The notes beneath the pieces are model-generated. The model was given only the letters and a program-made list of their open reading frames with translations. It was not told where the DNA came from and did no database searches. This document shows, in pieces, positions 1 through 64,000 of a stretch of 64,000 bases of DNA. How positions within the stretch are numbered: the stretch's first letter is position 1; each line of letters opens with the position of its first letter. Both the position numbers and the translations under genes were made by a program. Origin of the DNA: an uncultured Nitrospiraceae bacterium (lineage in GTDB: Bacteria; Nitrospirota; Thermodesulfovibrionia; Thermodesulfovibrionales; Dissulfurispiraceae); contig CAVSHF010000005.1 of the NCBI GenBank assembly GCA_963727805.1, positions 32,001 through 96,000 of the forward strand. Direction: 5' to 3'.

Positions 1-162
1 CTGTCCAACTTCATTATAAATAGTAAGGAATGTGATAAGAGTGATAACAGGCATAGTGGCAAGAAATGCTGCGAGAAGACTCTTGGTATGACTAGCAAAA
101 TAAGTAACGCTACTTATTACTATCCCACCGATTAAGAAGTAAAGAATATATTTTAAGGTCAT
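1..162 (-). CDS. Small membrane protein, DUF3147-like (runs off the left edge)
   Basis: Manual translation MTLKYILYFLIGGIVISSVTYFASHTKSLLAAFLATMPVITLITF..., hydrophobic. Confidence 0.55.
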   Translation of the reverse strand, partial: MTLKYILYFLIGGIVISSVTYFASHTKSLLAAFLATMPVITLITFLTIYNEVGQ

Positions 163-250
163 ACAATTTTACTTTCAAAATTAATGCATTTGTCGGCAAA
201 AGCGAAGTGACACTCCCACGCGGCAAGCCGCGGGGCATCTTGAGCGCAGC

Positions 251-679
251 TCAAAAGAGCTGCGCAGGCCCTTGCTCATCTTGACGATGATGCCTTATAT
301 ACTTTTCGACAATTTGCCGAGTCATACGGTCTCCGACAGTTCGGGCGAAATATCTATCCTCCCACAACTGCCCGCTCCACAATCGTTGCTTGATTCGAGG
401 GAACTCACGAAACAGCTCCCTTGCGCTTATACTTTTCAGTGCCCTAACAACTTGCCCAATTGAATACTTCGGATGAAACGACATCAGTATATGAACGTGG
501 TCTACTCCGACTTCCATCTCCTGTATCTCAAATTCATACTCGTCGCTGATTTCACGAAAGAGCTGTTCCGCTCGTTGCCTAAGTTCAGCATCCTGAAATA
601 TTGTCTTGCGTCGTTTCGGACACCATACCAGGTGGTATGTCGTGTCGTAGACCACATGACTCGCCCTTTTGAGTGCCAT
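251..679 (-). CDS. tnpA: IS200/IS605 Y1 HUH transposase
   Basis: YHLVWCPK, DHVH (HUH), LW..YF, KYI motifs. Confidence 0.95.
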   Translation of the reverse strand: MALKRASHVVYDTTYHLVWCPKRRKTIFQDAELRQRAEQLFREISDEYEFEIQEMEVGVDHVHILMSFHPKYSIGQVVRALKSISARELFREFPRIKQRLWSGQLWEDRYFARTVGDRMTRQIVEKYIRHHRQDEQGPAQLF

Positions 680-784
680 ACCATATGTTATACCACACTA
701 CGCAAGGGCCTTAGCGGATAAGGGAGACTCCCTGTCTCCCTTATAACCCTCTAGGCAAGGCATGCATTCATCCCACGCGGCAAG

Positions 785-2467
785 CAGGCTGTCCGACAAT
801 TATCAAGTTATCCGGTGGTAGAATATATTTAAGAACGATATCAAGGAGTACACCCGATGGCATACATTGAGTCGTATGGAGGGCAATCCTGGCTACTGCC
901 GCCGAGTTTAGAAGATATGATACCCGAAGATCATATTTGTTTTCTCATTGAAGGATTGGTTGACTCCCTGGATTATGGTTGCTTCGATATCCGCTATTCA
1001 GGTGCCGGACATCCGGCATATCATCCAAAAATGCTGGTGAAGTTGCTGATCATGGGAGTTCTGGACAGGGTGCGCTCATCTCGTCGACTGGCACGCAATG
1101 CCAGAGAGAACGTGGTGTATATATATTTGGCGGAGAAGCTGACTCCTGACTTCAGGACTATCAGCGATTTCAGAAAGAACAACCCTGATCTACTAAAGGA
1201 AGTCTTCAAGCACACAGTTAGTTTTGCCAAAGAGGAAGGATTGTTGGATTTGTCGCATCTGTCGACAGATGGAACCAAAGTGAAGGCAAATGCATCAAAC
1301 AGGCGAGTATTAACAAAAGAGGAGTTGGCGGTTCTGAGAAGCTTTGTCGATGGTGAGCTTCAGGAGTGGGCAGAGATTGATGAGAGTGAGGATCGGCAGT
1401 TCGGTGAACTACGGGGTAGCGACCAACTGTCCCGGCAGGGCAAAAAACTTGTTCAGAAAGCTGCACAGTACTATGTTAAGAGGGCTAAAGAAGAAGGGCA
1501 TGTTTTTATAGGTCGACTCAGAGAAGGTCTTCAAGGAGCTCAAGACAAAGTTAATGAGGAAGGGCTAAAGCAGGTAAGCACGACAGATCCTGATAGTCGT
1601 TTTATGAAAAATAAGAAAGGCAGGATAGAGCTTTCTTATAATCCTCAGGTGACAGTGGATAAGGGTGGGTTCATTTTGGCTAGTGACGTGGGGCAGAATG
1701 CTGCAGATGTCAGCCAGTTGCAACCTCAGGTTATACAAACCACAGAGAATCTTGGCGGAATTGCTGATAGTATTATTTGGAGTTTTGATTCTGGATATTT
1801 TAGCGGTGAGAACATTGCATTTCTATCGGACAGGAAGATAGATGCATACATGCCTGACAATAGTGGGACGCGGGCAAACAACCCATACGACAAGAAGAAC
1901 TTTACATACAATAAACAAAGGGATGAGTATATTTGTCCTGCTGATCACCCGCTAACATTCTTGGGCGAACATTTTGACAGACAGAGGGACAAGATGGTGA
2001 GAGTCTATCGTGGTCAGAGATGCTTGGGATGTGAGCATCAGCGACTGTGTACCAAACAGAAGGACGGCATACGCTCTCTGAAGGTGTTCCCTCACGAAGT
2101 TCACTGCAATGCGATGACTGAAAAAATGAAAACGCCTGCAGCAAGATATATATATAAGCTTAGACAACAGATTGTTGAACCTGTGATCGGCGATATCAAG
2201 GAGAACAAAGGATTGCGAACATTTCTGACGAGAGGAATTAATTCGGTAAGGTCGGAATTTAACCTTGCCTGTACGGCAGTAAATCTGAAAAAGATATGGG
2301 AATGCCTGAAGGGAAGAGGAAAGCCTCCGAAAGAGGGCAACTACTGCCATACGCCAAGGAAGCTTTTGCTGGAGATACTATGTATAAAGCAGATAGCCCC
2401 GTTATGTTTTCAGGATGGCGAGGCATCCGTCATTTGTCTCTAATTTCGATAATTGTCGGACAGCCTG
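785..2467 (+). mobile_element. IS1182-family IS, copy 1 (1683 bp)
   Basis: Terminal IR CAGGCTGTCCGACAATTATC; flanking duplication CAAG (or GCAAGC if the IR is drawn 1 bp shorter). Confidence 0.92.
857..2443 (+). CDS. IS1182-family DDE transposase
   Basis: LLPPSL..IPEDH, G.PAYHP, PDFRTISDFR, DGTKVKANAS, TDPDSR, YN.Q, VEPVIG.IK. Confidence 0.95.
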   Translation: MAYIESYGGQSWLLPPSLEDMIPEDHICFLIEGLVDSLDYGCFDIRYSGAGHPAYHPKMLVKLLIMGVLDRVRSSRRLARNARENVVYIYLAEKLTPDFRTISDFRKNNPDLLKEVFKHTVSFAKEEGLLDLSHLSTDGTKVKANASNRRVLTKEELAVLRSFVDGELQEWAEIDESEDRQFGELRGSDQLSRQGKKLVQKAAQYYVKRAKEEGHVFIGRLREGLQGAQDKVNEEGLKQVSTTDPDSRFMKNKKGRIELSYNPQVTVDKGGFILASDVGQNAADVSQLQPQVIQTTENLGGIADSIIWSFDSGYFSGENIAFLSDRKIDAYMPDNSGTRANNPYDKKNFTYNKQRDEYICPADHPLTFLGEHFDRQRDKMVRVYRGQRCLGCEHQRLCTKQKDGIRSLKVFPHEVHCNAMTEKMKTPAARYIYKLRQQIVEPVIGDIKENKGLRTFLTRGINSVRSEFNLACTAVNLKKIWECLKGRGKPPKEGNYCHTPRKLLLEILCIKQIAPLCFQDGEASVICL

Positions 2468-2744
2468 CAAGCCGCGGGGCACTCTGCAAAGGCTTTCGGT
2501 AGTCGCCCTAAAATAGCAAGAAATGCAAGCAAAATAGCTATGACAATGAGAAAGATAAACCACCATTTCGTCGGTTTCGCGAGTGATCCTGAAGGATTCT
2601 TCACTAGACCGAAGGTTTTAATATTTTTCCCCATCCTTACATGATTAGTATAACCTATTGATGTCGTATACAAAAGCCATTGACTAGTATTTTGGGGACA
2701 ACGTTCATCTACACCCGCAAAGCTTTATTTCAACCTAGAAACTT

Positions 2745-3441
2745 CTACTTATAATCGCGAGTCCGCCCGTTAAGCTACAGATACGATGGTCGAGTAGGCC
2801 GGTGGAATCGCACCACCAGCCCCTCACAGATTCCGTACGTGAACCTCTCGATTCATACGGCTCGTGTCAATCATCAAGTTGAGTCTTTGCAGTCTCAACC
2901 ATACACATTGAGCGATAGTTCCTCCTGGTCACCCAGTTGACTGGTACTCTTTGTGGATTGACCCATCCCCTTCCCTCCACGGCTTATTATCACCGCTTCA
3001 TCGGTACTATTGGACGGTCCGACCCCTTCACCTGCATCGATACTTTCCCCCTTCGTTTGCACTTATAGGGTTTTCTCTTAGCATCAGATGAAGAGTTCCC
3101 GCGTTCCACACAGGAGCCTAGATCAGCTTCATGCCGCCTCTATGCCGGACGCCGTTCAGGCAGTAAACAGGTATCTCCTGAACTAATCCTGATGCAAAGT
3201 AAGAACATCAGTTTTGACGTCGTCCTTTTCCTTTCGACACCTCATCAGCGGTTCGCTTACGCTCATCTCTCTGATCCATCCCTGACACGATCTAGTCGTG
3301 CCTTTTCCTTTAACGCTCACCACCGGAGCCTTTCGACTACAGCAGCTTAAGGTGGGTTGAAGCCTGCTCCTGCAAGCCGGCTTCGAGGGGCCAACCCTCA
3401 TCTTCCTGTGCAGCCTCGTGGCGCACTTACGACCGGAAAGT
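2745..3441 (+). repeat. 59-bp array site A, split by an ORF-less group II intron
   Basis: CTACTTATAAT (2745-2755) + 33 nt | intron | TTACGACCGGAAAGT (3427-3441). Confidence 0.85.
2789..3426 (-). ncRNA. ORF-less group II intron (638 nt), copy 1
   Basis: 5' GTGCGCC, domain V GAGCCGTATGAATCGAGAGGTTCACGTACGG, 3' end CTACTCGAC; 5' half similar to the RT intron at 13111-14945; no ORF. Confidence 0.92.
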
Positions 3442-3503
3442 ATCTTGCTCAGTTCTCAAACCGAATCCTTTGCTGCCGAATGTCACAAGGTATAGCGACC
3501 TAG

Positions 3504-4091
3504 TCAGTTTGCGCCCGCTGGTTGGCCTTTCCTATCAATCCCCATGGAAGGGCTGCGATCATGCTTGCTTGCTCTCGCTCTATCAGCAATTGACCTGATT
3601 TCACCCAAAAAATCTTTCATTGCTATTTCAGTTTCGTTCTGAATACTCCCCATAATATAGCTGTTCGTTTTTTTAACAGCATCGTTGATAACTTTCAGTT
3701 CGCGCTGACCTTCCGGGGTTTTGTAATGCGCGATTGCAGCACGCATATCACTTTCTGGCAGCCCATCAACTAAGGATGCTGAATATATTCTTGCTGCCTC
3801 CGCCGAATTCCAGGAATTAGTAACTCTGTGACCAAACTCCTGCGCCGCTACTTTAAATTCTTTCAAGGCTGAGTCGGGTATATTCGGATTGGAGTTCTGA
3901 AGCTGTGCAATGATGCCATCCATTTGTCCCTCAACCATTTTGATTGTATCCTTGCGTACCGATTCTAGCATTGAATCAAATCCAAGAACCTGCATCAAAT
4001 CTTTTGCTAGTTCCGTTTGGTCTGCCGCTAATGCAATATTTGATGTCGTACCAATCAGAATAACAACCACAAACATAATAATTTTCTTCAT
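3504..4091 (-). CDS. Secreted DUF2059-like protein
   Basis: Signal peptide; 'DMRAAIAHYKTPEGQR' resembles the DUF2059 motif. Confidence 0.65.
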   Translation of the reverse strand: MKKIIMFVVVILIGTTSNIALAADQTELAKDLMQVLGFDSMLESVRKDTIKMVEGQMDGIIAQLQNSNPNIPDSALKEFKVAAQEFGHRVTNSWNSAEAARIYSASLVDGLPESDMRAAIAHYKTPEGQRELKVINDAVKKTNSYIMGSIQNETEIAMKDFLGEIRSIADRARASKHDRSPSMGIDRKGQPAGAN

Positions 4092-4108
4092 AATCATCTC
4101 CTTTTGTC

Positions 4109-4177
4109 TTGCCACTAAGAATCTCACTGGGAGGCGTGGGGAGTTTCACGCCGATCCAGTGAAGCGTGATGTTATAT
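4109..4177 (-). repeat. Degenerate integron attC-like site
   Basis: ATATAAC just after the lepB stop, palindromic core GCTTCACTGGATCGGCGTGAAA..CACGCCTCCCAGTGAG; R' GTT box degenerate. Confidence 0.6.
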
Positions 4178-4185
4178 CGGCTTTA

Positions 4186-5034
4186 TTATTGAACAGGCTT
4201 ACCAATCCTGTCCCAACGAACCTCGCGATTCACTTTATCCCATGACCAATACAAACTCATGACCTTGCCCTCAATTGTATCCTTTGGAACATAGCCCCAG
4301 AAGCGGCTATCGTAGCTCTGATCACGATTGTCGCCCATAACGAATAATTTTCCCGGCGGAATGGTAACTGGACCAAAATTGTCTCTTGGGTCTCGAAAAC
4401 TGCTGGAATCAGTATTGATCTTGTAAGGTTCTGATTGTTCTTTACCATTAATATAAAGTCTTTTGTCTCTGATCTCGACAATATCGCCTTCAACAGCAAT
4501 GAGTCTTTTGAGCCAAGCACGTGAGGGATCCTCAGGATAGGGGAATATGATGATGTCGCCACGCTTTGGTTCTGCAGTTTTATATATTAATTTGTTCACC
4601 AGAATATGATCGCCGAGTAGCAATGTCGGCATCATGGCACCGGAGGATATGTTGTATGCCCGAATCAAATTGGCTTTTACGCCAGCAGATACAAGCGTTG
4701 ATACCAAAAATGATAAAACAACAACGTAGCCAACATATACAAACCATCTGTTATATTTTGCTACTTCGTAGTTCTCTTTATGTTTTTTTGCGATTGATAC
4801 CGCGTCGACGACACAAAAGACGATAAAAGCTAGGCCGCCAACTAACGCGAAGACCAAGGAAGCAGGGTTGGGTACAATGATAAGCACTGAAACTGCAAAG
4901 ACAATCAATAAACATTGCTCAATACCGAATAATATCAGACCTCTTTTGGGGCTGCCCGAGTATAGGTGACCAAGACCCCTTGTCAGTAATGTTAGTAGTG
5001 CAGCGATCCATGGTCGCCTGGGCTTATTGGTCAC
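4186..5034 (-). CDS. lepB: Signal peptidase I with N-terminal membrane domain
   Basis: S.AMMPTL..GD, KRLIA..GD, GDNRDQSYDSRFWG. Confidence 0.92.
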   Translation of the reverse strand: MTNKPRRPWIAALLTLLTRGLGHLYSGSPKRGLILFGIEQCLLIVFAVSVLIIVPNPASLVFALVGGLAFIVFCVVDAVSIAKKHKENYEVAKYNRWFVYVGYVVVLSFLVSTLVSAGVKANLIRAYNISSGAMMPTLLLGDHILVNKLIYKTAEPKRGDIIIFPYPEDPSRAWLKRLIAVEGDIVEIRDKRLYINGKEQSEPYKINTDSSSFRDPRDNFGPVTIPPGKLFVMGDNRDQSYDSRFWGYVPKDTIEGKVMSLYWSWDKVNREVRWDRIGKPVQ

Positions 5035-5168
5035 AGTATGCCCCCCAATATTTGATAAATAACAATTATTAAGCCAACTTGGTATTTACTGCCAAAAGTA
5101 TATCACATTGCAACGGAGATTAGAACAAAATCCATTAAAAGTATTTGTCACAATTGCGTTCGTGTGTT

Positions 5169-5227
5169 CTACTTATCATTGCGATTGCGTCACCCACGCC
5201 GCGGACGCTATGTTTCAGCTGATAATT
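5169..5227 (+). repeat. 59-bp array site B
   Basis: CTACTTATCAT-N33-TTTCAGCTGATAATT; internal GCGTC/GACGC stem. Confidence 0.7.
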
Positions 5228-5344
5228 GTCAATATTTGAGCCGGAGCATCGCAAATCTTAATTCCTCGACGCCCCGGCTAAGGGGAAGGTCTTGCTGCGT
5301 TGATCTCCTATGTCAGAACTCTGGATGTTGTTTGTCTGCTCCGC

Positions 5345-5527
5345 TTATTTCCTCTTTAAGCCAGGCGCCCTTAGTGCCAGTCTCGGTCTGATGGTGGGAA
5401 CAACACGTTCAAACTGGCGGGGCCGATCTTCCTCTCGCATGTACCCTCTGGCAGTCTGGAATTCACCAGCCTCGGCAAAGGTAATAGCTAAAAACATATT
5501 TTCTAGATTCTTTCCAAATGTTTTCAT
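5345..5527 (-). CDS. Small conserved-type hypothetical protein (ITFAEAGE motif)
   Basis: RBS AAGGAG upstream; sigma54-like promoter upstream. Confidence 0.7.
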   Translation of the reverse strand: MKTFGKNLENMFLAITFAEAGEFQTARGYMREEDRPRQFERVVPTIRPRLALRAPGLKRK

Positions 5528-5574
5528 AATAATCTCCTTTGGTACTTACATTTTGATATCGTCGATATTTACAT

Positions 5575-5591
5575 AGCATTTATCATGCCGA
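5575..5591 (-). promoter_or_regulatory. Putative sigma54 -24/-12 promoter
   Basis: TCGGCATGATAAATGCT on the - strand matches the GG-N10-GC pattern. Confidence 0.55.
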
Positions 5592-5867
5592 TTTGCATTC
5601 TGTGGATATATAAGGAATTAGCTCGGAATTAAACGCTCACAGGCGTTTCAATTTGTAATAATTTAATTAAGCATAGAGCACCCGTCTATGTAGGAATGGG
5701 CTTCCCTTTGTATGTTTGATGGCAAATATCAGATTAACGGGAGCAACGTTGCATTAATTATTTCCCCATTGCTAATTGCAACATACGGAGTGGAAATAAC
5801 CATATTACTGATGCTACTGAATTAGCAGACTTGCAGATGGCATCGAGAACTTGCTCGTTCGGTGTTT

Positions 5868-5926
5868 CTACTTAAAATCTCGATCATGTCATTTGGGGCC
5901 AGAGCTGGAGAATATTTCTGGCAATC
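5868..5926 (+). repeat. 59-bp array site C
   Basis: CTACTTAAAAT-N33-ATATTTCTGGCAATC. Confidence 0.78.
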
Positions 5927-6053
5927 ATCGCATTAAACCATGTCGAAATATGAAGCTAATTTGACCGAAACACCACGACGTGTCAGACTTAATCATTCCC
6001 GCATGCATTAGGGAAATCAACATTCTGGTTTTTGATGGTAAAGTAACAGTGCT

Positions 6054-6641
6054 ATGAAAAAGCTCGGCCGGTCATTTTTTCATCAAGACGCGATCAAGCT
6101 TGCGCGCGCTTTGATCGGAACAATTCTCGTGCATCGTGTTCGGGGCAAGGAATACCGGGCGCGCATCGTAGAAACCGAAGCATATCTCGGCCCCAATGAC
6201 CTTGCTTCCCACTCCTCCAAAGGCAGAACAAAACGGACCGAGGTCATGTTCGGCCCTGCTGGTCATGCGTACGTCTACCTCATCTACGGGATGTACAACA
6301 TGTTCAATATTGTCGCGGGTGAAACTGGCAAACCACAGGCCGTGCTCATCCGCGCGGCCGAACCTCTCGATGAGTGGCGAGCTGATCTTTCCGGCCCTGG
6401 CAAACTCACGCGCGCTCTCAAAATCACTCGCTCTTACAATAGCATGGATCTATGCGGCGACAGGTTGTATCTTCTCTCCGGTTCCCGAATACGACTGCGG
6501 ATAAAAAGAAGTAAACGTATCGGCATTGAGTACGCAAAAGAATGGAAAGATATGCTGTTGCGTTTTTATGATGCGGATAGTCCAGCAGTGAGTGGCAATG
6601 TAAGCTGCCGGACACGCCCCAGTAATGCCATGCTAATATGA
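6054..6641 (+). CDS. DNA-3-methyladenine glycosylase (MPG/AAG family)
   Basis: IVETEAYLG..D.ASHS, YVYLIYG, AVLIRA, GPGKL, RIGI. Confidence 0.93.
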   Translation: MKKLGRSFFHQDAIKLARALIGTILVHRVRGKEYRARIVETEAYLGPNDLASHSSKGRTKRTEVMFGPAGHAYVYLIYGMYNMFNIVAGETGKPQAVLIRAAEPLDEWRADLSGPGKLTRALKITRSYNSMDLCGDRLYLLSGSRIRLRIKRSKRIGIEYAKEWKDMLLRFYDADSPAVSGNVSCRTRPSNAMLI

Positions 6642-6759
6642 AAAAAAAAGGAACAGTAACGGGCATGGACAACACGGAAACAAGCGCAGGCATTACCGGG
6701 CGGCATGCGGAGTCTAAGTGGGACGTCTCAGCTACCCGATCCTCGATAACTACTCCTAC

Positions 6760-8405
6760 CCCAGTTAATTCATAAATTTTCAGAACTGAGCCGAATTGAA
6801 GCTGTTTCATCGCTGAGAGCACGGTAGAATGGATTGTCAGTCAACTTTTTGAGGTGACGAGAGGCTTGTGGTCGCATGCAATACGATGTATGGGACACTG
6901 CAGCCCTGTTTTGAGCGCACTTCACCCGTTGGAACTTTACTGTGCTTTTGGGCTTCGGGAAATTTCAGCAGGTATCAGCGGCAAGTCGTCGATATGCCAA
7001 GGCAAAGATGTCTTTCCAAGGATAGCCGCTCGCCAGGCGGAACCATACCCGTCTGGCTGTCTGAACTACTTGGCCGCCGATCTTTAAGATCCTTGTCCTG
7101 AGCTGCTGAATCTGCATCGATGAGAACTCTGTTTCAGCAAGCGCTTGTCTGAGCCGCAGTACGAGCCAATATGCAGCCATGTGCAGAAAAAGCCTGAACT
7201 GATTGGCAGCAAAACGATGGCAACTTAACCGATCCGCCTTCAGCCCGTTTTTGAATTCATCAATGCGCACCTCGCAAGTGCCACCGCGCTCTGTGTAGAA
7301 CTCGTAGAGTTGTTTGGCCTCCATAGAAAGATTCGTCACCACAAACCGACGGTTTGGTCCCTGCGGCAGCCATTCGGCCTTCATGATTACTCGGCGTTCT
7401 TTTTCCCAGCTCTGTGCCTGATAAAAACCCTCTGCAAAGAGTCGTTGCTTCTGTCCTGTCTTTTCGTGGAGAGATTGTACCTTCTCAAGAAGTCTTTCGA
7501 TCATTCGCTCCAGTACGTCGTTGCGAATAAGGCCGATTACATAACTCAGCTTTTCTTTCTCGCAGTACTCATATAAGGCCGGGATCGCAAACCCCGCGTC
7601 ACCTCGTATGATGATCTCAGCATTGGGAAACGCTGCCTGGAGCTTCGCCACTATCCGCTTCAAGATTGAAACCACGCCATAACTTGCGTGTCGATTGCCT
7701 GCCCTCAATACTGCTGTGATCATCTCTCCTGTATCAGCATCATAGACCAACAAAGGATGATACATATACTGATCATAGTAGCCGTGAAAAAAGGTGAGCT
7801 GTTGGTCCCCATATGTAGGATCGTCGGTGCCGTCGACATCAATGATGATTCGCTTTGGCTTACGCTTCCGGTTGCGACGGACATACAGATCAACAAACCA
7901 CTGCCCCATCCGATAAAGATCTTCTTGGGTTACGGTGTTCTCCAACCTCGACAGTGTAGGCTGCGATCCCAGTTCCTTGTCGCTTGGCATCCTGCCGCAA
8001 GCTGCTTTCAATGCGGGATCTTTCCTCAGAAAGTTCGCGTCATTGCAGTCTTCATAGCCTGCCACTATCTGATATATTCGCTGTCTCAGAAGAGTCAACA
8101 AGTCATGATCTGTGTACCGACAATCCCGCCGGTCTGTGATGCAGCTCGCCAATCCTTTCAAGAGTCCCAATGCTTGATCGGCCTGCCTGACAAGCAGAAG
8201 TCCGGAGTCAGATGTGATCTCTCCGCCTCCAAAATCCACCGTCAGTTTGCGCTTCCGCAGGAATGAAAATCCAAGCTGTTCTGTGTTACACTTTGTCATA
8301 GTAGCCAATGTCCTTTCTTGGGTTTTTGTTGCTCGCACCTTCAATAATACCAAGGTTCAAAGGACGTTGGCTATTTTTTTGCCGATTATTTATGAATTAT
8401 CTGGG
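6760..8405 (-). mobile_element. IS1380-family IS
   Basis: IR CCCAG(T/A)TAATTCATAAAT; 4-bp duplication CTAC. Confidence 0.92.
6965..8299 (-). CDS. IS1380 transposase
   Basis: F.GG.ITSD.G, GYED.ND, SQPTLSRLEN, RGDAGF, FAANQFRL. Confidence 0.95.
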   Translation of the reverse strand: MTKCNTEQLGFSFLRKRKLTVDFGGGEITSDSGLLLVRQADQALGLLKGLASCITDRRDCRYTDHDLLTLLRQRIYQIVAGYEDCNDANFLRKDPALKAACGRMPSDKELGSQPTLSRLENTVTQEDLYRMGQWFVDLYVRRNRKRKPKRIIIDVDGTDDPTYGDQQLTFFHGYYDQYMYHPLLVYDADTGEMITAVLRAGNRHASYGVVSILKRIVAKLQAAFPNAEIIIRGDAGFAIPALYEYCEKEKLSYVIGLIRNDVLERMIERLLEKVQSLHEKTGQKQRLFAEGFYQAQSWEKERRVIMKAEWLPQGPNRRFVVTNLSMEAKQLYEFYTERGGTCEVRIDEFKNGLKADRLSCHRFAANQFRLFLHMAAYWLVLRLRQALAETEFSSMQIQQLRTRILKIGGQVVQTARRVWFRLASGYPWKDIFALAYRRLAADTC

Positions 8406-8778
8406 CTACACATCACCGCAGGGATATTGCTCATTATTCAAGCTTTCTTCCGGTAATCTAGACCGAAGCTCTTCCAATGGAAATCTTACCTGCACCTGAT
8501 ACACAACATTCGGCCATCTAAGAGACAGTGTTGGTTTCCAGTATAATCTGCTAAAACATTTTGTCTCAATTCCTTCCTGTACACCGCAAGAAGAGCACCA
8601 TGTGAGGCACTGCGATTTTTGTCTGATAAGTAACGAGCCAAAGGAGATACATGAGATGCGACCTGCACCGGGATTATTGTGCTTGTCGTCTCATCCATTT
8701 GGGGCTATAGTGTTAGTACAAAGGTGAGTGGTGAGTATTGCAATGCACTGCAGTGAACTTAGAGGAAGGAGAAACACA

Positions 8779-9873
8779 ATGAACCGGTCTATTAAAGAAT
8801 TGACAAGGATCTTGTTGGTTGTTGCCATTCTTGCTGGTGGGACGCGGTCTGGAACTTCGGATGTCTTGGCCCAGGAGATTGATGGCAATGCCGCGAACGC
8901 CCAAAAGCTCGCCATGGAAGAATTCATAGTGCCGACGGCGGACCCCGGCATCAGTCTTTACCTGCGCAACAAGCATCCGCAAGGGGTAATGCAGTTCCCA
9001 GGCGAAAAGATCCTGCTCTTCGTGCATGGTGCCACCTACCCCGCCGAGACCACGTTCGATCTAAAGCTGAACGGCCTGTCCTGGATGGACTACATCGCGA
9101 GCCATGGCTATGACGTGTATCTGGTCGACGTACGCGGGTACGGCAAATCCACGCGCCCGCCCGAGATGGACAAGCCGGCTTTGGACAACGAGCCAATCGC
9201 CCGCACCGAGACCGCGGTCAAGGACGTTAGTGCGGCTGTGGATTTCATCCTTAAGCGTCGCGGCGTTTCGAAGATCAACCTACTGGGCTGGTCATGGGGC
9301 ACCGCCATCATGGGCTGGTACACCGCGCAGAACAACGACAAAGTCAACCGGCTGGTGCTCTTCGCACCAAAATGGATCCGCAACACCGCAGCGCTCACGG
9401 ATCCTGGCGGCAAGATCGGTGCCTACCGCACCGTGTCGCGCGACGCTGCGAAAGCCCGCTGGCTCACGGGCGTGGCGGAGGACAAGAAAGCGGCCTTGAT
9501 CCCGCCGGGCTGGTTCGATGCATGGGCGGACGCCACCTTCGCGACCGACCCGGCGGGCTCGAAGCAAACACCCCCCGTGCTGCGCGCGCCCAACGGGGTG
9601 GTGCAGGACGAGCGCACGTTCTGGAGTGCGGGAATGGCGTTGTACGACCCTGCAGGGATCCGCGTCCCTACCTTCCTGGCGCACGCCGAGTGGGATGCCG
9701 ACCTGCCGAGCTACATGCTGCACGCCTACTTCGCCAAGCTGACTAGTGCACCCTATAAGCGATACGTCGAAATAGGCGAAGGCACGCACACGGTCTTTAT
9801 GGAGAAGAACCGCATGCAACTATTCCGGGAGGTTCAGCAGTTCCTCGATGAAAGACTCAAGCCTAACCAGTGA
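8779..9873 (+). CDS. Secreted alpha/beta hydrolase
   Basis: VHGAT, D.RGYG.S, GWSWG nucleophile elbow, EGTH; the stop codon overlaps the end of the downstream IS605-type element. Confidence 0.9.
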   Translation: MNRSIKELTRILLVVAILAGGTRSGTSDVLAQEIDGNAANAQKLAMEEFIVPTADPGISLYLRNKHPQGVMQFPGEKILLFVHGATYPAETTFDLKLNGLSWMDYIASHGYDVYLVDVRGYGKSTRPPEMDKPALDNEPIARTETAVKDVSAAVDFILKRRGVSKINLLGWSWGTAIMGWYTAQNNDKVNRLVLFAPKWIRNTAALTDPGGKIGAYRTVSRDAAKARWLTGVAEDKKAALIPPGWFDAWADATFATDPAGSKQTPPVLRAPNGVVQDERTFWSAGMALYDPAGIRVPTFLAHAEWDADLPSYMLHAYFAKLTSAPYKRYVEIGEGTHTVFMEKNRMQLFREVQQFLDERLKPNQ

Positions 9874-9889
9874 CACTCCCCGTGGCTAG

Positions 9890-11572
9890 CAGGCTGTCCG
9901 ACAATTATCGAAATTAGAGACAAATGACGGATGCCTCGCCATCCTGAAAACATAACGGGGCTATCTGCTTTATACATAGTATCTCCAGCAAAAGCTTCCT
10001 TGGCGTATGGCAGTAGTTGCCCTCTTTCGGAGGCTTTCCTCTTCCCTTCAGGCATTCCCATATCTTTTTCAGATTTACTGCCGTACAGGCAAGGTTAAAT
10101 TCCGACCTTACCGAATTAATTCCTCTCGTCAGAAATGTTCGCAATCCTTTGTTCTCCTTGATATCGCCGATCACAGGTTCAACAATCTGTTGTCTAAGCT
10201 TATATATATATCTTGCTGCAGGCGTTTTCATTTTTTCAGTCATCGCATTGCAGTGAACTTCGTGAGGGAACACCTTCAGAGAGCGTATGCCGTCCTTCTG
10301 TTTGGTACACAGTCGCTGATGCTCACATCCCAAGCATCTCTGACCACGATAGACTCTCACCATCTTGTCCCTCTGTCTGTCAAAATGTTCGCCCAAGAAT
10401 GTTAGCGGGTGATCAGCAGGACAAATATACTCATCCCTTTGTTTATTGTATGTAAAGTTCTTCTTGTCGTATGGGTTGTTTGCCCGCGTCCCACTATTGT
10501 CAGGCATGTATGCATCTATCTTCCTGTCCGATAGAAATGCAATGTTCTCACCGCTAAAATATCCAGAATCAAAACTCCAAATAATACTATCAGCAATTCC
10601 GCCAAGATTCTCTGTGGTTTGTATAACCTGAGGTTGCAACTGGCTGACATCTGCAGCATTCTGCCCCACGTCACTAGCCAAAATGAACCCACCCTTATCC
10701 ACTGTCACCTGAGGATTATAAGAAAGCTCTATCCTGCCTTTCTTATTTTTCATAAAACGACTATCAGGATCTGTCGTGCTTACCTGCTTTAGCCCTTCCT
10801 CATTAACTTTGTCTTGAGCTCCTTGAAGACCTTCTCTGAGTCGACCTATAAAAACATGCCCTTCTTCTTTAGCCCTCTTAACATAGTACTGTGCAGCTTT
10901 CTGAACAAGTTTTTTGCCCTGCCGGGACAGTTGGTCGCTACCCCGTAGTTCACCGAACTGCCGATCCTCACTCTCATCAATCTCTGCCCACTCCTGAAGC
11001 TCACCATCGACAAAGCTTCTCAGAACCGCCAACTCCTCTTTTGTTAATACTCGCCTGTTTGATGCATTTGCCTTCACTTTGGTTCCATCTGTCGACAGAT
11101 GCGACAAATCCAACAATCCTTCCTCTTTGGCAAAACTAACTGTGTGCTTGAAGACTTCCTTTAGTAGATCAGGGTTGTTCTTTCTGAAATCGCTGATAGT
11201 CCTGAAGTCAGGAGTCAGCTTCTCCGCCAAATATATATACACCACGTTCTCTCTGGCATTGCGTGCCAGTCGACGAGATGAGCGCACCCTGTCCAGAACT
11301 CCCATGATCAGCAACTTCACCAGCATTTTTGGATGATATGCCGGATGTCCGGCACCTGAATAGCGGATATCGAAGCAACCATAATCCAGGGAGTCAACCA
11401 ATCCTTCAATGAGAAAACAAATATGATCTTCGGGTATCATATCTTCTAAACTCGGCGGCAGTAGCCAGGATTGCCCTCCATACGACTCAATGTATGCCAT
11501 CGGGTGTACTCCTTGATATCGTTCTTAAATATATTCTACCACCGGATAACTTGATAATTGTCGGACAGCCTG
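9890..11572 (-). mobile_element. IS1182-family IS, copy 2 (inverted relative to copy 1)
   Basis: Same IRs and length (1683 bp); duplication CTAG. Confidence 0.92.
9914..11500 (-). CDS. IS1182 transposase
   Basis: Protein identical to 857..2443. Confidence 0.95.
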   Translation of the reverse strand: MAYIESYGGQSWLLPPSLEDMIPEDHICFLIEGLVDSLDYGCFDIRYSGAGHPAYHPKMLVKLLIMGVLDRVRSSRRLARNARENVVYIYLAEKLTPDFRTISDFRKNNPDLLKEVFKHTVSFAKEEGLLDLSHLSTDGTKVKANASNRRVLTKEELAVLRSFVDGELQEWAEIDESEDRQFGELRGSDQLSRQGKKLVQKAAQYYVKRAKEEGHVFIGRLREGLQGAQDKVNEEGLKQVSTTDPDSRFMKNKKGRIELSYNPQVTVDKGGFILASDVGQNAADVSQLQPQVIQTTENLGGIADSIIWSFDSGYFSGENIAFLSDRKIDAYMPDNSGTRANNPYDKKNFTYNKQRDEYICPADHPLTFLGEHFDRQRDKMVRVYRGQRCLGCEHQRLCTKQKDGIRSLKVFPHEVHCNAMTEKMKTPAARYIYKLRQQIVEPVIGDIKENKGLRTFLTRGINSVRSEFNLACTAVNLKKIWECLKGRGKPPKEGNYCHTPRKLLLEILCIKQIAPLCFQDGEASVICL

Positions 11573-11795
11573 CTAGCCACGGGGCATCTATAACACAGCG
11601 GAAGACCGCTGTGTAGGTTCTGGACTACGCCAGAACCTCAGAGGATAAGGGGAACTTCCAGTCCCCCTTATAACCCTCCGGCAAGGATGCCATTCATCCC
11701 ACGCGCCAAGGCGCGGGGCATTCTGGCATGGCTTTGGTAATTGTAGACCGGACAAGCCCGGTATGGAAGTCGCGAACCGACACGAACGATGAGAG

Positions 11796-11863
11796 GGCTA
11801 ACCACCGTCATGCGCACTGACGCGCGCAACAGTGGCTCCTGCCGGTGATGCGGAGTGTTATGC
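11796..11863 (-). repeat. attC-like site
   Basis: GCATAAC...GTTAGCC with internal pairing, 68 bp. Confidence 0.65.
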
Positions 11864-12021
11864 ACTCAGCGGACTATATTTCGGGTAACCGCCTTCAGTG
11901 TATTCAGGATACCAGCCGGCGATGATTCCTGTGAGCATCTGTTGCCGCAATGACAACACCTCAGCCCTCTCGCTGATTATGTTTATAACTGAAATAACTA
12001 TCGAAAGCAGATTCTCAGTAA

Positions 12022-12080
12022 CTACTCATAATCTCGAGTCCGCTCGATATGGTACAGATACTAGGTTACGACCGGTAATT
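12022..12080 (+). repeat. 59-bp array site D
   Basis: CTACTCATAAT-N33-TTACGACCGGTAATT. Confidence 0.85.
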
Positions 12081-12178
12081 GTTACCCAGCTTAGATCATG
12101 GCGTACTTGCACTTTAGGCGTAAATCTACTTCTTCCGTTAATGATGATGCCTTTGGCCCGTCCCTGCTTTCAGCCCTA

Positions 12179-12475
12179 TCATATGAAGAAGTAGCCAATA
12201 TAACTCACCAATAAAACTAAGGGAGGCACCGCGATGGCTAAACGCGCAGTCAGAGAATTCAGTTGTTTACTCATCACTGCTGTTATGATATATATTGTCC
12301 ATGTCGCTACTCCACACCAAAACATGGCACTGGCTAAATGAGTCCAGAGTTGCCAAGACTGAAGGTCGCCAATGCCTGCTTTATCCATCGCGGTATCCGC
12401 TCTATATATGGCATATATAAAGCAACCTATGCTGATGAGCTGAGTTGCCCACAGAATGAGAAAGACCTTCTTCAT
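12179..12475 (-). CDS. Small membrane protein (single-gene unit between sites D and E)
   Basis: 98 aa, 3 hydrophobic segments. Confidence 0.65.
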   Translation of the reverse strand: MKKVFLILWATQLISIGCFIYAIYRADTAMDKAGIGDLQSWQLWTHLASAMFWCGVATWTIYIITAVMSKQLNSLTARLAIAVPPLVLLVSYIGYFFI

Positions 12476-12550
12476 TTATCTATCACCATAACGCTAAATA
12501 TGTGACATTATCTATTGTCACCTTTCTGCAAATATAGCACAAATTTAGTA

Positions 12551-12609
12551 CTGCTTATTATCTCGAGTCCGCTCGTTATGGTAAAGAGACTAGGTTACGA
12601 TCGGTAATT
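12551..12609 (+). repeat. 59-bp array site E
   Basis: CTGCTTATTAT-N33-TTACGATCGGTAATT; spacer near-identical to site D. Confidence 0.85.
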
Positions 12610-13110
12610 GTTAAGCCTTCCCACCCAAGTGACCAGATTATTGCCAAGGTCGTCCCGTCGGACTCCTTTCTTCTTTGATAAATCCGCACGGCACTGCTGG
12701 TTCATTTATTTAGTTGCTGTTGCTTGACTCTGCCTGTTTCGTGATAGAATTGAGAAACCATAGAATAATCTTAAAGGAGACTATTAGATCAAGGAGTTGA
12801 TAAATGGAGAGAAATATTCAACGCGAATTTATGGCAGCGCCGTGGTTTGTCGGTCTTTGGGCAGTTTGGGGAGCTGCATGTTTACTCACTGTATTTCTAA
12901 AATTGCTAATGGGTAAATGGATAATTGCAACATGCTATTTAATAATGGCTTCCTCAATGGCTTTTCTTGTTTATAGATTTTTAAATAACCCAATAATTAA
13001 ATTCCGCATTGACTCAATTGAAATTCTGAACGGGCCTATGTTCTCTGTGAGACATATCTCGAACTCTGATATTTCGCGTCTCGAAAATAAGAGCAATTCT
13101 AAATATAGGA

Positions 13111-14945
13111 GTCGAGTGGCGCGAGGGAATCTCACCCTCACGCTCTCCCAGATCCGGACGTGACAGTCTCCCGTCATCCGGCTCCTATCATCCAGCCTAA
13201 GGTTGAAACCCAGCAATCCAATGGGCGAACAGAGAAGGCTGTCGACAGGCTATCTGTCTCAACCATATTGTCGCCCTCCGGTTATTGGATTTAAACCATT
13301 TGTATTTCCTTTGCATGCATCGGACTAGAATACTATTGAAAGTTTTGAAGATCGGGTACAGTGCAGATTTGTAGTACTGACCATAGTAGTTGATCCAACC
13401 CCGAAGGACTGGATTACAGAAACGTGAAAGCTCTTCAAGGCTCTTGTCACTGCGCCGGTGAATGAACCAACTCCTCATGACTCCACGAATTGCACTGGAC
13501 GCCTTATTACTCACAGCTGGGCTGAAGTTCACAAAGTAATTTCCAGACCGACTCTTTGATCTCCGGGGTCGAAAAGTGTACCCGAGAAAATCAAAGCTCT
13601 CATTCAGGTAACTCTCTTGTCTCAATCCATCCTTACAATAGACAATCTTTGTCTTTTCAGGATGAAGCTCCAGCTTGCACTGCGTAAGCCGCCGTCCAAT
13701 CTCCGTTCTGAGCCATTTGGCTTGCTTCTCACTTTTACAGTGCACAATAGCGTCGTCGGCGTAACGCTCGAAAGGAATGGTTGGAAAGTTTCGTTTCATC
13801 CACTCATCAAACGCATAGTGGAGGAAAAGATTAGCGAGCAGTGGACTTGCGACACCCCCTTGGGGAGTGCCCTTGTCACGGCTCACTCGCGTTCCGTCTT
13901 TCAATTGGGCAGGGGCCTTAAGCCATCGCTCAATGTATAACAGAATCCACTTGCATTCAGTATGCTTTCTAACAGCACGCATAACGAGGTCGTGATCCAG
14001 ATTATCAAAGAACCCTTTGATGTCTAAGTCCACAACCCAGTCATAACGCCAGCATCTCTGACGTGCTACCCCTACCGCTTCAATCGCTGACTTTCCCGGC
14101 CTGTATCCATAGGAATCCTGATGAAAATGAGGCTCCACTTCAGGCTCCAGATACATCTTAACCACCATCTGCGCAATCCGATCTCCTACCGTAGGAATAC
14201 CCAGAGGCCTTATACCTCCGTTATCCTTCGGTATTTCCACGGTGCGCACCGGTGGCGGAAAGTAGCTCCCCGACGACATCCGATTCCAGAGCTTGTAGAG
14301 ATTATCCTTAAGATTCCTCTCAAACTCCTCGATCGATTCCCCATCCACGCCAGCAGCACCACCATTTGCCCTTACCCGTCTAAAGGCTTCCAATACTACT
14401 TGCTTAGAAATACTAAACGGCTTTGCCTTACTCAATAGCTCCTCCCAACAAATGGTTGACTATTCAATAAAGCTGGACGATGTAGCCCCTTTGCTCCGGT
14501 CCCATTACGAACCTTCATCGCTACTGCTGGCTACTCCGCCTCTGTGCTCCGCATCGGTACTCTCATTCTCATGGGGCCACCACTTGAACTTCTCCCTTAG
14601 CATCGGAGCGACAGTTTCCCACGTTCCACACAAGAGCCTGGATCAGCTTCATGCCGCCTTTATGCCGGACGCCGTTCAGGCAGTAAACAGGTATCTCCTG
14701 AACTAATCCTGATGTAAAATAAGATACATCAGTTTTGACGTCGTCCTTTACCTTTCGACACCTCATCAGCGGTTCGCTTGTGCTCATCTCTCTGATCCTT
14801 ACCTGACACGATCTTGTCGTGCCTTTTCCTTAACGCTCACCACACTGGCTCTTTACCAGTGCAGCTTAAGGTGGTTTGAAGCCTGCTCCTGTAAACCGGC
14901 TTCGAGGGGCCAGCCCTCATCTTCTTGTGCAGCCTCGTGGCGCAC
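13111..14945 (-). mobile_element. Group II intron with RT/maturase ORF (bacterial class D-like)
   Basis: 5' GTGCGCC, domain V GAGCCGGATGACGGGAGACTGTCACGTCCGGATC, 3' CACTCGAC. Confidence 0.93.
13197..14435 (-). CDS. ltrA: Group II intron reverse transcriptase/maturase (no En domain)
   Basis: LWNRMSSGSY, RPLGIP, GTPQGG, YADD, FLGY, GWINYY. Confidence 0.96.
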   Translation of the reverse strand: MSKAKPFSISKQVVLEAFRRVRANGGAAGVDGESIEEFERNLKDNLYKLWNRMSSGSYFPPPVRTVEIPKDNGGIRPLGIPTVGDRIAQMVVKMYLEPEVEPHFHQDSYGYRPGKSAIEAVGVARQRCWRYDWVVDLDIKGFFDNLDHDLVMRAVRKHTECKWILLYIERWLKAPAQLKDGTRVSRDKGTPQGGVASPLLANLFLHYAFDEWMKRNFPTIPFERYADDAIVHCKSEKQAKWLRTEIGRRLTQCKLELHPEKTKIVYCKDGLRQESYLNESFDFLGYTFRPRRSKSRSGNYFVNFSPAVSNKASSAIRGVMRSWFIHRRSDKSLEELSRFCNPVLRGWINYYGQYYKSALYPIFKTFNSILVRCMQRKYKWFKSNNRRATIWLRQIACRQPSLFAHWIAGFQP

Positions 14946-15164
14946 TTATCTTGGCAAATCATAAATCAATTGCACTTCCTATTAAATGGTTGAAAAAGGT
15001 GGAGCGCAAATTGGTAATTTCTGAAATAGAAAAAAGAGTTACTAAGACGGTCAGTAAAAATGTCGGATGATTTTCCCAATAAAATTATACGCTTGGCAAT
15101 CTTCACTGCTGTTGACTGCAGCTATCATCATTTGGTGGGATCGAGAACAGACCACTGAAAATTC

Positions 15165-15223
15165 CTACTTAAAATCTCCATCTCTGCATATGAGGCGCGG
15201 GGTGGAGATTATTTCTGAAAATC
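15165..15223 (+). repeat. 59-bp array site F
   Basis: CTACTTAAAAT-N33-TTATTTCTGAAAATC; AATCTCCA/TGGAGATT perfect stem. Confidence 0.85.
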
Positions 15224-15241
15224 TAGACTGACGCTCTTCTC

Positions 15242-16186
15242 CTAGAAATACCGCCTGCACCAAAGACACTGACTGAGACTACACAGTTTATACGATTTGC
15301 TCCGTTTTGAAGCCATTGGCTGTCGTTTCATAGTAAAGATTAAAAGGGTCCCGCTGACAATACCGGTTAATAATCCACTGGCTAGTGAAACAGTATAGTG
15401 ATAAATAGATAGAACCAGGTCTGCGGTCTCTTTGCTTGTAAAATAGAACTTCATGGCTCCAAAAATAACGGATAAGAGTACATTCATCATGAAATAGCAG
15501 CTGAATCCCGTCAGGCCGGCAAGGACAAGCAGCCATGTTTGTGTCCTATCCCTTCGGGCCATACCAAGAGACAAGCCGATTCCACATCCCATTAATGCAT
15601 GAGCCAGAGTTAAAGGGTATCCTGGCACCAACACCCAGGCAATACGAGACAGTCTCTCCGGATATAATGCATCGAGGATCAAGAATCCATAGGACATGCA
15701 CACCATATAGCCTATGCCACAAGTTATCGCTCCAACCAAGACGGACAATTTAAGCCGGGGATTGTAATTGCGCTTTAGAAGATAAAATACGGTTAATGCG
15801 CTACCGACTGAGTAAATCGCACAACCCACATACAATGGATAGATCGAATGTGTCAGCCGGTAGAGGACCGGTCTTACGATAACCTCAATAACGGCCCAGA
15901 GAAGTCCTAACCCCAAACCGTCCGGATATAGATGTGTTGCAAGCTCTCTGGAGCATTCAGCAAGCCAAGCCCTCACAGATGGGCTCTGGGTTGCATCCAT
16001 ATCGACAAGTACCGGATGATTTCTCTGCTCAGGCAGGCTGCCTGTGCGCTCCAGCAGCGTCTCGCGAATGGCGTCAAAGGCTTCATCTGTCCATTCGTCC
16101 CTGTTGTTGCGGACCCAAATGGCTTCAATCTCCTCCGTCTCCATCCTGGCTATGCTGGCATGCACTTCCGATAAGTCGCTGTCCAT
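15242..16186 (-). CDS. Multi-pass membrane hypothetical protein
   Basis: 314 aa ORF with RBS GAGGGAG and several TM segments. Confidence 0.7.
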   Translation of the reverse strand: MDSDLSEVHASIARMETEEIEAIWVRNNRDEWTDEAFDAIRETLLERTGSLPEQRNHPVLVDMDATQSPSVRAWLAECSRELATHLYPDGLGLGLLWAVIEVIVRPVLYRLTHSIYPLYVGCAIYSVGSALTVFYLLKRNYNPRLKLSVLVGAITCGIGYMVCMSYGFLILDALYPERLSRIAWVLVPGYPLTLAHALMGCGIGLSLGMARRDRTQTWLLVLAGLTGFSCYFMMNVLLSVIFGAMKFYFTSKETADLVLSIYHYTVSLASGLLTGIVSGTLLIFTMKRQPMASKRSKSYKLCSLSQCLWCRRYF

Positions 16187-16305
16187 TACTCCCTCTTTAT
16201 CCCCGCACGTGAAATGGATTGCCCCGTGTTACGTTCCTGTATGAATATATGCCCATGCGACCTTCCTTTTATCATCTTTTCGCAACCTACAGCACAAATT
16301 TGTTC

Positions 16306-16364
16306 CTACTTATAACCTTTAAAAAAGCCTACCATGAGTACACTGATGGGTACGAGCGCAAATC
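16306..16364 (+). repeat. 59-bp array site Q
   Basis: CTACTTATAAC-N33-GTACGAGCGCAAATC; shared leader to its left. Confidence 0.65.
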
Positions 16365-16445
16365 TTGAGTGGTCGGTTAGCAATAACACCGACTTATTCT
16401 CAGTTATTGAAAGCTGCAACTACTGACGATTTGCGAGAGTACCAC

Positions 16446-16509
16446 GCGGAAAGCCCGGCTTCAGGCGCGCAGCACTTGAGGCGCGTCGATCTGAAAGCCG
16501 CTGTTAGGT
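16446..16509 (-). repeat. Degenerate attC-like site
   Basis: ACCTAAC AGCGGCTTTCAG...CTGAAGCCG; R' box degenerate. Confidence 0.45.
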
Positions 16510-16645
16510 GGCAGCCCCATATGCATGTGCCTGGCGAGTGTCGGCTTTCGGCACATAAACAGTCAGTAAATCACAAGCGTTGCTGCGCTGTCCTTTCGAC
16601 GCCGTTCTTTACCCTCAGGTGAACAAGCGGAGCTCCGTGTCGCGC

Positions 16646-17995
16646 TCAGCGCTTCCACTCGTCGTGTGCGGCTTTGATCGCACCCGGAAAGGCGACAACG
16701 TCCGACGGAAACACCTCGATAAACAGACTGTTTGCGCTCCGCCCCGCCCCCCCTTGCGGATACATGCCCCGGCGGAGCATCTTGAGGAAGGACTGCTCGT
16801 CGCACGGGATTGGGTTCTGCAACTTCTCCAAGAATCCCTTGCCTCGCCCACCGCAGGCTGCGCCCTTGCCGTTCTTGCCGAGCCACATGTTGGTCTGCCA
16901 GGCGACCCCCACGTTGTTGGCGCGCGCCAAGGCGACAGTTCGCTGGTCCGCAGGCTCATCAGCAATCAGGAAGCAATCCTGCACCACGAAGTGCCCCGGG
17001 AGAGCCTTCGCGGCCGTGCGAACCAACTCGTCGAGCAGTTGGTCATTGATCCCCAGCGCCTGAAGCCGCGGCCTCGGTCGCCCGTCTTCGCCAATGGGCG
17101 GGAACGCGAACTGGACGATAATGGGGAGAACGACCGCCGTGCTGGGGAAGTACCGTTCGAACGACGCGGCGATCCCCGCCATCGCGCGGACCACGAGCGA
17201 TGGTCGATACCCGGCCTCTTGCCACACGCGCGGCTGGTCGTTGACGCACTGGCTTCTGGCTTCCGCGGGGGTCGCACCAGGCAGTCCGAGTTCCTCCGTG
17301 AGGGTTTGGATGCCCGTGAGCTTGATGAAGACGACGTCGCGGTCATAGCCCGTCTCCCGCAGGTGAGCGGCCAGCTGCTCCAGCATGCCAGCGAATGCCA
17401 CCTGGTAGCCGGCATCCCAAGGTGGAGGCATCGAAATCCTCTGGCAGGGTTCGTTGCCACCATGGTAGTTCACGGCGAAATCGAGGCGCCGGAGGGCAAG
17501 GCCGTGCGGAGGCTTCTCGAACAGCCACTCCGGATTGCCTTTGCCTGCTATGACTGAGAGCTCTACCGCCAGATGGTGTGACCGCGCGAGCGCGAGCTGG
17601 CGGTCCATCGCCGTGAAGTCGTAGGTCTTTCGCGTCGGCGAAATCTCTGCCCAAGTGAAGTGCACACCGATCCCATCGACCCCCGGGACGGCGAGAGCTT
17701 TGTCGAAGTCGCCGTTCTGGATCATCCATTTGGTGGGCCACACGAAGATACCGCGGGCGGAGTCATTCCTGGGGTTCGGGTTCAAGCTTGCCCGGCATGC
17801 GGCCGAGAGTTCTGAAGAGTGTTGCTTGAGGCACGCGATGATTCGCCCCCCACCGGGCTGGACATCCTTGCATAGGGCTTGCGCTTCGGCCTGGCACGGC
17901 CAAGGCTCCGGAGTCGCGGCCCACGCTTGCGAGGCGCAAATGATAATCCCGACCATGATCGTAGAGATCGACAGTTCGATTCTTTTCATCGCCAC
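16646..17995 (-). CDS. Secreted protein with an N-terminal Cys-rich (GLG1-type) repeat and a glycoside-hydrolase-like domain
   Basis: Signal peptide; CQAEAQALC..VQPGGGRIIACL..H...LS..C; FTWAEISP....YDF..MD typical of GH TIM barrels. Confidence 0.7.
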   Translation of the reverse strand: MAMKRIELSISTIMVGIIICASQAWAATPEPWPCQAEAQALCKDVQPGGGRIIACLKQHSSELSAACRASLNPNPRNDSARGIFVWPTKWMIQNGDFDKALAVPGVDGIGVHFTWAEISPTRKTYDFTAMDRQLALARSHHLAVELSVIAGKGNPEWLFEKPPHGLALRRLDFAVNYHGGNEPCQRISMPPPWDAGYQVAFAGMLEQLAAHLRETGYDRDVVFIKLTGIQTLTEELGLPGATPAEARSQCVNDQPRVWQEAGYRPSLVVRAMAGIAASFERYFPSTAVVLPIIVQFAFPPIGEDGRPRPRLQALGINDQLLDELVRTAAKALPGHFVVQDCFLIADEPADQRTVALARANNVGVAWQTNMWLGKNGKGAACGGRGKGFLEKLQNPIPCDEQSFLKMLRRGMYPQGGAGRSANSLFIEVFPSDVVAFPGAIKAAHDEWKR

Positions 17996-18195
17996 TCCAT
18001 CGGAACTTGCAAGAACGTGTTTGCTACGCGAGTCGTCCGTAGGCCCGCTTTGGGTCGAAAGCAGCCGCTCTACTCATCGGGGCACCGAACATTATTTTTT
18101 ATGTCGCATGCGTCTTTTTGTTCATTATATCTTGCATGCCTTGTCCCGTCCTATTCCTGAAGTGATAACGCAAAAAGCCATGGGGCGCGGCAGTG

Positions 18196-18390
18196 TTATT
18201 CCTCGTCCCTCTTGCGCGTGTTAGGCGGAGATATTCCCCTTTTTTTCATTTCTTTAGTAACCGTTGCCGGAATGGGACGGCACCCGCAGTATTTTGCATG
18301 TTCACGGTGCCATTCAAGCCTTTGTTCCATTGTGGCTTTGGCAGGCATCCGGTTCTCGAGATGCCAATCTCTATTTAACTTTGACTCTTT
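18196..18390 (-). CDS. Small hypothetical protein
   Basis: LNRDWHLENRMP..ATMEQRLEWH.EH...CGCRPIP, coherent short Cys/His protein. Confidence 0.6.
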   Translation of the reverse strand, partial: KESKLNRDWHLENRMPAKATMEQRLEWHREHAKYCGCRPIPATVTKEMKKRGISPPNTRKRDEE

Positions 18391-18492
18391 CATGATTAAG
18401 GGTGGATCAACCTTCAATGCACGTTATTCCATTTGGAATTATGCCATAAGAATAATTCTAAATGGAATGATCCCTAAGCAGAGTCTCGACTC

Positions 18493-18551
18493 CTACTTAA
18501 AATCATCATCGTGAGGACACTGCTCATTATGCAAGATTTCTTCCAGAAATC
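18493..18551 (+). repeat. 59-bp array site G, with an IS1111-type element inserted at its right edge
   Basis: CTACTTAAAAT-N33-TTTCTTCCAGAAATC; the tail TCTAGACTGAAGCTCTTC resumes at 20142, as after sites F and P. Confidence 0.85.
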
Positions 18552-18552
18552 T

Positions 18553-20144
18553 GATATGTATTAAACCTGTCAAGTGCTGATGATCAGCGTCTTTGTTTTT
18601 TTGTTATAACCTCCTTTTTGGATCATACATTTGGGTCAGGACAGCAGCGATAAACGACGGTAGATCACTCTGATATGCGCGGGTTGGATACCGCATGACT
18701 TGTCTTCGTCGTGGAGCTGCCTGTGTCTAGAGTCGAGGGTCAGCCTTTAAGAAGGCGCCTCTTAGATTTCCCGAGGGTTCTCCCAACCGGCTGCTATCCT
18801 GGCCAAAATGCACACCCGTCGAATCAATGTCCACAGTTGTCTAAGTTTAGAAGAACACATTTATGATTACGAAGCCACTAGGGGCAACAACTTTCTTCTA
18901 CTGTGCATGTTTGCATGTTATGCAACTTTCACCGCAGCACTATTGTTCTTTCCCATAACCTCGCGACCAATAGCCCAAATAAACCCTGCCAACTCCCTTG
19001 CCACTGCAGTGCATGCCTGCACCTTTAGTTTTCCCTTTTGTGTCAGATGCCAGTATCGGCCGCACAAACGTTTTTGCGCTTTCCACGCAATTGCCTGTAC
19101 CGCCTCACTTGCCTTTTCGGCCCTCCGTTGAAGATGAGCTGTTTTCCTAGCAGCAAAACGATAGCTCCAAGAAGCCTCTACAAGTAACCTGCGAACATGT
19201 CCATTGCCTGTTTTGGTAATGCCTCCTCTTTTTTGACGATTACCGCTTGAATCCTCGCTCGGTACTAATCCAAGATAAGCCATTAATTGTCGAGGACTTT
19301 CAAAACGGTTTATATCTCCAATCTCTGATACAATCGTCATCGCCGTTACAAGCTTAACTCCCCGTAATGCCATCAATGCTTCCACCACAGCTCCCAACGA
19401 CCATCCCGCAAGCGCTTTGATCATCTGTTCTTCCAGCGATACCACGCGTCCCTGAAGGTGTTTAACTGCATCTATATACTCTTGAAAGACGATCTGCTGG
19501 ATAGGACTTTCAAAGCTGATCTTTTCAAGCCAGCGGAAATGTGCTTGTGTCCATTTATTTTCGCCGGAGTAGATTCTTTTATTTCGCAACAAAAAGCCGT
19601 TCAATCGTTGCCGGGCACGCCGTTCCATGCTCTTCATATCTTCACGAATTCGTGTGAGGTCTCTAATCGCCTCTTGTTGCTGATCAGGAACCCACACCGC
19701 TGTCAGTTCATTTGCTCTAAGTAAACGCACCAGTGTCACAGCATCGCGCCGATCTGTCTTCACTCGATCTCCGGCTTTCTTCGGTATTAATGAAGGGGCT
19801 ATAACATCGCATCGATGCCCCATGTCCGTTATTTGCCGATATACTCCGTATCCGCACGGTCCAGCCTCATAACAAAAAACAGCCCGACTTCCAGATGGCA
19901 CTACCTTTTTTACCAGCTTCGTTATAGCCTCGGCTGTATTGGCAATCTCCCCATAGTATCGGGGCACTCCATGCTTCCCTGCCGTTGCTACTGCTATCTT
20001 TTCCATGTGTACGTCCATGCCGATAAATGTGCTAAAATTCTTCATAACCTGTCCTCCTTAATTGTGGCTCTGAGCCTTTGGTTTCGTTACCTTAAAGCTT
20101 AACCCACGTCCTTTAAGGTTGGACAGGTTTAATACATTATGTCT
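18553..20144 (-). mobile_element. IS110 family, IS1111-type element
   Basis: Subterminal IR ATGTATTAAACCTGTC (18556-18571 / 20122-20137), 3 and 7 bp from the ends; long non-coding region downstream of the transposase. Confidence 0.88.
18918..20045 (-). CDS. IS110-family DEDD recombinase/transposase
   Basis: IGMDVH, CYEAGPCG, KTDRRDA, GLVPSE.SSG, ITKTGN. Confidence 0.95.
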   Translation of the reverse strand: MKNFSTFIGMDVHMEKIAVATAGKHGVPRYYGEIANTAEAITKLVKKVVPSGSRAVFCYEAGPCGYGVYRQITDMGHRCDVIAPSLIPKKAGDRVKTDRRDAVTLVRLLRANELTAVWVPDQQQEAIRDLTRIREDMKSMERRARQRLNGFLLRNKRIYSGENKWTQAHFRWLEKISFESPIQQIVFQEYIDAVKHLQGRVVSLEEQMIKALAGWSLGAVVEALMALRGVKLVTAMTIVSEIGDINRFESPRQLMAYLGLVPSEDSSGNRQKRGGITKTGNGHVRRLLVEASWSYRFAARKTAHLQRRAEKASEAVQAIAWKAQKRLCGRYWHLTQKGKLKVQACTAVARELAGFIWAIGREVMGKNNSAAVKVA

Positions 20145-20590
20145 AGACTGAAGCTCTTCTCCTGAAAATATAGCCGACACTTGGATCGCCTATCCGCAGC
20201 AGTTGGCAGCAGTTGAAGGTCAGCACGAATGCGTGAGGGCTGAGGGCCATCTACTTGACCCGTTTCCAGACGCTGTAGTTGGTTCCGCCAATGGTTGTGG
20301 TGGGGTTAGTTCTCTTCAGTTCGTCTCCGATGACGGTAATGATCCGCGTCTGATCTTTACCATCCCAGTTGGGGAACGTACACCCGTCGATGTGTAGAAT
20401 TACCGTGTGCTCCTTCTCGCTCGCCACCGCGTACGTGCCGAAAAAGACAAAGGACCCTTGGACAACAGCTTGGTTCTCCTCGACGGTTCCTTTCATGCGG
20501 TTGTTGGCAGCGAATTGCGGGAGGTTCGCTCGCATGATAATGTTTGCGAAGCGGCCATCGGGCGTAAAGATCATGGAGCCTTTCGGATTA

Positions 20591-21695
20591 TTAACTCGGC
20601 AACTAAACAGGTCAATAGAATGTTAAGATATAAGCATGGAAAAGACCGATGCGCGAAAATTAAGTCAGGATGCACAGTATCAGATTCGGCGACAGGTAGT
20701 GAAGTTACGTCAGCGTGATATGTCATACGCCGAGATAGCCAACGTGGTAGGAGTTGCTTTATCTTATGCCTGTCGAGTCTACAAGCGATATGAGCGTGAG
20801 GGGCTGCAGGGGATATCCAAGGGACAGCGAGGTCGCAGGACAGGGCAGCAGAGGACACTTGGCACAGAGCAAGAGGCGGCAGTTAAGAAGACGATACAGG
20901 ATAGGACGCCCGATCAGCTGAAGATGCCTTTTGCCCTGTGGACCCGTCAGGCGGTACAGGAGCTAATCAAGCGTGAGCACGGCATAACAATGCCAATCCG
21001 GACGGTTGGGGAATATCTTATGCGGTGGGGTTTTACGCCGCAGAAGCCAATCCGTAAGGCATATGAGCAGAGACCAGAGTGCGTTCAGAAGTGGCTTAAG
21101 GAGCAGTATCCCGAGATAACCAAGCGCGCAAAGGATGAAGGCGCTGAAATCAGCTGGTGTGATGAGACCGGACTGCGTAATGACGAAAACAGGGCCAAGG
21201 GGTATGCGCCAAAAGGGAAAACACCTACCATCCGGCTCAATGTGAATCGGACGAGTATGAGTATGGTTTCGGCAATTACGAATCAGGGTAAGGTGCGGTT
21301 CATGATATATAAAGATGCAATGAATGCAGATCTGATGATCCAATTCATGGAGAGACTGGTTCGGGATGCGGGACGAAAAGTGTTCTTGATAGTGGATAAC
21401 CTGAAAACTCATCACAGCAAGGTCGTCAAGCAATGGCTTCAGGAGCACACAGAGCAGATCGAGGTTTTCTACTTGCCTTCCTACTCACCGGAACTGAACC
21501 CTGACGAATATCTGAACTGTGACCTCAAATACGCTGTGCATTCAGGCTTGCCGGCACGCAACAACAAAGAATTGAAACGGAAGATGGTCTCACATATGAG
21601 AAAACTTCAAAAACTGCCCGGCCGCGTTAGAAAATACTTTGAACATCCGAGGATAAGGTATGCAGCATAGTTTACATATTAAATTGCCGGGTTAA
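20591..21695 (+). mobile_element. IS630-family IS
   Basis: IR TTAACTCGGCAA / TTGCCGGGTTAA; TA duplication. Confidence 0.9.
20636..21670 (+). CDS. IS630 transposase
   Basis: WGFTPQKP, DETG, DNLKTH, LPSYSPELNPDE. Confidence 0.95.
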   Translation: MEKTDARKLSQDAQYQIRRQVVKLRQRDMSYAEIANVVGVALSYACRVYKRYEREGLQGISKGQRGRRTGQQRTLGTEQEAAVKKTIQDRTPDQLKMPFALWTRQAVQELIKREHGITMPIRTVGEYLMRWGFTPQKPIRKAYEQRPECVQKWLKEQYPEITKRAKDEGAEISWCDETGLRNDENRAKGYAPKGKTPTIRLNVNRTSMSMVSAITNQGKVRFMIYKDAMNADLMIQFMERLVRDAGRKVFLIVDNLKTHHSKVVKQWLQEHTEQIEVFYLPSYSPELNPDEYLNCDLKYAVHSGLPARNNKELKRKMVSHMRKLQKLPGRVRKYFEHPRIRYAA

Positions 21696-22185
21696 TAGGA
21701 CCGAACTGATCGATCTTCTTGCCGTTCTGCTCGTTATACATTGAGACGAGAAGCCAGGTTCCCTGGATCTGCTGTGCCAAACTGGGACCCTTGTCCTGGG
21801 CCCAGACATCAGACGCTCTAGACAGCGCCCCACTAGCAAGAACGGCAACAACCAACAAGACCTTTATCGCTTCCTTAATAGACCAGTTCATTGTGTTTCT
21901 CCTTCACTAAGTTCAGCACAGTCCATTACATTACCTTCCTGTTGCATAAAATATTCTTTGATTGCCTGTCCGCAGCAGTTGAAAGCCAGCAAGAATGTGT
22001 GAGGCATCTTAGTTATACTGTCTTTGTTCCATCACACAATTATACTCCTGGATGAGCGTATCATTTCAAGAACGTTACAACATAGCGAGCTTTCTTCCGG
22101 TAACATTTATCCATCTTCTCTGCTAAAATGGTGAGGAGTACAGACGTTTTTTCTAATATACAGTGACCAGTATAAAAGAGGAGGA

Positions 22186-22464
22186 ATGATGGCTAACTAT
22201 AAAATCAAATGTGAAGCTATCGACATCCGCGGTGAATCCGGAATTTGCCCAGGTTCAGCCAAATGCAAAAAGGGGGAAACTTATATCCTGACAGCTCGAA
22301 CACCTGAAACCATAGGAATGTGCGGGCGAGCATTTGCTGCCATACATCCAATGGCATTTGCCATGCGGTGGTCGGAGAAGATGGAGTGGGAGAAGGGTGA
22401 CCACGTTAATGTCATTTGTCCAGACGGTTTCGTGACATACAGACTCTCGAGAATAAAAGAATAG
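22186..22464 (+). CDS. TIGR04076-like small Cys protein
   Basis: G.C......G, MC..AF..I.P, CPDG.V.YRL. Confidence 0.65.
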   Translation: MMANYKIKCEAIDIRGESGICPGSAKCKKGETYILTARTPETIGMCGRAFAAIHPMAFAMRWSEKMEWEKGDHVNVICPDGFVTYRLSRIKE

Positions 22465-22500
22465 GCTGACAATTTGATGGCAAGAAATCGCTGCAAATAA

Positions 22501-22559
22501 CTACTTATAATCGCGAATCTGCCCACCACGTCACAGATGCTTTATTACAACCGGAAGTC
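22501..22559 (+). repeat. 59-bp array site H
   Basis: CTACTTATAAT-N33-TTACAACCGGAAGTC; ATCTG/CAGAT stem. Confidence 0.85.
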
Positions 22560-22639
22560 CTCAGTGATTCAGTTCTCGGAGAGGCAAGGGCAGTGTTGCC
22601 TATCCAATTCAGTGCGGCGCCACATACGGGTTAGCTGGT

Positions 22640-23290
22640 CTATTGCCAAGAGTTTACGGCTGCTTCAGTCTGCTTCAGCATATCTTTCATCAGCTCACGC
22701 AGGCTATCAGCCATAGTCACCTTCATTGCTTGTTCGATGAATGTCACCTGCGATCCAGTATACTCCTTATCCGCGTCTGTGACTCCCTTCTCGAACTTCT
22801 GGTCAAGAAGGACTTTACCTTTCTGTTCGAACGTTACATGTAAGGAACTGATTCCCGCAACACGGATAATCAGAAAGCCGACTGACTGGGAACACAATGC
22901 ATGAATTTCCGTCTTCATAATGACATCATCGGGTCCTGTGGGTGTGGTCGAGACCTCCGAGAATAGGTTCGAGGCCTGAAGCTCTTTTGCCAATCTCTGC
23001 TGGATTATCTGTGAGGCATCCGTCCCCCACAAAGGATCAGTTGAACAGCCCATCCATTTCGTACCAGCCACATGCTCACTATAGTGCAGGGAACGCTGAT
23101 CAACTGGGGTTGATATCAAAAGGACATGAGGATAACTTGTCTTGGCTGTATAACCGGTTGGAGTCTCCGGAAACGATAGGGAGGCGCCAGGGACACGCAA
23201 CGCAGAACGGTTACACCCGCAACCGAAAAATACGATGACTATCAAAAAAGCAGAAAAAAAAGAACCAGCGGATTTTGCCTTTGGCGTCAT
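22640..23290 (-). CDS. Putative lipoprotein
   Basis: Hydrophobic leader ending in FFGC; RBS AGGAG. Confidence 0.7.
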   Translation of the reverse strand: MTPKAKSAGSFFSAFLIVIVFFGCGCNRSALRVPGASLSFPETPTGYTAKTSYPHVLLISTPVDQRSLHYSEHVAGTKWMGCSTDPLWGTDASQIIQQRLAKELQASNLFSEVSTTPTGPDDVIMKTEIHALCSQSVGFLIIRVAGISSLHVTFEQKGKVLLDQKFEKGVTDADKEYTGSQVTFIEQAMKVTMADSLRELMKDMLKQTEAAVNSWQ

Positions 23291-23374
23291 ATTCTCTCCT
23301 TTCTTGATTCTACGGCTTTCCCCAGGTGGTTCAGTTACTATTTTGCTTAACCGTGGGAAATATTATCAATCAGC

Positions 23375-23443
23375 CTACTTATAACTACTTAAAGTCATCG
23401 CCGCAGCGATACGGTTCAAGGCTCAAGATTTCTTCCCGTAATC
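23375..23443 (+). repeat. 59-bp array site I, with a tandemly duplicated left arm
   Basis: CTACTTATAA|CTACTTAAAGT-N33-TTTCTTCCCGTAATC. Confidence 0.8.
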
Positions 23444-23486
23444 AAGAGGTATGCCTTTCCCAGTGAGAATGCGGTATACACCGACT

Positions 23487-25002
23487 CCCATTTAGAGGAC
23501 ACATGTCAAGTAACAAAACATCTGCGTTCGAAGTTTTTTTGACTTCTCTCATTGTTATGAGCTCCGATGATCATTACCATTGCCGTTTTTTCTTTGAGAT
23601 TCGGCTCCAGTATTAACTGTGCCAGACTCCCATCAGGATCAAAGCCACACCCAGAGATCACTCCCCGAAGAGGGCCCCTTCCGCTTCATAGCGGTCCAGA
23701 AAACCTTCGGATCCGTGCCGGGTCCATTTCGAATTTGCTATTCTTATGGTTTTGATTCACCAGTCCTATAGGGCTCCCGGCCCAGCCAGTAAGGATACCG
23801 GTAACTCTTATGTTGCTGGGTGAGACAGTGTTCCAATCTAACCGTTGGTTTAGTTCCAGTCGGTGTACAGGTTAGCTGCTTCACCCAGTTCTTCATGCAA
23901 ATGCTTTATCAGTCATAAACGGAACTCCATCCCTCATAATGTAATACGCCGCCCTCGCCAGTTTATGTGACAGTGCACTGTGCGCAATCGGTGCGTTTGT
24001 CCTCCTCAGCTTCCGGTCATAATAAGCCCTTGCTTCAGAGTCAAAGCGCCGTGATAGCTCTCCTGCCTCGGCAAATGCCCAGGACAGATACTTGTTGCCG
24101 TTCTTCCTGTTATTTGTCCCTTTCTTTTTGTCATTGCTGAATCTAGCGGCGGGGACCTTCCGGCAGTACGACACATAGTTGCCAACATCTGCAAAGCGAT
24201 CAATAGGACCCGTCTCCATCATAATCGTCAACGCCAGGACCCTTCCAACTCCCGGCATAGTTAAAAGAAGATTATATGGCCGCTTGAGATCTATCTTTTT
24301 TTCTACGGCCACTTCTATTGCTGTGATCTGCCTTCTCAGTGAGTCAATCGCATCTTTACTTACCTTACCGACAAGGGATAGATCATCGTCACCTGCCAAT
24401 AGTGGTGTCACCCGATCCTTCTTCAATGCCTTTATATCATTTGTCTTCATCTTTGCACCTATGTTCCTGGCAACGATGTTTTGAAGGCTCAAGATGAGTG
24501 ATGTCCTCAACCTCACCAGATGCCCGCGCTTCCTCAGAAGATCTCTCAGAGGTCTTTGCTCCTTTGGATAAATGAATCCCTCAGGCAGTATCTTTAGTCT
24601 CAGCATCTCGGCAAGCCAGAACGCATCATCTTCGTCATCTCCATGCTTGAGTCCACAATACTGCTGCACTCTGGAGGGATTCGCCAAGTGGACCCGATAG
24701 CCTTCCCCCATCAGAAGATCTACCAACCAGTACCAATTGTATGTCGATTCCACAACAATCCCTTCAACATCCTTCTTCAACGGTCTGAGCGTCTCTAAAA
24801 TCAGACTCGGATCGTTCCGGAGTTTCTTCTTCCATAGCCTTCGCCCATCCTCATCGATGATCCCCACATATGAATTGTTTGAATGAAGATCAAAACCTGT
24901 GTACAGTCTCATACAGCACCTGCTTAAGGTTAAGATTGTTTCTCTTACCTCAAGCATACCGCTAACCGATATGCTCGGGGAGGTCCCCTCTATATGATTA
25001 TC
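23487..25002 (-). mobile_element. IS1111-type IS110 element
   Basis: Imperfect subterminal IRs (ATTTAGAGGACAC / GTCCCCTCTATAT) + GATTATC end; related to 37816-39326. Confidence 0.8.
23893..24912 (-). CDS. IS110-family transposase
   Basis: GFDLH, VESTYNWYW, D..DAF.LA, PGVG, NRKNGN. Confidence 0.93.
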   Translation of the reverse strand: MRLYTGFDLHSNNSYVGIIDEDGRRLWKKKLRNDPSLILETLRPLKKDVEGIVVESTYNWYWLVDLLMGEGYRVHLANPSRVQQYCGLKHGDDEDDAFWLAEMLRLKILPEGFIYPKEQRPLRDLLRKRGHLVRLRTSLILSLQNIVARNIGAKMKTNDIKALKKDRVTPLLAGDDDLSLVGKVSKDAIDSLRRQITAIEVAVEKKIDLKRPYNLLLTMPGVGRVLALTIMMETGPIDRFADVGNYVSYCRKVPAARFSNDKKKGTNNRKNGNKYLSWAFAEAGELSRRFDSEARAYYDRKLRRTNAPIAHSALSHKLARAAYYIMRDGVPFMTDKAFA

Positions 25003-25253
25003 TACTCTACACTGCGGATATTTTGCCACAGTAACAGTTACCGTTTGTAACCCTCGCACCAAGACCACAATTCAAAATGCGGTGTTCATGTCGTAAATCT
25101 CACCGAAGTAGATCAGCAGAGCCAGGTTAACGCCCCCACTTCAAGCAGTCAATAAGCACAATAAACCTGTGATTGCTAACGGTAGTAGGACATTTCCTCG
25201 GGGTCACCGTGGGAATGTTTCACTGTCAATCGCCATTTCTGCTACTATCTACT

Positions 25254-26162
25254 ATGTCACATGCAAACAGTTCCTTAAGAGCGATTATCTATGCCTTGGC
25301 GGCAAATTTAGGAATTGCGGCGGCGAAAGGGCTTGCCGCATGGTATACGGGGTCAAGTGCCATGCTCGCGGAAGCCATTCATTCAGCAGCTGACTCTGCC
25401 AATGAGATTCTCTTGCTGCTTGGCCTCAGAGAGGCGCGGCGGCCGGTCTCCGATGAGCATCCACTGGGGCATGGAAAGGCGATCTATTTCTGGTCAGTCA
25501 TTGTCGCGATCATGCTTTTTAGCATGGGCGGTATCTTCGCAGTGTCCGAAGGCCTGCACAAGCTGCACTATCCAAAGATGCCTCAGTCGCCGTGGGTCGC
25601 GATGGTGGTGCTGGTTGTTTCGATGCTGCTGGAGATCAGTTCTCTGCGTGGGGCCCTTGCAGAGGTTAGGAAGGTACAGGGCAAGCTTTCTTTAACAAAA
25701 TGGTTCAGGGTGAGCAGGCAAAGCGAGCTTATTGTTGTGGTTGGCGAAGACATTGCGGCTCTCGTGGGACTCTCCCTTGCTATGGTAGCTGTTCTCACGA
25801 CGATTTTGACAGCAAACCCACTCTTTGACGCGCTGGGCACTATCGCGATCGGTCTGGTCCTCGTGCTTGTCGCCGTTGCCGTCGGCATAGAAGTGAAGAG
25901 TCTACTGATCGGTGAGAGTGCAGACCCGGAAATGAAGGCCTCTCTACTGGATTTCCTTTCAGGTCGGCCGGAGGTCGACCATGTCTACAATCTCATTACT
26001 CTCCAACTTGGCAGCGAACTCATGATCGCAGTTAAGGTGAGAATGCATGAAGACGCAAGTGCCGCCAGACTGATTGCAGATATCAACAACGTTGAGGCTG
26101 CAATAAAGGAGAGATTTCCCATGGTGCGCTGGATTTTTTTTGAACCTGATGTAACCGATTAG
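25254..26162 (+). CDS. Cation diffusion facilitator transporter
   Basis: GSSAMLAE.IHS.AD, HPLGHGK, ED.AAL, FDA, SLLIGE. Confidence 0.92.
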   Translation: MSHANSSLRAIIYALAANLGIAAAKGLAAWYTGSSAMLAEAIHSAADSANEILLLLGLREARRPVSDEHPLGHGKAIYFWSVIVAIMLFSMGGIFAVSEGLHKLHYPKMPQSPWVAMVVLVVSMLLEISSLRGALAEVRKVQGKLSLTKWFRVSRQSELIVVVGEDIAALVGLSLAMVAVLTTILTANPLFDALGTIAIGLVLVLVAVAVGIEVKSLLIGESADPEMKASLLDFLSGRPEVDHVYNLITLQLGSELMIAVKVRMHEDASAARLIADINNVEAAIKERFPMVRWIFFEPDVTD

Positions 26163-26862
26163 GCCTGCTCAATATCCTAAACTCTCCCCCGGTGAGGCCG
26201 TAATAGTGTCTTGCCTCATGAAGTATGCTTGTGCATATCTTCTTATGCAATTTCTCTTCTTGCCGCCCCCCCACTGCCCGCGAAGATGAACCCAAATGTC
26301 GAACCGCAAACTTGATAAGTAGTAGACGAAGTCTTGCGGGATTAAACCTCGCTGAGACCTGTAGCTTTCACCAACAAGTTTCGATTTTCAAATTTCTTGC
26401 GGTTTGATGATTACCCTTCGTACCCTCCCTCACCGCCGATAATTTGACGAACGGGGGTGCATGTCGTAACCATCGCGGAGGCCATATCACGGTTGCCGAT
26501 GTGGTTCTAATAAAATTTTCAGATTTCCGAGTACCACACATTTGATGATTTGCGGAATCAATCATCGTATCGAATGCTGCGACGAAGTTTACAAGAAAAA
26601 CCTATCGTTTTTCCGAAATGTAGAACTCGATAAAGAAAGCTGTTTGCATGGGAGATATTCGTGTCCATAAAAGAAGTGTTTTATGAACAGTTCCCTTACG
26701 AAAAATATCTTCTTGATTAGGCATTAAAAAAGTAAATCGATATTCTATAGATATGTAAGTAATGCCTTCAATGGCTATTGGCGGTTACAGAACTTTCAAC
26801 TAAAGTTCTGTAACTGATTAATAACTGGTGTGATTACACATAGACAATGAAAGGAGATCAAT

Positions 26863-27582
26863 ATGGCTGGAATACCTGATTCGACTGTAAAGACAATAGT
26901 TCTCGTCCACGGCGGCTTTGTGGATGGCTCCGGTTGAGAAGCAGTCTATAAAATCCTCAGGAAAGACGGCTACACCGTCAGCATAGTTCAGAATCCAACG
27001 ATATCACTCGCGGATGATGTTGCCGTAACCAAGCGCGTTCTAGCGACGCATAGCGGTCCCGTGATTCTCGTTGGCCACTCCTACGGAGGAGCGGTAATCA
27101 CAGAAGCCGGCAACGATCCAAAGGTCGCTGGGCTTGTTTATATCACCGCCTTTGCTTTGGATAACGGTGAGTCGGTATCGTCGCTTATTAAGGACCCGCC
27201 GCCGGGCGCTCCTGTGCCGCCGATACTGCCACCGCAGGACGGCTATCTGTTCCTCGACAAGGAGAAGTTCCCTTCCTCATTCGCTGCCGACGTAGATGCG
27301 GAAAAGGCCGCGTTCATGGCTGACTCTCAAGTTCCATGGAGCGTCGAAGCACTCAGTGGCACGATCAGTGAGGCGGCTTGGAGAACCAAGCCGAGTTGGT
27401 ATTTGGTCGCCACCGAAGACAAGATGATCCCACCGCCGGCCCAGCGTTTTATGTCTAAGCGCGCGGGTTCGACGGTCGTCGAGGTTCCGGGCAGCCACGC
27501 GATCTATATGTCGCAACCAAACGCCGTTGCAATGCTGATTGAAAGTGCCTCTAAAGAAGCGAACAAAAAAGCTGGTTCCTAG
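26863..27582 (+). pseudogene. Alpha/beta hydrolase with a premature TGA
   Basis: VLVHGGFVDGSG*EAV (TGA at 26935-26937 where Trp is expected); GHSYGG, GSH in the same frame. Confidence 0.85.
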
Positions 27583-27870
27583 TATTTAGCAAGTTGATGC
27601 ATGGATTACAAATGCAGTGGAAATTAACCACTTAGAATTGAAGTTCAACGCCTACCAACGTGGAGTTATAATCTCCTCGCAATCAAGAGCGGCACCCTTT
27701 TCTGGAAAATGTGGGCTCCACCGACGAGTCTTGAATTTTACTTTCACCAGGCAGAATGATTTTCAGTTGTACTGTAGCTCACCGACAGAAAATTGACGTT
27801 ACGTATAGCATGTCGAAATCATCGATAGTAAATAATCGCCCACCATAGAGACTTCTACTCCTACACATCA

Positions 27871-29292
27871 AATATGGTATAACCAGAGTATGGACGGTTG
27901 TTAACCGTTCATAAGGGGCAGGAGGACGTGGTTTCCTACAGGGTCAAGAATCCTTTAATAAGTCAGTCCCCTGTCTCCCAAAGCCATGATAAATTGATAG
28001 GGCTACGAGCTCTTGTAAAGATGGAGATATGGTTGGGAGGCATTCCTGCCTAAGGTCCTATGCGGGAGGTGGTTGGAAATGAGCAAAGCATTCGTTGGCA
28101 TCGATGTGTCAAAAGAGCACTCGACTGCCCAAAGCATCGACAGTGACGAAAAGAAGCTTTTTTATTTAAGGTTCTCAATGGACTCAGCGGGGTTCGCAGA
28201 GCTTCGGACTGCTATTAAAGGATGCGGGGTGAACCCGGAGGATATTGTAGTGGCGATGGAGTCCACCGGCTGTTATCATATCAATCTCTTTTCCTTTCTA
28301 TGTGCGGAGGGACTTCGTTGTGCGGTAGTAAATCCGCTTCTGATATCCAAATTTGTTCAGGGATCATTGAGAAAGACCAAGACAGATAAGAAGGATGCGA
28401 TGACCATAGCGCAGTTTCTTCTGAACAATGAGAAGAAGCTGTGCGTGGTAACGTCATCCCAAGATGCGCAGGATCTGAGGGATCTGGCCAGGGAACGAGA
28501 GTCTCAGTCATGGATGATTGCATCACTTAAGAATGACCTCAAACGGCTGCTGCAGAGCACCTTCCCCGAGCTTGAGACACTCCGCAAGAATATTTACACT
28601 GAGACGATGCTGAACTTTGTTCGACAGTATCCATCGGCCAGATTAATCCGGGAGGCAAAGAGGAAAGATATCGACAAAGCACTCATCTGCCCCGGGGAGA
28701 AGCGCAAAAGAGTCCAGATTAGCGCCGACGATCTTATTGAGGCGGCAAAGCGTTCGGTGGGCTCAGCTGCTACAGCGAAGGAGCTTATCGTCTCTGAGAA
28801 GGCAACCACGATCCTGTATCTTCAGGAAAAGTGTGAGAAGATTACCGAGGCATTGGTGGATGCGTGTGAGGCAACACGGATCGAAGATCTTGAGATAATG
28901 AAGACGCTCGACGGGGTGAAAAACATCCTTGGCAGCAGCTTTCTAGCGGAGATGGGAGAGTTGTCCAACTTTAAATCATATAAGAGCTTGATAGCATACA
29001 TGGGGTTCGATCCATCGACTCATCAATCGGGGAAGCATGTGGGGCCAAGCAAAATATCCAAACGAGGGAATCGTCATATGAGGCGCATCACCCATATAAT
29101 GACACTCGGTTCAATAAAATCTGACAATATATTCAGAGAATATTATCTCAGAAGGATAGCCGAAGGATTGCCTAAGATGAAGGCATTAATGGCGACTTCT
29201 CACAAGCTAATAAGAGTGATCTTCTCTATGCTTACACATAGGATGCCGTTTAAAAAGGAGGTGGCTGCTGTATAGTTGACTTATTATCAACA
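27871..29292 (+). mobile_element. IS110-family element with a ~200-bp left non-coding end
   Basis: Boundaries deduced from comparison with site P; CA core at both junctions. Confidence 0.8.
28079..29275 (+). CDS. IS110-family transposase
   Basis: VGIDVSK, MESTG.Y, KTDKKDA, G.DP...QSG, ISKRGN. Confidence 0.95.
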   Translation: MSKAFVGIDVSKEHSTAQSIDSDEKKLFYLRFSMDSAGFAELRTAIKGCGVNPEDIVVAMESTGCYHINLFSFLCAEGLRCAVVNPLLISKFVQGSLRKTKTDKKDAMTIAQFLLNNEKKLCVVTSSQDAQDLRDLARERESQSWMIASLKNDLKRLLQSTFPELETLRKNIYTETMLNFVRQYPSARLIREAKRKDIDKALICPGEKRKRVQISADDLIEAAKRSVGSAATAKELIVSEKATTILYLQEKCEKITEALVDACEATRIEDLEIMKTLDGVKNILGSSFLAEMGELSNFKSYKSLIAYMGFDPSTHQSGKHVGPSKISKRGNRHMRRITHIMTLGSIKSDNIFREYYLRRIAEGLPKMKALMATSHKLIRVIFSMLTHRMPFKKEVAAV

Positions 29293-29444
29293 CCGCAGGG
29301 ATATTGCTTATTAATCAAGGTTTCTTTCGATAATCAAGACAATTACTGTCTGCGTTATTGGATTGATTTCGGGATTTTATGGTATGTGTAACCGATATCC
29401 CGAAATCGGAAAAGCTTCTTGAGATAAGATTCAGCTCCTCACGC

Positions 29445-29774
29445 TTATCGACTTACTTTGGCGGCAACAAGACGATTCAAGCTTACTCCAGTTTCAGCAG
29501 ATTCGATAGCAAGCAATCTGTGTGTTTCGGGTGTAACGCGAACCACAAATTTTCCACTGTAGTGCCGATTTGCGATCGGTTCTGGAATAGGCTCTCCAGT
29601 CTGTTTCATATCATTAACCGCCTCGGCGACAACTTTGCGGATGCCTTTCAGGGCAGCTTCGGGCGTTTCTGCTAACCAACTTAAGCTTGGAAATTCGGCA
29701 CAAAGTCCGACATACTCCTCGTCGTCTGTCGACCAAGTCACCCTATATGTATAATGATCATTCTTCAATTCCAT
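29445..29774 (-). CDS. hicB: HicB-family antitoxin
   Basis: YTYRVTWS..D.EYVGLCAEFPSLSW, YSGKF.VR, GVSLN. Confidence 0.9.
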   Translation of the reverse strand: MELKNDHYTYRVTWSTDDEEYVGLCAEFPSLSWLAETPEAALKGIRKVVAEAVNDMKQTGEPIPEPIANRHYSGKFVVRVTPETHRLLAIESAETGVSLNRLVAAKVSR

Positions 29775-30018
29775 AATTCACCTCCAAGATCTCAATGGCT
29801 TTAATCACCTGTTTTACCTGATAGCTCTTAGCTTTCCCTTTAGCATTTTGAATGTTTATCCGCGGATCTCCCTGCCAAGGCGTTCTATATATTCTATGAC
29901 TGCTTCCTTTTTGCCTAGCAGCGCCAAAGTAGTGGTCACAGACGGTGCATAAGTCAGCGAATCTGACATTGCCAGGATTATTCTTCATCTGTGAAACCAT
30001 TTCAGCAATGTTTGGCAT
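29758..30018 (-). CDS. hicA: HicA-family toxin
   Basis: NP.NVRF.DL, GSSH.IY.TPW.GDPRINIQ, KAK.YQVKQ; overlaps hicB. Confidence 0.88.
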   Translation of the reverse strand: MPNIAEMVSQMKNNPGNVRFADLCTVCDHYFGAARQKGSSHRIYRTPWQGDPRINIQNAKGKAKSYQVKQVIKAIEILEVNYGIEE

Positions 30019-30024
30019 GGTTTA

Positions 30025-30054
30025 ATTATAGTATCAATAATAGTACTATGTCAA
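30025..30054 (-). promoter_or_regulatory. sigma70 promoter of hicAB with an overlapping palindromic operator
   Basis: TTGACA-N18-TATAAT on the - strand; ATAGTACTAT palindrome inside. Confidence 0.7.
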
Positions 30055-30187
30055 TGGCTGTCAATATAAATATCAACATTGCACTTGAAAATCTAAGGTA
30101 TGACGAATCAGCATGATAATCCGACGGCCATTTATTTATTGCGGACGGGCGGATGGATAAACAATGGATGTGCCCAGTTCTCAGTAA

Positions 30188-30244
30188 CTACTTAAAATCA
30201 ATACCTGAGGGCTTCCTGAATGTACTTGTGAGTACGTGGAAATC
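30188..30244 (+). repeat. Array site K (2 bp short)
   Basis: CTACTTAAAAT-N31-GAGTACGTGGAAATC. Confidence 0.6.
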
Positions 30245-30249
30245 ATCGG

Positions 30250-30310
30250 CGGTTCAGTTCGCCCCGAGGCGTGGCAATTTTACACCGATCCACGAAGCGC
30301 TTCGTTATGG
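30250..30310 (-). repeat. Degenerate attC-like site
   Basis: CCATAAC after the stop codon; same family as 4109-4177. Confidence 0.55.
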
Positions 30311-30314
30311 AGCC

Positions 30315-30614
30315 TTATTCTTTCTCATCCTCTGGATACCAAGTAAACCCTGGCTCAACTTTTCCGTTTAACCCGTCAAAACTCTTCAGTTCGACAATAT
30401 CTTCAACATAAAACAGCGGCGGATCGTCTTCTTTATTATGAAGTTGGGTGTTAATGTCCTCTCTTCTTCTTATAGTCTCTATCGCCTTTAATGCGGCGTC
30501 ATCAGGATTAGTCGCCTCAACCTGACATGATGTATAGAAACCATGTCTGGCATTCCCATTGCCAAGGTTTATGATGAAGTTATGACCATTTATCAATACG
30601 CGATATTTATTCAT
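30315..30614 (-). CDS. Hypothetical protein bounded by attC-like sites
   Basis: KYRVLING.NF...GFY....VEA; cassette-like placement. Confidence 0.65.
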   Translation of the reverse strand: MNKYRVLINGHNFIINLGNGNARHGFYTSCQVEATNPDDAALKAIETIRRREDINTQLHNKEDDPPLFYVEDIVELKSFDGLNGKVEPGFTWYPEDEKE

Positions 30615-30617
30615 ATT

Positions 30618-30685
30618 GTTAGGCATAAAGCTCAACGGGAGGCGTGTGAAGTTTCACGCCGATCCCGCGCAGCGCCTTGTTATGT
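30618..30685 (-). repeat. Degenerate attC-like site
   Basis: ACATAAC AAGGCGCTGCGCGGGATCGGCGTGAAA...CACGCCTCCCGTTGAGCTT. Confidence 0.6.
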
Positions 30686-30749
30686 TTCATTTCTTTTAAT
30701 CGTACACGTCCCTTTGTCATCTTTCTGAGACTATAACACAAAATTACTT

Positions 30750-31446
30750 CTACTTATAATCTCCAATGCGGGGAAACTGCTCATTTTGTAAGGGTCGAGT
30801 AGGCCGGTGGAATCGCACCACCAGCCCCTCACAGATTCCGTACGTGAACCTCTCGATTCATACGGCTCGTGTCAATCATCAAGTTGAGTCTTTGCAGTCT
30901 CAACCATACACATTGAGCGATAGTTCCTCCTGGTCACCCAGTTGACTGGTACTCTTTGTGGATTGACCCATCCCCTTCCCTCCACGGCTTATTATCACCG
31001 CTTCATCGGTACTATTGGACGGTCCGACCCCTTCACCTGCATCGATACTTTCCCCCTTCGTTTGCACTTATAGGGTTTTCTCTTAGCATCAGATGAAGAG
31101 TTCCCGCGTTCCACACAGGAGCCTAGATCAGCTTCATGCCGCCTCTATGCCGGACGCCGTTCAGGCAGTAAACAGGTATCTCCTGAACTAATCCTGATGC
31201 AAAGTAAGAACATCAGTTTTGACGTCGTCCTTTTCCTTTCGACACCTCATCAGCGGTTCGCTTACGCTCATCTCTCTGATCCATCCCTGACACGATCTAG
31301 TCGTGCCTTTTCCTTTAACGCTCACCACCGGAGCCTTTCGACTACAGCAGCTTAAGGTGGGTTGAAGCCTGCTCCTGCAAGCCGGCTTCGAGGGGCCAAC
31401 CCTCATCTTCCTGTGCAGCCTCGTGGCGCACTTACGACCGGAAATC
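30750..31446 (+). repeat. 59-bp array site L, split by an ORF-less group II intron
   Basis: CTACTTATAAT-N33 | intron | TTACGACCGGAAATC. Confidence 0.85.
30794..31431 (-). ncRNA. ORF-less group II intron (638 nt), copy 2
   Basis: Appears identical to 2789-3426 by eye; flanks differ. Confidence 0.92.
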
Positions 31447-31584
31447 GAGACCAGCGCTTGTCGGTAGAGAATGTTATAGCCACCTGAAAGTCATCTATTT
31501 TACCAGTACCAGAAATTTGGTGATTTCCCGAACAAACTACCATGACCGCTTAGTTGAGTGCTTCCTAGTTACACGCTGAGGCCC

Positions 31585-31614
31585 TCAATGCCGGTAAAAT
31601 AACCGGCATTGAGA
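31585..31614. terminator. Strong hairpin downstream of the Cys-rich gene, possible terminator
   Basis: CTCAATGCCGGT-aaaata-ACCGGCATTGAG. Confidence 0.5.
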
Positions 31615-31691
31615 TGGCAAACAGAATGAGATATCTTTTGAGCCCAGACAAAAAAAGGTCAGCGGCTCTCCTTATGGACCATTCCCCGCAA

Positions 31692-32645
31692 CTATTGCAA
31701 CTGCAGGTTGAACACAACGTTGTCTATCTTACTCGCCGCCTTGATGGTAAAGGTCATGGTCCACCATCCGGGCATACTGAACTTTATTCCCTCGACAAGG
31801 TAAGTACCGTCACCGAGGTTTTTGGTCACCTTCGGCTCTGTGGGGAGACCGTGGCCATGTTCCGGCATACCACCGTTGACAGTGATCTCTGCATCCTTTA
31901 CTGGCTGACCATCAATTGTCTCGACCTTCAGTTTCCAGCTTATGATTTTATTTACAGGAATCACTTCAGGGTCACTGAAATAGGTGACCTTGAAACTGCC
32001 ATCTTTAGATTTCATGGTTTTGGCATAATCATTATCAGAAGTCGGTTTCACGGTAGATACATCAGTCCCGACCTTATGGCACCTGCACTCACCCTTACCG
32101 GTTTTACAGTGCTCGCACGTGCAACCTGCGCCGCAGGAACAACCCTTTTCACCCGCCTTGCACTTACATTCGCCTTCTCCGGTTTTGCAATGTTCGCATT
32201 GACAGTTCTGACCGCACTGGCAGCCTTTGGCCCCCTTATCGCACTTGCACTCGCCCTTACCGGTTTTACAGTGCTCGCACGTGCAACCTGCGCCGCAGGA
32301 ACAACCCTTTTCACCCGCCTTGCACTTACATTCGCCTTCTCCGGTTTTGCAATGTTCGCATTGACAGTTCTGACCGCACTGGCAGCCTTTGGCCCCCTTA
32401 TCGCACTTGCACTCGCCCTTACCGGTTTTACAGTGCTCGCACGTGCAACCTGCGCCGCAGGAACAACCCTTTTCACCCGCCTTGCACTTACATTCGCCTT
32501 CTCCGGTTTTGCAATGTTCGCATTGACAGTTCTGACTGCACTGGCATTTAACGGTATCTCCAAAGGAGAGGTCAGAAAACGAAGCAGTGCCAAAAAATAC
32601 TAGAACGCTGACAATCAAGCACGTCGAGAGAATTCTTTTCAACAT
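31692..32645 (-). CDS. Secreted protein: six Cys-rich metallothionein-like repeats + YtkA/FixH-like domain
   Basis: Signal peptide; 6 x CxCxxxCxCxHCxxGxGxCxC; C-terminal GGMPEHGHGLPTEP...FSMPGWW. Confidence 0.8.
   Translation of the reverse strand: MLKRILSTCLIVSVLVFFGTASFSDLSFGDTVKCQCSQNCQCEHCKTGEGECKCKAGEKGCSCGAGCTCEHCKTGKGECKCDKGAKGCQCGQNCQCEHCKTGEGECKCKAGEKGCSCGAGCTCEHCKTGKGECKCDKGAKGCQCGQNCQCEHCKTGEGECKCKAGEKGCSCGAGCTCEHCKTGKGECRCHKVGTDVSTVKPTSDNDYAKTMKSKDGSFKVTYFSDPEVIPVNKIISWKLKVETIDGQPVKDAEITVNGGMPEHGHGLPTEPKVTKNLGDGTYLVEGIKFSMPGWWTMTFTIKAASKIDNVVFNLQLQ
32079..32548. repeat. 162-bp tandem repeat, ~3 near-identical copies, in frame
   Basis: GCACTTGCACTCGCCCTTACC recurs at 32241 and 32403, with a variant at 32079. 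Confidence 0.9.
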
Positions 32646-32869
32646 AAAGACGGCCTCCTTTCACAAAGTTTATGGTTTTAATTGTAACAAATCCATTGTG
32701 CATTACACTACTAAAGTCAATTGGGAAGGTCAGGTTGTAATCAACGAAATTTTCATGATGCTCCTATGTTGCTTTTTGTGAGACCCAGATAGCGGCCAGG
32801 GCGCGTCTGTCTTTATAGACTTGTAAGTGTGGTCTGCGATAAAAAACGCAACATGATAGGTCGTGATAT

Positions 32870-32928
32870 CTACTTAAAATCTCCAGTGTGCGGATAAAGC
32901 TCATTGCACGAGGTTTCTACTGGCTATC
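32870..32928 (+). repeat. 59-bp array site M
   Basis: CTACTTAAAAT-N33-TTTCTACTGGCTATC; AAATCTC/GAGGTTT and CAGTG/CATTG stems. Confidence 0.82.
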
Positions 32929-32958
32929 ATCAGCTGTCAAGGCTGGCGTCTCATCGAC

Positions 32959-33306
32959 CTACAAGCGTTTGGATATAGAACTTAGCTTTCGATACAGCCA
33001 AGGAAGCATTTGGAACCACTGGAAATAACCTATAGCTACAAAAAGCGGCCAAATACATAGACTAAACACAATACCGCCCGGAACAACGAGACCGGTAAGG
33101 TTAAACAGCATTTCGAAAATCCCTCCCAGTAGCGCCATTAAAGCGTACCCAGTAGGGAACGTTAAAAATAGCATCAAATAACAAAACGCGATATCAGCAT
33201 CGGGGATCTCTCGTTGCACAAAAGCAAACACGAGGACGGCTAGGCAGCTACAGAGCCATAGTAACAAAAGGATGCGGCCAGGCAGTTTATGTGGAATCAT
33301 CATCAC
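32959..33306 (-). CDS. Small membrane protein
   Basis: 115 aa, 3 TM segments, sole gene between sites M and N. Confidence 0.65.
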   Translation of the reverse strand: MMMIPHKLPGRILLLLWLCSCLAVLVFAFVQREIPDADIAFCYLMLFLTFPTGYALMALLGGIFEMLFNLTGLVVPGGIVFSLCIWPLFVAIGYFQWFQMLPWLYRKLSSISKRL

Positions 33307-33429
33307 TTGACGATTAACCGCTAATTTCTTTTATTTTCATCTTTCTGCAACATAGCACAATTTTAGGCATCAGAATGAATAGTAACTCCTACATATAGAA
33401 TATCCAGGGGGGCTCACAATCTATCATAG

Positions 33430-33488
33430 AATCTTATAATCGCGAGTCGGCTCGCTACGCAACAGATACCATGTTACGACTGGTAATG
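33430..33488 (+). repeat. 59-bp array site N
   Basis: AATCTTATAAT-N33-TTACGACTGGTAATG; spacer similar to A/D/E. Confidence 0.8.
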
Positions 33489-33913
33489 CTCAAAGCTGAG
33501 TTGCCCAATTCGCTTAGTGTGGTTGTTGTGTGCACTCCTTTTCATGATCCTCCAGATAATGGCAACAGCTAACCGAGGCACAAGGCAGTTCCCCTTCCGG
33601 TGGTAGCCTCCGGGTGAAGCACCACCGGAGTGCGGCCAAACCAGAAACAGATAGTAGTATTGCCAGTAGTCCTACCCCGGCCAGCATAATAACTAGGCCG
33701 GCTGCCACTAGCTGTCCTGCCACTATCAGAAGCCTGATCGTTACTGACCTTGCCTTACACATAACCCACTTACTGCTGTTTTCCCCCACGCTGATCCAGC
33801 GCAGCTCCTAGTTATAGGTGCTTTCAATCCAGCGACTCCTGATCTGGCGTCTCTCGCTCACCAACAGTATTACCGAGGCGTCATAGTCCCGCTTGTGCTT
33901 TCCGTCTCATTGC

Positions 33914-34516
33914 TTATTTCTCTATTTCAGGCGGTATGCCAATTATCGGCAACTCGATGTCCGCTAAGTTTATTAGAATAATATTACTAAGCTTTGACAT
34001 CTCTATGACACGAGCAGCACGTGCCGTTACTATCGGTCCAAAAGAATCTTTTGGAAGAAAGAAATCGCACCCATCCCATTGATCTAATCCCACATGAAGG
34101 CCTTTGTAGAATTTCCCAACTGGTCCATTTGGAAGCAGCCGTTTCTCAATAATAGCGGATTTATTATAATCAATTGGCCCGCAGCGTCCAGTGATACTCA
34201 ACCCGTGAAACCCCGAAATCATCTCGCCATTTATTTTGCTCACGACAACTGGAAATACCATCCAACCAGTTAAACTATTCATCGTTAGAACATCTTTTAG
34301 TTTATCCGAAATAAGATACAAGCCTACCCGCCCAGTATCTAATACATCTCCTATTTTATGCCCATATTTATGCTTAAACTGTATTGGAAATTGAATATTC
34401 GCATAGTCGCCCATCAACAATGCAGCTTTGGCATATTTTCCGACTGTATGAACCTGAAAATTTGATGCTAGCAATTTGCTTCCAAAATCATAAAAATAGT
34501 TTATTTCTAGTTTCAT
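33914..34516 (-). CDS. Hypothetical protein, possibly an Imm11/DUF1629-like immunity protein
   Basis: D.L......LIS.KL..VL....LTG and WDG.DFF......IVT resemble this group (from recall only). Confidence 0.45.
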   Translation of the reverse strand: MKLEINYFYDFGSKLLASNFQVHTVGKYAKAALLMGDYANIQFPIQFKHKYGHKIGDVLDTGRVGLYLISDKLKDVLTMNSLTGWMVFPVVVSKINGEMISGFHGLSITGRCGPIDYNKSAIIEKRLLPNGPVGKFYKGLHVGLDQWDGCDFFLPKDSFGPIVTARAARVIEMSKLSNIILINLADIELPIIGIPPEIEK

Positions 34517-34650
34517 TCCTATTTCGTGGGCCAGCACGTTTGCAATGTCATATATATAAATACCGATCACATAGTGATTAAAAGTGTACAGCGATATGCA
34601 CATCCTTACCTATCTGATCGGGAGTGAACTGCCTTCTTATCTTCATTCAA

Positions 34651-34899
34651 TCATAAATTCTTAATGAATGCCCACATTAGAAACAAGGAGCAGATTAAAG
34701 CTAGTGCACCAACTACCCTAACATTTATCAAATAGCTAGCCGATTTCACAGAGTTCTTAAGCATATCACTATGAGCGGTAAGTCCTTGATTAACATTATT
34801 GATCGCAGAGGCCTGAATCTTCTCTGGGAATATCAAACAGACTATTCCAAGTAAGAACAGTAGCAATATAAAGAGCAATAAGCCAATAGTTTTCATGAT
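34651..34899 (-). CDS. Small 2-TM membrane protein
   Basis: AT-rich ORF directly after a truncated ORF tail. Confidence 0.6.
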   Translation of the reverse strand: MMKTIGLLLFILLLFLLGIVCLIFPEKIQASAINNVNQGLTAHSDMLKNSVKSASYLINVRVVGALALICSLFLMWAFIKNL

Positions 34900-35058
34900 G
34901 TTCACCACTTACACCCAGAATTACCGGGGCCTTGGAATGAATAGTTATAGCTGCCTCCAAATTGAGGTGTGACTATGCCAGCACCTCTAGCAATTCCATT
35001 CCCCCGGAGACCCAGATACAGATGCGCCATCTTTCTGCAATATAGCACAAAATTGTTC

Positions 35059-35117
35059 CTACTTATACCCTTGATCCCGCCCGATATATCGAGGCTGCTT
35101 TGTTTCAACCGGCAATC
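35059..35117 (+). repeat. 59-bp array site O
   Basis: CTACTTATACC-N33-TTTCAACCGGCAATC. Confidence 0.78.
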
Positions 35118-35169
35118 ATTAAGCTGAAACGCGCACAAGAAATCTAAACAGAAGTATAGAACGCTTGAT

Positions 35170-35589
35170 TTACGTGTTTTTACCTGTATGCCGTAATCTT
35201 GCAAACAAGCCACCTGAGAGTGCGAGCAACATGGCGACCCAGACGAACATGAAGTATGAGACCAAAACACCCAGAAATGCCTTAAATTCCCCCTGAACTA
35301 AAAAAATACCGCCGACAACAACCGGATGATCAACGAATAAAACCAGAGCCCCAACAAGAGACGCTCGCCAAAGTCCGCGCTTCTCAAAATGCACCGCGAC
35401 CCAGCCGGAATATACAACGATAGCTGCTCGAATTAGATTGAATGGAACTAAATAATCAAATGAGCTCCCACCCCCATGGGAGACGGATGCCGGCATAATG
35501 AGTCCAACAAGGTGCCAGAGCAACGAGTTCGCTGCTGCGACGACGAGTACCGATTTAACGGTTTGTAATTTGTCAAAGAGGCGTCGCAC
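35170..35589 (-). CDS. Membrane protein (cassette-like)
   Basis: 4 TM segments; starts just after an attC-like site. Confidence 0.65.
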   Translation of the reverse strand: MRRLFDKLQTVKSVLVVAAANSLLWHLVGLIMPASVSHGGGSSFDYLVPFNLIRAAIVVYSGWVAVHFEKRGLWRASLVGALVLFVDHPVVVGGIFLVQGEFKAFLGVLVSYFMFVWVAMLLALSGGLFARLRHTGKNT

Positions 35590-35596
35590 CTGGGTT

Positions 35597-35661
35597 ACAC
35601 AAGGTAAAGCTTACAGGGAGGTGTAAGTTTCACGCCGATCCCGTGAAGCGCGTCGTTGTGC
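35597..35661 (-). repeat. attC-like site (R' GTT replaced by CTT)
   Basis: GCACAAC...CTTGTGT, 65 bp, same family as 30618-30685. Confidence 0.65.
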
Positions 35662-35667
35662 TTTAGT

Positions 35668-36009
35668 CTATTTACTTTCATTCTTATCCTGCATTCGCTT
35701 GCGGTGGCATTCAGGGCACCACTTTGGTTCGTTATATATATTGCCTTTTTGGATTTCAAAATATTATTTCTGTTGTTGCGCGGTCCAAACCTCTTTTTTG
35801 CCGCAGCCTGCACAAGTAAAGTGAATGTCTTTATAGTAGAATTTTGCGGCATAACCGCCACCATGGGCTTGACTATCAGGATCAGCAGACAATACACCTT
35901 TCGGAATTTCTACGCCTTTTACAATAAGGCCTTCTCGCTCCAGCCTTGTAACGCGTTTTTCTTCGCGTTTTCTCTTGATCGGATTTTTAGAAACTTGCTT
36001 TCTCATCAT
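35668..36009 (-). pseudogene. Zinc-ribbon protein with an internal TAA
   Basis: YKDIHFTCAGCG...WTAQQQK*YFE...PKWCPEC. Confidence 0.75.
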
Positions 36010-36787
36010 TTTTCATATGCACAACAAGTATTAAACAACTTGGTCTTATCTGCCAAAAGTATATCACAATACAACAGAGATTATTCACGTATTCCTTTAA
36101 TATCATTTCGTTATAAATTAACAACTTCGCATTAGCTGCGAATTACATGCAAATACTAACTTGGTATAACATGGGCTTTATGGCAAAAGGGCAATCTGGA
36201 CCATGATTATTCCCAGTATCGACTGGCGAGATACGTGAAAAGTAGGGAGAAAAAGGGAGTCCTGAGCGAAGCCATATTTGTATCGGTAATCATCGATTCA
36301 GCAAAGCTGTGGAAACTAGAGGTTACTTGGTGAACCCAACAGTGAGAACCTCCACAACGCATTTCACTTCTAAGGAATTAGATGTGACTGACGGAGGGAC
36401 TCAAGAACTGTCCGCTATGATCCAGAACCGGTGTCCGCGTTGCTCCGAAATAGGTTTCCTCAAACGCCGAAATACGCAATTACTAAACGCCCGCTGCAAG
36501 CCGTTACTACCGTTTGTTTATTTTGGGATTATACGTCCACAAGACTGTCGGAGAGCATTATGTCCACTTGATTATCCGCAAACGCTAACTTGCAGATTAT
36601 GCCTATTTGCGGAAGAATCAGATAGAAATCTTTGCAGATCAGCAAGTTGCTTGAGCTCTAGAAGAACTGTCGGACATAAGCACAGTCTGCCCAAGCTCAG
36701 GAAAGATGCTAAGAATTTCATGAAGGATGCTGAAGATTATTCTGGAAGACAGTAGTTATGCATCATACAAATGCTCTTCATTTCATT

Positions 36788-37345
36788 TTAAGGTGTTTGT
36801 GGTGGAAGTACGTTCATTTTTAGTGATTCAATACGGCCTTTGAACATCTTGTAGGATTCTCCAGATTTTTTCCTGTTCAGCTCCATAATACCTCTGACGT
36901 TTGCATCTGCTGAGACTAGTATATCTTGAAGGCGCCGGTTTTCCTTCCTTTGACGTTCTATCTTCGCGCTTTGATCAACTTTTTCATCTTGCCCGCTAAC
37001 CGATTTTGCCCTGGCAGCAATAGCATCGCTGATAAACCTGTCAAGATCACTTGAAGCACTGTTTGTATAAAAGACGCTCAATGGAACATCTACGACATTT
37101 GCGGATTTCTCCTCTGTAGCATCTAGAAATGAGTTTACGGATAAAGCTGCCTTGTTATATGAATCAATAAGATGTTTGCGGGTATCGTCGGAAAGGTCTT
37201 TTCTTGCGCTTGTTTCATCAAGCAGATAGTTTGCAAGAAGGATTTTCTCGCATGCAACCCTCAGTCCGTCAGTTCTTTTGACTTCGTAGCACCCTGCCAA
37301 AAGCAGGCATACTAAAGTAAATACAATACAAACTGTTTTCTTCAT
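36788..37345 (-). CDS. Putative lipoprotein
   Basis: Lipobox LAGC. Confidence 0.75.
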   Translation of the reverse strand: MKKTVCIVFTLVCLLLAGCYEVKRTDGLRVACEKILLANYLLDETSARKDLSDDTRKHLIDSYNKAALSVNSFLDATEEKSANVVDVPLSVFYTNSASSDLDRFISDAIAARAKSVSGQDEKVDQSAKIERQRKENRRLQDILVSADANVRGIMELNRKKSGESYKMFKGRIESLKMNVLPPQTP

Positions 37346-37815
37346 AGAGGTGCCTTCACGTTATTTGTGTGGTGTTTCGAAAGTTTTTACTGGTATGGTC
37401 TGTCCAGTGCTTCTTCATAGTGTCATTGCTAGGAGAAGCACGGCGAAGCAATTTTGCAGCAAGATTCTTCGCTCCGCTCTCATCAATAGACTTATTATAG
37501 TGATTTATGCTAATCATTACCACATTATACAATTTGATTAAACCCAATTACCCTATCAAAAATATAAACAAAAATGGATCGTTGCCTCATGTAAGCATAA
37601 AGTTATGCAATAAGCCTTGCCCATTGAATGCGCATTTAAGTGGTCGCGATGAGACATTCCAGAAAAAAGACTTCTCTGATATCTCACTGCTTTTTGTGGA
37701 GTACAACCTTGAATAATTACTCTTCTATCATACCTCAAAACGTTTATTTGTAGAGACTATGCTTGATTGCGAGCCTCCTGTGTTTTTCAGCAATTGATCT
37801 TTTTGCGAAGTAGTA

Positions 37816-39326
37816 CCCATATAGAGGGCACGTGTCAAGAGAAAAAATATCCCTATCAAGAAAATCCTTCTTGTTTTTTTGTTTCAGTTATCATCGTCTA
37901 TCACCAGTGCCGTTTTTTCTTTAAATAGTGTGTCAGCCTTCACTGCACCACGCACCCATCAGGATTAAGGTAATGCCCCAAAACATGTACTGCAAGGCAA
38001 AACCCTTTCCGCTCATATGCGGACCAGAAAACCTTCGGTACCGGGCCGGGTCCATTTGTTATATCTCAGATTGCATGGTTATTAACCAACCCTCACTGGC
38101 TCCCGACGCGGACAGTAAAGACGTCGATAACTTTTATGTTACTGCAGGGGACGGGTTCCAATCAGGTGCTTGGCTTATTTCCAACTACTCAGTAGGTTCA
38201 TCGTCCCCTCCAGGTCCTTATTGAAATGCTTTATCCGGCATAAATATAACCCCATCCCTCATTATGTAATACGCAGCTCGGGTCAACTTGTGCGCCAGAG
38301 CGTTATGTGCAATAGGAGCGTTTGTTTGTTTCAGCTTGCGCTGATAATATTTTTGTGCTTCGGCATCGTGGAACCGTGCATGGTCTGAAGCTTCAGAAAA
38401 CGCCCATGCCAGATACTTATTGCCGTTCTTCCTGTTGCCGGTCCCTTTCTTTTTGTCATTACTAAACCTTCCTGCTGGGACTTTCCTGCAATATGAAGCG
38501 TAGTTACCCACAGTCCGGAATCGTTCGATAGAACCAGTTTCTAACATGATAGTAGATGCGAGGATCTTGCCTACCCCAGGCATGCTTAGAAGACGGTCAT
38601 AGGGATGACTTAAATGTATCCTTCCATCAATGATGTCCTCCATCGCCTTGATCTGTCTGGTCATGAAGTCTATAGTTTCCTTGCTCACTTTACCCGCCAG
38701 TGCAAGATCCTCGTTGTCAGCAAACAGAGGACTTACTCTGTCCGTCATCAGAAACTTCACATCGTTTGACTTCAGTCTACTGCCCAGGTTCCGTGCCACA
38801 ATGTTCTGCAGGCTTACGATGAGAGATGTCCTCAGTTTTACTAAATGTCCTCTCTTCCTCAACAGATCCCTTATCGGCCGTTCTTCTTTTGGGTAAATGT
38901 ACCCCTTAGGCAATATGCACAATCGAAGCATCTCGGCAAGCCAGAAGGCATCATGTTTGTCAGTAGAGTATTTCAGTCCAGCGTATTGCTGAGCTTTCAT
39001 TACGTTGGCTAGATGCACCTGGTATCCCTCCTCCTTAAGTAGATCAACTAAAAAGTACCAGTTGTATGTCGACTCTACAACAATCCCTTCAATGTCACCT
39101 TTGTATGGCCTGAGCGTTTCCTTGATTGTTGCCGGTTCATTAAGGATCTTCTTCTTGAAAATCCTCTTTCCAGTTTCATCGATGATTCCCACATACGAGT
39201 TGTTTGAATGTAAATCAAAACCTGCGTATAATCCCATACGGCACCTCCTAAAGGTTAAGATTGGCGTCTTGCCTTTGAGCATATCAATATATGATATGCT
39301 CGGGAGGTGCCCTTTATATGATTATC
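37816..39326 (-). mobile_element. IS1111-type IS110 element
   Basis: IR ATATAGAGGGCAC / GTGCCCTTTATAT + GATTATC. Confidence 0.82.
38218..39237 (-). CDS. IS110-family transposase (paralog of 23893..24912)
   Basis: GFDLH, VESTYNWY, TDKHDAF, NRKNGN. Confidence 0.93.
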   Translation of the reverse strand: MGLYAGFDLHSNNSYVGIIDETGKRIFKKKILNEPATIKETLRPYKGDIEGIVVESTYNWYFLVDLLKEEGYQVHLANVMKAQQYAGLKYSTDKHDAFWLAEMLRLCILPKGYIYPKEERPIRDLLRKRGHLVKLRTSLIVSLQNIVARNLGSRLKSNDVKFLMTDRVSPLFADNEDLALAGKVSKETIDFMTRQIKAMEDIIDGRIHLSHPYDRLLSMPGVGKILASTIMLETGSIERFRTVGNYASYCRKVPAGRFSNDKKKGTGNRKNGNKYLAWAFSEASDHARFHDAEAQKYYQRKLKQTNAPIAHNALAHKLTRAAYYIMRDGVIFMPDKAFQ

Positions 39327-39709
39327 AGGTGTATCAATCATCCGGAAGGTGTTAACCGCCACTGATAGTTACTTGGTAGAGTTATGAGCGGACCCCTGAT
39401 GATTATCACTTATACACCGCAGGTTAATTAGAATACCTGTATGTGGTTGTTATTGTGAAAATTTAACATCAGCTGTTCACGTTAGTCTTTAAAGACCTGT
39501 TGGTGCAGTTAGCAGCTTCAGAGCAAATAAGCCATTGGTACTAGCCAAGTAATAGAGTAATTAACAGACTGTATAGTTTTTGTATACCAGACAGGAACAA
39601 ACACGGGATAACACCGTGCAAGATGTTATCCCGTGAGTTTCAGATTATCAAGCAATATCAAACATTATCTACCAGCGGATGAAACACAGTATCTCCTTGA
39701 AAATACATA

Positions 39710-39749
39710 GCATTCAAGAGGTCGACGGTTCGATCCCATTCAGCTCCAC
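39710..39749 (+). other. tRNA-Ala 3'-half remnant (att core) 1
   Basis: GCATTCAAGAGGTCGACGGTTCGATCCCATTCAGCTCCAC; no 5' half. Confidence 0.8.
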
Positions 39750-39809
39750 TCTAGGATCTCTTTTATTCTCAATACTTTTGCTTGCCATTGAAATTCTCGC
39801 CCTTACCCG

Positions 39810-40300
39810 ATGACTGCTTGACTGTATAGTTTTTGTATAGTTGGCCCTTCGTTCAAAGTTATATCGAGCATATCATCCGCCTATGTCATATGCGCCGCCG
39901 CATGATGAGCATACTAAGAATCATTTTGATATCCTTATGCCCCAAGAGTTCCTTTACTGTGGTATTTTTTACTCCCGCCATAGCCAAATGAGAAGCAAAC
40001 GTATGCCTCAAGTCTTGAAATTGAAAAATCTGTAATGCCTGCTTTCCTGCAAGCCGTGTGAACGTTCCGCTTCATGTCTTGATAGGGGTTACCTGTTGCA
40101 TTGTCAAGGAAGAAGTAAGGAATATCAGGCTGCCGTGTGACGCAATCGCTTGTTTTTTCCAGGAAGCATTTTTACTGTCCTGATACGCTTCAGGATTTCC
40201 TCTTCCGCCATATCCCATTCAACTGCCTTCGTGAACATATGGGAAATTCTCAATCTTTGGTGTCCACTTTTTATTAGCGCACCTCACCATTTACACGTTG
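39810..40300 (-). pseudogene. Degraded tyrosine integrase
   Basis: Manual translation: MFTKAVEW...ACRKAGI.D..DLRHTFASHLAMAG.....VKELLGH.DI.M..YAH, with frameshifts and deletions. Confidence 0.85.
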
Positions 40301-40312
40301 AAATTCTTCTTC

Positions 40313-40660
40313 TCAATCTGACTTCTTTATTACGACCGTCTTTGAACTTAATCCAAGTTCAGCATTTGCCCGCGCTTGCTCTATGCCATTGACTAGTCGT
40401 TCAATCCTGCCTCCGCTTCCAATCTTATCTATTTTCTTCTTGGCTTCAGATCCTGCTTGCCGCTCTCGCATATCTCTGTCCTTCTGAATGATCGCTCGGT
40501 TATATTCTCGATTTTTTTCATCATCCTTTGATGTATAGTTTTTTAAATCCGCATTGGTAAATACTTTGCCGCCGACATCAGCAGCCCAAGATTGGGTGAT
40601 ACTTACTATAATTATCGCCACAATCGCTAGACTAATAATAGCTTTTCTCTTGTGTTTCAT
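40313..40660 (-). CDS. Small secreted hypothetical protein
   Basis: Signal peptide ending in SWAA; KVFTN.DL motif. Confidence 0.65.
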   Translation of the reverse strand: MKHKRKAIISLAIVAIIIVSITQSWAADVGGKVFTNADLKNYTSKDDEKNREYNRAIIQKDRDMRERQAGSEAKKKIDKIGSGGRIERLVNGIEQARANAELGLSSKTVVIKKSD

Positions 40661-40859
40661 GATCTCACCATTACTCGCAATATGTTATCACAATATACAT
40701 TCTATCGCAATTAAATCAACCCATGCAGTTTCTATGCAGTTCGTATCTGAAAAGATATGCAAGAAAAGCATATCATCTATTCTTTGTTATACGATCCCAG
40801 GTAAGTATTTGCACGGATTTGAAAGGATATAACATGTAACTTGACTGACTACAGCATAC

Positions 40860-40902
40860 ATGGCATTCAAGCGGTCGACAGTTCGATTCCGTTCAGCTCC
40901 AC
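40860..40902 (+). other. tRNA-Ala(GGC) 3'-half remnant 2
   Basis: ATGGCATTCAAGCGGTCGACAGTTCGATTCCGTTCAGCTCCAC. Confidence 0.8.
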
Positions 40903-41454
40903 TTTCCAAAATGGCAACATACAAATTCTCGGCTCTCCGGGCCTCTTCCTATTGTCTGGCTCATTGCTGTCAGGGCTGCTGGGTGACAGCTCTCAGGCGT
41001 TAAGCTAAATGGTGGAAGTCTCTTCAGCATTTGTTCTTAATGCCTTATACATCATTGTAGTGCCACTAAAGGAAAACATTTCTTCAATGAAAAAGGATCA
41101 TTCAGAAGATCCTCTTTTTTTCAACAGCTCGGCGAGCTTGCTTTTAGCCCTTTTCAATTCTTCAGGAGGCATTTTTATTTTCCTGATGGCGGCATCGATT
41201 AGGGCAATCGCTGCCTTCAGCTCACGATTCAAGTTATCCATACTCATAGTTTTATTATAATTAGAAATGCGTCCAACCCATAATCGTGAAATTTATAATA
41301 TTTTCCCTTCATGTTCTATGCAGTAAATATGCAGTTCGTATCTGAAAAGATATGAAAGGAATGCACATCGTCTATTCTGTTTGGCAATGAGAGATGAAAG
41401 GATTTACAAAGATTTGAAAGAATATGGAAGGTAACTTGACTGATTAAAGCATAC

Positions 41455-41497
41455 ATGGCATTCAAGAGGTCGACGGTTCGATCCCGTTCAGCTCCAC
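41455..41497 (+). other. tRNA-Ala(GGC) 3'-half remnant 3
   Basis: ATGGCATTCAAGAGGTCGACGGTTCGATCCCGTTCAGCTCCAC, beginning at the anticodon loop. Confidence 0.85.
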
Positions 41498-41874
41498 TTT
41501 TGAAATCAATAAGTCATGCCATACCATGATTGCCATGAAAAATATGTCTGCTAAACTGGCGGATGTCCATCATAACTAAGGTGCCAGGATTGTTTATTGC
41601 AGCTAAAACATTCAACAAACCAAAGATAGCAAGTCTTATTGTTAGACGAATCAACTATTGAATGCCCGACGATTTGATACTGCACATTTCTTCGATTACA
41701 GAATGGACAATCATAAACATGTGTATCCCTGGAATTTTTTTCATCCAAATGAGACATGTCCTGCATCTTGAATCCTCTCCACCATCTTCTTTTGCACCTG
41801 ACAATAATTATATGAGCTGGCTATTTCTTATATTCATGCTAATACTATTTTACAGCACCCATCCTTCGAAAACA

Positions 41875-42052
41875 ATAAAGCTCCGCGGGCTGAAGCCCAC
41901 GGATTCTAGGGCATAATCGGAGACGGAATGGCCCTAACCGCGCCATTCCATCTCCGACTTAAAAGCCTCCGCTACGCAGGTGAAGACTTGCTCCGCTCCG
42001 GGCAGCCCTTTCATCCCCAGGTTTAACAACCTGGGGTTTTCTGGCAGTTTTG
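41875..42052 (-). mobile_element. Non-autonomous IS200/IS605-type element (~180 bp)
   Basis: End hairpins CCGCGGGCTGAAGCCCACGG and CCCCAGGTTTAACAACCTGGGG preceded by TTCAT; same layout as 9870-11736. Confidence 0.65.
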
Positions 42053-42662
42053 ATAAAATCAGAGACCTGATCATTGAACGAATCACACACAAACTACTCA
42101 TGCAATAGTGAGAATATTCTTTAGCGAGATAATCTCAGCATAGATGCGAGAAGCGAAACCCTTGAATCATAATCAGTAAAGTGGGGTGCATCCTGGGGAG
42201 CAAGAACAAGGTTAATTGTCTTCGCCTGAGAATGTTTTGACCCGTCTATATGCCGAATATCAGACTTGATGAGTTCCAATACTCTCCTGATTATCAAAAG
42301 GAATCCTCATGGGTTGAGCAGCCGTTCGTCTTAAAGTTTTCAGGCAGTACTATTGCAAAAAAACCTTTTTCCCAGCTGCGGATAGCAAATTTTGGCAACA
42401 CTCTGAATCGGGTGGATCTTGATCAGATAGTTACACTAATCCGCCCTTGGTTTACCTCCCGAAGATTTCACATAGTATGGTAAGGTGTTTTCAGAGAGTA
42501 AGACGCCTATACTGTTACTCCCTAAAAAGTTGTTATTTAGGAATATAGGCGTTCAATCCTATGGTCAGCGGCTTACCGGAGTGCGAATTCCGGTGATGGC
42601 GAACAGTCGTACCGGAGGATGGCGAACACTTGTGAAACATAGCGAAGCCGTACCAAAACATC

Positions 42663-43412
42663 TTACGAAGAGCGTTCGCCTTTCGTCAAGTTTGTCTTAG
42701 TTTTTCTCATCGATTCCCCCTTCAAAGCTATCTTGTGTGAGTTATGGACGATCCTGTCGAGTATGGCGTCGGCTTTTGTAGGCTCTCCGATGCGATCATG
42801 CCATTTGGCGACGGGATACTGGCTGGTAATGATTGTCGCCTTCAGTCCGTATCTGTCTTCCATGACTTCCAGGAAGTGGCCGCGCTCATCTTCGGTCAGT
42901 GGGTCCACGGCCTAGTCGTCAATGACGAGGAGGTCCGTCTTTGCAAGTCTTCCGAGGACCTTGAAGAAACTGCCGTCAGCTTTTGCGATCCTCAGTTCCT
43001 CAAAGAGTCTTGTTGACCGGTATTGTACAGCAGTGAATCCTTCTCGGCAGGCTTTGTTTGCAAATGCCTCAGCAAGGTAAGTCTTGCCGATGCCGGTCGG
43101 CCCGGTGATGATCACGTTATGGTGAGAAGAGATCCACTGACAAGAAGCCAGGGATCTGACGACCGACTTGTCCAATCCCCTGGGGTGCTGATAGTCGATA
43201 TCTTCGATAGTGGCATTGGTCCTCAGGCGTGCCGACTTGAGTCTTCTGGTGAGTTTTCTGTCTTCCCTGGAAGTCCACTCCCGGTCTATGATCATGGAGA
43301 ATCTGTCCTCAAAGCTCAGTTTGCTAAGGGAAGGATTTTCAAGCTGCTCCTTCACTGCCGTTGCCATTGTGTAGAGCTTCATCTGTGAGAGTTTTTCGAT
43401 AGTGTGATTCAA
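42663..43412 (-). pseudogene. istB: IstB ATPase with an in-frame TAG at 42912-42914
   Basis: GPTGIGKT, LLVIDD*AVDPL, ADAILDR. Confidence 0.88.
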
Positions 43413-43607
43413 CGCTGTCTCCTCCTTATAGTATGTTTGTGGGGTATACTTACCCCTTGGTCGATGCCTCTTAGTCGATTATTGGCTGTCCCATAGAGCC
43501 GATTTTCAACTGAAGTACTCTTTACCGCGGATATTGTCATGATATAAGGGCGGGGTCACCTCCTTTTGTTCGGTGATCGGAGTACGGTCGAATCCGGTTT
43601 CAAGCAT

Positions 43608-45044
43608 CTACTTGACGCTCTTGTATGAATAAGCCTTGATATGGACCGCCCGCATAGAGGCTGCTTCCAGTCTCTCCGGCGAGTACTTCTTGCCGAGTCT
43701 CAACAGGCCTATGCAGGATTTGAATCCCTGCTCCGGATGCGGTCGCGTCGTCAGGATGGTCTCGACAAGCTTTGCTGTGGCAGCGCCGGTCTGCTCCGCC
43801 CAGTGGATGATCCTCGATGGAGTCCACTCAAGATGCTTCTGATGCGCTTTCGGCATGTGCTCAGCAATGGTCGTATATCCTCTTGCTTTGAAGCTGCGTT
43901 GATGAGTCACAATGCGATTGTTATTGTGGAAGATCTCCACCGTATCGACAGTGAGGAAGGCTTCTAACTTTTTGCCACGAAGCTGGTAAGGAACGCTGTA
44001 GTAATGATCCGCTACGTCGACGTGGTAATCGATGTTAACCGTTGGCCGCTTGAAGTCGATGTATCGATACCGCTCAACGGGCAAAGGCTTAAGATACGGC
44101 CTCTCAAGGGTCTCAAAGAGTTCTCTGCGGGTACTGTTTAGTTTCCTGAACTTCCGGGTATTCAAGCGTTCCAGAAGTTCCCTGATGCTGGCATTAAGCT
44201 CCTCGATACTGAAGAATGTGTGATTCCTCAATGCCGCAATGATCCATCGGGTGACCAGCAATACTCCGGCTTCCACCTTTGCCTTATCTTTTGGTTTATA
44301 CGGACGTGCAGGGATAATGGCGGTACCGTAGTGCTGCGCCAGACTCAGATATACGGGGTTGAGGTCGGGTTCGTATCGGCAGGACTTCGATACGGCTGCT
44401 CGGATATTGTCCGGGACAAGGATTTGGCTCACACCGTGAAAGTATTCAAAAGCATTGATGTGAGCCTTGATCCAGAAGGGGAGACTCTGCGATGGGAGCG
44501 CTTCGACATAGGTATAGTTGCTTGCTCCAAGGACTGCCACAAAGATCTGAGCTTCGGTGCTCTCGCCTGTGAAAGAGTCGACGATGGGTATCCCTTTGCC
44601 GGCAAAGTCGATGAACATCTTCTCGCCGGCGCGATGCTCCTGCCGTAAACTTATCTCAAGGTTTTTCTCCCAGCGGTGATAATGCTCGCAGAACTGCGTA
44701 AACTGATACCCCTCAGGATGCCGTTCTTTATATTCGAGCCACAACAGTTGAAGGGTGACGCCCTTTTTGCGAAGCTCGCGATGAATCTCCTCCATTGGGG
44801 GCAGCGGACGAAGGGCTGTCTTCCGACTACTGCGTTCACTGAGCATAGCTTCAAGCTTTGCGTCATCAAGGTCCTCAGGAAGTGGCCATGAAATGCCCTT
44901 ATCCTGGGCCTTCTGGACATAATCTACTACTGTGCTCGGCGACACTTTGCAGGACCGGCTTATTTGTCGTTTGCCAAGATGCAGCCCATAATACAGTCTT
45001 AAGATTTCTCTAACCATCCGCATGGATATACCCCTATTAGCCAT
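43608..45044 (-). CDS. istA: IstA transposase, apparently truncated by a TAG
   Basis: GEKMFIDFAG, VPDN, KPKDKAKVE; the conserved tail HDNIRG.EY lies beyond the stop. Confidence 0.88.
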   Translation of the reverse strand: MANRGISMRMVREILRLYYGLHLGKRQISRSCKVSPSTVVDYVQKAQDKGISWPLPEDLDDAKLEAMLSERSSRKTALRPLPPMEEIHRELRKKGVTLQLLWLEYKERHPEGYQFTQFCEHYHRWEKNLEISLRQEHRAGEKMFIDFAGKGIPIVDSFTGESTEAQIFVAVLGASNYTYVEALPSQSLPFWIKAHINAFEYFHGVSQILVPDNIRAAVSKSCRYEPDLNPVYLSLAQHYGTAIIPARPYKPKDKAKVEAGVLLVTRWIIAALRNHTFFSIEELNASIRELLERLNTRKFRKLNSTRRELFETLERPYLKPLPVERYRYIDFKRPTVNIDYHVDVADHYYSVPYQLRGKKLEAFLTVDTVEIFHNNNRIVTHQRSFKARGYTTIAEHMPKAHQKHLEWTPSRIIHWAEQTGAATAKLVETILTTRPHPEQGFKSCIGLLRLGKKYSPERLEAASMRAVHIKAYSYKSVK

Positions 45045-45571
45045 CGCTTCTCCTTCGTCAAAGTTCGTAGAAGAAGGACAATGGCGTATTTGTGTGGAAT
45101 TTATCCAGCTTCGGCTATGTTTATTTCGTCAGGTAGTCTGAACACTTCTATTTCGGTCTCATGGCGAACACCTATATCGGGATTACCCAAAAGTGTTCGC
45201 CATGACTCCGATATCAGTGTTCGCGTTCAGACCGAAACAGGTGTTCGCTTTGCTCCGAAATGAGTGTTCGGCATGGTCCGAAATTCGCACCGGAGACCAT
45301 ACAGTCGGTACGCATATTGCCACACGTACTGGCTACGACAAGTGTCTTCCCGGATGCGCTCGGTTTTGGATCCTCCAAATCACATGTGATTATCAGTTTC
45401 TTTCCTTCTACTTTCGCTTCAATTGCCATTTTCACTCCCTCCTGCGTTAGGCGCCCCTGTTCATTCACATTATGTTCAATAATAATATGGTCAGAAAGTC
45501 ACTCGCTTCTATCAGTTTTCAGGCTCACCCCGTAATAAGCCGCGCCCACGCGGTGAACGCAAAAACAACTT

Positions 45572-46378
45572 TCAGTAATTTACCGGTATACGCATTACAT
45601 ACTGGTAAGGTGGTGTCTCGTAACCGATCAGTGCTGGATTCAGATCTCTTATTGCATTGACCGTAGTGCTATAAAGCCTGGCTATTTTCCCCAGACGGAT
45701 ACGCTTCAGTGTGATTACTTCTTTATAGGTGACAGTTTTGTTTTGAACCGTATTGTCCGATGCAAAACCATACTTCTCAGGTTCCTCTGAGATTGTAAAG
45801 ACGGCGAGCAGGCGAGCAATGTACCGATTGATGACAGCCGGGAACCGTGGTTCGACCGAATTATTTTTCGCGATAATGCGCTTTATTTTCCCTTCACCCG
45901 CATTATAGGCAGCCAGTACGATGTCCCATTCACCGAATATGGCATAAAGGTCTTTTAAATAATCAGCCGCCGCATAAGTCGATTTGACGGGATCCTTTCG
46001 CTCATCGACATAAGCATCCATCCTCAGACCGTACCTCGCTGCCGTGCCTTTCATGAATTGCCAGAGTCCGACTGCATCTCTAGGCCCCACCGAAACAGGC
46101 GAAAAGCCGCTCTCGATGAAGGGGAGATATGCCATTTCATGGGGAATCTCTTTTTTGCCGAATATCGTCTTGATGAAATCGATATACCTGAAGGAATTGT
46201 TGCGCCGTTGCTCGAATTCACTAGGTATCTTACTGGTGAAAAATTCCACGGCGCGTTCGTACATTCCACTGATATGTTCTTTCTCGCTGATTTCCTGAAA
46301 CATCTCGCCGGAAATGCCGGTAACCGGCAGCCCTAAAAGAAAAATTAGCAATGTTGCGGACATGACTATCTTAATCAT
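45572..46378 (-). CDS. Lytic transglycosylase (MltD-like SLT + LysM-like)
   Basis: IESGF, AVGLWQFM, DERKDP, AAYNAGEG. Confidence 0.9.
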   Translation of the reverse strand: MIKIVMSATLLIFLLGLPVTGISGEMFQEISEKEHISGMYERAVEFFTSKIPSEFEQRRNNSFRYIDFIKTIFGKKEIPHEMAYLPFIESGFSPVSVGPRDAVGLWQFMKGTAARYGLRMDAYVDERKDPVKSTYAAADYLKDLYAIFGEWDIVLAAYNAGEGKIKRIIAKNNSVEPRFPAVINRYIARLLAVFTISEEPEKYGFASDNTVQNKTVTYKEVITLKRIRLGKIARLYSTTVNAIRDLNPALIGYETPPYQYVMRIPVNY

Positions 46379-46928
46379 ATTTCACGACCTCTTAGTAAGG
46401 TTATCACTGGAATTGAAAAGGGGTTTGGGCAGATTGCTTCTTTATGTGAATTTACGTTTGATGTATTAATATAACACTTTTGGGGTCTGGAATGATAGTC
46501 GCACGTACACTCCCCCCCCTGACTCCGACCGTCGATGTGCATGATCCTTGCATGAATATCAGGTAGACTTGATTATAATAGATTGAAGATTTGACGTAAA
46601 TCATAAGTTGTACTCTTCACTTATTAGCAGCATATCAGCGATGTGGCAAGGAAGGAATATTGCAGAAAGACGCTTTTGCCAGACCCTTCAGCTTTCGTCC
46701 CGTACTATGCAAACTATGCAAAAAGTTTTGGGCCTGCCGGAAAGGTGTTCATTTGCAACAGTACTCTGTAAGAAAAGCGGGGTGTCGGAAGAATGCTATG
46801 TCTGTAATCTTCCACTCTCGTGAACGTGAAAATAGGCAAGCTCTCTTTGGTAAACGCAAATCTGTAGATAATTTGTCTTAATATCTCATTTACTGGACTA
46901 TACCAGGCTGGCTGCAGTATATTTCCCC

Positions 46929-47291
46929 TTAAAACATCCTCCTAATCGTTGATACCAAATGATCAGGTGCGCTTTCTTTGGTCAGATATCCAGAAGCTCC
47001 CGCCTTAAGCGCCTTATCAGCATACTGTTCCGGGGCATGCGTGCTTAAAATGAGGACTGGAAGGGACGAAAAACTTTGTTTCAACTCCTTTAGTACCTCA
47101 AACCCGCTTTTTCTAGGCATTGTAATGTCTAACAAAAGTAGGTCATATGTCTGTTTTGATAGCATATCGATTACTTCCTGCCCATCACAGGCTTCTCCCG
47201 TCACAACCATATCGGGTTGCTTATTGACTATCGATCTAAGCCCGTGACGAACAATCTTATGGTCATCAGCGATAAGTATTCGCAGCATCAT
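46929..47291 (-). CDS. Receiver-only response regulator (NarL-type REC)
   Basis: ADDH, LLDITMP, GYLTK; no HTH. Confidence 0.85.
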   Translation of the reverse strand: MMLRILIADDHKIVRHGLRSIVNKQPDMVVTGEACDGQEVIDMLSKQTYDLLLLDITMPRKSGFEVLKELKQSFSSLPVLILSTHAPEQYADKALKAGASGYLTKESAPDHLVSTIRRMF

Positions 47292-47826
47292 GCCTCCGTT
47301 AATCAAATACTGTTAGCTATAGTGTATTCACATGTGAGTGATAAATGAAGTGGTTTTTCTCTGATTCTAGTGTAGGTGATTGGCTTACAAACGAATTTGT
47401 ATCGGAATAACGAAGCAATACCCCAACGTCAATTTGCTCAGCTAAGACAGAAATAAAGCGGATCGCAATTGAAATGCTGGCTTACCCAATTGTTTGTTTC
47501 ATCGTGCATAACTCACGTTTCTGGGCTAAGCTGCAGCAGGATTTGGAGTTGCAGATGTGAACATTCTTCAATAGTTCGTTCAAGGGAGACACTCTACGAG
47601 GAAGCGTTTTCAATATTTCTGCTGACTAAAACGACGGTCATCCTCCGGACAGAATTTACCGGATCTCTTGACTGTAACCTTTTTGCTCTCTATACCGTCT
47701 ATAATTTATGCTCAATATAGTGTGACTAGGTAGCTCATAAATTCAATGCTTATTATATTCAGCAACATTTGAGTATGGAAATGATATTCATCTATCGAGA
47801 GTAAAGATCTCATAAGGAGGAAATCA

Positions 47827-48075
47827 ATGACAAATATGGTAACTGCTTTAATCTCTCTATCACTTTTATCAGTATACATCCTTGCTGTCTCTATGCCGAT
47901 ACAAGGTAAGACCTTGAGACAATTAAATCATACAGGGGAGATTGATACTAAAAAGCTGAAAGGGGAAAGGCATTCATCAAGGGCAAGCCATTGGATCATT
48001 GGCACCGTCATTTTAGTCTTAACGGGATATGCCGTTCAAACAGTAAGTTCTTTGCTCCACTTACTGTTCTTGTGA
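47827..48075 (+). CDS. Small membrane protein
   Basis: RBS AAGGAGG; 2 TM segments. Confidence 0.55.
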   Translation: MTNMVTALISLSLLSVYILAVSMPIQGKTLRQLNHTGEIDTKKLKGERHSSRASHWIIGTVILVLTGYAVQTVSSLLHLLFL

Positions 48076-48624
48076 TCATACGAATATACAATATGATCGC
48101 AGGAATTTCTGTATCATAATTTATATTACTCTCTTTATATCACATGTATTGGTAGGAGGAAGAACTGTTGCAGCAAGCCCGGCTTTCACAACCAATGCAG
48201 TTCCGCCGGACTATGCAGATGATCATTTTGAGGCGAGAACAACCAATCCTCGCGAATTGCATCTCCTGCCACGCCATATCTGTCTTCCTTAATATTATCT
48301 TAGTATTACTCTTTTTTTATAGTTAGGCCTATGATCAAGCATAAGACACATTGGTAACAACGCTCGTGACGTGTAGTCATCTTAGTAAGCCGACTCCGAA
48401 TATTGTTGCTCACTCAACTTCACAGTCACAGTCAAGATCGGCACCGTTAAGAGAAGCACAACCGCCATCGATACCGGTCCGTAGATGACCGTTGCAAAGC
48501 CATGCACGAACCGGATAACAATCGGCAGGTTATCGCGATAGGCAAAAGGCATGGGAGACCCTTGCGAAGAAACCCGCTGAACAGAGCATTGCAAAACGTG
48601 TGAGGATATTGTGGATCGCGTCTT

Positions 48625-49470
48625 TTACTTGGATGCCTTAGCCACCAAAACCGCGCAGTGTGCGAGTCCTATGACCTTCTCCGTCGAGCTTCCCATAAGA
48701 ATTTTATCGAGTCCGGTCTTACCGTAGGTGCCCATGACAATCAGGTCAACCCCTCTGCCGCCCGCCACCTCAACAATGGCCTCGTATGATCTTCCGTGAG
48801 GAGTCAACGACTCAACTGGTACGCCTTCTTTTTGTGCCATTGACACAATTTTAGCAACATTGGCCTTTGCTTCTGCCAGTTCATCATCTGACCGAACTGC
48901 ACAAAGAGCAACAAGCGAGCTCCCACAGCGCTTTGCGATGCCGATACCGTCGGCAGCTGCCGCTTCACTGTATTTCGATCCATCGGTAGCAACCAGAATG
49001 TTCTGGTACGCTATTATCGCCTCTTTGGGAACGACCAACACTTTACAGGGAGCACTCTTTATGACTTTCGCCACAACTTCTCCCATCATCAGTTTCATAA
49101 GTCCTTTCGCACCCCGCTTGCCCATAATTATCATATCGACTTGTCTGCCCTCCGCCTCCTCAACAATACATTTGTCCGGCGAGTTGTCCGAGCAAATGAA
49201 AGTTTCGCAAGGAACCCCCTCTCTCTGTGCTCGCAGTTTAATCGATGCCAGATGCTGGATTCTCTCCTGCTCTTCCAATTCGATATGCTTTTGCGCAATG
49301 GATTCGTACTCAACATCCATCTCGATTACCGTCATAGCATAGAGAGTACTCGAACACTTCCATGCAAAACTTATTGCCTCTCGTATAGCACCCTCGCTGT
49401 ATTGCGTTCCGTCTGTAGCCAGAAGCAGTTTCTCAGCTTTTCCAACCGGACAATATGTAGCTCCGCTCAT
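48625..49470 (-). CDS. Tandem-domain universal stress protein
   Basis: Two ATDG...S / D.I.MG..G / G.....VI..A.C.VLV units. Confidence 0.93.
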   Translation of the reverse strand: MSGATYCPVGKAEKLLLATDGTQYSEGAIREAISFAWKCSSTLYAMTVIEMDVEYESIAQKHIELEEQERIQHLASIKLRAQREGVPCETFICSDNSPDKCIVEEAEGRQVDMIIMGKRGAKGLMKLMMGEVVAKVIKSAPCKVLVVPKEAIIAYQNILVATDGSKYSEAAAADGIGIAKRCGSSLVALCAVRSDDELAEAKANVAKIVSMAQKEGVPVESLTPHGRSYEAIVEVAGGRGVDLIVMGTYGKTGLDKILMGSSTEKVIGLAHCAVLVAKASK

Positions 49471-49549
49471 TTTGTTTCTCCTTTTTGTTCATTAAAGTTT
49501 ATGAACAATGTTCTTCAATCTATCCGTTCACAGCCGCTTGGTTATAAAA

Positions 49550-50862
49550 TTATAACAACATTTTCCATATGTACCCTGCACAAGCCGAGCCAATAATCAC
49601 CGGGATCATCGGCCAGTGGCGGTACTGTATTCCCCAAAAGGTTATCACCGACGCGCCGAGCGCGTACCATTCGATGCCACCACCCTCAGGCAAGATTGCA
49701 TGATGAGTAAAGATAACACCGAGATTCAACACCACACCTACGACTGCGGCTGTGACCGCAGCAAGAGCCGTAGAAAGCAGCGCATTCTTGCGGAGCACCT
49801 CTACAAATGGCGCAAAGAGGAGTATCATTAAGAACGAAGGGGCGAAGGTTACCCATGTTGTAAGGAGACCACCAAGCAGTCCGGCAAGAATAGGATTGAG
49901 ATCACCAGGGTTTAGGTAAGCAGCAAGGGAGCCGACAAACTGGTTAACCATGATGAGCGGTCCCGGCGTGGTTTCAGCGAGTGCAAGCCCGTCCATCATC
50001 TGCTCGGGCTGAAGCCAGCCATAGTGCTGCACCGCCTCCTGTCCGACATAGGCGAGTACTGCATAGGCTCCTCCGAAGGTTACCAATGCCGCCTTGCTGA
50101 AGAGCATGCCGATGTCCATAAAAATGCTCTTTCCTTTCCAAAGAGCCACTACTACGAGCGGTGATGCCCAAACGGCCAGCCAGATTGCTGCGGTAGACAA
50201 CGCCGGACGCCAACCTGTTTCGCGCATTTGTGCCGCCAGCCCGCCTATTAATGTGTGCGCGTCTGCCTGCGTCGTCTCTGTACTGCCGAAGAGCTGTGGC
50301 GCCCGCTGTTTTGCGACAAAACCTACAGCTGCCGCAGAAAACACGATCACGGGGAATGGCACAGATAGCGAGTATATTGAGACAAACGAGGCTGCTGCTA
50401 TCACAACTAAGAACCAGTTTTTTAGAGATTTTCTTGCTATCCTGAAAACCGCATCAGCTACAATGGCGACTATAGCCGGTTTTAACCCATATAGGAGCGC
50501 AGCAACGGCTGGGACGGTTCCCATTGAAGCATAAAGCCACGAAAGCCCCAGCAGGACAAACACCGACGGCAGCACAAAAAGTGTTCCAGCTACAATGCCT
50601 CCCCATGTGCCATGCATCAGCCAGCCTATGTACGTCGCGAGCTGTTGTGCCTCGGGTCCGGGAAGGAGCATGCAAAAGTTGAGTGCCTGGAGGAAATGGT
50701 TTTCGCCTATCCACTTCCGCCTATCCACTTCCGCCTATCCACCAGTTCCTTGTGCATCATTGCTATCTGCCCTGTCGGTCCACCGAAGCTGATACAGCCG
50801 AGCTTGAGCCAGTAGCGAAAAGTTTCCCCAAAGGACGGATGATCGGGTTTAGTGCTGTTCAT
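49550..50862 (-). pseudogene. chrA: Chromate efflux transporter ChrA, frameshifted by a 14-bp duplication
   Basis: KLG.ISFGGP.GQIA in one frame; LPGPEAQQLA and TFGGAYAVL in another; tandem CGCCTATCCACTTC at 50704-50742. Confidence 0.88.
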
Positions 50863-50875
50863 TCGTTCAGTCCTC

Positions 50876-51877
50876 TCACGTTTTGCTTATGTAGAGCATT
50901 TCGAACACCGCAATCCCATTTTCAAGCGCCTCTGAGTCATCTTTTGCCGACTTCCTTATGCCTGAGAGGATATCTTCCAGTCCTTTAGCTCCAGAGGCCT
51001 TGTATTTATCGTCTCTCATGTCGAGGTCGTGAACGATTTCCGCCATCTTCCTGAGAATCTTATCCTTCAGCCCAAAAGCCTTGATCAGTACCTCAAAGGT
51101 GCACAAGTCACCCGAGTGAGTAAACTCTCCTCCCCTGATATCAAAAGTGGAGGAATTCCTATCAATGTCATCGATCTCCTTCTCGTCTATAAAGCCAAAT
51201 TCAGCCTTGCTGTCTATGAATTTCTTAATCAACCAAGCTGAGGCCATGCGGTCGATGAAGGGCTTCTTCCTTGTGAGCCATAGCCGCCCATGATATTTTG
51301 TAATGTCTCTGGTCAGAATAGGACTATCTTTTTTTACCTCGGCGCCAGCGAACACCACGATCTGAGTCTTCACATCGCGTATTCTTTCAATCAGCCTCTT
51401 TCCCCCGATTGAATGGAAAAAATCGACCGCCGCGATGCTGTCGTATTCCTTGACGAGCTTGTCGAACTGCTCGGAAATGACCTTGATATCCTGTACCCTG
51501 GCCCCTTTCTGTATACTGCCGAGCCTCCTCTCAAGATCATCGAGGGATTTTCCGATGTCCCGGTAATCAGATCCCCTATGCTCATTAAAAAGATCGATTA
51601 TTTCTGAATCCTTCATTGTTTCGATCTTCTCTATTCGCGCAAAGGCACCTTCGCCCTTCATCCCGGAAATTTCAGACACAAGCCATTGCAACAATTCATA
51701 GTGCTCCTCGGTATCGGGCAATATGTAAACGGCTCCTTTTAACTGAGCTGCTCCAACCTTCATCAGCCTTCTCCAAACCCTAACCCTGTTGCTCACTGGC
51801 TTTGAGGGCACAGAGTAGAAAAAAAGCAGCCAAGAAAGAGGCTGTTTATCAGCGGGGGTTTGTTTCTTCTTATTCAT
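50876..51877 (-). CDS. chrB: Chromate resistance regulator ChrB
   Basis: [38 protein letters not shown]. Confidence 0.9.
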
Positions 51878-51903
51878 ATTATGTTCCTCTTTCTATCCGG
51901 AAT

Positions 51904-52197
51904 TTACGATTCGTTTTCCCATGCCTCAAGACCGCCTTCGATTAATCGGGCTCGTATGCCTTTGCTTAAAAGCTCGTCAAGAACACTGTTGCTGACTGAG
52001 CCACCCCTAGCGCAATAAATAACGACATCCCGGTCTATAGGCAGTTCTCCCGCCCAATCTAGCACAGCGTCAGGCTGTTTCCGCAATGCGCCTTCGATCC
52101 TTTGTGGTCCCGTAGTTAAATCCACTTCACGGCGGACATCAACAATGATGACGTCCTTTAGCTCCTTAAGCTCTTTTGGTTTTATCGATCTTTCCAT
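51904..52197 (-). CDS. Rhodanese-like protein
   Basis: DVR, VIYC..G, IEGG.EAW. Confidence 0.85.
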   Translation of the reverse strand: MERSIKPKELKELKDVIIVDVRREVDLTTGPQRIEGALRKQPDAVLDWAGELPIDRDVVIYCARGGSVSNSVLDELLSKGIRARLIEGGLEAWENES

Positions 52198-52215
52198 ATA
52201 GTACCCTCTAAACAC

Positions 52216-52656
52216 CTACGATTTATCTGTTGACACACGATGTTTGCAATATGCATACAGTGCATCATAGACAATGAACTCACGTTCCAGTATCTCATGA
52301 TCCGACAGCCCGAGCATGCTGAATCCTAGCGCTAACGCAAGCAGTCCCGGCGCTTCAGGCCTACCGTATAAATCGTTTGAAACGTCGGCCCCATGTACCA
52401 TTTTCGCGAGCAGGAGCAGTACAGGATCCGTTATTTTATACTCCGTCACAAGAGCCTCAAAGCTGCATCTTCCCTCATGATGTCAATATTTGACACCTGA
52501 AATGTCATAGGGGATTGCCTTCTATACCTCAGCTATCGGAAGAACGCTGTCTGTAGGAACAAACAGGAACTCCGCGTCTGGATCGATGAACTTCTTGATA
52601 AGCCATGGATAGGCAACTCGGTCAACTTTTACTTTTTCGCGCGTTATCCATTTCAT
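52216..52656 (-). pseudogene. ChrB C-terminal-domain (ChrF-like) protein with two internal stops
   Basis: [22 protein letters not shown]...EV*KAIPYD...Y*HH..RCSFE. Confidence 0.8.
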
Positions 52657-52669
52657 GATCTATCTCCTT

Positions 52670-53887
52670 TTATCTGCTACAGGTGCCGAATGCTTTAGCA
52701 TCCTTTTTCCCAAATGATAGCGTCTGTTTTCCCATGAAAAAGAGGAAAACGAGAGCGATGACCACGAGCAGTCCTCCTGGCGCGATAAACGCATAACTGA
52801 ATCCAAAATAGCCGGCGACAATGCCTGCAACAAGTGGACCGGTCGTATGGCCGATATCCATAATTGATCCCAGTACTCCCATTGCTGACCCTCGCTCCTC
52901 ACAACGACTTGCATCAGCAATGAGAGCTGATGTTGCGGAGGTCACGATGGACAGGCAGAGGCCGAGCAAAATGCTCGCTGTAAACATTGTTTCAAATGAG
53001 GGTGAGAGACCAAAAGAACTTATGCAGAGTGCTCCCATCAATGCTCCATAAAAAATCTGCGGCTTCCGCCCGTGTCTATCAGAAAAGCGTCCCATGAGAG
53101 GCTTCGTAAGAGCTAATGTCAGAACCTGTGAAGAAAGCATAATCCCGATTGCCGTTGTGCCGATACCAGCTTTTTGTGCGGTAAGCGGCACGAAGGTTTC
53201 AAAGGTTCCATAAGCAAAGAGTATTGAAGCTTCTACGATACTTGTGATAATGATGGTGCGGGACGAAACCACAGCCAGGAAGCCCTGTCGGATTCCATTC
53301 CAGGTTCTTCTTTCTTCGTGGTGCTCTTCAACAACCGGCATCCGCAGAGTCAGCCAAAGGGTAACGACACCCATAGCACCACAGAATGCGTAAACTGCTT
53401 CGAAGCGCATATCGCCTAGCAGTGTAACGGCACTCAGGATGACACCCCCGATAATCGGAGCGCAGAATCTACCCAGGAGGGTTGCCGTAGAAAACCAGCC
53501 CATCTTCTCGCCGCGCTGCTTAAGAAAAAGATCCGACACAAATGCCATGCCTACTGGCACAAATATGGCTGTTCCGAAGCCATGTAGGAAACGCACCAGT
53601 GCGAGCTGCCAGATCTGTTCCACTAACAGATACATAAAAGGTACAGTCGAAAACACCAAAGAGGAAAGAATCAGCAGTCTTCTGCGACCAAAGCGATCGG
53701 CCATCAAGCCGGCTGGAATACTGAACAGAACTCCGGTCAGGGCTGATACTGCAGCGACCATGCCGATCTCAGACGGGTCAGCTCCCAGATGGGCAGCGAA
53801 GAGCGGCAGCACCGGGCTCTTCGAGATCGTCGAACTGAAGATCGCAAAGAACCCGGTTATGCAGAGGAATCGAAACGGACTCATCAT
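52670..53887 (-). CDS. MFS transporter
   Basis: G.MADRFGRR, GRFSDRHGRK, ~12 TM segments. Confidence 0.92.
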   Translation of the reverse strand: MMSPFRFLCITGFFAIFSSTISKSPVLPLFAAHLGADPSEIGMVAAVSALTGVLFSIPAGLMADRFGRRRLLILSSLVFSTVPFMYLLVEQIWQLALVRFLHGFGTAIFVPVGMAFVSDLFLKQRGEKMGWFSTATLLGRFCAPIIGGVILSAVTLLGDMRFEAVYAFCGAMGVVTLWLTLRMPVVEEHHEERRTWNGIRQGFLAVVSSRTIIITSIVEASILFAYGTFETFVPLTAQKAGIGTTAIGIMLSSQVLTLALTKPLMGRFSDRHGRKPQIFYGALMGALCISSFGLSPSFETMFTASILLGLCLSIVTSATSALIADASRCEERGSAMGVLGSIMDIGHTTGPLVAGIVAGYFGFSYAFIAPGGLLVVIALVFLFFMGKQTLSFGKKDAKAFGTCSR

Positions 53888-53987
53888 ATCGGACTTTCCT
53901 CATCCAGAGTACACGGGTGGCGGTTTCTGCGGAAATTGCGATAGAAACCACCTCCTGTGTCCTTCAAACATCGTATCTTCTGATTCA

Positions 53988-54016
53988 AATGTAACATGCG
54001 TTACTTATTTTGTCAA
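53988..54016 (-). promoter_or_regulatory. sigma70 promoter of the MFS/chr cluster with a palindromic operator
   Basis: TTGACA-N17-TACATT with GTAAC-N4-GTTAC overlapping. Confidence 0.6.
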
Positions 54017-54261
54017 GCATAATTATTGAACGTTGTGCATCTCCCTCACAGACCACAAAATACAAAGACGTCTGCCTTACATGCTGTCCACGTAACGCAT
54101 ACTTGTGTATTCTGGTAAACATTAGTTTACTTGTGTGCAGTTCCTAGTGCACTCTGGCAAATGAGAGCTGCATTGTAGTCACTGTTACCTCATGCTTTGG
54201 TCATTTGTCCCGCTGACAATTACTGATTACAATATGTGTATCTGGTATACGGAGGTGCAAT

Positions 54262-57200
54262 ATGTCTTTCACGAAAAATACCCTCACTGAAATAATAGCC
54301 TCCCTCCGCCCTCGCTCACTGCAATTCATCAGGAGCCGGCGCGCAAAGACCATTGGAATAATCGCCCTTATCTCTTTCATCCTCTTTTCCATTATCGGCT
54401 TTTTCGTCCTGCCGCCCTACATCAAGCAAATCGCCATTGAGAAGCTAAGTAAAGAACTCGCCCGTGAAGTAAGCATAGAATCGATTAGCCTCAATCCCTA
54501 TACCCTTTCGGCCACAATCAAGGGAGTTGTCATTAAGGAGCCCGACAAGAGCCAGACTTTTGTTTCTCTTGGCAGCCTCCACCTGAATCTGGGGATGATG
54601 TCCCTTATCAAATGGGGTCTTGTTATCAAAGAGATCAAAGTCGAAAAACCTTATTTCCATATCGTCCGGACCGCTGCGAATTCCTATAATTTTTCCGATA
54701 TCATGGAACATGCTAATAAGCCTGCTGACACTGCGCCGCCTTCGAAGCCCTTGCGCTTCTCTCTGAATAATATCCAGATCACTGATGGAAGCATTGACTT
54801 TATAGACAGACCGATGGGAAAGGAACATGCGGTGCGCGCTCTCGCAATTTCCATTCCCTTCATCTCGAACCTGCCATCCTATGTAGACGCTTTTGTGGAG
54901 CCTTCGCTCAAAGCCACTGTCAATGGGACCGATGTCGTCTTCAAGGGCGACACAAAGCTCTTCTCAGACTCGCATGAGACGTCGCTGAACCTCAACCTCA
55001 AAGACTTCAACCTGCCCTTTTATCTGACCTATTTGCCCGTTAAGCCGAAGGCAAACATACGCTCTGGTCTTCTGGACATCGGCATAGTCCTCGCATATCG
55101 TCAATACCGAGACCGTCTTCCAACGCTTACGATCTCCGGTGATCTGCTGCTCAAAAAACTTGACATCGTCGATCTCAAGAATGCACCGGTGGCGAGTCTC
55201 GATTCTTTTGCCTTTTCGATTACGTCGGCTGAACTTTTTGATAAACGCTTCTCCTTCTCAAACATTGTGCTCCAGTCTCCCCACATCACGGTCACCCGCG
55301 ATAGCAGTGGAACTTTGACGCTTTTCAGCCTGCTCCCCGAGCAGTCCACCCCAGTCCAGAAGCAGGAAACCTCTTCGTCCACTGAAGCAAAGGTATCCGT
55401 GGAAGCGGGTAATGTCGAGGTCAGAAAGGGCGTCATCTCCTTTTCCGATGCGAGTACCACGAAACCCTTTACCACAAACCTGAGCCAGATAGAGGTGCGC
55501 GTGGCACACTTCAGCAACGCGAAAGACAAACAAACCACATTCTCCTCAGCCTTCATCACAGAGTCGGGAGAGATCGTGAAGGTGGACGGCGACTTCGGCA
55601 TGGACCCGCTCTTTTGTGAGGCGAAACTCTCATTAGCATCTCTTTCACTGAAGAAGTATATGCCCTATCTCGCAAAACAGGTCCGCTTTGACGTTGTTGG
55701 CGGGAATGTCGATTTGATGACCGGAATCAGATACCGTGCGAGCGGCGAGAAACCGGTGATGCAACTTACCGCCCTCGAAGCATCCCTTAAAGATTTCCGT
55801 GCCGCGATGAGGAATGAGAAGGCTGATTTCCTGAAAGTCCCCGCATTTTCGATCAAAGATACCACCATCGATCTTACGGAACAGAAGGTTGAAATCGGTT
55901 CTATGTCTACGGACAAAGGATTTATCGTTGTCCGTCGGGATAAGGATGGTTCTCTCAACCTTGCAAATCTGATGCCTCCCAGTCCGCACCCCGCAAAACC
56001 GCTTAAGCCCAAAGCTAAGGAGGCGAAGCCGCTGCCTTGGCTTATTACCATTCGTTCCCTGAATGCTGATCACTATGCTGCCAAGGTCGAAGATCTCTCG
56101 ACGGCCGAACCCTTCAGGCTCGATCTCGACGGGATCGCGTTCAAGGCGGAAGGCCTCTCAACAGCAAAAGATACCAAAGCCACGACCTCCTTTTCGTGTC
56201 GCGTCGCCAAAAAGGGAACAGTGACAGCATCGGGGAACGTTTTCCTTGAACCGCTCAAAGTAGCGCTGTCCATCAATGTCAAGAACCTGCCTGTTGCGCC
56301 TTTGCAACCTTACGTAGCGGATAAGGTCAAGGTGTTAATCGCTGGTGGCGCCGTCAATGCCGGCGGGAGGGTCACCGCCTTCATGTCCCCAAAGGAAGGC
56401 CTCAAGGCTTCGTACAAGGGTAAAGTCTGGATAAACCACTTTGCCACTGCGGACCGCGCTACCGCTGAGGACCTGCTCAAGTGGGACACACTCTACCTCG
56501 GCGAAATGGATGTCCGTTATGCTCCTCTTTTTGTTCATATCAATGAGATAGCCCTTACTAATTTCTATTCACGCATCGTCATAAGTGAGAACCGGACGAT
56601 AAATCTGCAGGAGGTCTTCAATACCTCCCAGCCTCAACAGCAGGCTGCCGTTCAGGGACAACCGGCGCAGACAGCAACGCCGCCCGCTGCCAGCGCTCAG
56701 CAGGCTCCTCAGCAGAAGCCTGAACAGAAGAATATAAGTATCGACAAGATCACACTCCAGGGTGGTACTATTGACTTCACCGACCATAGCGTCAAGCCTT
56801 CCTTCAGCGCAAACCTCCTCGAAATAGGCGGTAGCATCTCTGGGTTATCATCGGAAGAAAACAAGTTTGGCGATATCGATCTCAGGGGCAAGTATGACCG
56901 TTATGCACCACTTGAAATCACCGGCAAGATCAACCCGCTCAGAGACGATCTTTATGTTCAACTAAAAGCTGACTTCAAGGATATGGACCTTACCGCGGCA
57001 ACCCCTTATTCAGGCCGTTATGCAGGATACACTATCCAGAAAGGTAAGCTTTCCTTTCAAGTCGAATACCTGATCGTAAAGAGCAAACTGGATGCCAAGA
57101 ACACCGTCTTTCTTGACCAGTTTACTTTTGGCGAGCACGTCGAAAGTCCGAATGCGACAAAACTACCGGTAAAGCTTGCTATCGCTCTGCTGAAGAACCG

Positions 57201-57924
57201 AAGAGGCGAGATTAAGCTCGACATCCCTGTAAGTGGTGATATCAACGATCCGAAGTTCAGCATCGGCAGCATCATTCTCAAAATCCTCCTCAACCTTCTT
57301 GCAAAGGCAGCTACCTCGCCATTCGCCTTACTGGGAGCCGTATTTGGCGGCGGCGGAGAGCAGCTCAGCTATATCGAGTTTGATTACGGAGTATCCACAT
57401 TTTCAGATGAATCGAAGAAGAAGCTCGACACACTCGTTAAGATACTCGAAGATCGACCGGGACTCAAGATGGATATCGAGGGTCACGCCGACCTTGAGAA
57501 AGACCGCGAAGGACTTAAACATTATCTTATAACGCGTAAGGTGAAAGCACAAAAGATTAAAGACCTCACCAAGAAGGGAAAAGAGGCACCATCCCTTAAT
57601 ACCGTGACGGTAACAGACCAGGAGTATCCTGAATACCTGAAGCGTGCCTACAAGGAGGAAAAGTTTCCCAAGCCTCGGAACCTTATCGGCATGGCCAAGG
57701 ACCTGCCGGTGCCGGAGATGGAGAAACTAATGCTCACCAACATGAAGGTGACCGATGAAGACTTGAAAGCCTTGGCATCTGAGCGTGCAATGGCGATCAA
57801 AGATTACCTTTTGAAATCGAAGGAGATCGAACAGGAGCGCATTTTTCTCATCGACCCCAAGTCACTGCAGGCCGAGAAAAAGGAGTCGGCGAAAGCAAGC
57901 CGGGTGGATTTCAAGCTTAAATGA
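54262..57924 (+). CDS. DUF748 domain envelope protein
   Basis: 1220 aa, N-terminal TM, repeated beta-rich units, LPVKLAIALLK...I.LDIPVSG.I.DP.F, KAATSPF. Confidence 0.88.
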   Translation: MSFTKNTLTEIIASLRPRSLQFIRSRRAKTIGIIALISFILFSIIGFFVLPPYIKQIAIEKLSKELAREVSIESISLNPYTLSATIKGVVIKEPDKSQTFVSLGSLHLNLGMMSLIKWGLVIKEIKVEKPYFHIVRTAANSYNFSDIMEHANKPADTAPPSKPLRFSLNNIQITDGSIDFIDRPMGKEHAVRALAISIPFISNLPSYVDAFVEPSLKATVNGTDVVFKGDTKLFSDSHETSLNLNLKDFNLPFYLTYLPVKPKANIRSGLLDIGIVLAYRQYRDRLPTLTISGDLLLKKLDIVDLKNAPVASLDSFAFSITSAELFDKRFSFSNIVLQSPHITVTRDSSGTLTLFSLLPEQSTPVQKQETSSSTEAKVSVEAGNVEVRKGVISFSDASTTKPFTTNLSQIEVRVAHFSNAKDKQTTFSSAFITESGEIVKVDGDFGMDPLFCEAKLSLASLSLKKYMPYLAKQVRFDVVGGNVDLMTGIRYRASGEKPVMQLTALEASLKDFRAAMRNEKADFLKVPAFSIKDTTIDLTEQKVEIGSMSTDKGFIVVRRDKDGSLNLANLMPPSPHPAKPLKPKAKEAKPLPWLITIRSLNADHYAAKVEDLSTAEPFRLDLDGIAFKAEGLSTAKDTKATTSFSCRVAKKGTVTASGNVFLEPLKVALSINVKNLPVAPLQPYVADKVKVLIAGGAVNAGGRVTAFMSPKEGLKASYKGKVWINHFATADRATAEDLLKWDTLYLGEMDVRYAPLFVHINEIALTNFYSRIVISENRTINLQEVFNTSQPQQQAAVQGQPAQTATPPAASAQQAPQQKPEQKNISIDKITLQGGTIDFTDHSVKPSFSANLLEIGGSISGLSSEENKFGDIDLRGKYDRYAPLEITGKINPLRDDLYVQLKADFKDMDLTAATPYSGRYAGYTIQKGKLSFQVEYLIVKSKLDAKNTVFLDQFTFGEHVESPNATKLPVKLAIALLKNRRGEIKLDIPVSGDINDPKFSIGSIILKILLNLLAKAATSPFALLGAVFGGGGEQLSYIEFDYGVSTFSDESKKKLDTLVKILEDRPGLKMDIEGHADLEKDREGLKHYLITRKVKAQKIKDLTKKGKEAPSLNTVTVTDQEYPEYLKRAYKEEKFPKPRNLIGMAKDLPVPEMEKLMLTNMKVTDEDLKALASERAMAIKDYLLKSKEIEQERIFLIDPKSLQAEKKESAKASRVDFKLK

Positions 57925-57944
57925 TCCATAAGGAGGATAGACAC

Positions 57945-58673
57945 ATGAAGACTGCTGTAATAGCAATACTGTTTCTGCTAATAGCCTACCTTACCGGGGC
58001 TTCAGCCGGATTGTTCGATGATGCCCTGAAGGCCGTTGAGCAGCCGTCGCCAAAGGCATCGCAAAAGTCTCCCGACGAAAAAACGACCGCCTCAGGCCTC
58101 CAAGAGGCACTTACTATCGGGACCAAGAACGCTGTCAAAGAGGTCTCCAAGGTCAACGGATATTTCGGTAACGAGGCCATAAAGATATTGCTGCCCGACA
58201 AGATCAAAAAGGCGGGCGATATGCTTAGCACTATCGGCTTCAAGAAGGAAGTGAACGATTTCGTCCTGAGCATGAACCAAGCTGCTGAAAAGGCGGCTCC
58301 TAAGGCATTGCCGATCTTCGAGGACGCAATCAAGCATATGACCTTTGACGACGCGAAGAAGATCCTACAGGGTGGCGATACAGCAGCGACCGCTTTTTTC
58401 AAGGAAAAAACGCAAGTCAAACTGTTCGACGAATTCAAGCCAGTTGTTACCGGAAGTATGGAAAAGGTCGGCGTTGCGCAGTCATACAAGAAAATGACGG
58501 CAGGATATGATCAGTTGCCTTTCGTGAAGAAAGAAGATGTGGATCTTGATCAGTATATTACAAATAAAGCCCTCGATGGACTGTACTACATGGTCGGGCA
58601 GGAGGAGAAAAAAATCAGGACCGACCCCGCTGCACAAGTTACCGACCTGCTAAAGAAGGTGTTTGGAAAATAG
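57945..58673 (+). CDS. DUF4197 domain protein
   Basis: GL.EAL..G, MN.AAE.A, AAT.F, ALDGL......EE..IR.DP. Confidence 0.88.
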   Translation: MKTAVIAILFLLIAYLTGASAGLFDDALKAVEQPSPKASQKSPDEKTTASGLQEALTIGTKNAVKEVSKVNGYFGNEAIKILLPDKIKKAGDMLSTIGFKKEVNDFVLSMNQAAEKAAPKALPIFEDAIKHMTFDDAKKILQGGDTAATAFFKEKTQVKLFDEFKPVVTGSMEKVGVAQSYKKMTAGYDQLPFVKKEDVDLDQYITNKALDGLYYMVGQEEKKIRTDPAAQVTDLLKKVFGK

Positions 58674-58844
58674 CAGGACAAAGCACAGTTGATTTGCCGG
58701 CCACACAGGATGATCAATGGATACCCAATGGGATATGTCCATGTATATTGTCGGGATAGTTACTGATGTTCTGAACTCCTTACGAATACATGCCAGGCAC
58801 AGTGAAAAGACGAACCACTAGCCCAACACATGAGGTGGCAGCAA

Positions 58845-59321
58845 GTGCGACTTTGGACAATCCATCCGAAATATCTCGACCTCCGTGGTCTAGTAGCAGT
58901 ATGGCGAGAAGCCTTGCTTGCCCAAAAGGTGTTGCGTGGGCAAACCGTTGGCTATCGGGCTCATCCACAACTCATCCGCTTCCGCATCCAGCCGCGCCCG
59001 GTCACTTCCATTGCACAATATCTGCTGGGTATCTATGCGGAGGCTGTTGCAAGAGGGTATGGATTCGATCCATCCAGGATCGGACGCAGTCGATCATCGC
59101 AAAAAATCGTCGAAACCGACGGGCAATTGCTTTATGAGTGGCAACTCCTTAAGGATAAGCTGCAAATGCGAAGCCCCGACGAGTTTATGAGGATAAGACA
59201 TGTGACATCGCCCGAACCGCATCCTTTATTTACTATTATTCGCGGCAATGTGCGCGAGTGGGAGCGCGTCAGGGTCATCGGCTCAAGTAACATTAGTAGA
59301 AGCAGTGAGTTGCATAGCTGA
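58845..59321 (+). CDS. Pyrimidine-dimer DNA glycosylase/endonuclease V family
   Basis: RLWTIHPKYLD..GLVA.WREALLAQ, GY..HPQL.RF. Confidence 0.85.
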   Translation: MRLWTIHPKYLDLRGLVAVWREALLAQKVLRGQTVGYRAHPQLIRFRIQPRPVTSIAQYLLGIYAEAVARGYGFDPSRIGRSRSSQKIVETDGQLLYEWQLLKDKLQMRSPDEFMRIRHVTSPEPHPLFTIIRGNVREWERVRVIGSSNISRSSELHS

Positions 59322-59354
59322 ATTTAAACTACCGGGAAAAAGTTAACGATAAAC

Positions 59355-59963
59355 ATGAAGGTATCAGTCATTCTTGCTCATCCTCAGAAGGGCAGTTTCA
59401 ATAGTGCCATAGCGTTAACAACCGTTGATCAGTTAAAACGGAATGGTCATGAAGTCCGTTTCCATGATTTGTACGAGGAAAAGTTCGATCCCATTCTCAA
59501 GGATACTGAAATACCGAAAAATGCTGACTTGCCGGGATCAGTAGCCGATCACTGCAGGGAAATTGCTGAAGCAGAAGGCATAGTGATTGTCCATCCAAAC
59601 TGGTGGGGGCAACCTCCGGCAATTTTGAAGGGCTGGATTGACAGAGTTATGCGCCCGGGAGTTGCGTACGAATTTCTTGACAACGATGCCGGAGAAGGCA
59701 TACCGAACGGGTTACTCAAGGCAAGCGTTGCCATTGTGTTCAATACGTCGAACACCGAAACAGTAAGGGAAAAGATCATTTTTGGCGATCCTCTAGAAAC
59801 AATATGGAAAAACTGTATATTCGCGCTTTGCGGTATCGGAACTGTTTACCGGCGGATGTTCAATGTCATTGTCACAAGCACGGAAGAGGAGCGGAATATC
59901 TGGTTAGACGAGGTTAGGCAATCGGTTAACGAATTATTTCCATACTATCGACCCCCTCAGTAA
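59355..59963 (+). CDS. NAD(P)H-dependent oxidoreductase (flavodoxin_2)
   Basis: AHP..GSFN, DLY, P.WW..PPA.LKGWIDRV. Confidence 0.9.
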   Translation: MKVSVILAHPQKGSFNSAIALTTVDQLKRNGHEVRFHDLYEEKFDPILKDTEIPKNADLPGSVADHCREIAEAEGIVIVHPNWWGQPPAILKGWIDRVMRPGVAYEFLDNDAGEGIPNGLLKASVAIVFNTSNTETVREKIIFGDPLETIWKNCIFALCGIGTVYRRMFNVIVTSTEEERNIWLDEVRQSVNELFPYYRPPQ

Positions 59964-60023
59964 GCCTCACCTTACAGTCAGCGGTTTGGATTGCTCAGCT
60001 GATTTCGGGTATTCTATAACCAT

Positions 60024-60908
60024 ATGATTAAAGATATCACCGAGAGGCTCTATTCCGATATCCCGAAGGAAACCCTCTATCACTATACCACGTTTACGGG
60101 CCTGCTTGGCATTGTAAAAAGCGGAGCGCTATGGGCTAGCGACATCCGCTATATGAACGACTCGGCAGAGATGAAACATACTGCTGATCTCATTGGCACC
60201 GAGATTGCTCAACGCATAGCCGGCGGACACTCGAATCCTAATTTACTGAACCAGTTTATGGACTGGGTATCGCACCGGTTCACCAATGGACATATGTTGT
60301 TCGGCGCATCATTCAGGTCCAATGGTAATCTGCTGAGCCAATGGCGCGGTTATAGCTCACTTGGCAAAGGTGTGAGTATAGGCTTTGATCCGGCCCATTT
60401 ATTGAAGTGCGCTGTGCGACAGTCGTTTCAGGTCGGTAAGTGTATCTATGCATCTTCGGAACAACTTGCACTTATCAAGCAAGTGGTTGATGCGGTAGAA
60501 ATTCTTGCGGAGGAGCGTGTCGGGAATGCCGACGAGTCAAAAGGGCATACGGCTCAATCTTATTACGAGGTTTTTGAAAAAATAGAAAGTGATCTTCTCC
60601 GCATCGCGGCCATATTAAAACACCCATCGTTTCAGGAGGAAGAGGAATGGCGCATTGTATCTCCGGTCCTGACTGATTATGTAACGTCCCCGGTCCTGTT
60701 CCGGGAAGGCACCTCGATGCTCGTGCCGTACCTTGCGTTCGGTCTCCTGCCCGAAAAAAAAGGTCCCATACCTTTGGAGCACATTTTCCTCGGGCCGACA
60801 CCTAACATCAATCTTTCCATGAATTCACTGACTATGTTTCTGTCGCAGAAAGGCATCAAGCCCAGGAATGGGATAGCATACTGCCAGATTCCTTATCGTC
60901 AGCGGTAA
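60024..60908 (+). CDS. DUF2971 domain protein
   Basis: LYHYT, MND..E, LSQWRGY, KH..F.EE.EWR. Confidence 0.85.
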   Translation: MIKDITERLYSDIPKETLYHYTTFTGLLGIVKSGALWASDIRYMNDSAEMKHTADLIGTEIAQRIAGGHSNPNLLNQFMDWVSHRFTNGHMLFGASFRSNGNLLSQWRGYSSLGKGVSIGFDPAHLLKCAVRQSFQVGKCIYASSEQLALIKQVVDAVEILAEERVGNADESKGHTAQSYYEVFEKIESDLLRIAAILKHPSFQEEEEWRIVSPVLTDYVTSPVLFREGTSMLVPYLAFGLLPEKKGPIPLEHIFLGPTPNINLSMNSLTMFLSQKGIKPRNGIAYCQIPYRQR

Positions 60909-60935
60909 CAAGGCCCGACTTGGCGAGGACCGTGA

Positions 60936-61301
60936 CTAAGGCTTTTGTTCGATATACTCTCCCGAGTCGACAAGTATAGAGTCGCGTAAGGGCTGAATGT
61001 GAAAATAGATCCACGCGTCAACGCTGCTTCCATCTTCGAGCTTTACGGGAACGAGCTCCCTTTTATTGATGCGCGGGTGCCCCTGGAAACGGTCGATTAA
61101 CATCAGCATCTCTTCAGTCACAGAGTAGACCTCGCCCTTAATCTTCGTTACCGGACGCTTGGTTACCACAGGTTTATTCTTGATGATGAAAAGTGCATAA
61201 TCTTCTACCGTGCCGGCACGCCCCAGTAAAGTAGCACCTGATATGAGCCCGTTATTACGGCCTCCCTGCCGAAGCGTCCCGTGAGCGAACAGATAATGCA
61301 T
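60936..61301 (-). CDS. Gamma-glutamylcyclotransferase family protein
   Basis: F.HGTLR.G..N, GEVY, AWIY. Confidence 0.8.
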   Translation of the reverse strand: MHYLFAHGTLRQGGRNNGLISGATLLGRAGTVEDYALFIIKNKPVVTKRPVTKIKGEVYSVTEEMLMLIDRFQGHPRINKRELVPVKLEDGSSVDAWIYFHIQPLRDSILVDSGEYIEQKP

Positions 61302-61328
61302 CTTTTATACCTCCCGAATTAAGGTTTT

Positions 61329-64000
61329 TCAGGTCTGCCCGTCGCACCACTCGCGGGCGTTCTGGAATATCCTGAGCCAAGGCGAAACGGAGAGAGTCCG
61401 GTGCATCTCCTCGGGCATCCATGCCCAGTTCCACTTCTGAGACGTCCTCTCAGGATGGGGCATGATGGCAAAGTGACGACCATCAGGTGAGCAGAGCGCG
61501 GCGATGCCCTTCGGGGAACCGTTAGGATTGAAGGGGTAGACCTCGGTCGCAACACCTGTATCATCCACAAAGCGCACCGGGGCAAGACCTTTGGCCAAAA
61601 CGTCATTCAAGATGACCTTATCGGGGAAATGGGCGTGCCCCTCGCCATGGGCGACCCAGACTCCCAGCACAGAACCTTCCATCCCCTTGAGCATAATGGC
61701 CGGGCTCTTGTCGATACGTACAGTTGCAAAGCGCGACTCGAACCGCCCCGATAGATTATGAATGAAACGTGGTTGCAACTCGCTGGCTATACCGCGCCAC
61801 GGCACCCATCCCAGAAGGGCCATAAGCTGGCAACCATTGCAGATACCAATGCTGAAGGTATCGGGACGATCATAAAAGGCCTCGAACTGTCGGGCAAGAT
61901 TAGAATGAAAGAGTACCGTAGCTGCCCAGCCCTTGGCAGAATCCATGACATCGGCGTAGCTGAATCCTCCCACCATTGCAAGGCCCTTGAACCGTTCAAG
62001 GGTTATCTTTCTGGCCAACAGGTCTGACATTGTCACATCATAGGGGTCAAAGCCGGCATGATGAAAAACAGCTGCCATCTCGCGGTCGCTGTTACTTCCC
62101 TCTTCGCGCAGAATGGCTACGAGCGGCTTTGATGCGCGCGTCAGAATAAGTTCCGGTGTCGGCGCAGCATCGAAGGTAACGGCAAACGCAGGACCGGGCC
62201 TGTCGTAAATAGCAGCCTTCTCCTGTATGACACAGTCGGGGTTCGCCTGAAGGAGATCTAGGCGATGGCTCGTTTCTTCCCAGAGGGCCCTGAGTTCGGG
62301 CATATCAGCATCGAGAACCGTTTCCGTAGCTATCTTTATCACGATCCGCTTCCCGACAGTCGCTGCGCCGATGAGGGTAATGGGAACATTAAACTCTTTA
62401 AACAGGGCAAGGACCCGATTTTCGGCGTCGGCAGGATACTCAGCGATGAGGCCAAGCTCTTCGGCGAAAAGGATCGAAAGAGCATCGAGGCCCGATCTGG
62501 CGGGCAGGTGCACATCGAGGCCGCAGTTGCCAGCAAAGGCCATCTCGAGAAGAGTAGTGATAAGGCCGCCATCGCTCCGGTCGTGTCCCGCAAGGATCGT
62601 CCCATTGCCGATGAGTTCCTGCATCGCGCTAAAGGCACGCTTAAGAAACGCCGAATCAATCACGTCGGGGCAAGAGTTGCCGATCTGTCCGAAACATTGG
62701 GCTAATGCTGAGCCGCCAAGACGGTAGAACCCTGCGCCGAGATCGACATAAAGTAGTCTGCTGGAGCCAGGCCGCTTGATGTCCGGGGTTACCACTTGGG
62801 TGATATCGGGGCAGGTGGCATAGGCGGAGACAACCAGCGTCCCCGGAGACTTAATCACTTCATGTTCACCCGAAGGATGGGTAACGCGCGCCGCCATAGA
62901 AAGGCTGTCCTTGCCACCGTCCACGGCAATACTCAGTTCGCTCATCAACTCGCTCATTGCAATGGCAGCATCGTAAAGCCTTGCCCCCTCCCCCGGAAGC
63001 TTAGGTGCCCACATCCAATTGGCAGAGCAGCGAATATCTTCGATGGCACTAATCCTCGCCCAGATTATATTAGTAAGCGCCTCGCCCACACTCATCCGCG
63101 CCATGGCAGCGGGATCGATGAGACCCTTGATGGGCTGCTCGCCGATAGCGATAGCCGCACCGGTGAGTCCGAGATGACTCTGAGCAATCACAGCAACATC
63201 GGATACCGTAAGCTGTAGTGGCCCCGCACACTGCTGCCGGGCGATGAGCCCTGTTACTGAACGGTCCACCTTGTTCGTAAGAAAGCGTTTCGAACCGACG
63301 GACACTAGCCTGAGTACCCTTTCAAGTGCTTTGCGCACAGTGAGGTCCCGCGGCAGTTCGAGCGGCTTGCTCCTCAGGGGCTTCCGTGTCAGATCAAATG
63401 TCTTCTGAGGCATGTCGCCCAAGACCTTTTCGAGATCGAGGTTTACCGGAGTCTCTATTCCCCCCTCGGCCTTCACATCGAACAAGATAATGCGACCATC
63501 ACCGATGATATCGCCGATCACCGCACAGGGCACCTTCTCCCGTTCGCACAGGTCGCGGAAGAGAAGCTCCTTGTCTTTATAGATAAGCAGGGCATCCTGC
63601 TCCTGATACTCAGCACCCCATATCTCGACCACCGAAAGTGTAGTGTCGCCGAGCTGGATGGCACGAAGATCGATCTTCGCACCGGCAGGATAGATTATCT
63701 CTTTTACAACATTGCAGTTGCCGCCGGCACCCTGATCATGAATACTCCTGATGGGGTTTGCATCGCCGAGTTCAACGCAGGCGCGGATGACACGGTTGAC
63801 TTTCTGCTCCATCTCGGCATCGCCACGCTGGACTGCATTGAAATCGAGCTCCTCCACATTTTCGCCCTGAATCATACTGGAGGCCGCTCCCCCACCCATT
63901 CCGATGCGATAAGCGGGGCCGCCGACTTTTATGACCACCATTCCGCGCCGGGGCACTTCCTTTTCGATATGGCGGGCATCTATCTGGCCCACGCCGCCGG
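61329..64000 (-). CDS. purL: Phosphoribosylformylglycinamidine synthase (large fused type), 5'-partial
   Basis: IHDQGAGG, FLTNKVDRSVTG, GGKDSLSM, GICNGCQ, MPHPER. Confidence 0.97.
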   Translation of the reverse strand, partial: GGVGQIDARHIEKEVPRRGMVVIKVGGPAYRIGMGGGAASSMIQGENVEELDFNAVQRGDAEMEQKVNRVIRACVELGDANPIRSIHDQGAGGNCNVVKEIIYPAGAKIDLRAIQLGDTTLSVVEIWGAEYQEQDALLIYKDKELLFRDLCEREKVPCAVIGDIIGDGRIILFDVKAEGGIETPVNLDLEKVLGDMPQKTFDLTRKPLRSKPLELPRDLTVRKALERVLRLVSVGSKRFLTNKVDRSVTGLIARQQCAGPLQLTVSDVAVIAQSHLGLTGAAIAIGEQPIKGLIDPAAMARMSVGEALTNIIWARISAIEDIRCSANWMWAPKLPGEGARLYDAAIAMSELMSELSIAVDGGKDSLSMAARVTHPSGEHEVIKSPGTLVVSAYATCPDITQVVTPDIKRPGSSRLLYVDLGAGFYRLGGSALAQCFGQIGNSCPDVIDSAFLKRAFSAMQELIGNGTILAGHDRSDGGLITTLLEMAFAGNCGLDVHLPARSGLDALSILFAEELGLIAEYPADAENRVLALFKEFNVPITLIGAATVGKRIVIKIATETVLDADMPELRALWEETSHRLDLLQANPDCVIQEKAAIYDRPGPAFAVTFDAAPTPELILTRASKPLVAILREEGSNSDREMAAVFHHAGFDPYDVTMSDLLARKITLERFKGLAMVGGFSYADVMDSAKGWAATVLFHSNLARQFEAFYDRPDTFSIGICNGCQLMALLGWVPWRGIASELQPRFIHNLSGRFESRFATVRIDKSPAIMLKGMEGSVLGVWVAHGEGHAHFPDKVILNDVLAKGLAPVRFVDDTGVATEVYPFNPNGSPKGIAALCSPDGRHFAIMPHPERTSQKWNWAWMPEEMHRTLSVSPWLRIFQNAREWCDGQT

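Follow-up and report, generated by a model that had tools for sequence, protein, structure and literature searches.

A 59-bp site that recurs between unrelated genes in an uncultured Nitrospiraceae bacterium probably serves a gene-collecting system as its point of exchange, because the genes between its copies are unrelated and the neighbouring DNA changes at bases 1–7 of the site. The evidence supports the view, put forward in the initial annotation, that the sites belong to a cassette-collecting system of neither the attC nor the dif type; a candidate recombinase, IntX, lies just outside the window, as had been predicted. The window is the whole stretch of 64,000 nucleotides that was analysed. 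In the preferred reading, to which we give a probability of about one half, the site is double-stranded and composed of two units, and a tyrosine recombinase, likely the adjacent IntX, crosses over at the first core and adds or removes gene units. No description of such a site system was found in the literature searched. Below, G000 is the genome under study, and C5 and C3 are its contigs; other G numbers denote other genomes.

Architecture and distribution of the site

The site consists of two palindromic units (TTWC-N5-GWAA) placed 47 bp apart. Its outer arms, earlier regarded as unrelated, each reproduce a single palindromic unit of 17 bp. In each of the three site sets, the units at offsets 1 and 48 score as copies of one another, and palindromy at key pairs is 0.64–0.89 about position 51 and 0.55–0.60 about position 4. 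In G000, 30 arm pairs are spaced at 47 bp vs. at most 3 at any other spacing; in IntX loci, the corresponding numbers are 78 and at most 9. The pattern originally proposed, with up to 3 mismatches, gave 7 matches vs. 0 in 100 shuffles, which upholds the description of a co-oriented, intergenic repeat of fixed length. Genome-wide, G000 contains 53 matches, on which the scanning model was itself partly trained.

A hairpin recognised as a single strand had also been suggested, and this idea has to be abandoned: the mean fold z is about zero (+0.10/+0.08 for 70 sites and −0.11/−0.13 for 94 sites), and no covarying stem was found. The attC boxes RYYYAAC and GTTRRRY occur together in 0 of 261 sites on either strand, and a heuristic search of positions 1–36500 of the window returned 0 attC candidates. 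A universal site of about 100 bp was rejected, as sites in general lack a conserved third unit. Of 74 CTACTTA-type sites, 12 do have a further co-oriented core at 93–94, and one of 122 CTTCCTG-type sites has a core at 94 in reverse orientation.

The same geometry extends to distant anaerobic relatives: with other cores, e.g., CTTCCTG, it recurs in Nitrospirota and Syntrophales-type genomes. Within the order, sites are carried by 14 of 110 genomes; the exact site pattern was not found in viral contigs. The sites are not scattered genome-wide in the manner of a regulator site but clustered in accessory DNA, where 37 of 73 neighbour gaps are shorter than 5 kb vs. 6.8 expected. An operator or promoter, in which two dimer boxes 47 bp apart would bind a transcription factor and regulate adjacent genes, is the least probable of the alternatives considered. 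It would agree with two palindromic boxes in an intergenic position (1 of 70 G000 sites falls inside an ORF of more than 150 aa) and with TATAAT in 23 of 261 left arms. However, the mean −35 match is 1.4 of 6, the cargo is functionally unrelated, neighbour orientation is mixed and reverses between lineages, and the core junctions and 7-bp duplications described below would be left unexplained.

In the window (Table 1), both arms at a 33-nt spacer are found directly at 12 of the 17 listed positions, with 1–4 right-arm mismatches. Three more sites are only interrupted by inserts, so the spacer is present in 15 of 17 once the insertions are discounted; the 16 of 17 first reported was slightly too high, as site 6750 is broken and 30188 is shortened. 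Removal of the insertion restores 59 bp at sites 2745 (intron) and 27855 (IS110), and site 30750 is cut by the intron at the same position as 2745 (44|45). The intron, 638 nt long in both sites, belongs to group II, and only group II intron matches were returned by an Rfam scan of the window. The core CATGTCG at the end remnant of a two-recombinase element lies 46 bp left of the 27855 core. The units between sites span 529–5272 bp, a wider range than the 0.5–4 kb given before, and their composition does vary (GC 0.425–0.578). The earlier cargo names (lepB, MPG, CDF, hydrolases, hicAB) stand, since Pfam gives S26 peptidase, MPG, CDF, alpha/beta hydrolase and HicB. The reported preference for the minus strand was not confirmed: cargo may lie on either strand with respect to the site. 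The array extends left of the window, with sites at C5:19646, 26448, 28946 and 30548, and reaches IntX through the last two.

Table 1. Site copies, units and associated features (window positions unless a contig or locus is named).
Feature	Position	Strand	Remark
IntX	G000 C5:27486-28325 (= L002:11486-12325)	−	candidate recombinase
Site split at 44|45 by ORF-less group II intron	2745..3441	+	intron 2789-3426, minus strand
Intact 59-bp site	5169..5227	+	
Intact 59-bp site	5868..5926	+	
MPG glycosylase unit	6015..6711	+	95–96% identical in G003 and G013
Broken site	6750..8458	+	left arm, IS110 end remnant, IS1380 (6760-8408), right arm 8444-8458
Intact 59-bp site	12022..12080	+	
Intact 59-bp site	12551..12609	+	
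Intact 59-bp site	15165..15223	+	
Intact 59-bp site	16306..16364	+	
Intact 59-bp site	18493..18551	+	
Lone right arm	22091..22105	+	
Intact 59-bp site	22501..22559	+	
Intact 59-bp site	23385..23443	+	
Possible variant site	25036..25093	−	46-bp spacing, core CGACATG, weak score
End remnant of two-recombinase element, then core CATGTCG	27797..27820	+	
Site split in its core by IS110	27855..29335	+	IS110 27860-29281, 1422 bp
hicB-containing unit	29336..30187	−	86–89% identical in G005 and G010
Site with shortened, degenerate right arm	30188..30244	+	
Site split at 44|45 by same ORF-less group II intron as 2745	30750..31446	+	intron 30794-31431
Intact 59-bp site	32870..32928	+	
Intact 59-bp site	33430..33488	+	
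Intact 59-bp site	35059..35117	+	array's last full one
Lone right arm	36277..36291	+	
Weak reverse-strand site	42289..42347	−	past array

Junctions, putatively mobile units and guest elements

Junctions between shared and unrelated DNA had been expected inside the site, and this is borne out for the left flank, where they centre on the 7-bp core. All five Syntrophales-type pairs with only the left flank in common agree up to and including base 7, and none of the five agrees at base 8. In a wider set of nine non-IS pairs, the left-flank breaks fall at −6, −5, 7, 7, 7, 10, 14, 14 and 17. The right-flank junctions do not fit as well, being scattered over bases 1–42 (1, 3, 15, 21, 30, 30, 40 and 42), and the MPG unit ends outside the sites, at half-core-like sequence 148 bp into and 38 bp before the nearest 59-bp sites. 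In 54 further pairs, only the site middle is common and the flanks on both sides are unrelated. For these three reasons, site-to-site units are not the sole moving pieces.

Sites 12551 and 12022 have middles that are 90% identical and differ in both flanks. Site 33430 recurs together with its right-hand cargo (33433-33786) at C3:790714, with a different left flank, and the hicB unit adjoins sites in three genomes with different neighbours. A view of the 59-mer as a small non-autonomous mobile element or a scar, landing at random in accessory DNA and leaving arrays of insertion debris rather than cassettes, is very unlikely. The 54 middle-only pairs, near-identical 59-mers with different neighbours in G000 and G003, and an array rich in IS copies point in that direction. 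The idea is, however, already weakened: pairs alike in one flank only break at the core, 36 of 37 close site pairs are co-oriented, the length stays constant across lineages although the middle diverges, and the column profiles of the sites contain neither a conserved flanking duplication nor a terminal inverted repeat. Neither an excised circle nor a cassette-skipping joint was seen in the reads, which gave only low-depth contigs, and synteny with genus members at 73–74% identity yielded no clean empty-versus-filled chromosomal pair. A joined form present in read run X1 was not found in G000. In read run X3, two loose ends, possibly from separate records, match the flanks of site 2745 without the intron.

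Several mobile elements have entered the site. The two-recombinase (“duo”) element holds two adjacent, overlapping genes in 2.07 kb between terminal inverted repeats. At 3 of 14 loci, a copy of CTTCCTG borders each end of the element and the second unit then follows at the 47-bp spacing (13–17.5 bits), and CGACATG and CACCCTG are likewise duplicated around its copies in G003. Because the 7-bp core is duplicated around the integrated element, a duplication seen for duo and not for ordinary cargo, bases 1–7 are best read as the overlap of a tyrosine recombinase. IS91, IS110 and the group II intron also insert at sites. The recombinase-carrying IS91 sits at base 1|2 of a site in 6 of 8 copies, which may hint at the reason for the presence of a tyrosine recombinase in some IS91 elements. 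The IS91-linked recombinase was rejected as the cognate enzyme: it occurs in 4 of 40 relatives, overlaps poorly with the site-bearing genomes, and the element behaves as an insertion into sites.

The duo element, or one of its proteins acting in trans, might itself recognise the half-site and move the units, with IntX as a long-standing passenger on its own inverted repeats. Duo contains the only recombinase for which sequence documents integration at the core with a 7-bp duplication, and many copies of the element have ends that adjoin C-N5-G and a half-site. It is present in the site-bearing genomes G077, G070 and G103, and end remnants remain in G000, one of them within the window. We nevertheless consider this role unlikely, as the element is found in only 3 of 110 genomes within the order and in 9 of the 71 from Syntrophales-type bacteria, its genes were not found in G000, a strong second unit stands at just 4 of 33 listed ends, and ordinary cargo units have no duo end.

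IntX as the candidate recombinase

The preferred enzyme, IntX, is a 279-aa XerA-like recombinase encoded 3.7 kb left of the window, at the array start. It stands alone, with no adjacent second recombinase gene. The predicted catalytic residues R142, K165, H224, R227, H251 and Y260 are conserved; a single-sequence structure prediction, with a pLDDT of 41.6, was too poor for use. A matrix trained on G000 alone found 43 sites in 34 of 80 IntX loci vs. 1 in shuffles, and a held-out test found 51 sites in 32 of 80 vs. 0. Loci without a site numbered 32 of 80 in one scan and 48 of 80 in the held-out scan. For comparison, two sets of loci of other recombinases, of 93 kb and 87 kb, contained one site each. 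In the clade of 50–67% identity, a second core type lies upstream of IntX on the minus strand at 23 of 57 loci (shuffles, mean 0.58), and cores occur on both sides of the gene at 20 of 52. CTACTTA was found in 4 of 6 sites near IntX of at least 79% identity vs. 0 of 34 near the distant clade. Host lineage varies together with core type and with IntX clade and confounds the two.

Co-occurrence across the order is weak: of 110 genomes, 14 have sites, 8 have IntX, and 3 have both. IntX was not found in G077, which has 10 site matches, and four IntX-bearing genomes of family f5 gave no site match. No IntX was found in plasmids or viral contigs. The gene is flanked by its own clade-specific inverted repeats, matching at 11 or more of 14 positions at 51 of 56 loci (control, 7 of 52), and these repeats may be its true target. 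Inversion of IntX between them was rejected, as no swapped flanks were seen at 56 loci apart from an internal repeat in L052. Serine recombinases were also rejected as the enzyme; G004 and G077 yielded none, and the ones in G000 lie away from the arrays.

A host-encoded protein, such as XerC/XerD or another factor, could bind and recombine the site, in which case IntX, duo, IS91, IS110 and the intron would all be hitch-hikers. We regard this as quite unlikely. Sites do occur in G128 and G130, where neither IntX nor duo genes were found, and in G013, where IntX was not found; lone sites often stand at the ends of housekeeping operons, and no other conserved gene family was found adjoining sites. 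On the other hand, the likely dif of G000 (C3:516986, located by its consensus) is canonical and has only ATAA in common with the left arm, no XerD arm follows that arm, and sites occur in just 14 of 110 genomes, yet Xer-type genes are in every genome checked. The idea of a dif site or XerC arm was rejected on the basis of this comparison with dif.

In the preferred reading, strand exchange would occur across bases 1–7 (C-N5-G/A), and the second unit would be an accessory binding site, by analogy with DR1-DR2 for TnpI. The asymmetric core would keep the sites co-oriented; units would therefore be expected to leave as circles and to reinsert at sites whose core matches. Each core sequence would define its own compatibility class. 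IntX itself may be a unit bracketed by two outward-facing sites, and it could act in trans on scattered arrays.

Relation to known systems and biological meaning

Integrons are the textbook bacterial route for collecting gene cassettes. Like integrons and CALINs (PMC9024848), the present system has rows of co-oriented sites between unrelated single-gene units, toxin–antitoxin and small membrane cargo, arrays with and without a recombinase, and a tyrosine recombinase gene where its largest array starts. Unlike integrons, the present arrays have no attC boxes and no conserved secondary structure, their sites have a fixed length and a conserved 7-bp core, the cargo orientation is not fixed, and the recombinase is often nested between sites. 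No match to the IntI model TIGR02249 exceeded the cut-off in G000, G003, G004 or G077, and IntX scored 50.9 of 265 bits; a true IntI is present in G044, at a great distance from the sites listed there.

The TnpI/IRS system of Tn4430 (PMC2847244) combines a simple tyrosine recombinase, a double-stranded core and motif copies as accessory sites, as proposed here, and favours directly repeated sites. Each transposon carries a single 116-bp IRS, whose accessory motifs are direct repeats and whose stagger is 6 bp (PMC2847244). Such a site lies inside a Tn3-family transposon and serves to resolve cointegrates. In contrast, there are dozens of sites per genome here, with an inverted accessory pair at 47 bp and a putative 7-bp overlap, and no Tn3 transposase was found among 60 window ORFs scanned. 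In pdif modules, XerC/XerD sites flank exchangeable gene modules. The likeness lies in short double-stranded tyrosine-recombinase sites that bound modules; unlike pdif, however, the present sites lack the 11-6-11 layout and the XerD arm, and are co-oriented rather than alternating. The duo element, with its adjacent, overlapping recombinase genes and terminal inverted repeats, resembles RIT and other multi-recombinase elements (PMC3414803); RIT elements have three adjacent recombinase genes, whereas duo has two and IntX stands alone. Duo would also be a guest or rival enzyme here, and the cargo units carry no such ends.

A broader interpretation, which we consider somewhat less likely than not, is an undescribed, widespread capture platform of anaerobic Nitrospirota and Syntrophales-type bacteria, made up of a dedicated 279-aa recombinase family, double-stranded core-plus-accessory sites, 7-bp address classes and four converged mobile elements. 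Arrays of independent address classes would build up separately to the left and right of the recombinase gene, and duo, the recombinase-carrying IS91, a bridge-RNA IS110 and the group II intron would have converged on the site as attC parasites have on integrons. Tools based on attC would miss such a system. A compact candidate recombinase with naturally varying 7-bp cores might find use in orthogonal integration addresses. If the interpretation is true, bacteria of anaerobic sediments and reactors would own an independent cassette system, with genes moving between genera, as the MPG and hicB units at 86–96% identity suggest.

Distribution and Anatomy of the Site

The 59-bp site is real, widespread and of the recombination type; it bounds exchangeable genes and belongs to none of the families tested. 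The probability that it acts as a recombination core is estimated at about 0.8. With up to 3 mismatches allowed, the pattern given in the initial annotation matched 7 times versus 0 in 100 shuffles, and 12 of its 17 listed copies are intact (disrupted ones are in the table). The array extends leftward past the window edge, and a core-free scan of window positions 43000-64000 found zero sites. In the whole source genome (G000; 3.89 Mb in five contigs), of which the window covers C5:32001-96000, a profile model gave 53 matches at E ≤ 0.01, partly including its own training sites. Of the 73 neighbour gaps among 76 matrix-called sites, 37 were below 5 kb (6.8 expected), with the same orientation in 36 of the 37 close pairs. 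Only 1 of 70 sites fell within a long ORF.

The site had been described as a hairpin. This is ruled out by folding z-scores near zero, with means of +0.10 and +0.08 on the two strands of 70 sites and of -0.11 and -0.13 for 94 sites, and by the absence of a covarying stem. The site is composed of a palindromic unit, approximately GNTTW-C-N5-G/A-WAATC, that occurs twice, with its first C at positions 1 and 48. In loci of the candidate recombinase IntX, the two units are sharply spaced at 47 bp (78 pairs, versus no more than 9 for any other spacing); a minor site class has a spacing of 45-46 bp. Within the first unit, the left half is weak, and the central 7 bases, the core, are the best-conserved stretch of the site within a lineage. 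The core types among 261 sites include CTTCCTG (97), CTACTTA (46) and several rarer recurring ones. A third core occurs at 93-94 in 12/74 CTACTTA-type sites. Two sites in one locus (L195:9754 and 9801) are stacked exactly 47 bp apart, so that the same sequence is both the second unit of one site and the core of the other.

Several other features were observed. A contig of sequencing run X1 skips 324 bases at the tandem-repeat ORF, possibly through repeat collapse. The tRNA-3'-end-like repeats and the broken integrase near them are the remains of integrated elements at the right end of the array. The cargo includes an Imm11-like immunity protein. Single sites were seen directly after housekeeping genes and before accessory genes (L208, L202, L205, L209, L214); these prfA-, mog-, rodA-, his- and trmJ-like genes were named by eye from protein starts.

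Table. Features in the window, the source genome and related loci
Feature	Location	Details
IntX gene	G000 C5:27486-28325 (minus)	279 aa, XerA-like; left of window
IntX-flanking inverted repeats	G000 C5:27451-27463, 28345-28357; most of L021-L100	13-20 bp
IS91 element	G000 C5:23890-26451 + 7 copies (L121, L126, L128, L130, L132-L135)	299-aa tyrosine recombinase
IS110 family	window 27860-29281	8 copies, 88-100% identity
ORF-less group II intron	window 2789-3426, 30794-31431	638 nt; 10 near-identical copies genome-wide
RT-encoding intron	window 13105-14950	
Duo element	L111:7146-9222, L110, L103, L321, L325, L329	7-bp repeats on either side; present in several copies in G003
Sites 2745 and 30750	window	each split between positions 44 and 45 by the ORF-less intron
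Site 27855	window	split by IS110
Site 6750	window	split by IS110 remnant and IS1380
Site 30188	window	right arm shortened
MPG unit	window 6015..6711 (+)	
hicB unit	window 29336..30187 (-)	
Tandem-repeat ORF	window 31614-32645	three tandem ~108-bp copies
tRNA-3'-end-like repeats	window 39700-41500	three, degenerate, at about 39730, 40880, 41480
Broken integrase	window 39919-40134	phage type
Imm11-like protein	window 33914-34603	Pfam E 1.5e-4, below cut-off

Probable Exchange at the First Core

Integration by tyrosine recombinases leaves a duplicated core, as with the 7-bp duplication around the duo element. This 2.07-kb element, present in genomes G003 and G077, encodes two tyrosine recombinases and is bounded by terminal inverted repeats. 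A complete site surrounds it in 3 of the 14 loci analysed, with CTTCCTG on either side and the second unit following at 47 bp; other copies have different duplicated 7-mers or unlike 7-mers at the two ends. Because the 7-bp core is duplicated around the integrated element, the core can be read from these junction sequences as the recombinase overlap for the duo element, and we infer the same role for ordinary cargo.

Syntrophales-type pairs with only the left flank in common were identical through base 7 in 5/5 cases and at base 8 in 0/5. The enlarged set held 13 left-flank-only pairs, from which 4 were left out because IS110 ends were involved; the remaining 9 break at -6, -5, 7, 7, 7, 10, 14, 14 and 17. 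Right-flank-only pairs (n = 8) begin at 1, 3, 15, 21, 30, 30, 40 and 42, and 54 pairs in the Nitrospirota set have only the middle of the site in common. From these positions, the first core is the recurrent junction, though not the sole one. The initial reading as a gene-cassette array largely holds. In G005, the match to the hicB unit runs to base 13 of site 30188, at which point G005 carries a site of its own and different cargo. In G010, the unit is flanked by a site on each side. The MPG unit, with 95-96% identity in G003 and G013, ends in half-core-like sequence away from 59-bp sites.

The proposed mechanism would involve two recombinase dimers that bring a pair of cores together and swap strands over bases 1-7. 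By analogy with DR1-DR2 of TnpI, which are described as favouring directly repeated sites (PMC2847244), the second unit may serve as an accessory site. A mobile unit would have two unequal ends, one made up of the strong half-site, linker and accessory unit and the other of a weak half-site; it would leave as a circle and insert again where it meets a core that matches. Exchange that now and then takes place at a lone core or the second unit could explain why the other junctions are scattered.

The system works like an integron, but the site lacks the attC boxes and the hairpin, and no IntI scored over the cut-off in G000. attC sites are described as keeping their structure while their sequence varies (PMC9024848). 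The site is also unlike dif; the likely chromosomal dif of G000 is at C3:516986 (minus strand), close to a GC-skew switch. No such system was found in the consulted passages of two tyrosine recombinase classifications (PMC8138268, PMC3414803), the supplements of which may list IntX relatives. The site description was not found in the literature searched, in which few subscription papers were covered.

IntX as the Candidate Enzyme

The tyrosine recombinases of G000 comprise two Xer-like proteins, 8 IS91 copies, a fragment, a molybdenum-regulator fusion and the stand-alone IntX. IntX keeps the catalytic residues and is nearest to archaeal XerA, both by sequence and by predicted fold. It has 2566 relatives at E ≤ 1e-20. 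Its closest relatives come from records titled Nitrospiraceae, Nitrospirota or Thermodesulfovibrionales, and more distant ones from Syntrophales-type records; the host lineage was deduced from this. The IntX gene is directed away from the array, and 621 bp separate it from the first site upstream.

A matrix trained only on G000 found 43 sites in 34/80 IntX loci versus 1 in shuffles; iteration on the same loci gave 101 sites in 48/80, which is not independent. Fixed matrices on 80 metagenome IntX loci found 51 sites in 32 loci versus 0 in three shuffles; at least 5 of these loci duplicate first-set loci. Around other recombinases, two sets of loci yielded 1 site in 93 kb and 1 in 87 kb. In the distant IntX clade, a site often has its start between +937 and +983 relative to the start codon (10/28 held-out loci), and a second core type occurs upstream on the opposite strand in 23/57 loci versus 0.58 in shuffles. 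Cores were present on both sides in 20/52 loci, with the downstream cores counted at up to one mismatch and without shuffle control.

Other observations count against IntX. Sites occur in 14 of 110 genomes across the order and IntX in 8, with 3 genomes having both; the assemblies are mostly fragmented, and the site model does not detect other core classes. In 51/56 loci versus 7/52 controls, IntX is accompanied by inverted repeats of its own, one just within the promoter and one following the stop codon. Their sequence varies by clade, with complementarity maintained; they may be operators, RNA pairing or the real target of IntX. Core type follows IntX clade, but it follows host lineage as well. 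If the site is a recombination core, the odds lean somewhat towards IntX as its enzyme, and IntX is the best candidate.

Other Mobile Elements at the Sites

Among mobile elements, IS1111 and group IIC introns are targeted to attC sites. Here, 4/10 copies of the ORF-less intron, which is related to the RT-encoding intron in the window, are in full sites, and most others are in lone-right-arm-like sequence. The IS91 element, with its own tyrosine recombinase, is inserted after base 1 of core-like sequence in 8/8 copies, and 6/8 also show a second unit at a spacing of 46-47 bp (p ≤ 2e-4 each versus 20,000 random NTWC-type positions). This enrichment suggests that its target choice reaches far beyond the usual tetranucleotide. 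All 8 IS110 copies are in CTACT cores and constitute a natural bridge-RNA target set.

Follow-up and report, generated by a model that had tools for sequence, protein, structure and literature searches.

An ORF-less 638-nt group II intron of class D type is present in ten copies in the genome of an uncultured Nitrospiraceae bacterium, two of them in the 64,000-nt stretch analysed here (hereinafter the window) and eight outside it. We consider it probable that this intron retrohomes by means of the reverse transcriptase (RT) of a second intron at 13111-14945, through predicted pairing to a short linear motif that corresponds to the 17-bp core of a dispersed repeat. It would be a variant of known hitch-hiking introns, one that likely borrows both its enzyme and its target-reading half from a protein-coding sister.

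Table 1 Features of the window
Feature	Position	Strand	Basis
ORF-less intron copy 1, 638 nt, GUGCG...CUCGAC	2789-3426	-	Rfam matches, empty allele
ORF-less intron copy 2, identical to copy 1	30794-31431	-	Rfam matches
Domains V and VI, catalytic triad, bulged branch A	2789-2865	-	Rfam RF00029, fold
Retained domain IVa-like hairpin with AGGAGG	2915-2941	-	alignment, fold
Predicted EBS1 (UUACUUU), domain I hairpin loop	3196-3202; copy 2 31201-31207	-	local fold, pairing to 10 targets
Predicted EBS2 (GGAAA)	3227-3231; copy 2 31232-31236	-	pairing, fold
Predicted EBS3 (G), partner +1 C of 3′ exon	3140; copy 2 31145	-	covariation
Target 1: core A 2740-2756, 30-bp linker, core B split by intron (2787-2788 and 3427-3441)	2740-3441	+	
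Target 2, longer repeat copy: core A 30745-30761, split core B (30792-30793 and 31432-31446), core C 31476-31492, core D 31522-31538	30745-31584	+	
Unoccupied TTACGA two-core site, IBS2 mismatch, pairing score 9.5	12017-12080	+	
Unoccupied TTACGA two-core site, pairing score 10	12546-12609	+	
Unoccupied TTACGA two-core site, pairing score 9.5	33425-33488	+	
IS110 element ending at CT inside a repeat core (second element type there)	27855-29281	+	
RT-encoding class D intron, 1835 nt; likely helper, domain I donor lineage	13111-14945	-	
RT/maturase ORF, 412 aa, YADD	13197-14435	-	TIGR04416, 437 bits

Two identical introns at the same nucleotide

The initial annotation had described two identical ORF-less introns inserted at the same nucleotide of sites with different spacers, and the description holds. 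The copies are 100% identical over 638 nt and share the junction between G and TTACGACCGGAAA, 31 nt past the TACTTATAATC arm, with differing linkers; past the intron ends the match continues for just 1 nt on the left and 13 nt on the right, which rules out a segmental duplication, as had also been argued. On the minus strand both copies match Rfam RF01999 (109.8 bits) and RF00029 (domains V/VI, 45.4 bits against a gathering threshold of 40). The hallmarks of a group II intron are present both in the fold, where domain V/VI shows the catalytic triad and the bulged A, and at the termini, where GUGCG and AC agree with GUGYG...AY. The longest stop-free stretch is 80 aa in sense and 93 aa in antisense, and tblastn gives no match to the RT.

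The junction G is assigned to the exon because it is present in unoccupied sites and because a contig of the DNA run X2 skips exactly 638 nt, fusing 2788 to 3427 in an exact empty allele (one of four runs, depth 2.8); the same observations rule out a 639-nt intron that includes the shared C. Nine of the ten genomic copies are identical and the tenth carries a single change, and they lie in ten different flanks. Since the copies are identical and polymorphic between samples, their movement is recent, as earlier proposed. The four runs over 11950-31900 yield no empty allele of copy 2 or of the RT intron, with patchy cover that is not evidence of absence. The RNA run X5 contributes two contigs, both intron-internal and possibly derived from DNA, and no splice joint; a promoter scan gives a result at chance level.

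Predicted pairing to a linear motif

In our model, targeting is explained by a linear motif read by EBS1 UUACUUU, EBS2 GGAAA and EBS3 G with a +1 C. In the pairing to the 5′ exon that the initial annotation had suggested modelling, nine of the ten targets score at least 10.5 of 13 against EBS1/2/3; the copy at C3:743310 reaches just 9.0. EBS2 pairs four or five of its five bases at 9/10 targets, and the weakest IBS1 of the ten is that of both window copies (5/7 paired). Of 18 introns examined, 17 could be called, and in 16 of these the candidate EBS3 changes together with the +1 base, the remaining one being G-T; the +1 base is C at 10/10 copies. The predicted pairing at the ten targets is of the IIB type, with both IBS1 and IBS2 upstream of the insertion point, in the 5′ exon, and with IBS3 as the +1 base.

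When 49 two-core sites are ranked by pairing, at a threshold chosen after the data had been seen, four of the top six are occupied and none of the other 43. Unoccupied TTACGA sites, reported before and confirmed at 12023, 12552 and 33431 (which we assume to be the sites then called D, E and N), show an IBS2 mismatch. EBS pairing alone selects 690 candidates in the genome, 24 of them in the repeat; among non-coding candidates the figure is 23/176, so that 7/10 copies in the repeat is an excess (P 5e-5). Adding a GA beside IBS2 to pairing and non-coding location leaves 24 candidates with 14 in the repeat, and 7/10 is then expected (P 0.34). The GA term was picked from the sites that hold an intron, and these two bases also belong to the core, so that the linear and repeat-context readings are not fully separable. 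The 638-nt intron and the RT intron both have GA beside IBS2, and the distal GA probably belongs to the target motif. Nothing shows that the 638-nt intron recognises the array structure.

A dispersed repeat as proposed landing pad

The repeat comprises ~100 partial copies of 17-bp near-palindromic cores (6-5-6) 46-47 bp apart, with distinct core types in a set order and linkers nearly fixed in length at 29-30 bp and variable in sequence. A scored search for the two-arm site on both strands finds 43 genomic matches of at least 20 bits, 14 of which are the window training sites, against 0 in a shuffled 2.46-Mb strand, more than chance would give. The repeat makes up 0.42% of the genome and receives 7/10 copies, all at one and the same point of a short motif, in agreement with the earlier view of the site family as a repeated target. 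Copies are nevertheless less confined to the two-arm site as defined than that view implied: four occupy it, three lie elsewhere in the same repeat and three outside. The claim that the insertions attest the sites as a real entity stands in so far as a conserved repeated motif exists; their nature as recombination sites is not supported, since what the intron is predicted to read is the linear sequence of a single 17-bp core. The insertions mark conserved cores of the repeat and do not show its role. In the reading we favour, the repeat offers the intron plentiful places to land without harm.

We regard it as unlikely that an undescribed system of site-specific recombination uses the cores for crossover or binding, with a specialised intron clade that needs site context (a neighbouring core, a bound protein or an exposed single strand) as IIC-attC introns do. 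The fixed spacing of cores around variable linkers would suit such a system, as would the 18 window sites (16 two-core sites plus partial copies), which all share one orientation and are interspersed with accessory genes and IS elements. Searched with a 31-bp spacer, the pattern also recurs in 8/389 other genomes of the same class, and unrelated elements use the repeat: 8/8 copies of one IS110 end at CT in core-like sequence, and two further introns sit in it, the ORF-less intron B and one of 2244 nt that encodes an RT and belongs to another class. Integron attC sites, for comparison, carry the consensus RYYYAAC...GTTRRRY and fold into hairpins. The 43 sites have mean folding z of -0.35 and -0.40, with 2/43 below -2, and attC boxes in 0/43; the best integron integrase match in the genome (TIGR02249) scores 86.5 bits against a cut-off of 265. 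AttC-like folding and an integron are thereby ruled out, and the IIC-attC analogy drawn in the initial annotation fails mechanistically, as the sites do not fold and the integrase is absent. Further against recombination sites stand the three copies outside the repeat and the targets of close relatives, which are core-like 17-mers with a partner core in 0/19 callable cases. Gene-module excision at cores gives no clean case in four runs, whose patchy cover is not evidence of absence.

A 324-aa tyrosine recombinase near the sites (C5:27486-28460) is found in 43/390 genomes and not in the site-bearing congeners G004 and G005, both fragmented; we reject it as the enzyme of the repeat, its distribution not following the sites. 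Examined as a MITE, the repeat has a few copies with related terminal cores, but its ends are ragged and no target duplications were seen on inspection.

Mosaic ancestry and a candidate helper

Domain-wise comparison shows the 638-nt intron to be a mosaic in its affinities, with domain I resembling that of the RT intron and domains II-VI resembling another ORF-less lineage. Its identity to the RT intron is 91% in domain I, 62% in domains II-III and 71% in domains V-VI, whereas the RT intron and its closest relative (L049) share 91/95/99% over the same segments. Domains II-III and V-VI taken together reject a clade of the two introns (p-AU 1.7e-5), and for domain I alone a grouping of the 638-nt intron with ORF-less relatives is not rejected (p-AU 0.22). 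Positions common to the two introns and differing in L049 cluster at nt 205-254, around EBS1. The 5′ end was obtained for 22/81 relative loci and both ends for 19/85; only the closest relatives were used, several distant loci probably being mis-called, and L074 and L130 were left out of the AU tests because their domain I is truncated. The initial annotation had not noticed this mosaic structure, in which domain I, the carrier of the guides, apparently derives from the lineage of the RT intron.

The RT of the 1835-nt intron is intact in two copies, the second at C3:1126260, and the repeat mask contains one of them. A domain search of the 412-aa protein finds RVT_1 and GIIM only and no endonuclease domain. 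It is 57% identical to the protein of locus L139, which we take to be RmInt1 from its 5′ exon and N-terminus, and groups with it at 100/99 in a tree of 14 rows; the nearest RT relatives are from Nitrospirota bins. An RmInt1-clade protein free of an endonuclease domain places the sister intron in bacterial class D (IIB3). The 638-nt intron, which has no protein, is assigned to class D through its RNA (91% domain I identity), consistent with the earlier proposal of a non-autonomous class D-like element. A C-terminal motif ascribed to class D matched the 412-aa RT and RmInt1; as it is absent from the text of PMC3552965, it was given no weight.

The class D RT encoded in the same genome is the probable helper of the 638-nt intron. 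The 638-nt intron is ORF-less, recently multiplied and accompanied by a related RT intron, as TeI3-type non-autonomous introns are, and outnumbers its RT parent 10 to 2. Domain IVa of other introns is the binding site for the intron protein, and by analogy we infer that the retained domain IVa-like hairpin is a putative binding site for the helper.

The helper would face domains II-VI just 62-71% like its own. In a rival reading, the true helper has since been lost, or had domains II-VI of the 638-nt intron's type, and the domain I likeness reflects later conversion and not partnership. An RT-encoding relative (L051) does have a domain II of this type, and some T. elongatus intron proteins are reported to be highly specific for their own intron (PMC2882425). 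We hold this rival to be rather improbable given the recent movement of the copies, the GA next to IBS2 common to both introns and the fact that the 412-aa protein is the sole class D RT among six RT matches in an assembly rated 100% complete.

Discussion

In the proposed route, the 638-nt intron would be transcribed and spliced with the sister RT/maturase bound at the domain IVa-like hairpin, and the resulting RNP would reverse-splice where EBS1 (-1 to -7), EBS2 (-9 to -13) and EBS3 (+1 C) pair, the distal GA at -15/-14 likely being read by the protein. With no endonuclease domain, the RT may rely, like that of RmInt1, on the replication fork for priming of the cDNA. Recombination or gene conversion, the latter reported between intron copies (PMC3522654), would have moved the sister's guide region into an ORF-less backbone, giving both introns a common repeat target divided by EBS3 into G-type cores for the 638-nt intron and A-type cores for the RT intron. 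Selection against genic insertions may then have left the surviving insertions mostly in the repeat.

Spread of the intron by DNA recombination or gene conversion between repeat copies, in which the window copies would not be independent retrohoming events, seems quite improbable. In its favour, these copies share 13 nt of 5′ exon that pair poorly with EBS1, the TTACGAC core of copy 2 stands behind a linker type that otherwise goes with other cores (one of eight TTACGA cores), and one X1 contig joins site and intron in a different upstream context. Against it, the ten 5′ exons differ and keep their EBS-complementary positions, three copies lie outside the repeat and one of these pairs fully with wobble, the common left flank is a single nucleotide, and copy 1 has an exact empty allele. 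Such recombination could hold for copy 2 alone.

The closest known systems to the 638-nt intron are TeI3 of Thermosynechococcus elongatus and RmInt2, and two reports provide precedents for the explanation proposed here (PMC2882425, PMC4615759). TeI3 introns are likewise ORF-less, multi-copy, more numerous than their RT-encoding relatives and found at EBS-complementary sites; mobilisation in trans was shown for them (Mohr, Ghanem and Lambowitz 2010, PMC2882425) and is inferred here. They are CL/IIB1 introns described as arising by simple ORF deletion, with ORF remnants, and as reaching new targets by point changes in the EBS (PMC2882425), whereas the 638-nt intron is of class D type, has no detectable ORF remnant and seems to owe its guide region to a different lineage. 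In Sinorhizobium meliloti, RmInt1 and RmInt2 (class D/IIB3) share the IBS1-spacer-IBS2-IBS3 layout, with G-C versus A-U EBS3 variants, a protein that reads distal 5′-exon positions and a repeated target, RmInt2 inserting in both inverted repeats of ISRm17 (PMC4615759, PMC5894124). Each of them carries an RT gene and inserts into IS elements (PMC4615759, PMC5894124); ours is a natural ORF-less mosaic, and the palindromic cores that it enters, in both orientations, belong to a repeat that is not an IS.

S.ma.I2 and other group IIC-attC introns also occupy a fixed position in a repeated site among accessory genes, shared with IS110/IS1111-family elements, and that site is the integron attC (PMC3001079). 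Class C introns are described as having no EBS2 (PMC3522654); here, by contrast, EBS2 pairs, the sister RT is of class D, the sites neither fold nor carry attC boxes, and IntI is absent. The target repeat, though not the intron, can be likened to neisserial NIME arrays (dRS3 plus RS), which have short palindromic cores with a variable centre and families of linkers and into which mobile elements insert; a role for a recombinase has been hypothesised there (PMC1797815). The comparison is one of architecture and not of sequence, dRS3 being 6-8-6 with linkers of 50-150 bp (PMC1797815) against 6-5-6 and 29-30 bp here.

A wider reading, which we consider doubtful, takes the 46-47 bp repeat as the sites of an undescribed gene-shuffling recombination system of this lineage, on which several class D introns (the RT intron, the 638-nt mosaic and intron B), an intron of another class and IS110 elements each converged, with the guide module of the 638-nt intron captured from the RT intron by exchange of domain I. 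The intron would then be a class D counterpart of IIC-attC introns, and natural guide swapping a route of retargeting. A literature search found no paper on retargeting by guide-domain swap in bacterial ORF-less introns. Such introns are called rare in a review (PMC4424553), against the ten copies over two of the RT parent seen here. The 638-nt intron and its sister offer a compact natural test set for whether a class D RT can mobilise RNA with domains II-VI just 62-71% like its own, for retargeting by swap of a guide-bearing domain as opposed to point changes, and for why several unrelated elements accumulate in one repeat.

Eight of the ten copies lie on the G-rich strand, as do 15/24 repeat targets; with no excess over the strand distribution of available targets, there is no evidence for a lagging-strand bias. 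A congener (G003, locus L002) carries a decayed ORF-less copy that is 80% identical and has flanks with no match to the repeat.

Two identical introns and an RT-encoding relative

The initial annotation described two identical group II introns without an ORF, and the window comparison bears this out: both copies are 638 nt long and 100% identical, their longest stop-free sense-strand frame is 80 aa, and the neighbouring reverse transcriptase (RT) gives no tblastn match to them. In an Rfam search, both match RF01999 (domain I model, 109.8 bits) and RF00029 (domains V/VI, 45.4 bits) on the minus strand; the intron RNA begins with 5′ GUGCG and ends with CUCGAC 3′. Identity continues for 1 nt leftward and 13 nt rightward, which rules out segmental duplication as their source, a doubt raised earlier. 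In one DNA run (1/4 runs, depth 2.8), a contig passes directly from 2788 into 3427, its flanks showing 0 and 1 differences, so an empty allele exists and the intron ends are exact.

The 3.89-Mb genome (5 contigs) holds 10 full copies of this focal intron, 9 identical and 1 with a single change, none of which interrupts a long ORF. Also present are a relative that encodes an RT (L, in two copies), the more diverged ORF-less class D-type introns B and C and, from other classes, four RT introns. L encodes a group II RT/maturase (TIGR04416 match, 437 bits) in which no endonuclease domain was found. Judged by sequence, L is class D, because its protein is 57% identical to, and grouped at 100/99 with, a protein that we take, by its 5′ exon and N-terminus, to be that of RmInt1; the closest relatives of L are from bins assigned to Nitrospirota. 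Some other related introns of class D (L058, L071, L074, L099 and L111) are inserted just downstream of a short intron 5′-end copy.

Positions of the focal intron and of other features (C3 and C5, contigs of this genome)
Feature	Position	Setting
Focal intron, 4/10 copies	window 2789-3426 and 30794-31431; C3:793354; C3:2247406	core B of two-arm sites
Focal intron, 2/10	C3:611977; C3:886552	core D read backwards
Focal intron, 1/10	C5:400663	another repeat fragment
Focal intron, 3/10	C3:743310; C3:1319834; C3:2273525	outside repeat mask
L, 1835 nt	window 13111-14945	
Intron B	C3:689720-690343	core D, position equivalent to focal insertions, matching EBS1
Intron C	C3:2011710-2012346	outside repeat
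RT intron of other class, 2244 nt	C3:6831-9074	6 nt past core C
First IS110	window 27855-29281	
Second IS110	window 18650-20142	
IS91-like element, 2549 bp	C5:23901-26449 and 7 other places	
Tyrosine recombinase gene	C5:27486-28460	between repeat copies
DUF772/DDE IS, 1.7 kb	window 770-2479 and 9878-11587	inverted, 7.4 kb apart
Second short repeat family	window 4120-4175, 30628-30683, 35604-35659, about 30255-30330	minus strand
tRNA 3′-end-like sequences	window 39703-39750, 40856-40903, 41451-41498	
Broken tyrosine integrase	window, about 39890-40130	beside the tRNA 3′-end-like copies
Three 162-nt tandem repeats	window 32072-32557	within gene with YtkA-like domain

The target is part of a longer degenerate repeat

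The two-arm sites in which both window copies lie are a real entity: when 14 unoccupied window sites are used to train a matrix, it gives 43 genomic matches of at least 20 bits, those 14 included, versus 0 in a shuffled 2.46-Mb strand. Both arms are variants of a 17-bp near-palindrome (layout 6-5-6), core matches recur at spacings of 46, 47, 92-93 and 139 bp, and the two-arm site forms the front part of a degenerate repeat that is longer and has four cores, A to D. A profile of this repeat, for which intron-bearing copies were kept out of the training set, detects 101 partial copies (12,228 bp in total); the site pattern is found in 8/389 other genomes of the class and 3/7 in the genus. The proposed likeness to attC sites fails, as the two-arm sites show no folding (z averages about -0.4, 2/43 below -2), 0/43 carry attC boxes and the genome has no integron integrase over the cut-off. 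The focal intron is likewise not of the IIC-attC type (PMC3001079). With all genomic copies and flanks listed, the view of the sites as a repeated target stands for the wider repeat, which covers 0.42% of the genome (7/10 copies), but only partly for the two-arm sites (4/10).

Predicted guide pairing and a linear motif

In a local fold, domain I presents UUACUUU in a hairpin loop with GGAAA upstream, and these pair with 5′-exon positions -1 to -7 and -9 to -13, the layout of RmInt1 (PMC4615759). The EBS1/EBS2 modelling suggested in the initial annotation found pairing: 9/10 occupied targets score at least 10.5 of 13. With this value as a threshold, set after the data were seen, the sites among 49 two-core sites that reach it and have +1 C are occupied in 4/6 cases and the rest in 0/43. 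The 3′ exon begins with C in all ten targets; one domain I position is G in the focal intron, and in L, where T opens the 3′ exons, it is A. Of 18 hand-picked introns, 16 have a Watson-Crick match between this position and +1, 1 has a wobble pair and 1 could not be called. The three empty window TTACGA sites have TTACC in place of TTTCC at IBS2, which would account for their vacancy.

Pairing alone does not account for the seven copies in the repeat, since equally good targets lie inside it in 24/690 cases genome-wide, or 23/176 non-coding (P 5e-5 versus the observed 7/10). Seven of the ten targets have GA at -15/-14, in the zone read by the RmInt1 and RmInt2 proteins (PMC4615759, PMC5894124). 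Once GA, a term selected from the same data and itself part of the core, is added, 14/24 candidate targets lie in the repeat (P 0.34), so a linear motif plus gene avoidance suffices for the preference; context dependence may still contribute. The closest relatives elsewhere are inserted at core-like 17-mers (20.7, 11.8, 8.6, 7.0 and 6.0 bits, where 0.1% of the background reaches ≥5 bits), and a partner core accompanies 0/19 callable loci of 85. Insertion at such lone 17-mers suggests that the preference predates the repeat or serves other repeats.

Mosaic ancestry of the focal intron

The focal intron is 91% identical to L in domain I, 62% in domains II-III and 71% in domains V-VI; the corresponding values for L and its relative L049 are 91%, 95% and 99%. 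Domain I trees group the focal intron with L (98/96), and those of domains II-III plus V-VI place it with C and with two introns from related genomes that also lack an ORF (100/100), rejecting the grouping with L (p-AU 1.7e-5); the reverse test, run on domain I, falls short of significance (p-AU 0.22). A window scan assigns nt 1-85 and about 105-320 to L-like tracts, separated by a short tip (nt 86-103) that is of the other type, and positions common to L and absent from L049 cluster at nt 205-254, around EBS1. We infer that the guide region was converted from the L lineage. A decayed 80% relative in a congener has the same mixed ancestry, with no repeat at its flanks.

Proposed mobility in trans and an alternative

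In other introns, the domain IVa hairpin has a protein-binding role. By alignment and fold, the focal intron retains a IVa-like hairpin, and it probably retrohomes in trans through L protein bound there, into any core, in either orientation, that pairs with its guides and has +1 C; L would take cores with +1 T. Counting against this are the weakest IBS1 in the window copies (5/7 paired), the presence of only 1/2 L copies in the repeat mask and the lack of detectable strand bias among focal-intron copies. Compatible repeat targets are filled in 7/24 cases, so the spread is unsaturated. Copy 2 may have involved local conversion, its core type being unusual for its linker (1/8 TTACGA cores). Such retrohoming in trans would resemble the way of working of the TeI3 ORF-less introns (PMC2882425), and the repeated, two-way target that of RmInt2 (PMC4615759, PMC5894124). 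The mainly non-subscription literature yielded no direct description of an ORF-less class D intron with such traits or of natural domain I exchange.

That the repeat is itself a new recombination system seems unlikely to us. Intron B and other elements occupy the repeat too: all 8 copies of the first IS110 terminate at CT inside core-like sequence, the second, different IS110 ends at CT in or adjoining a repeat core, and the 2244-nt intron, whose frame ends early, lies opposite in orientation to the class D introns. At least 3 of 8 near-identical copies of the IS91-like element, which carries its own tyrosine recombinase, abut a core at the same end. Such shared use fits an abundant safe landing pad and a recombination site equally; against the latter, no recombinase tracking the sites was found, and no module excision at cores was seen in read sets with patchy cover. 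A 324-aa tyrosine recombinase encoded between repeat copies has a 96%-identical counterpart in the congener, also beside a site, and its family occurs in 43/390 genomes.

Other features of the window

The inverted IS pair brackets intron copy 1. The second short repeat family folds as a hairpin, starts like an attC site and adjoins small genes, in a genome without an integron integrase. No whole tRNA was found for the three tRNA 3′-end-like copies, which are likely relics of island attachment sites.
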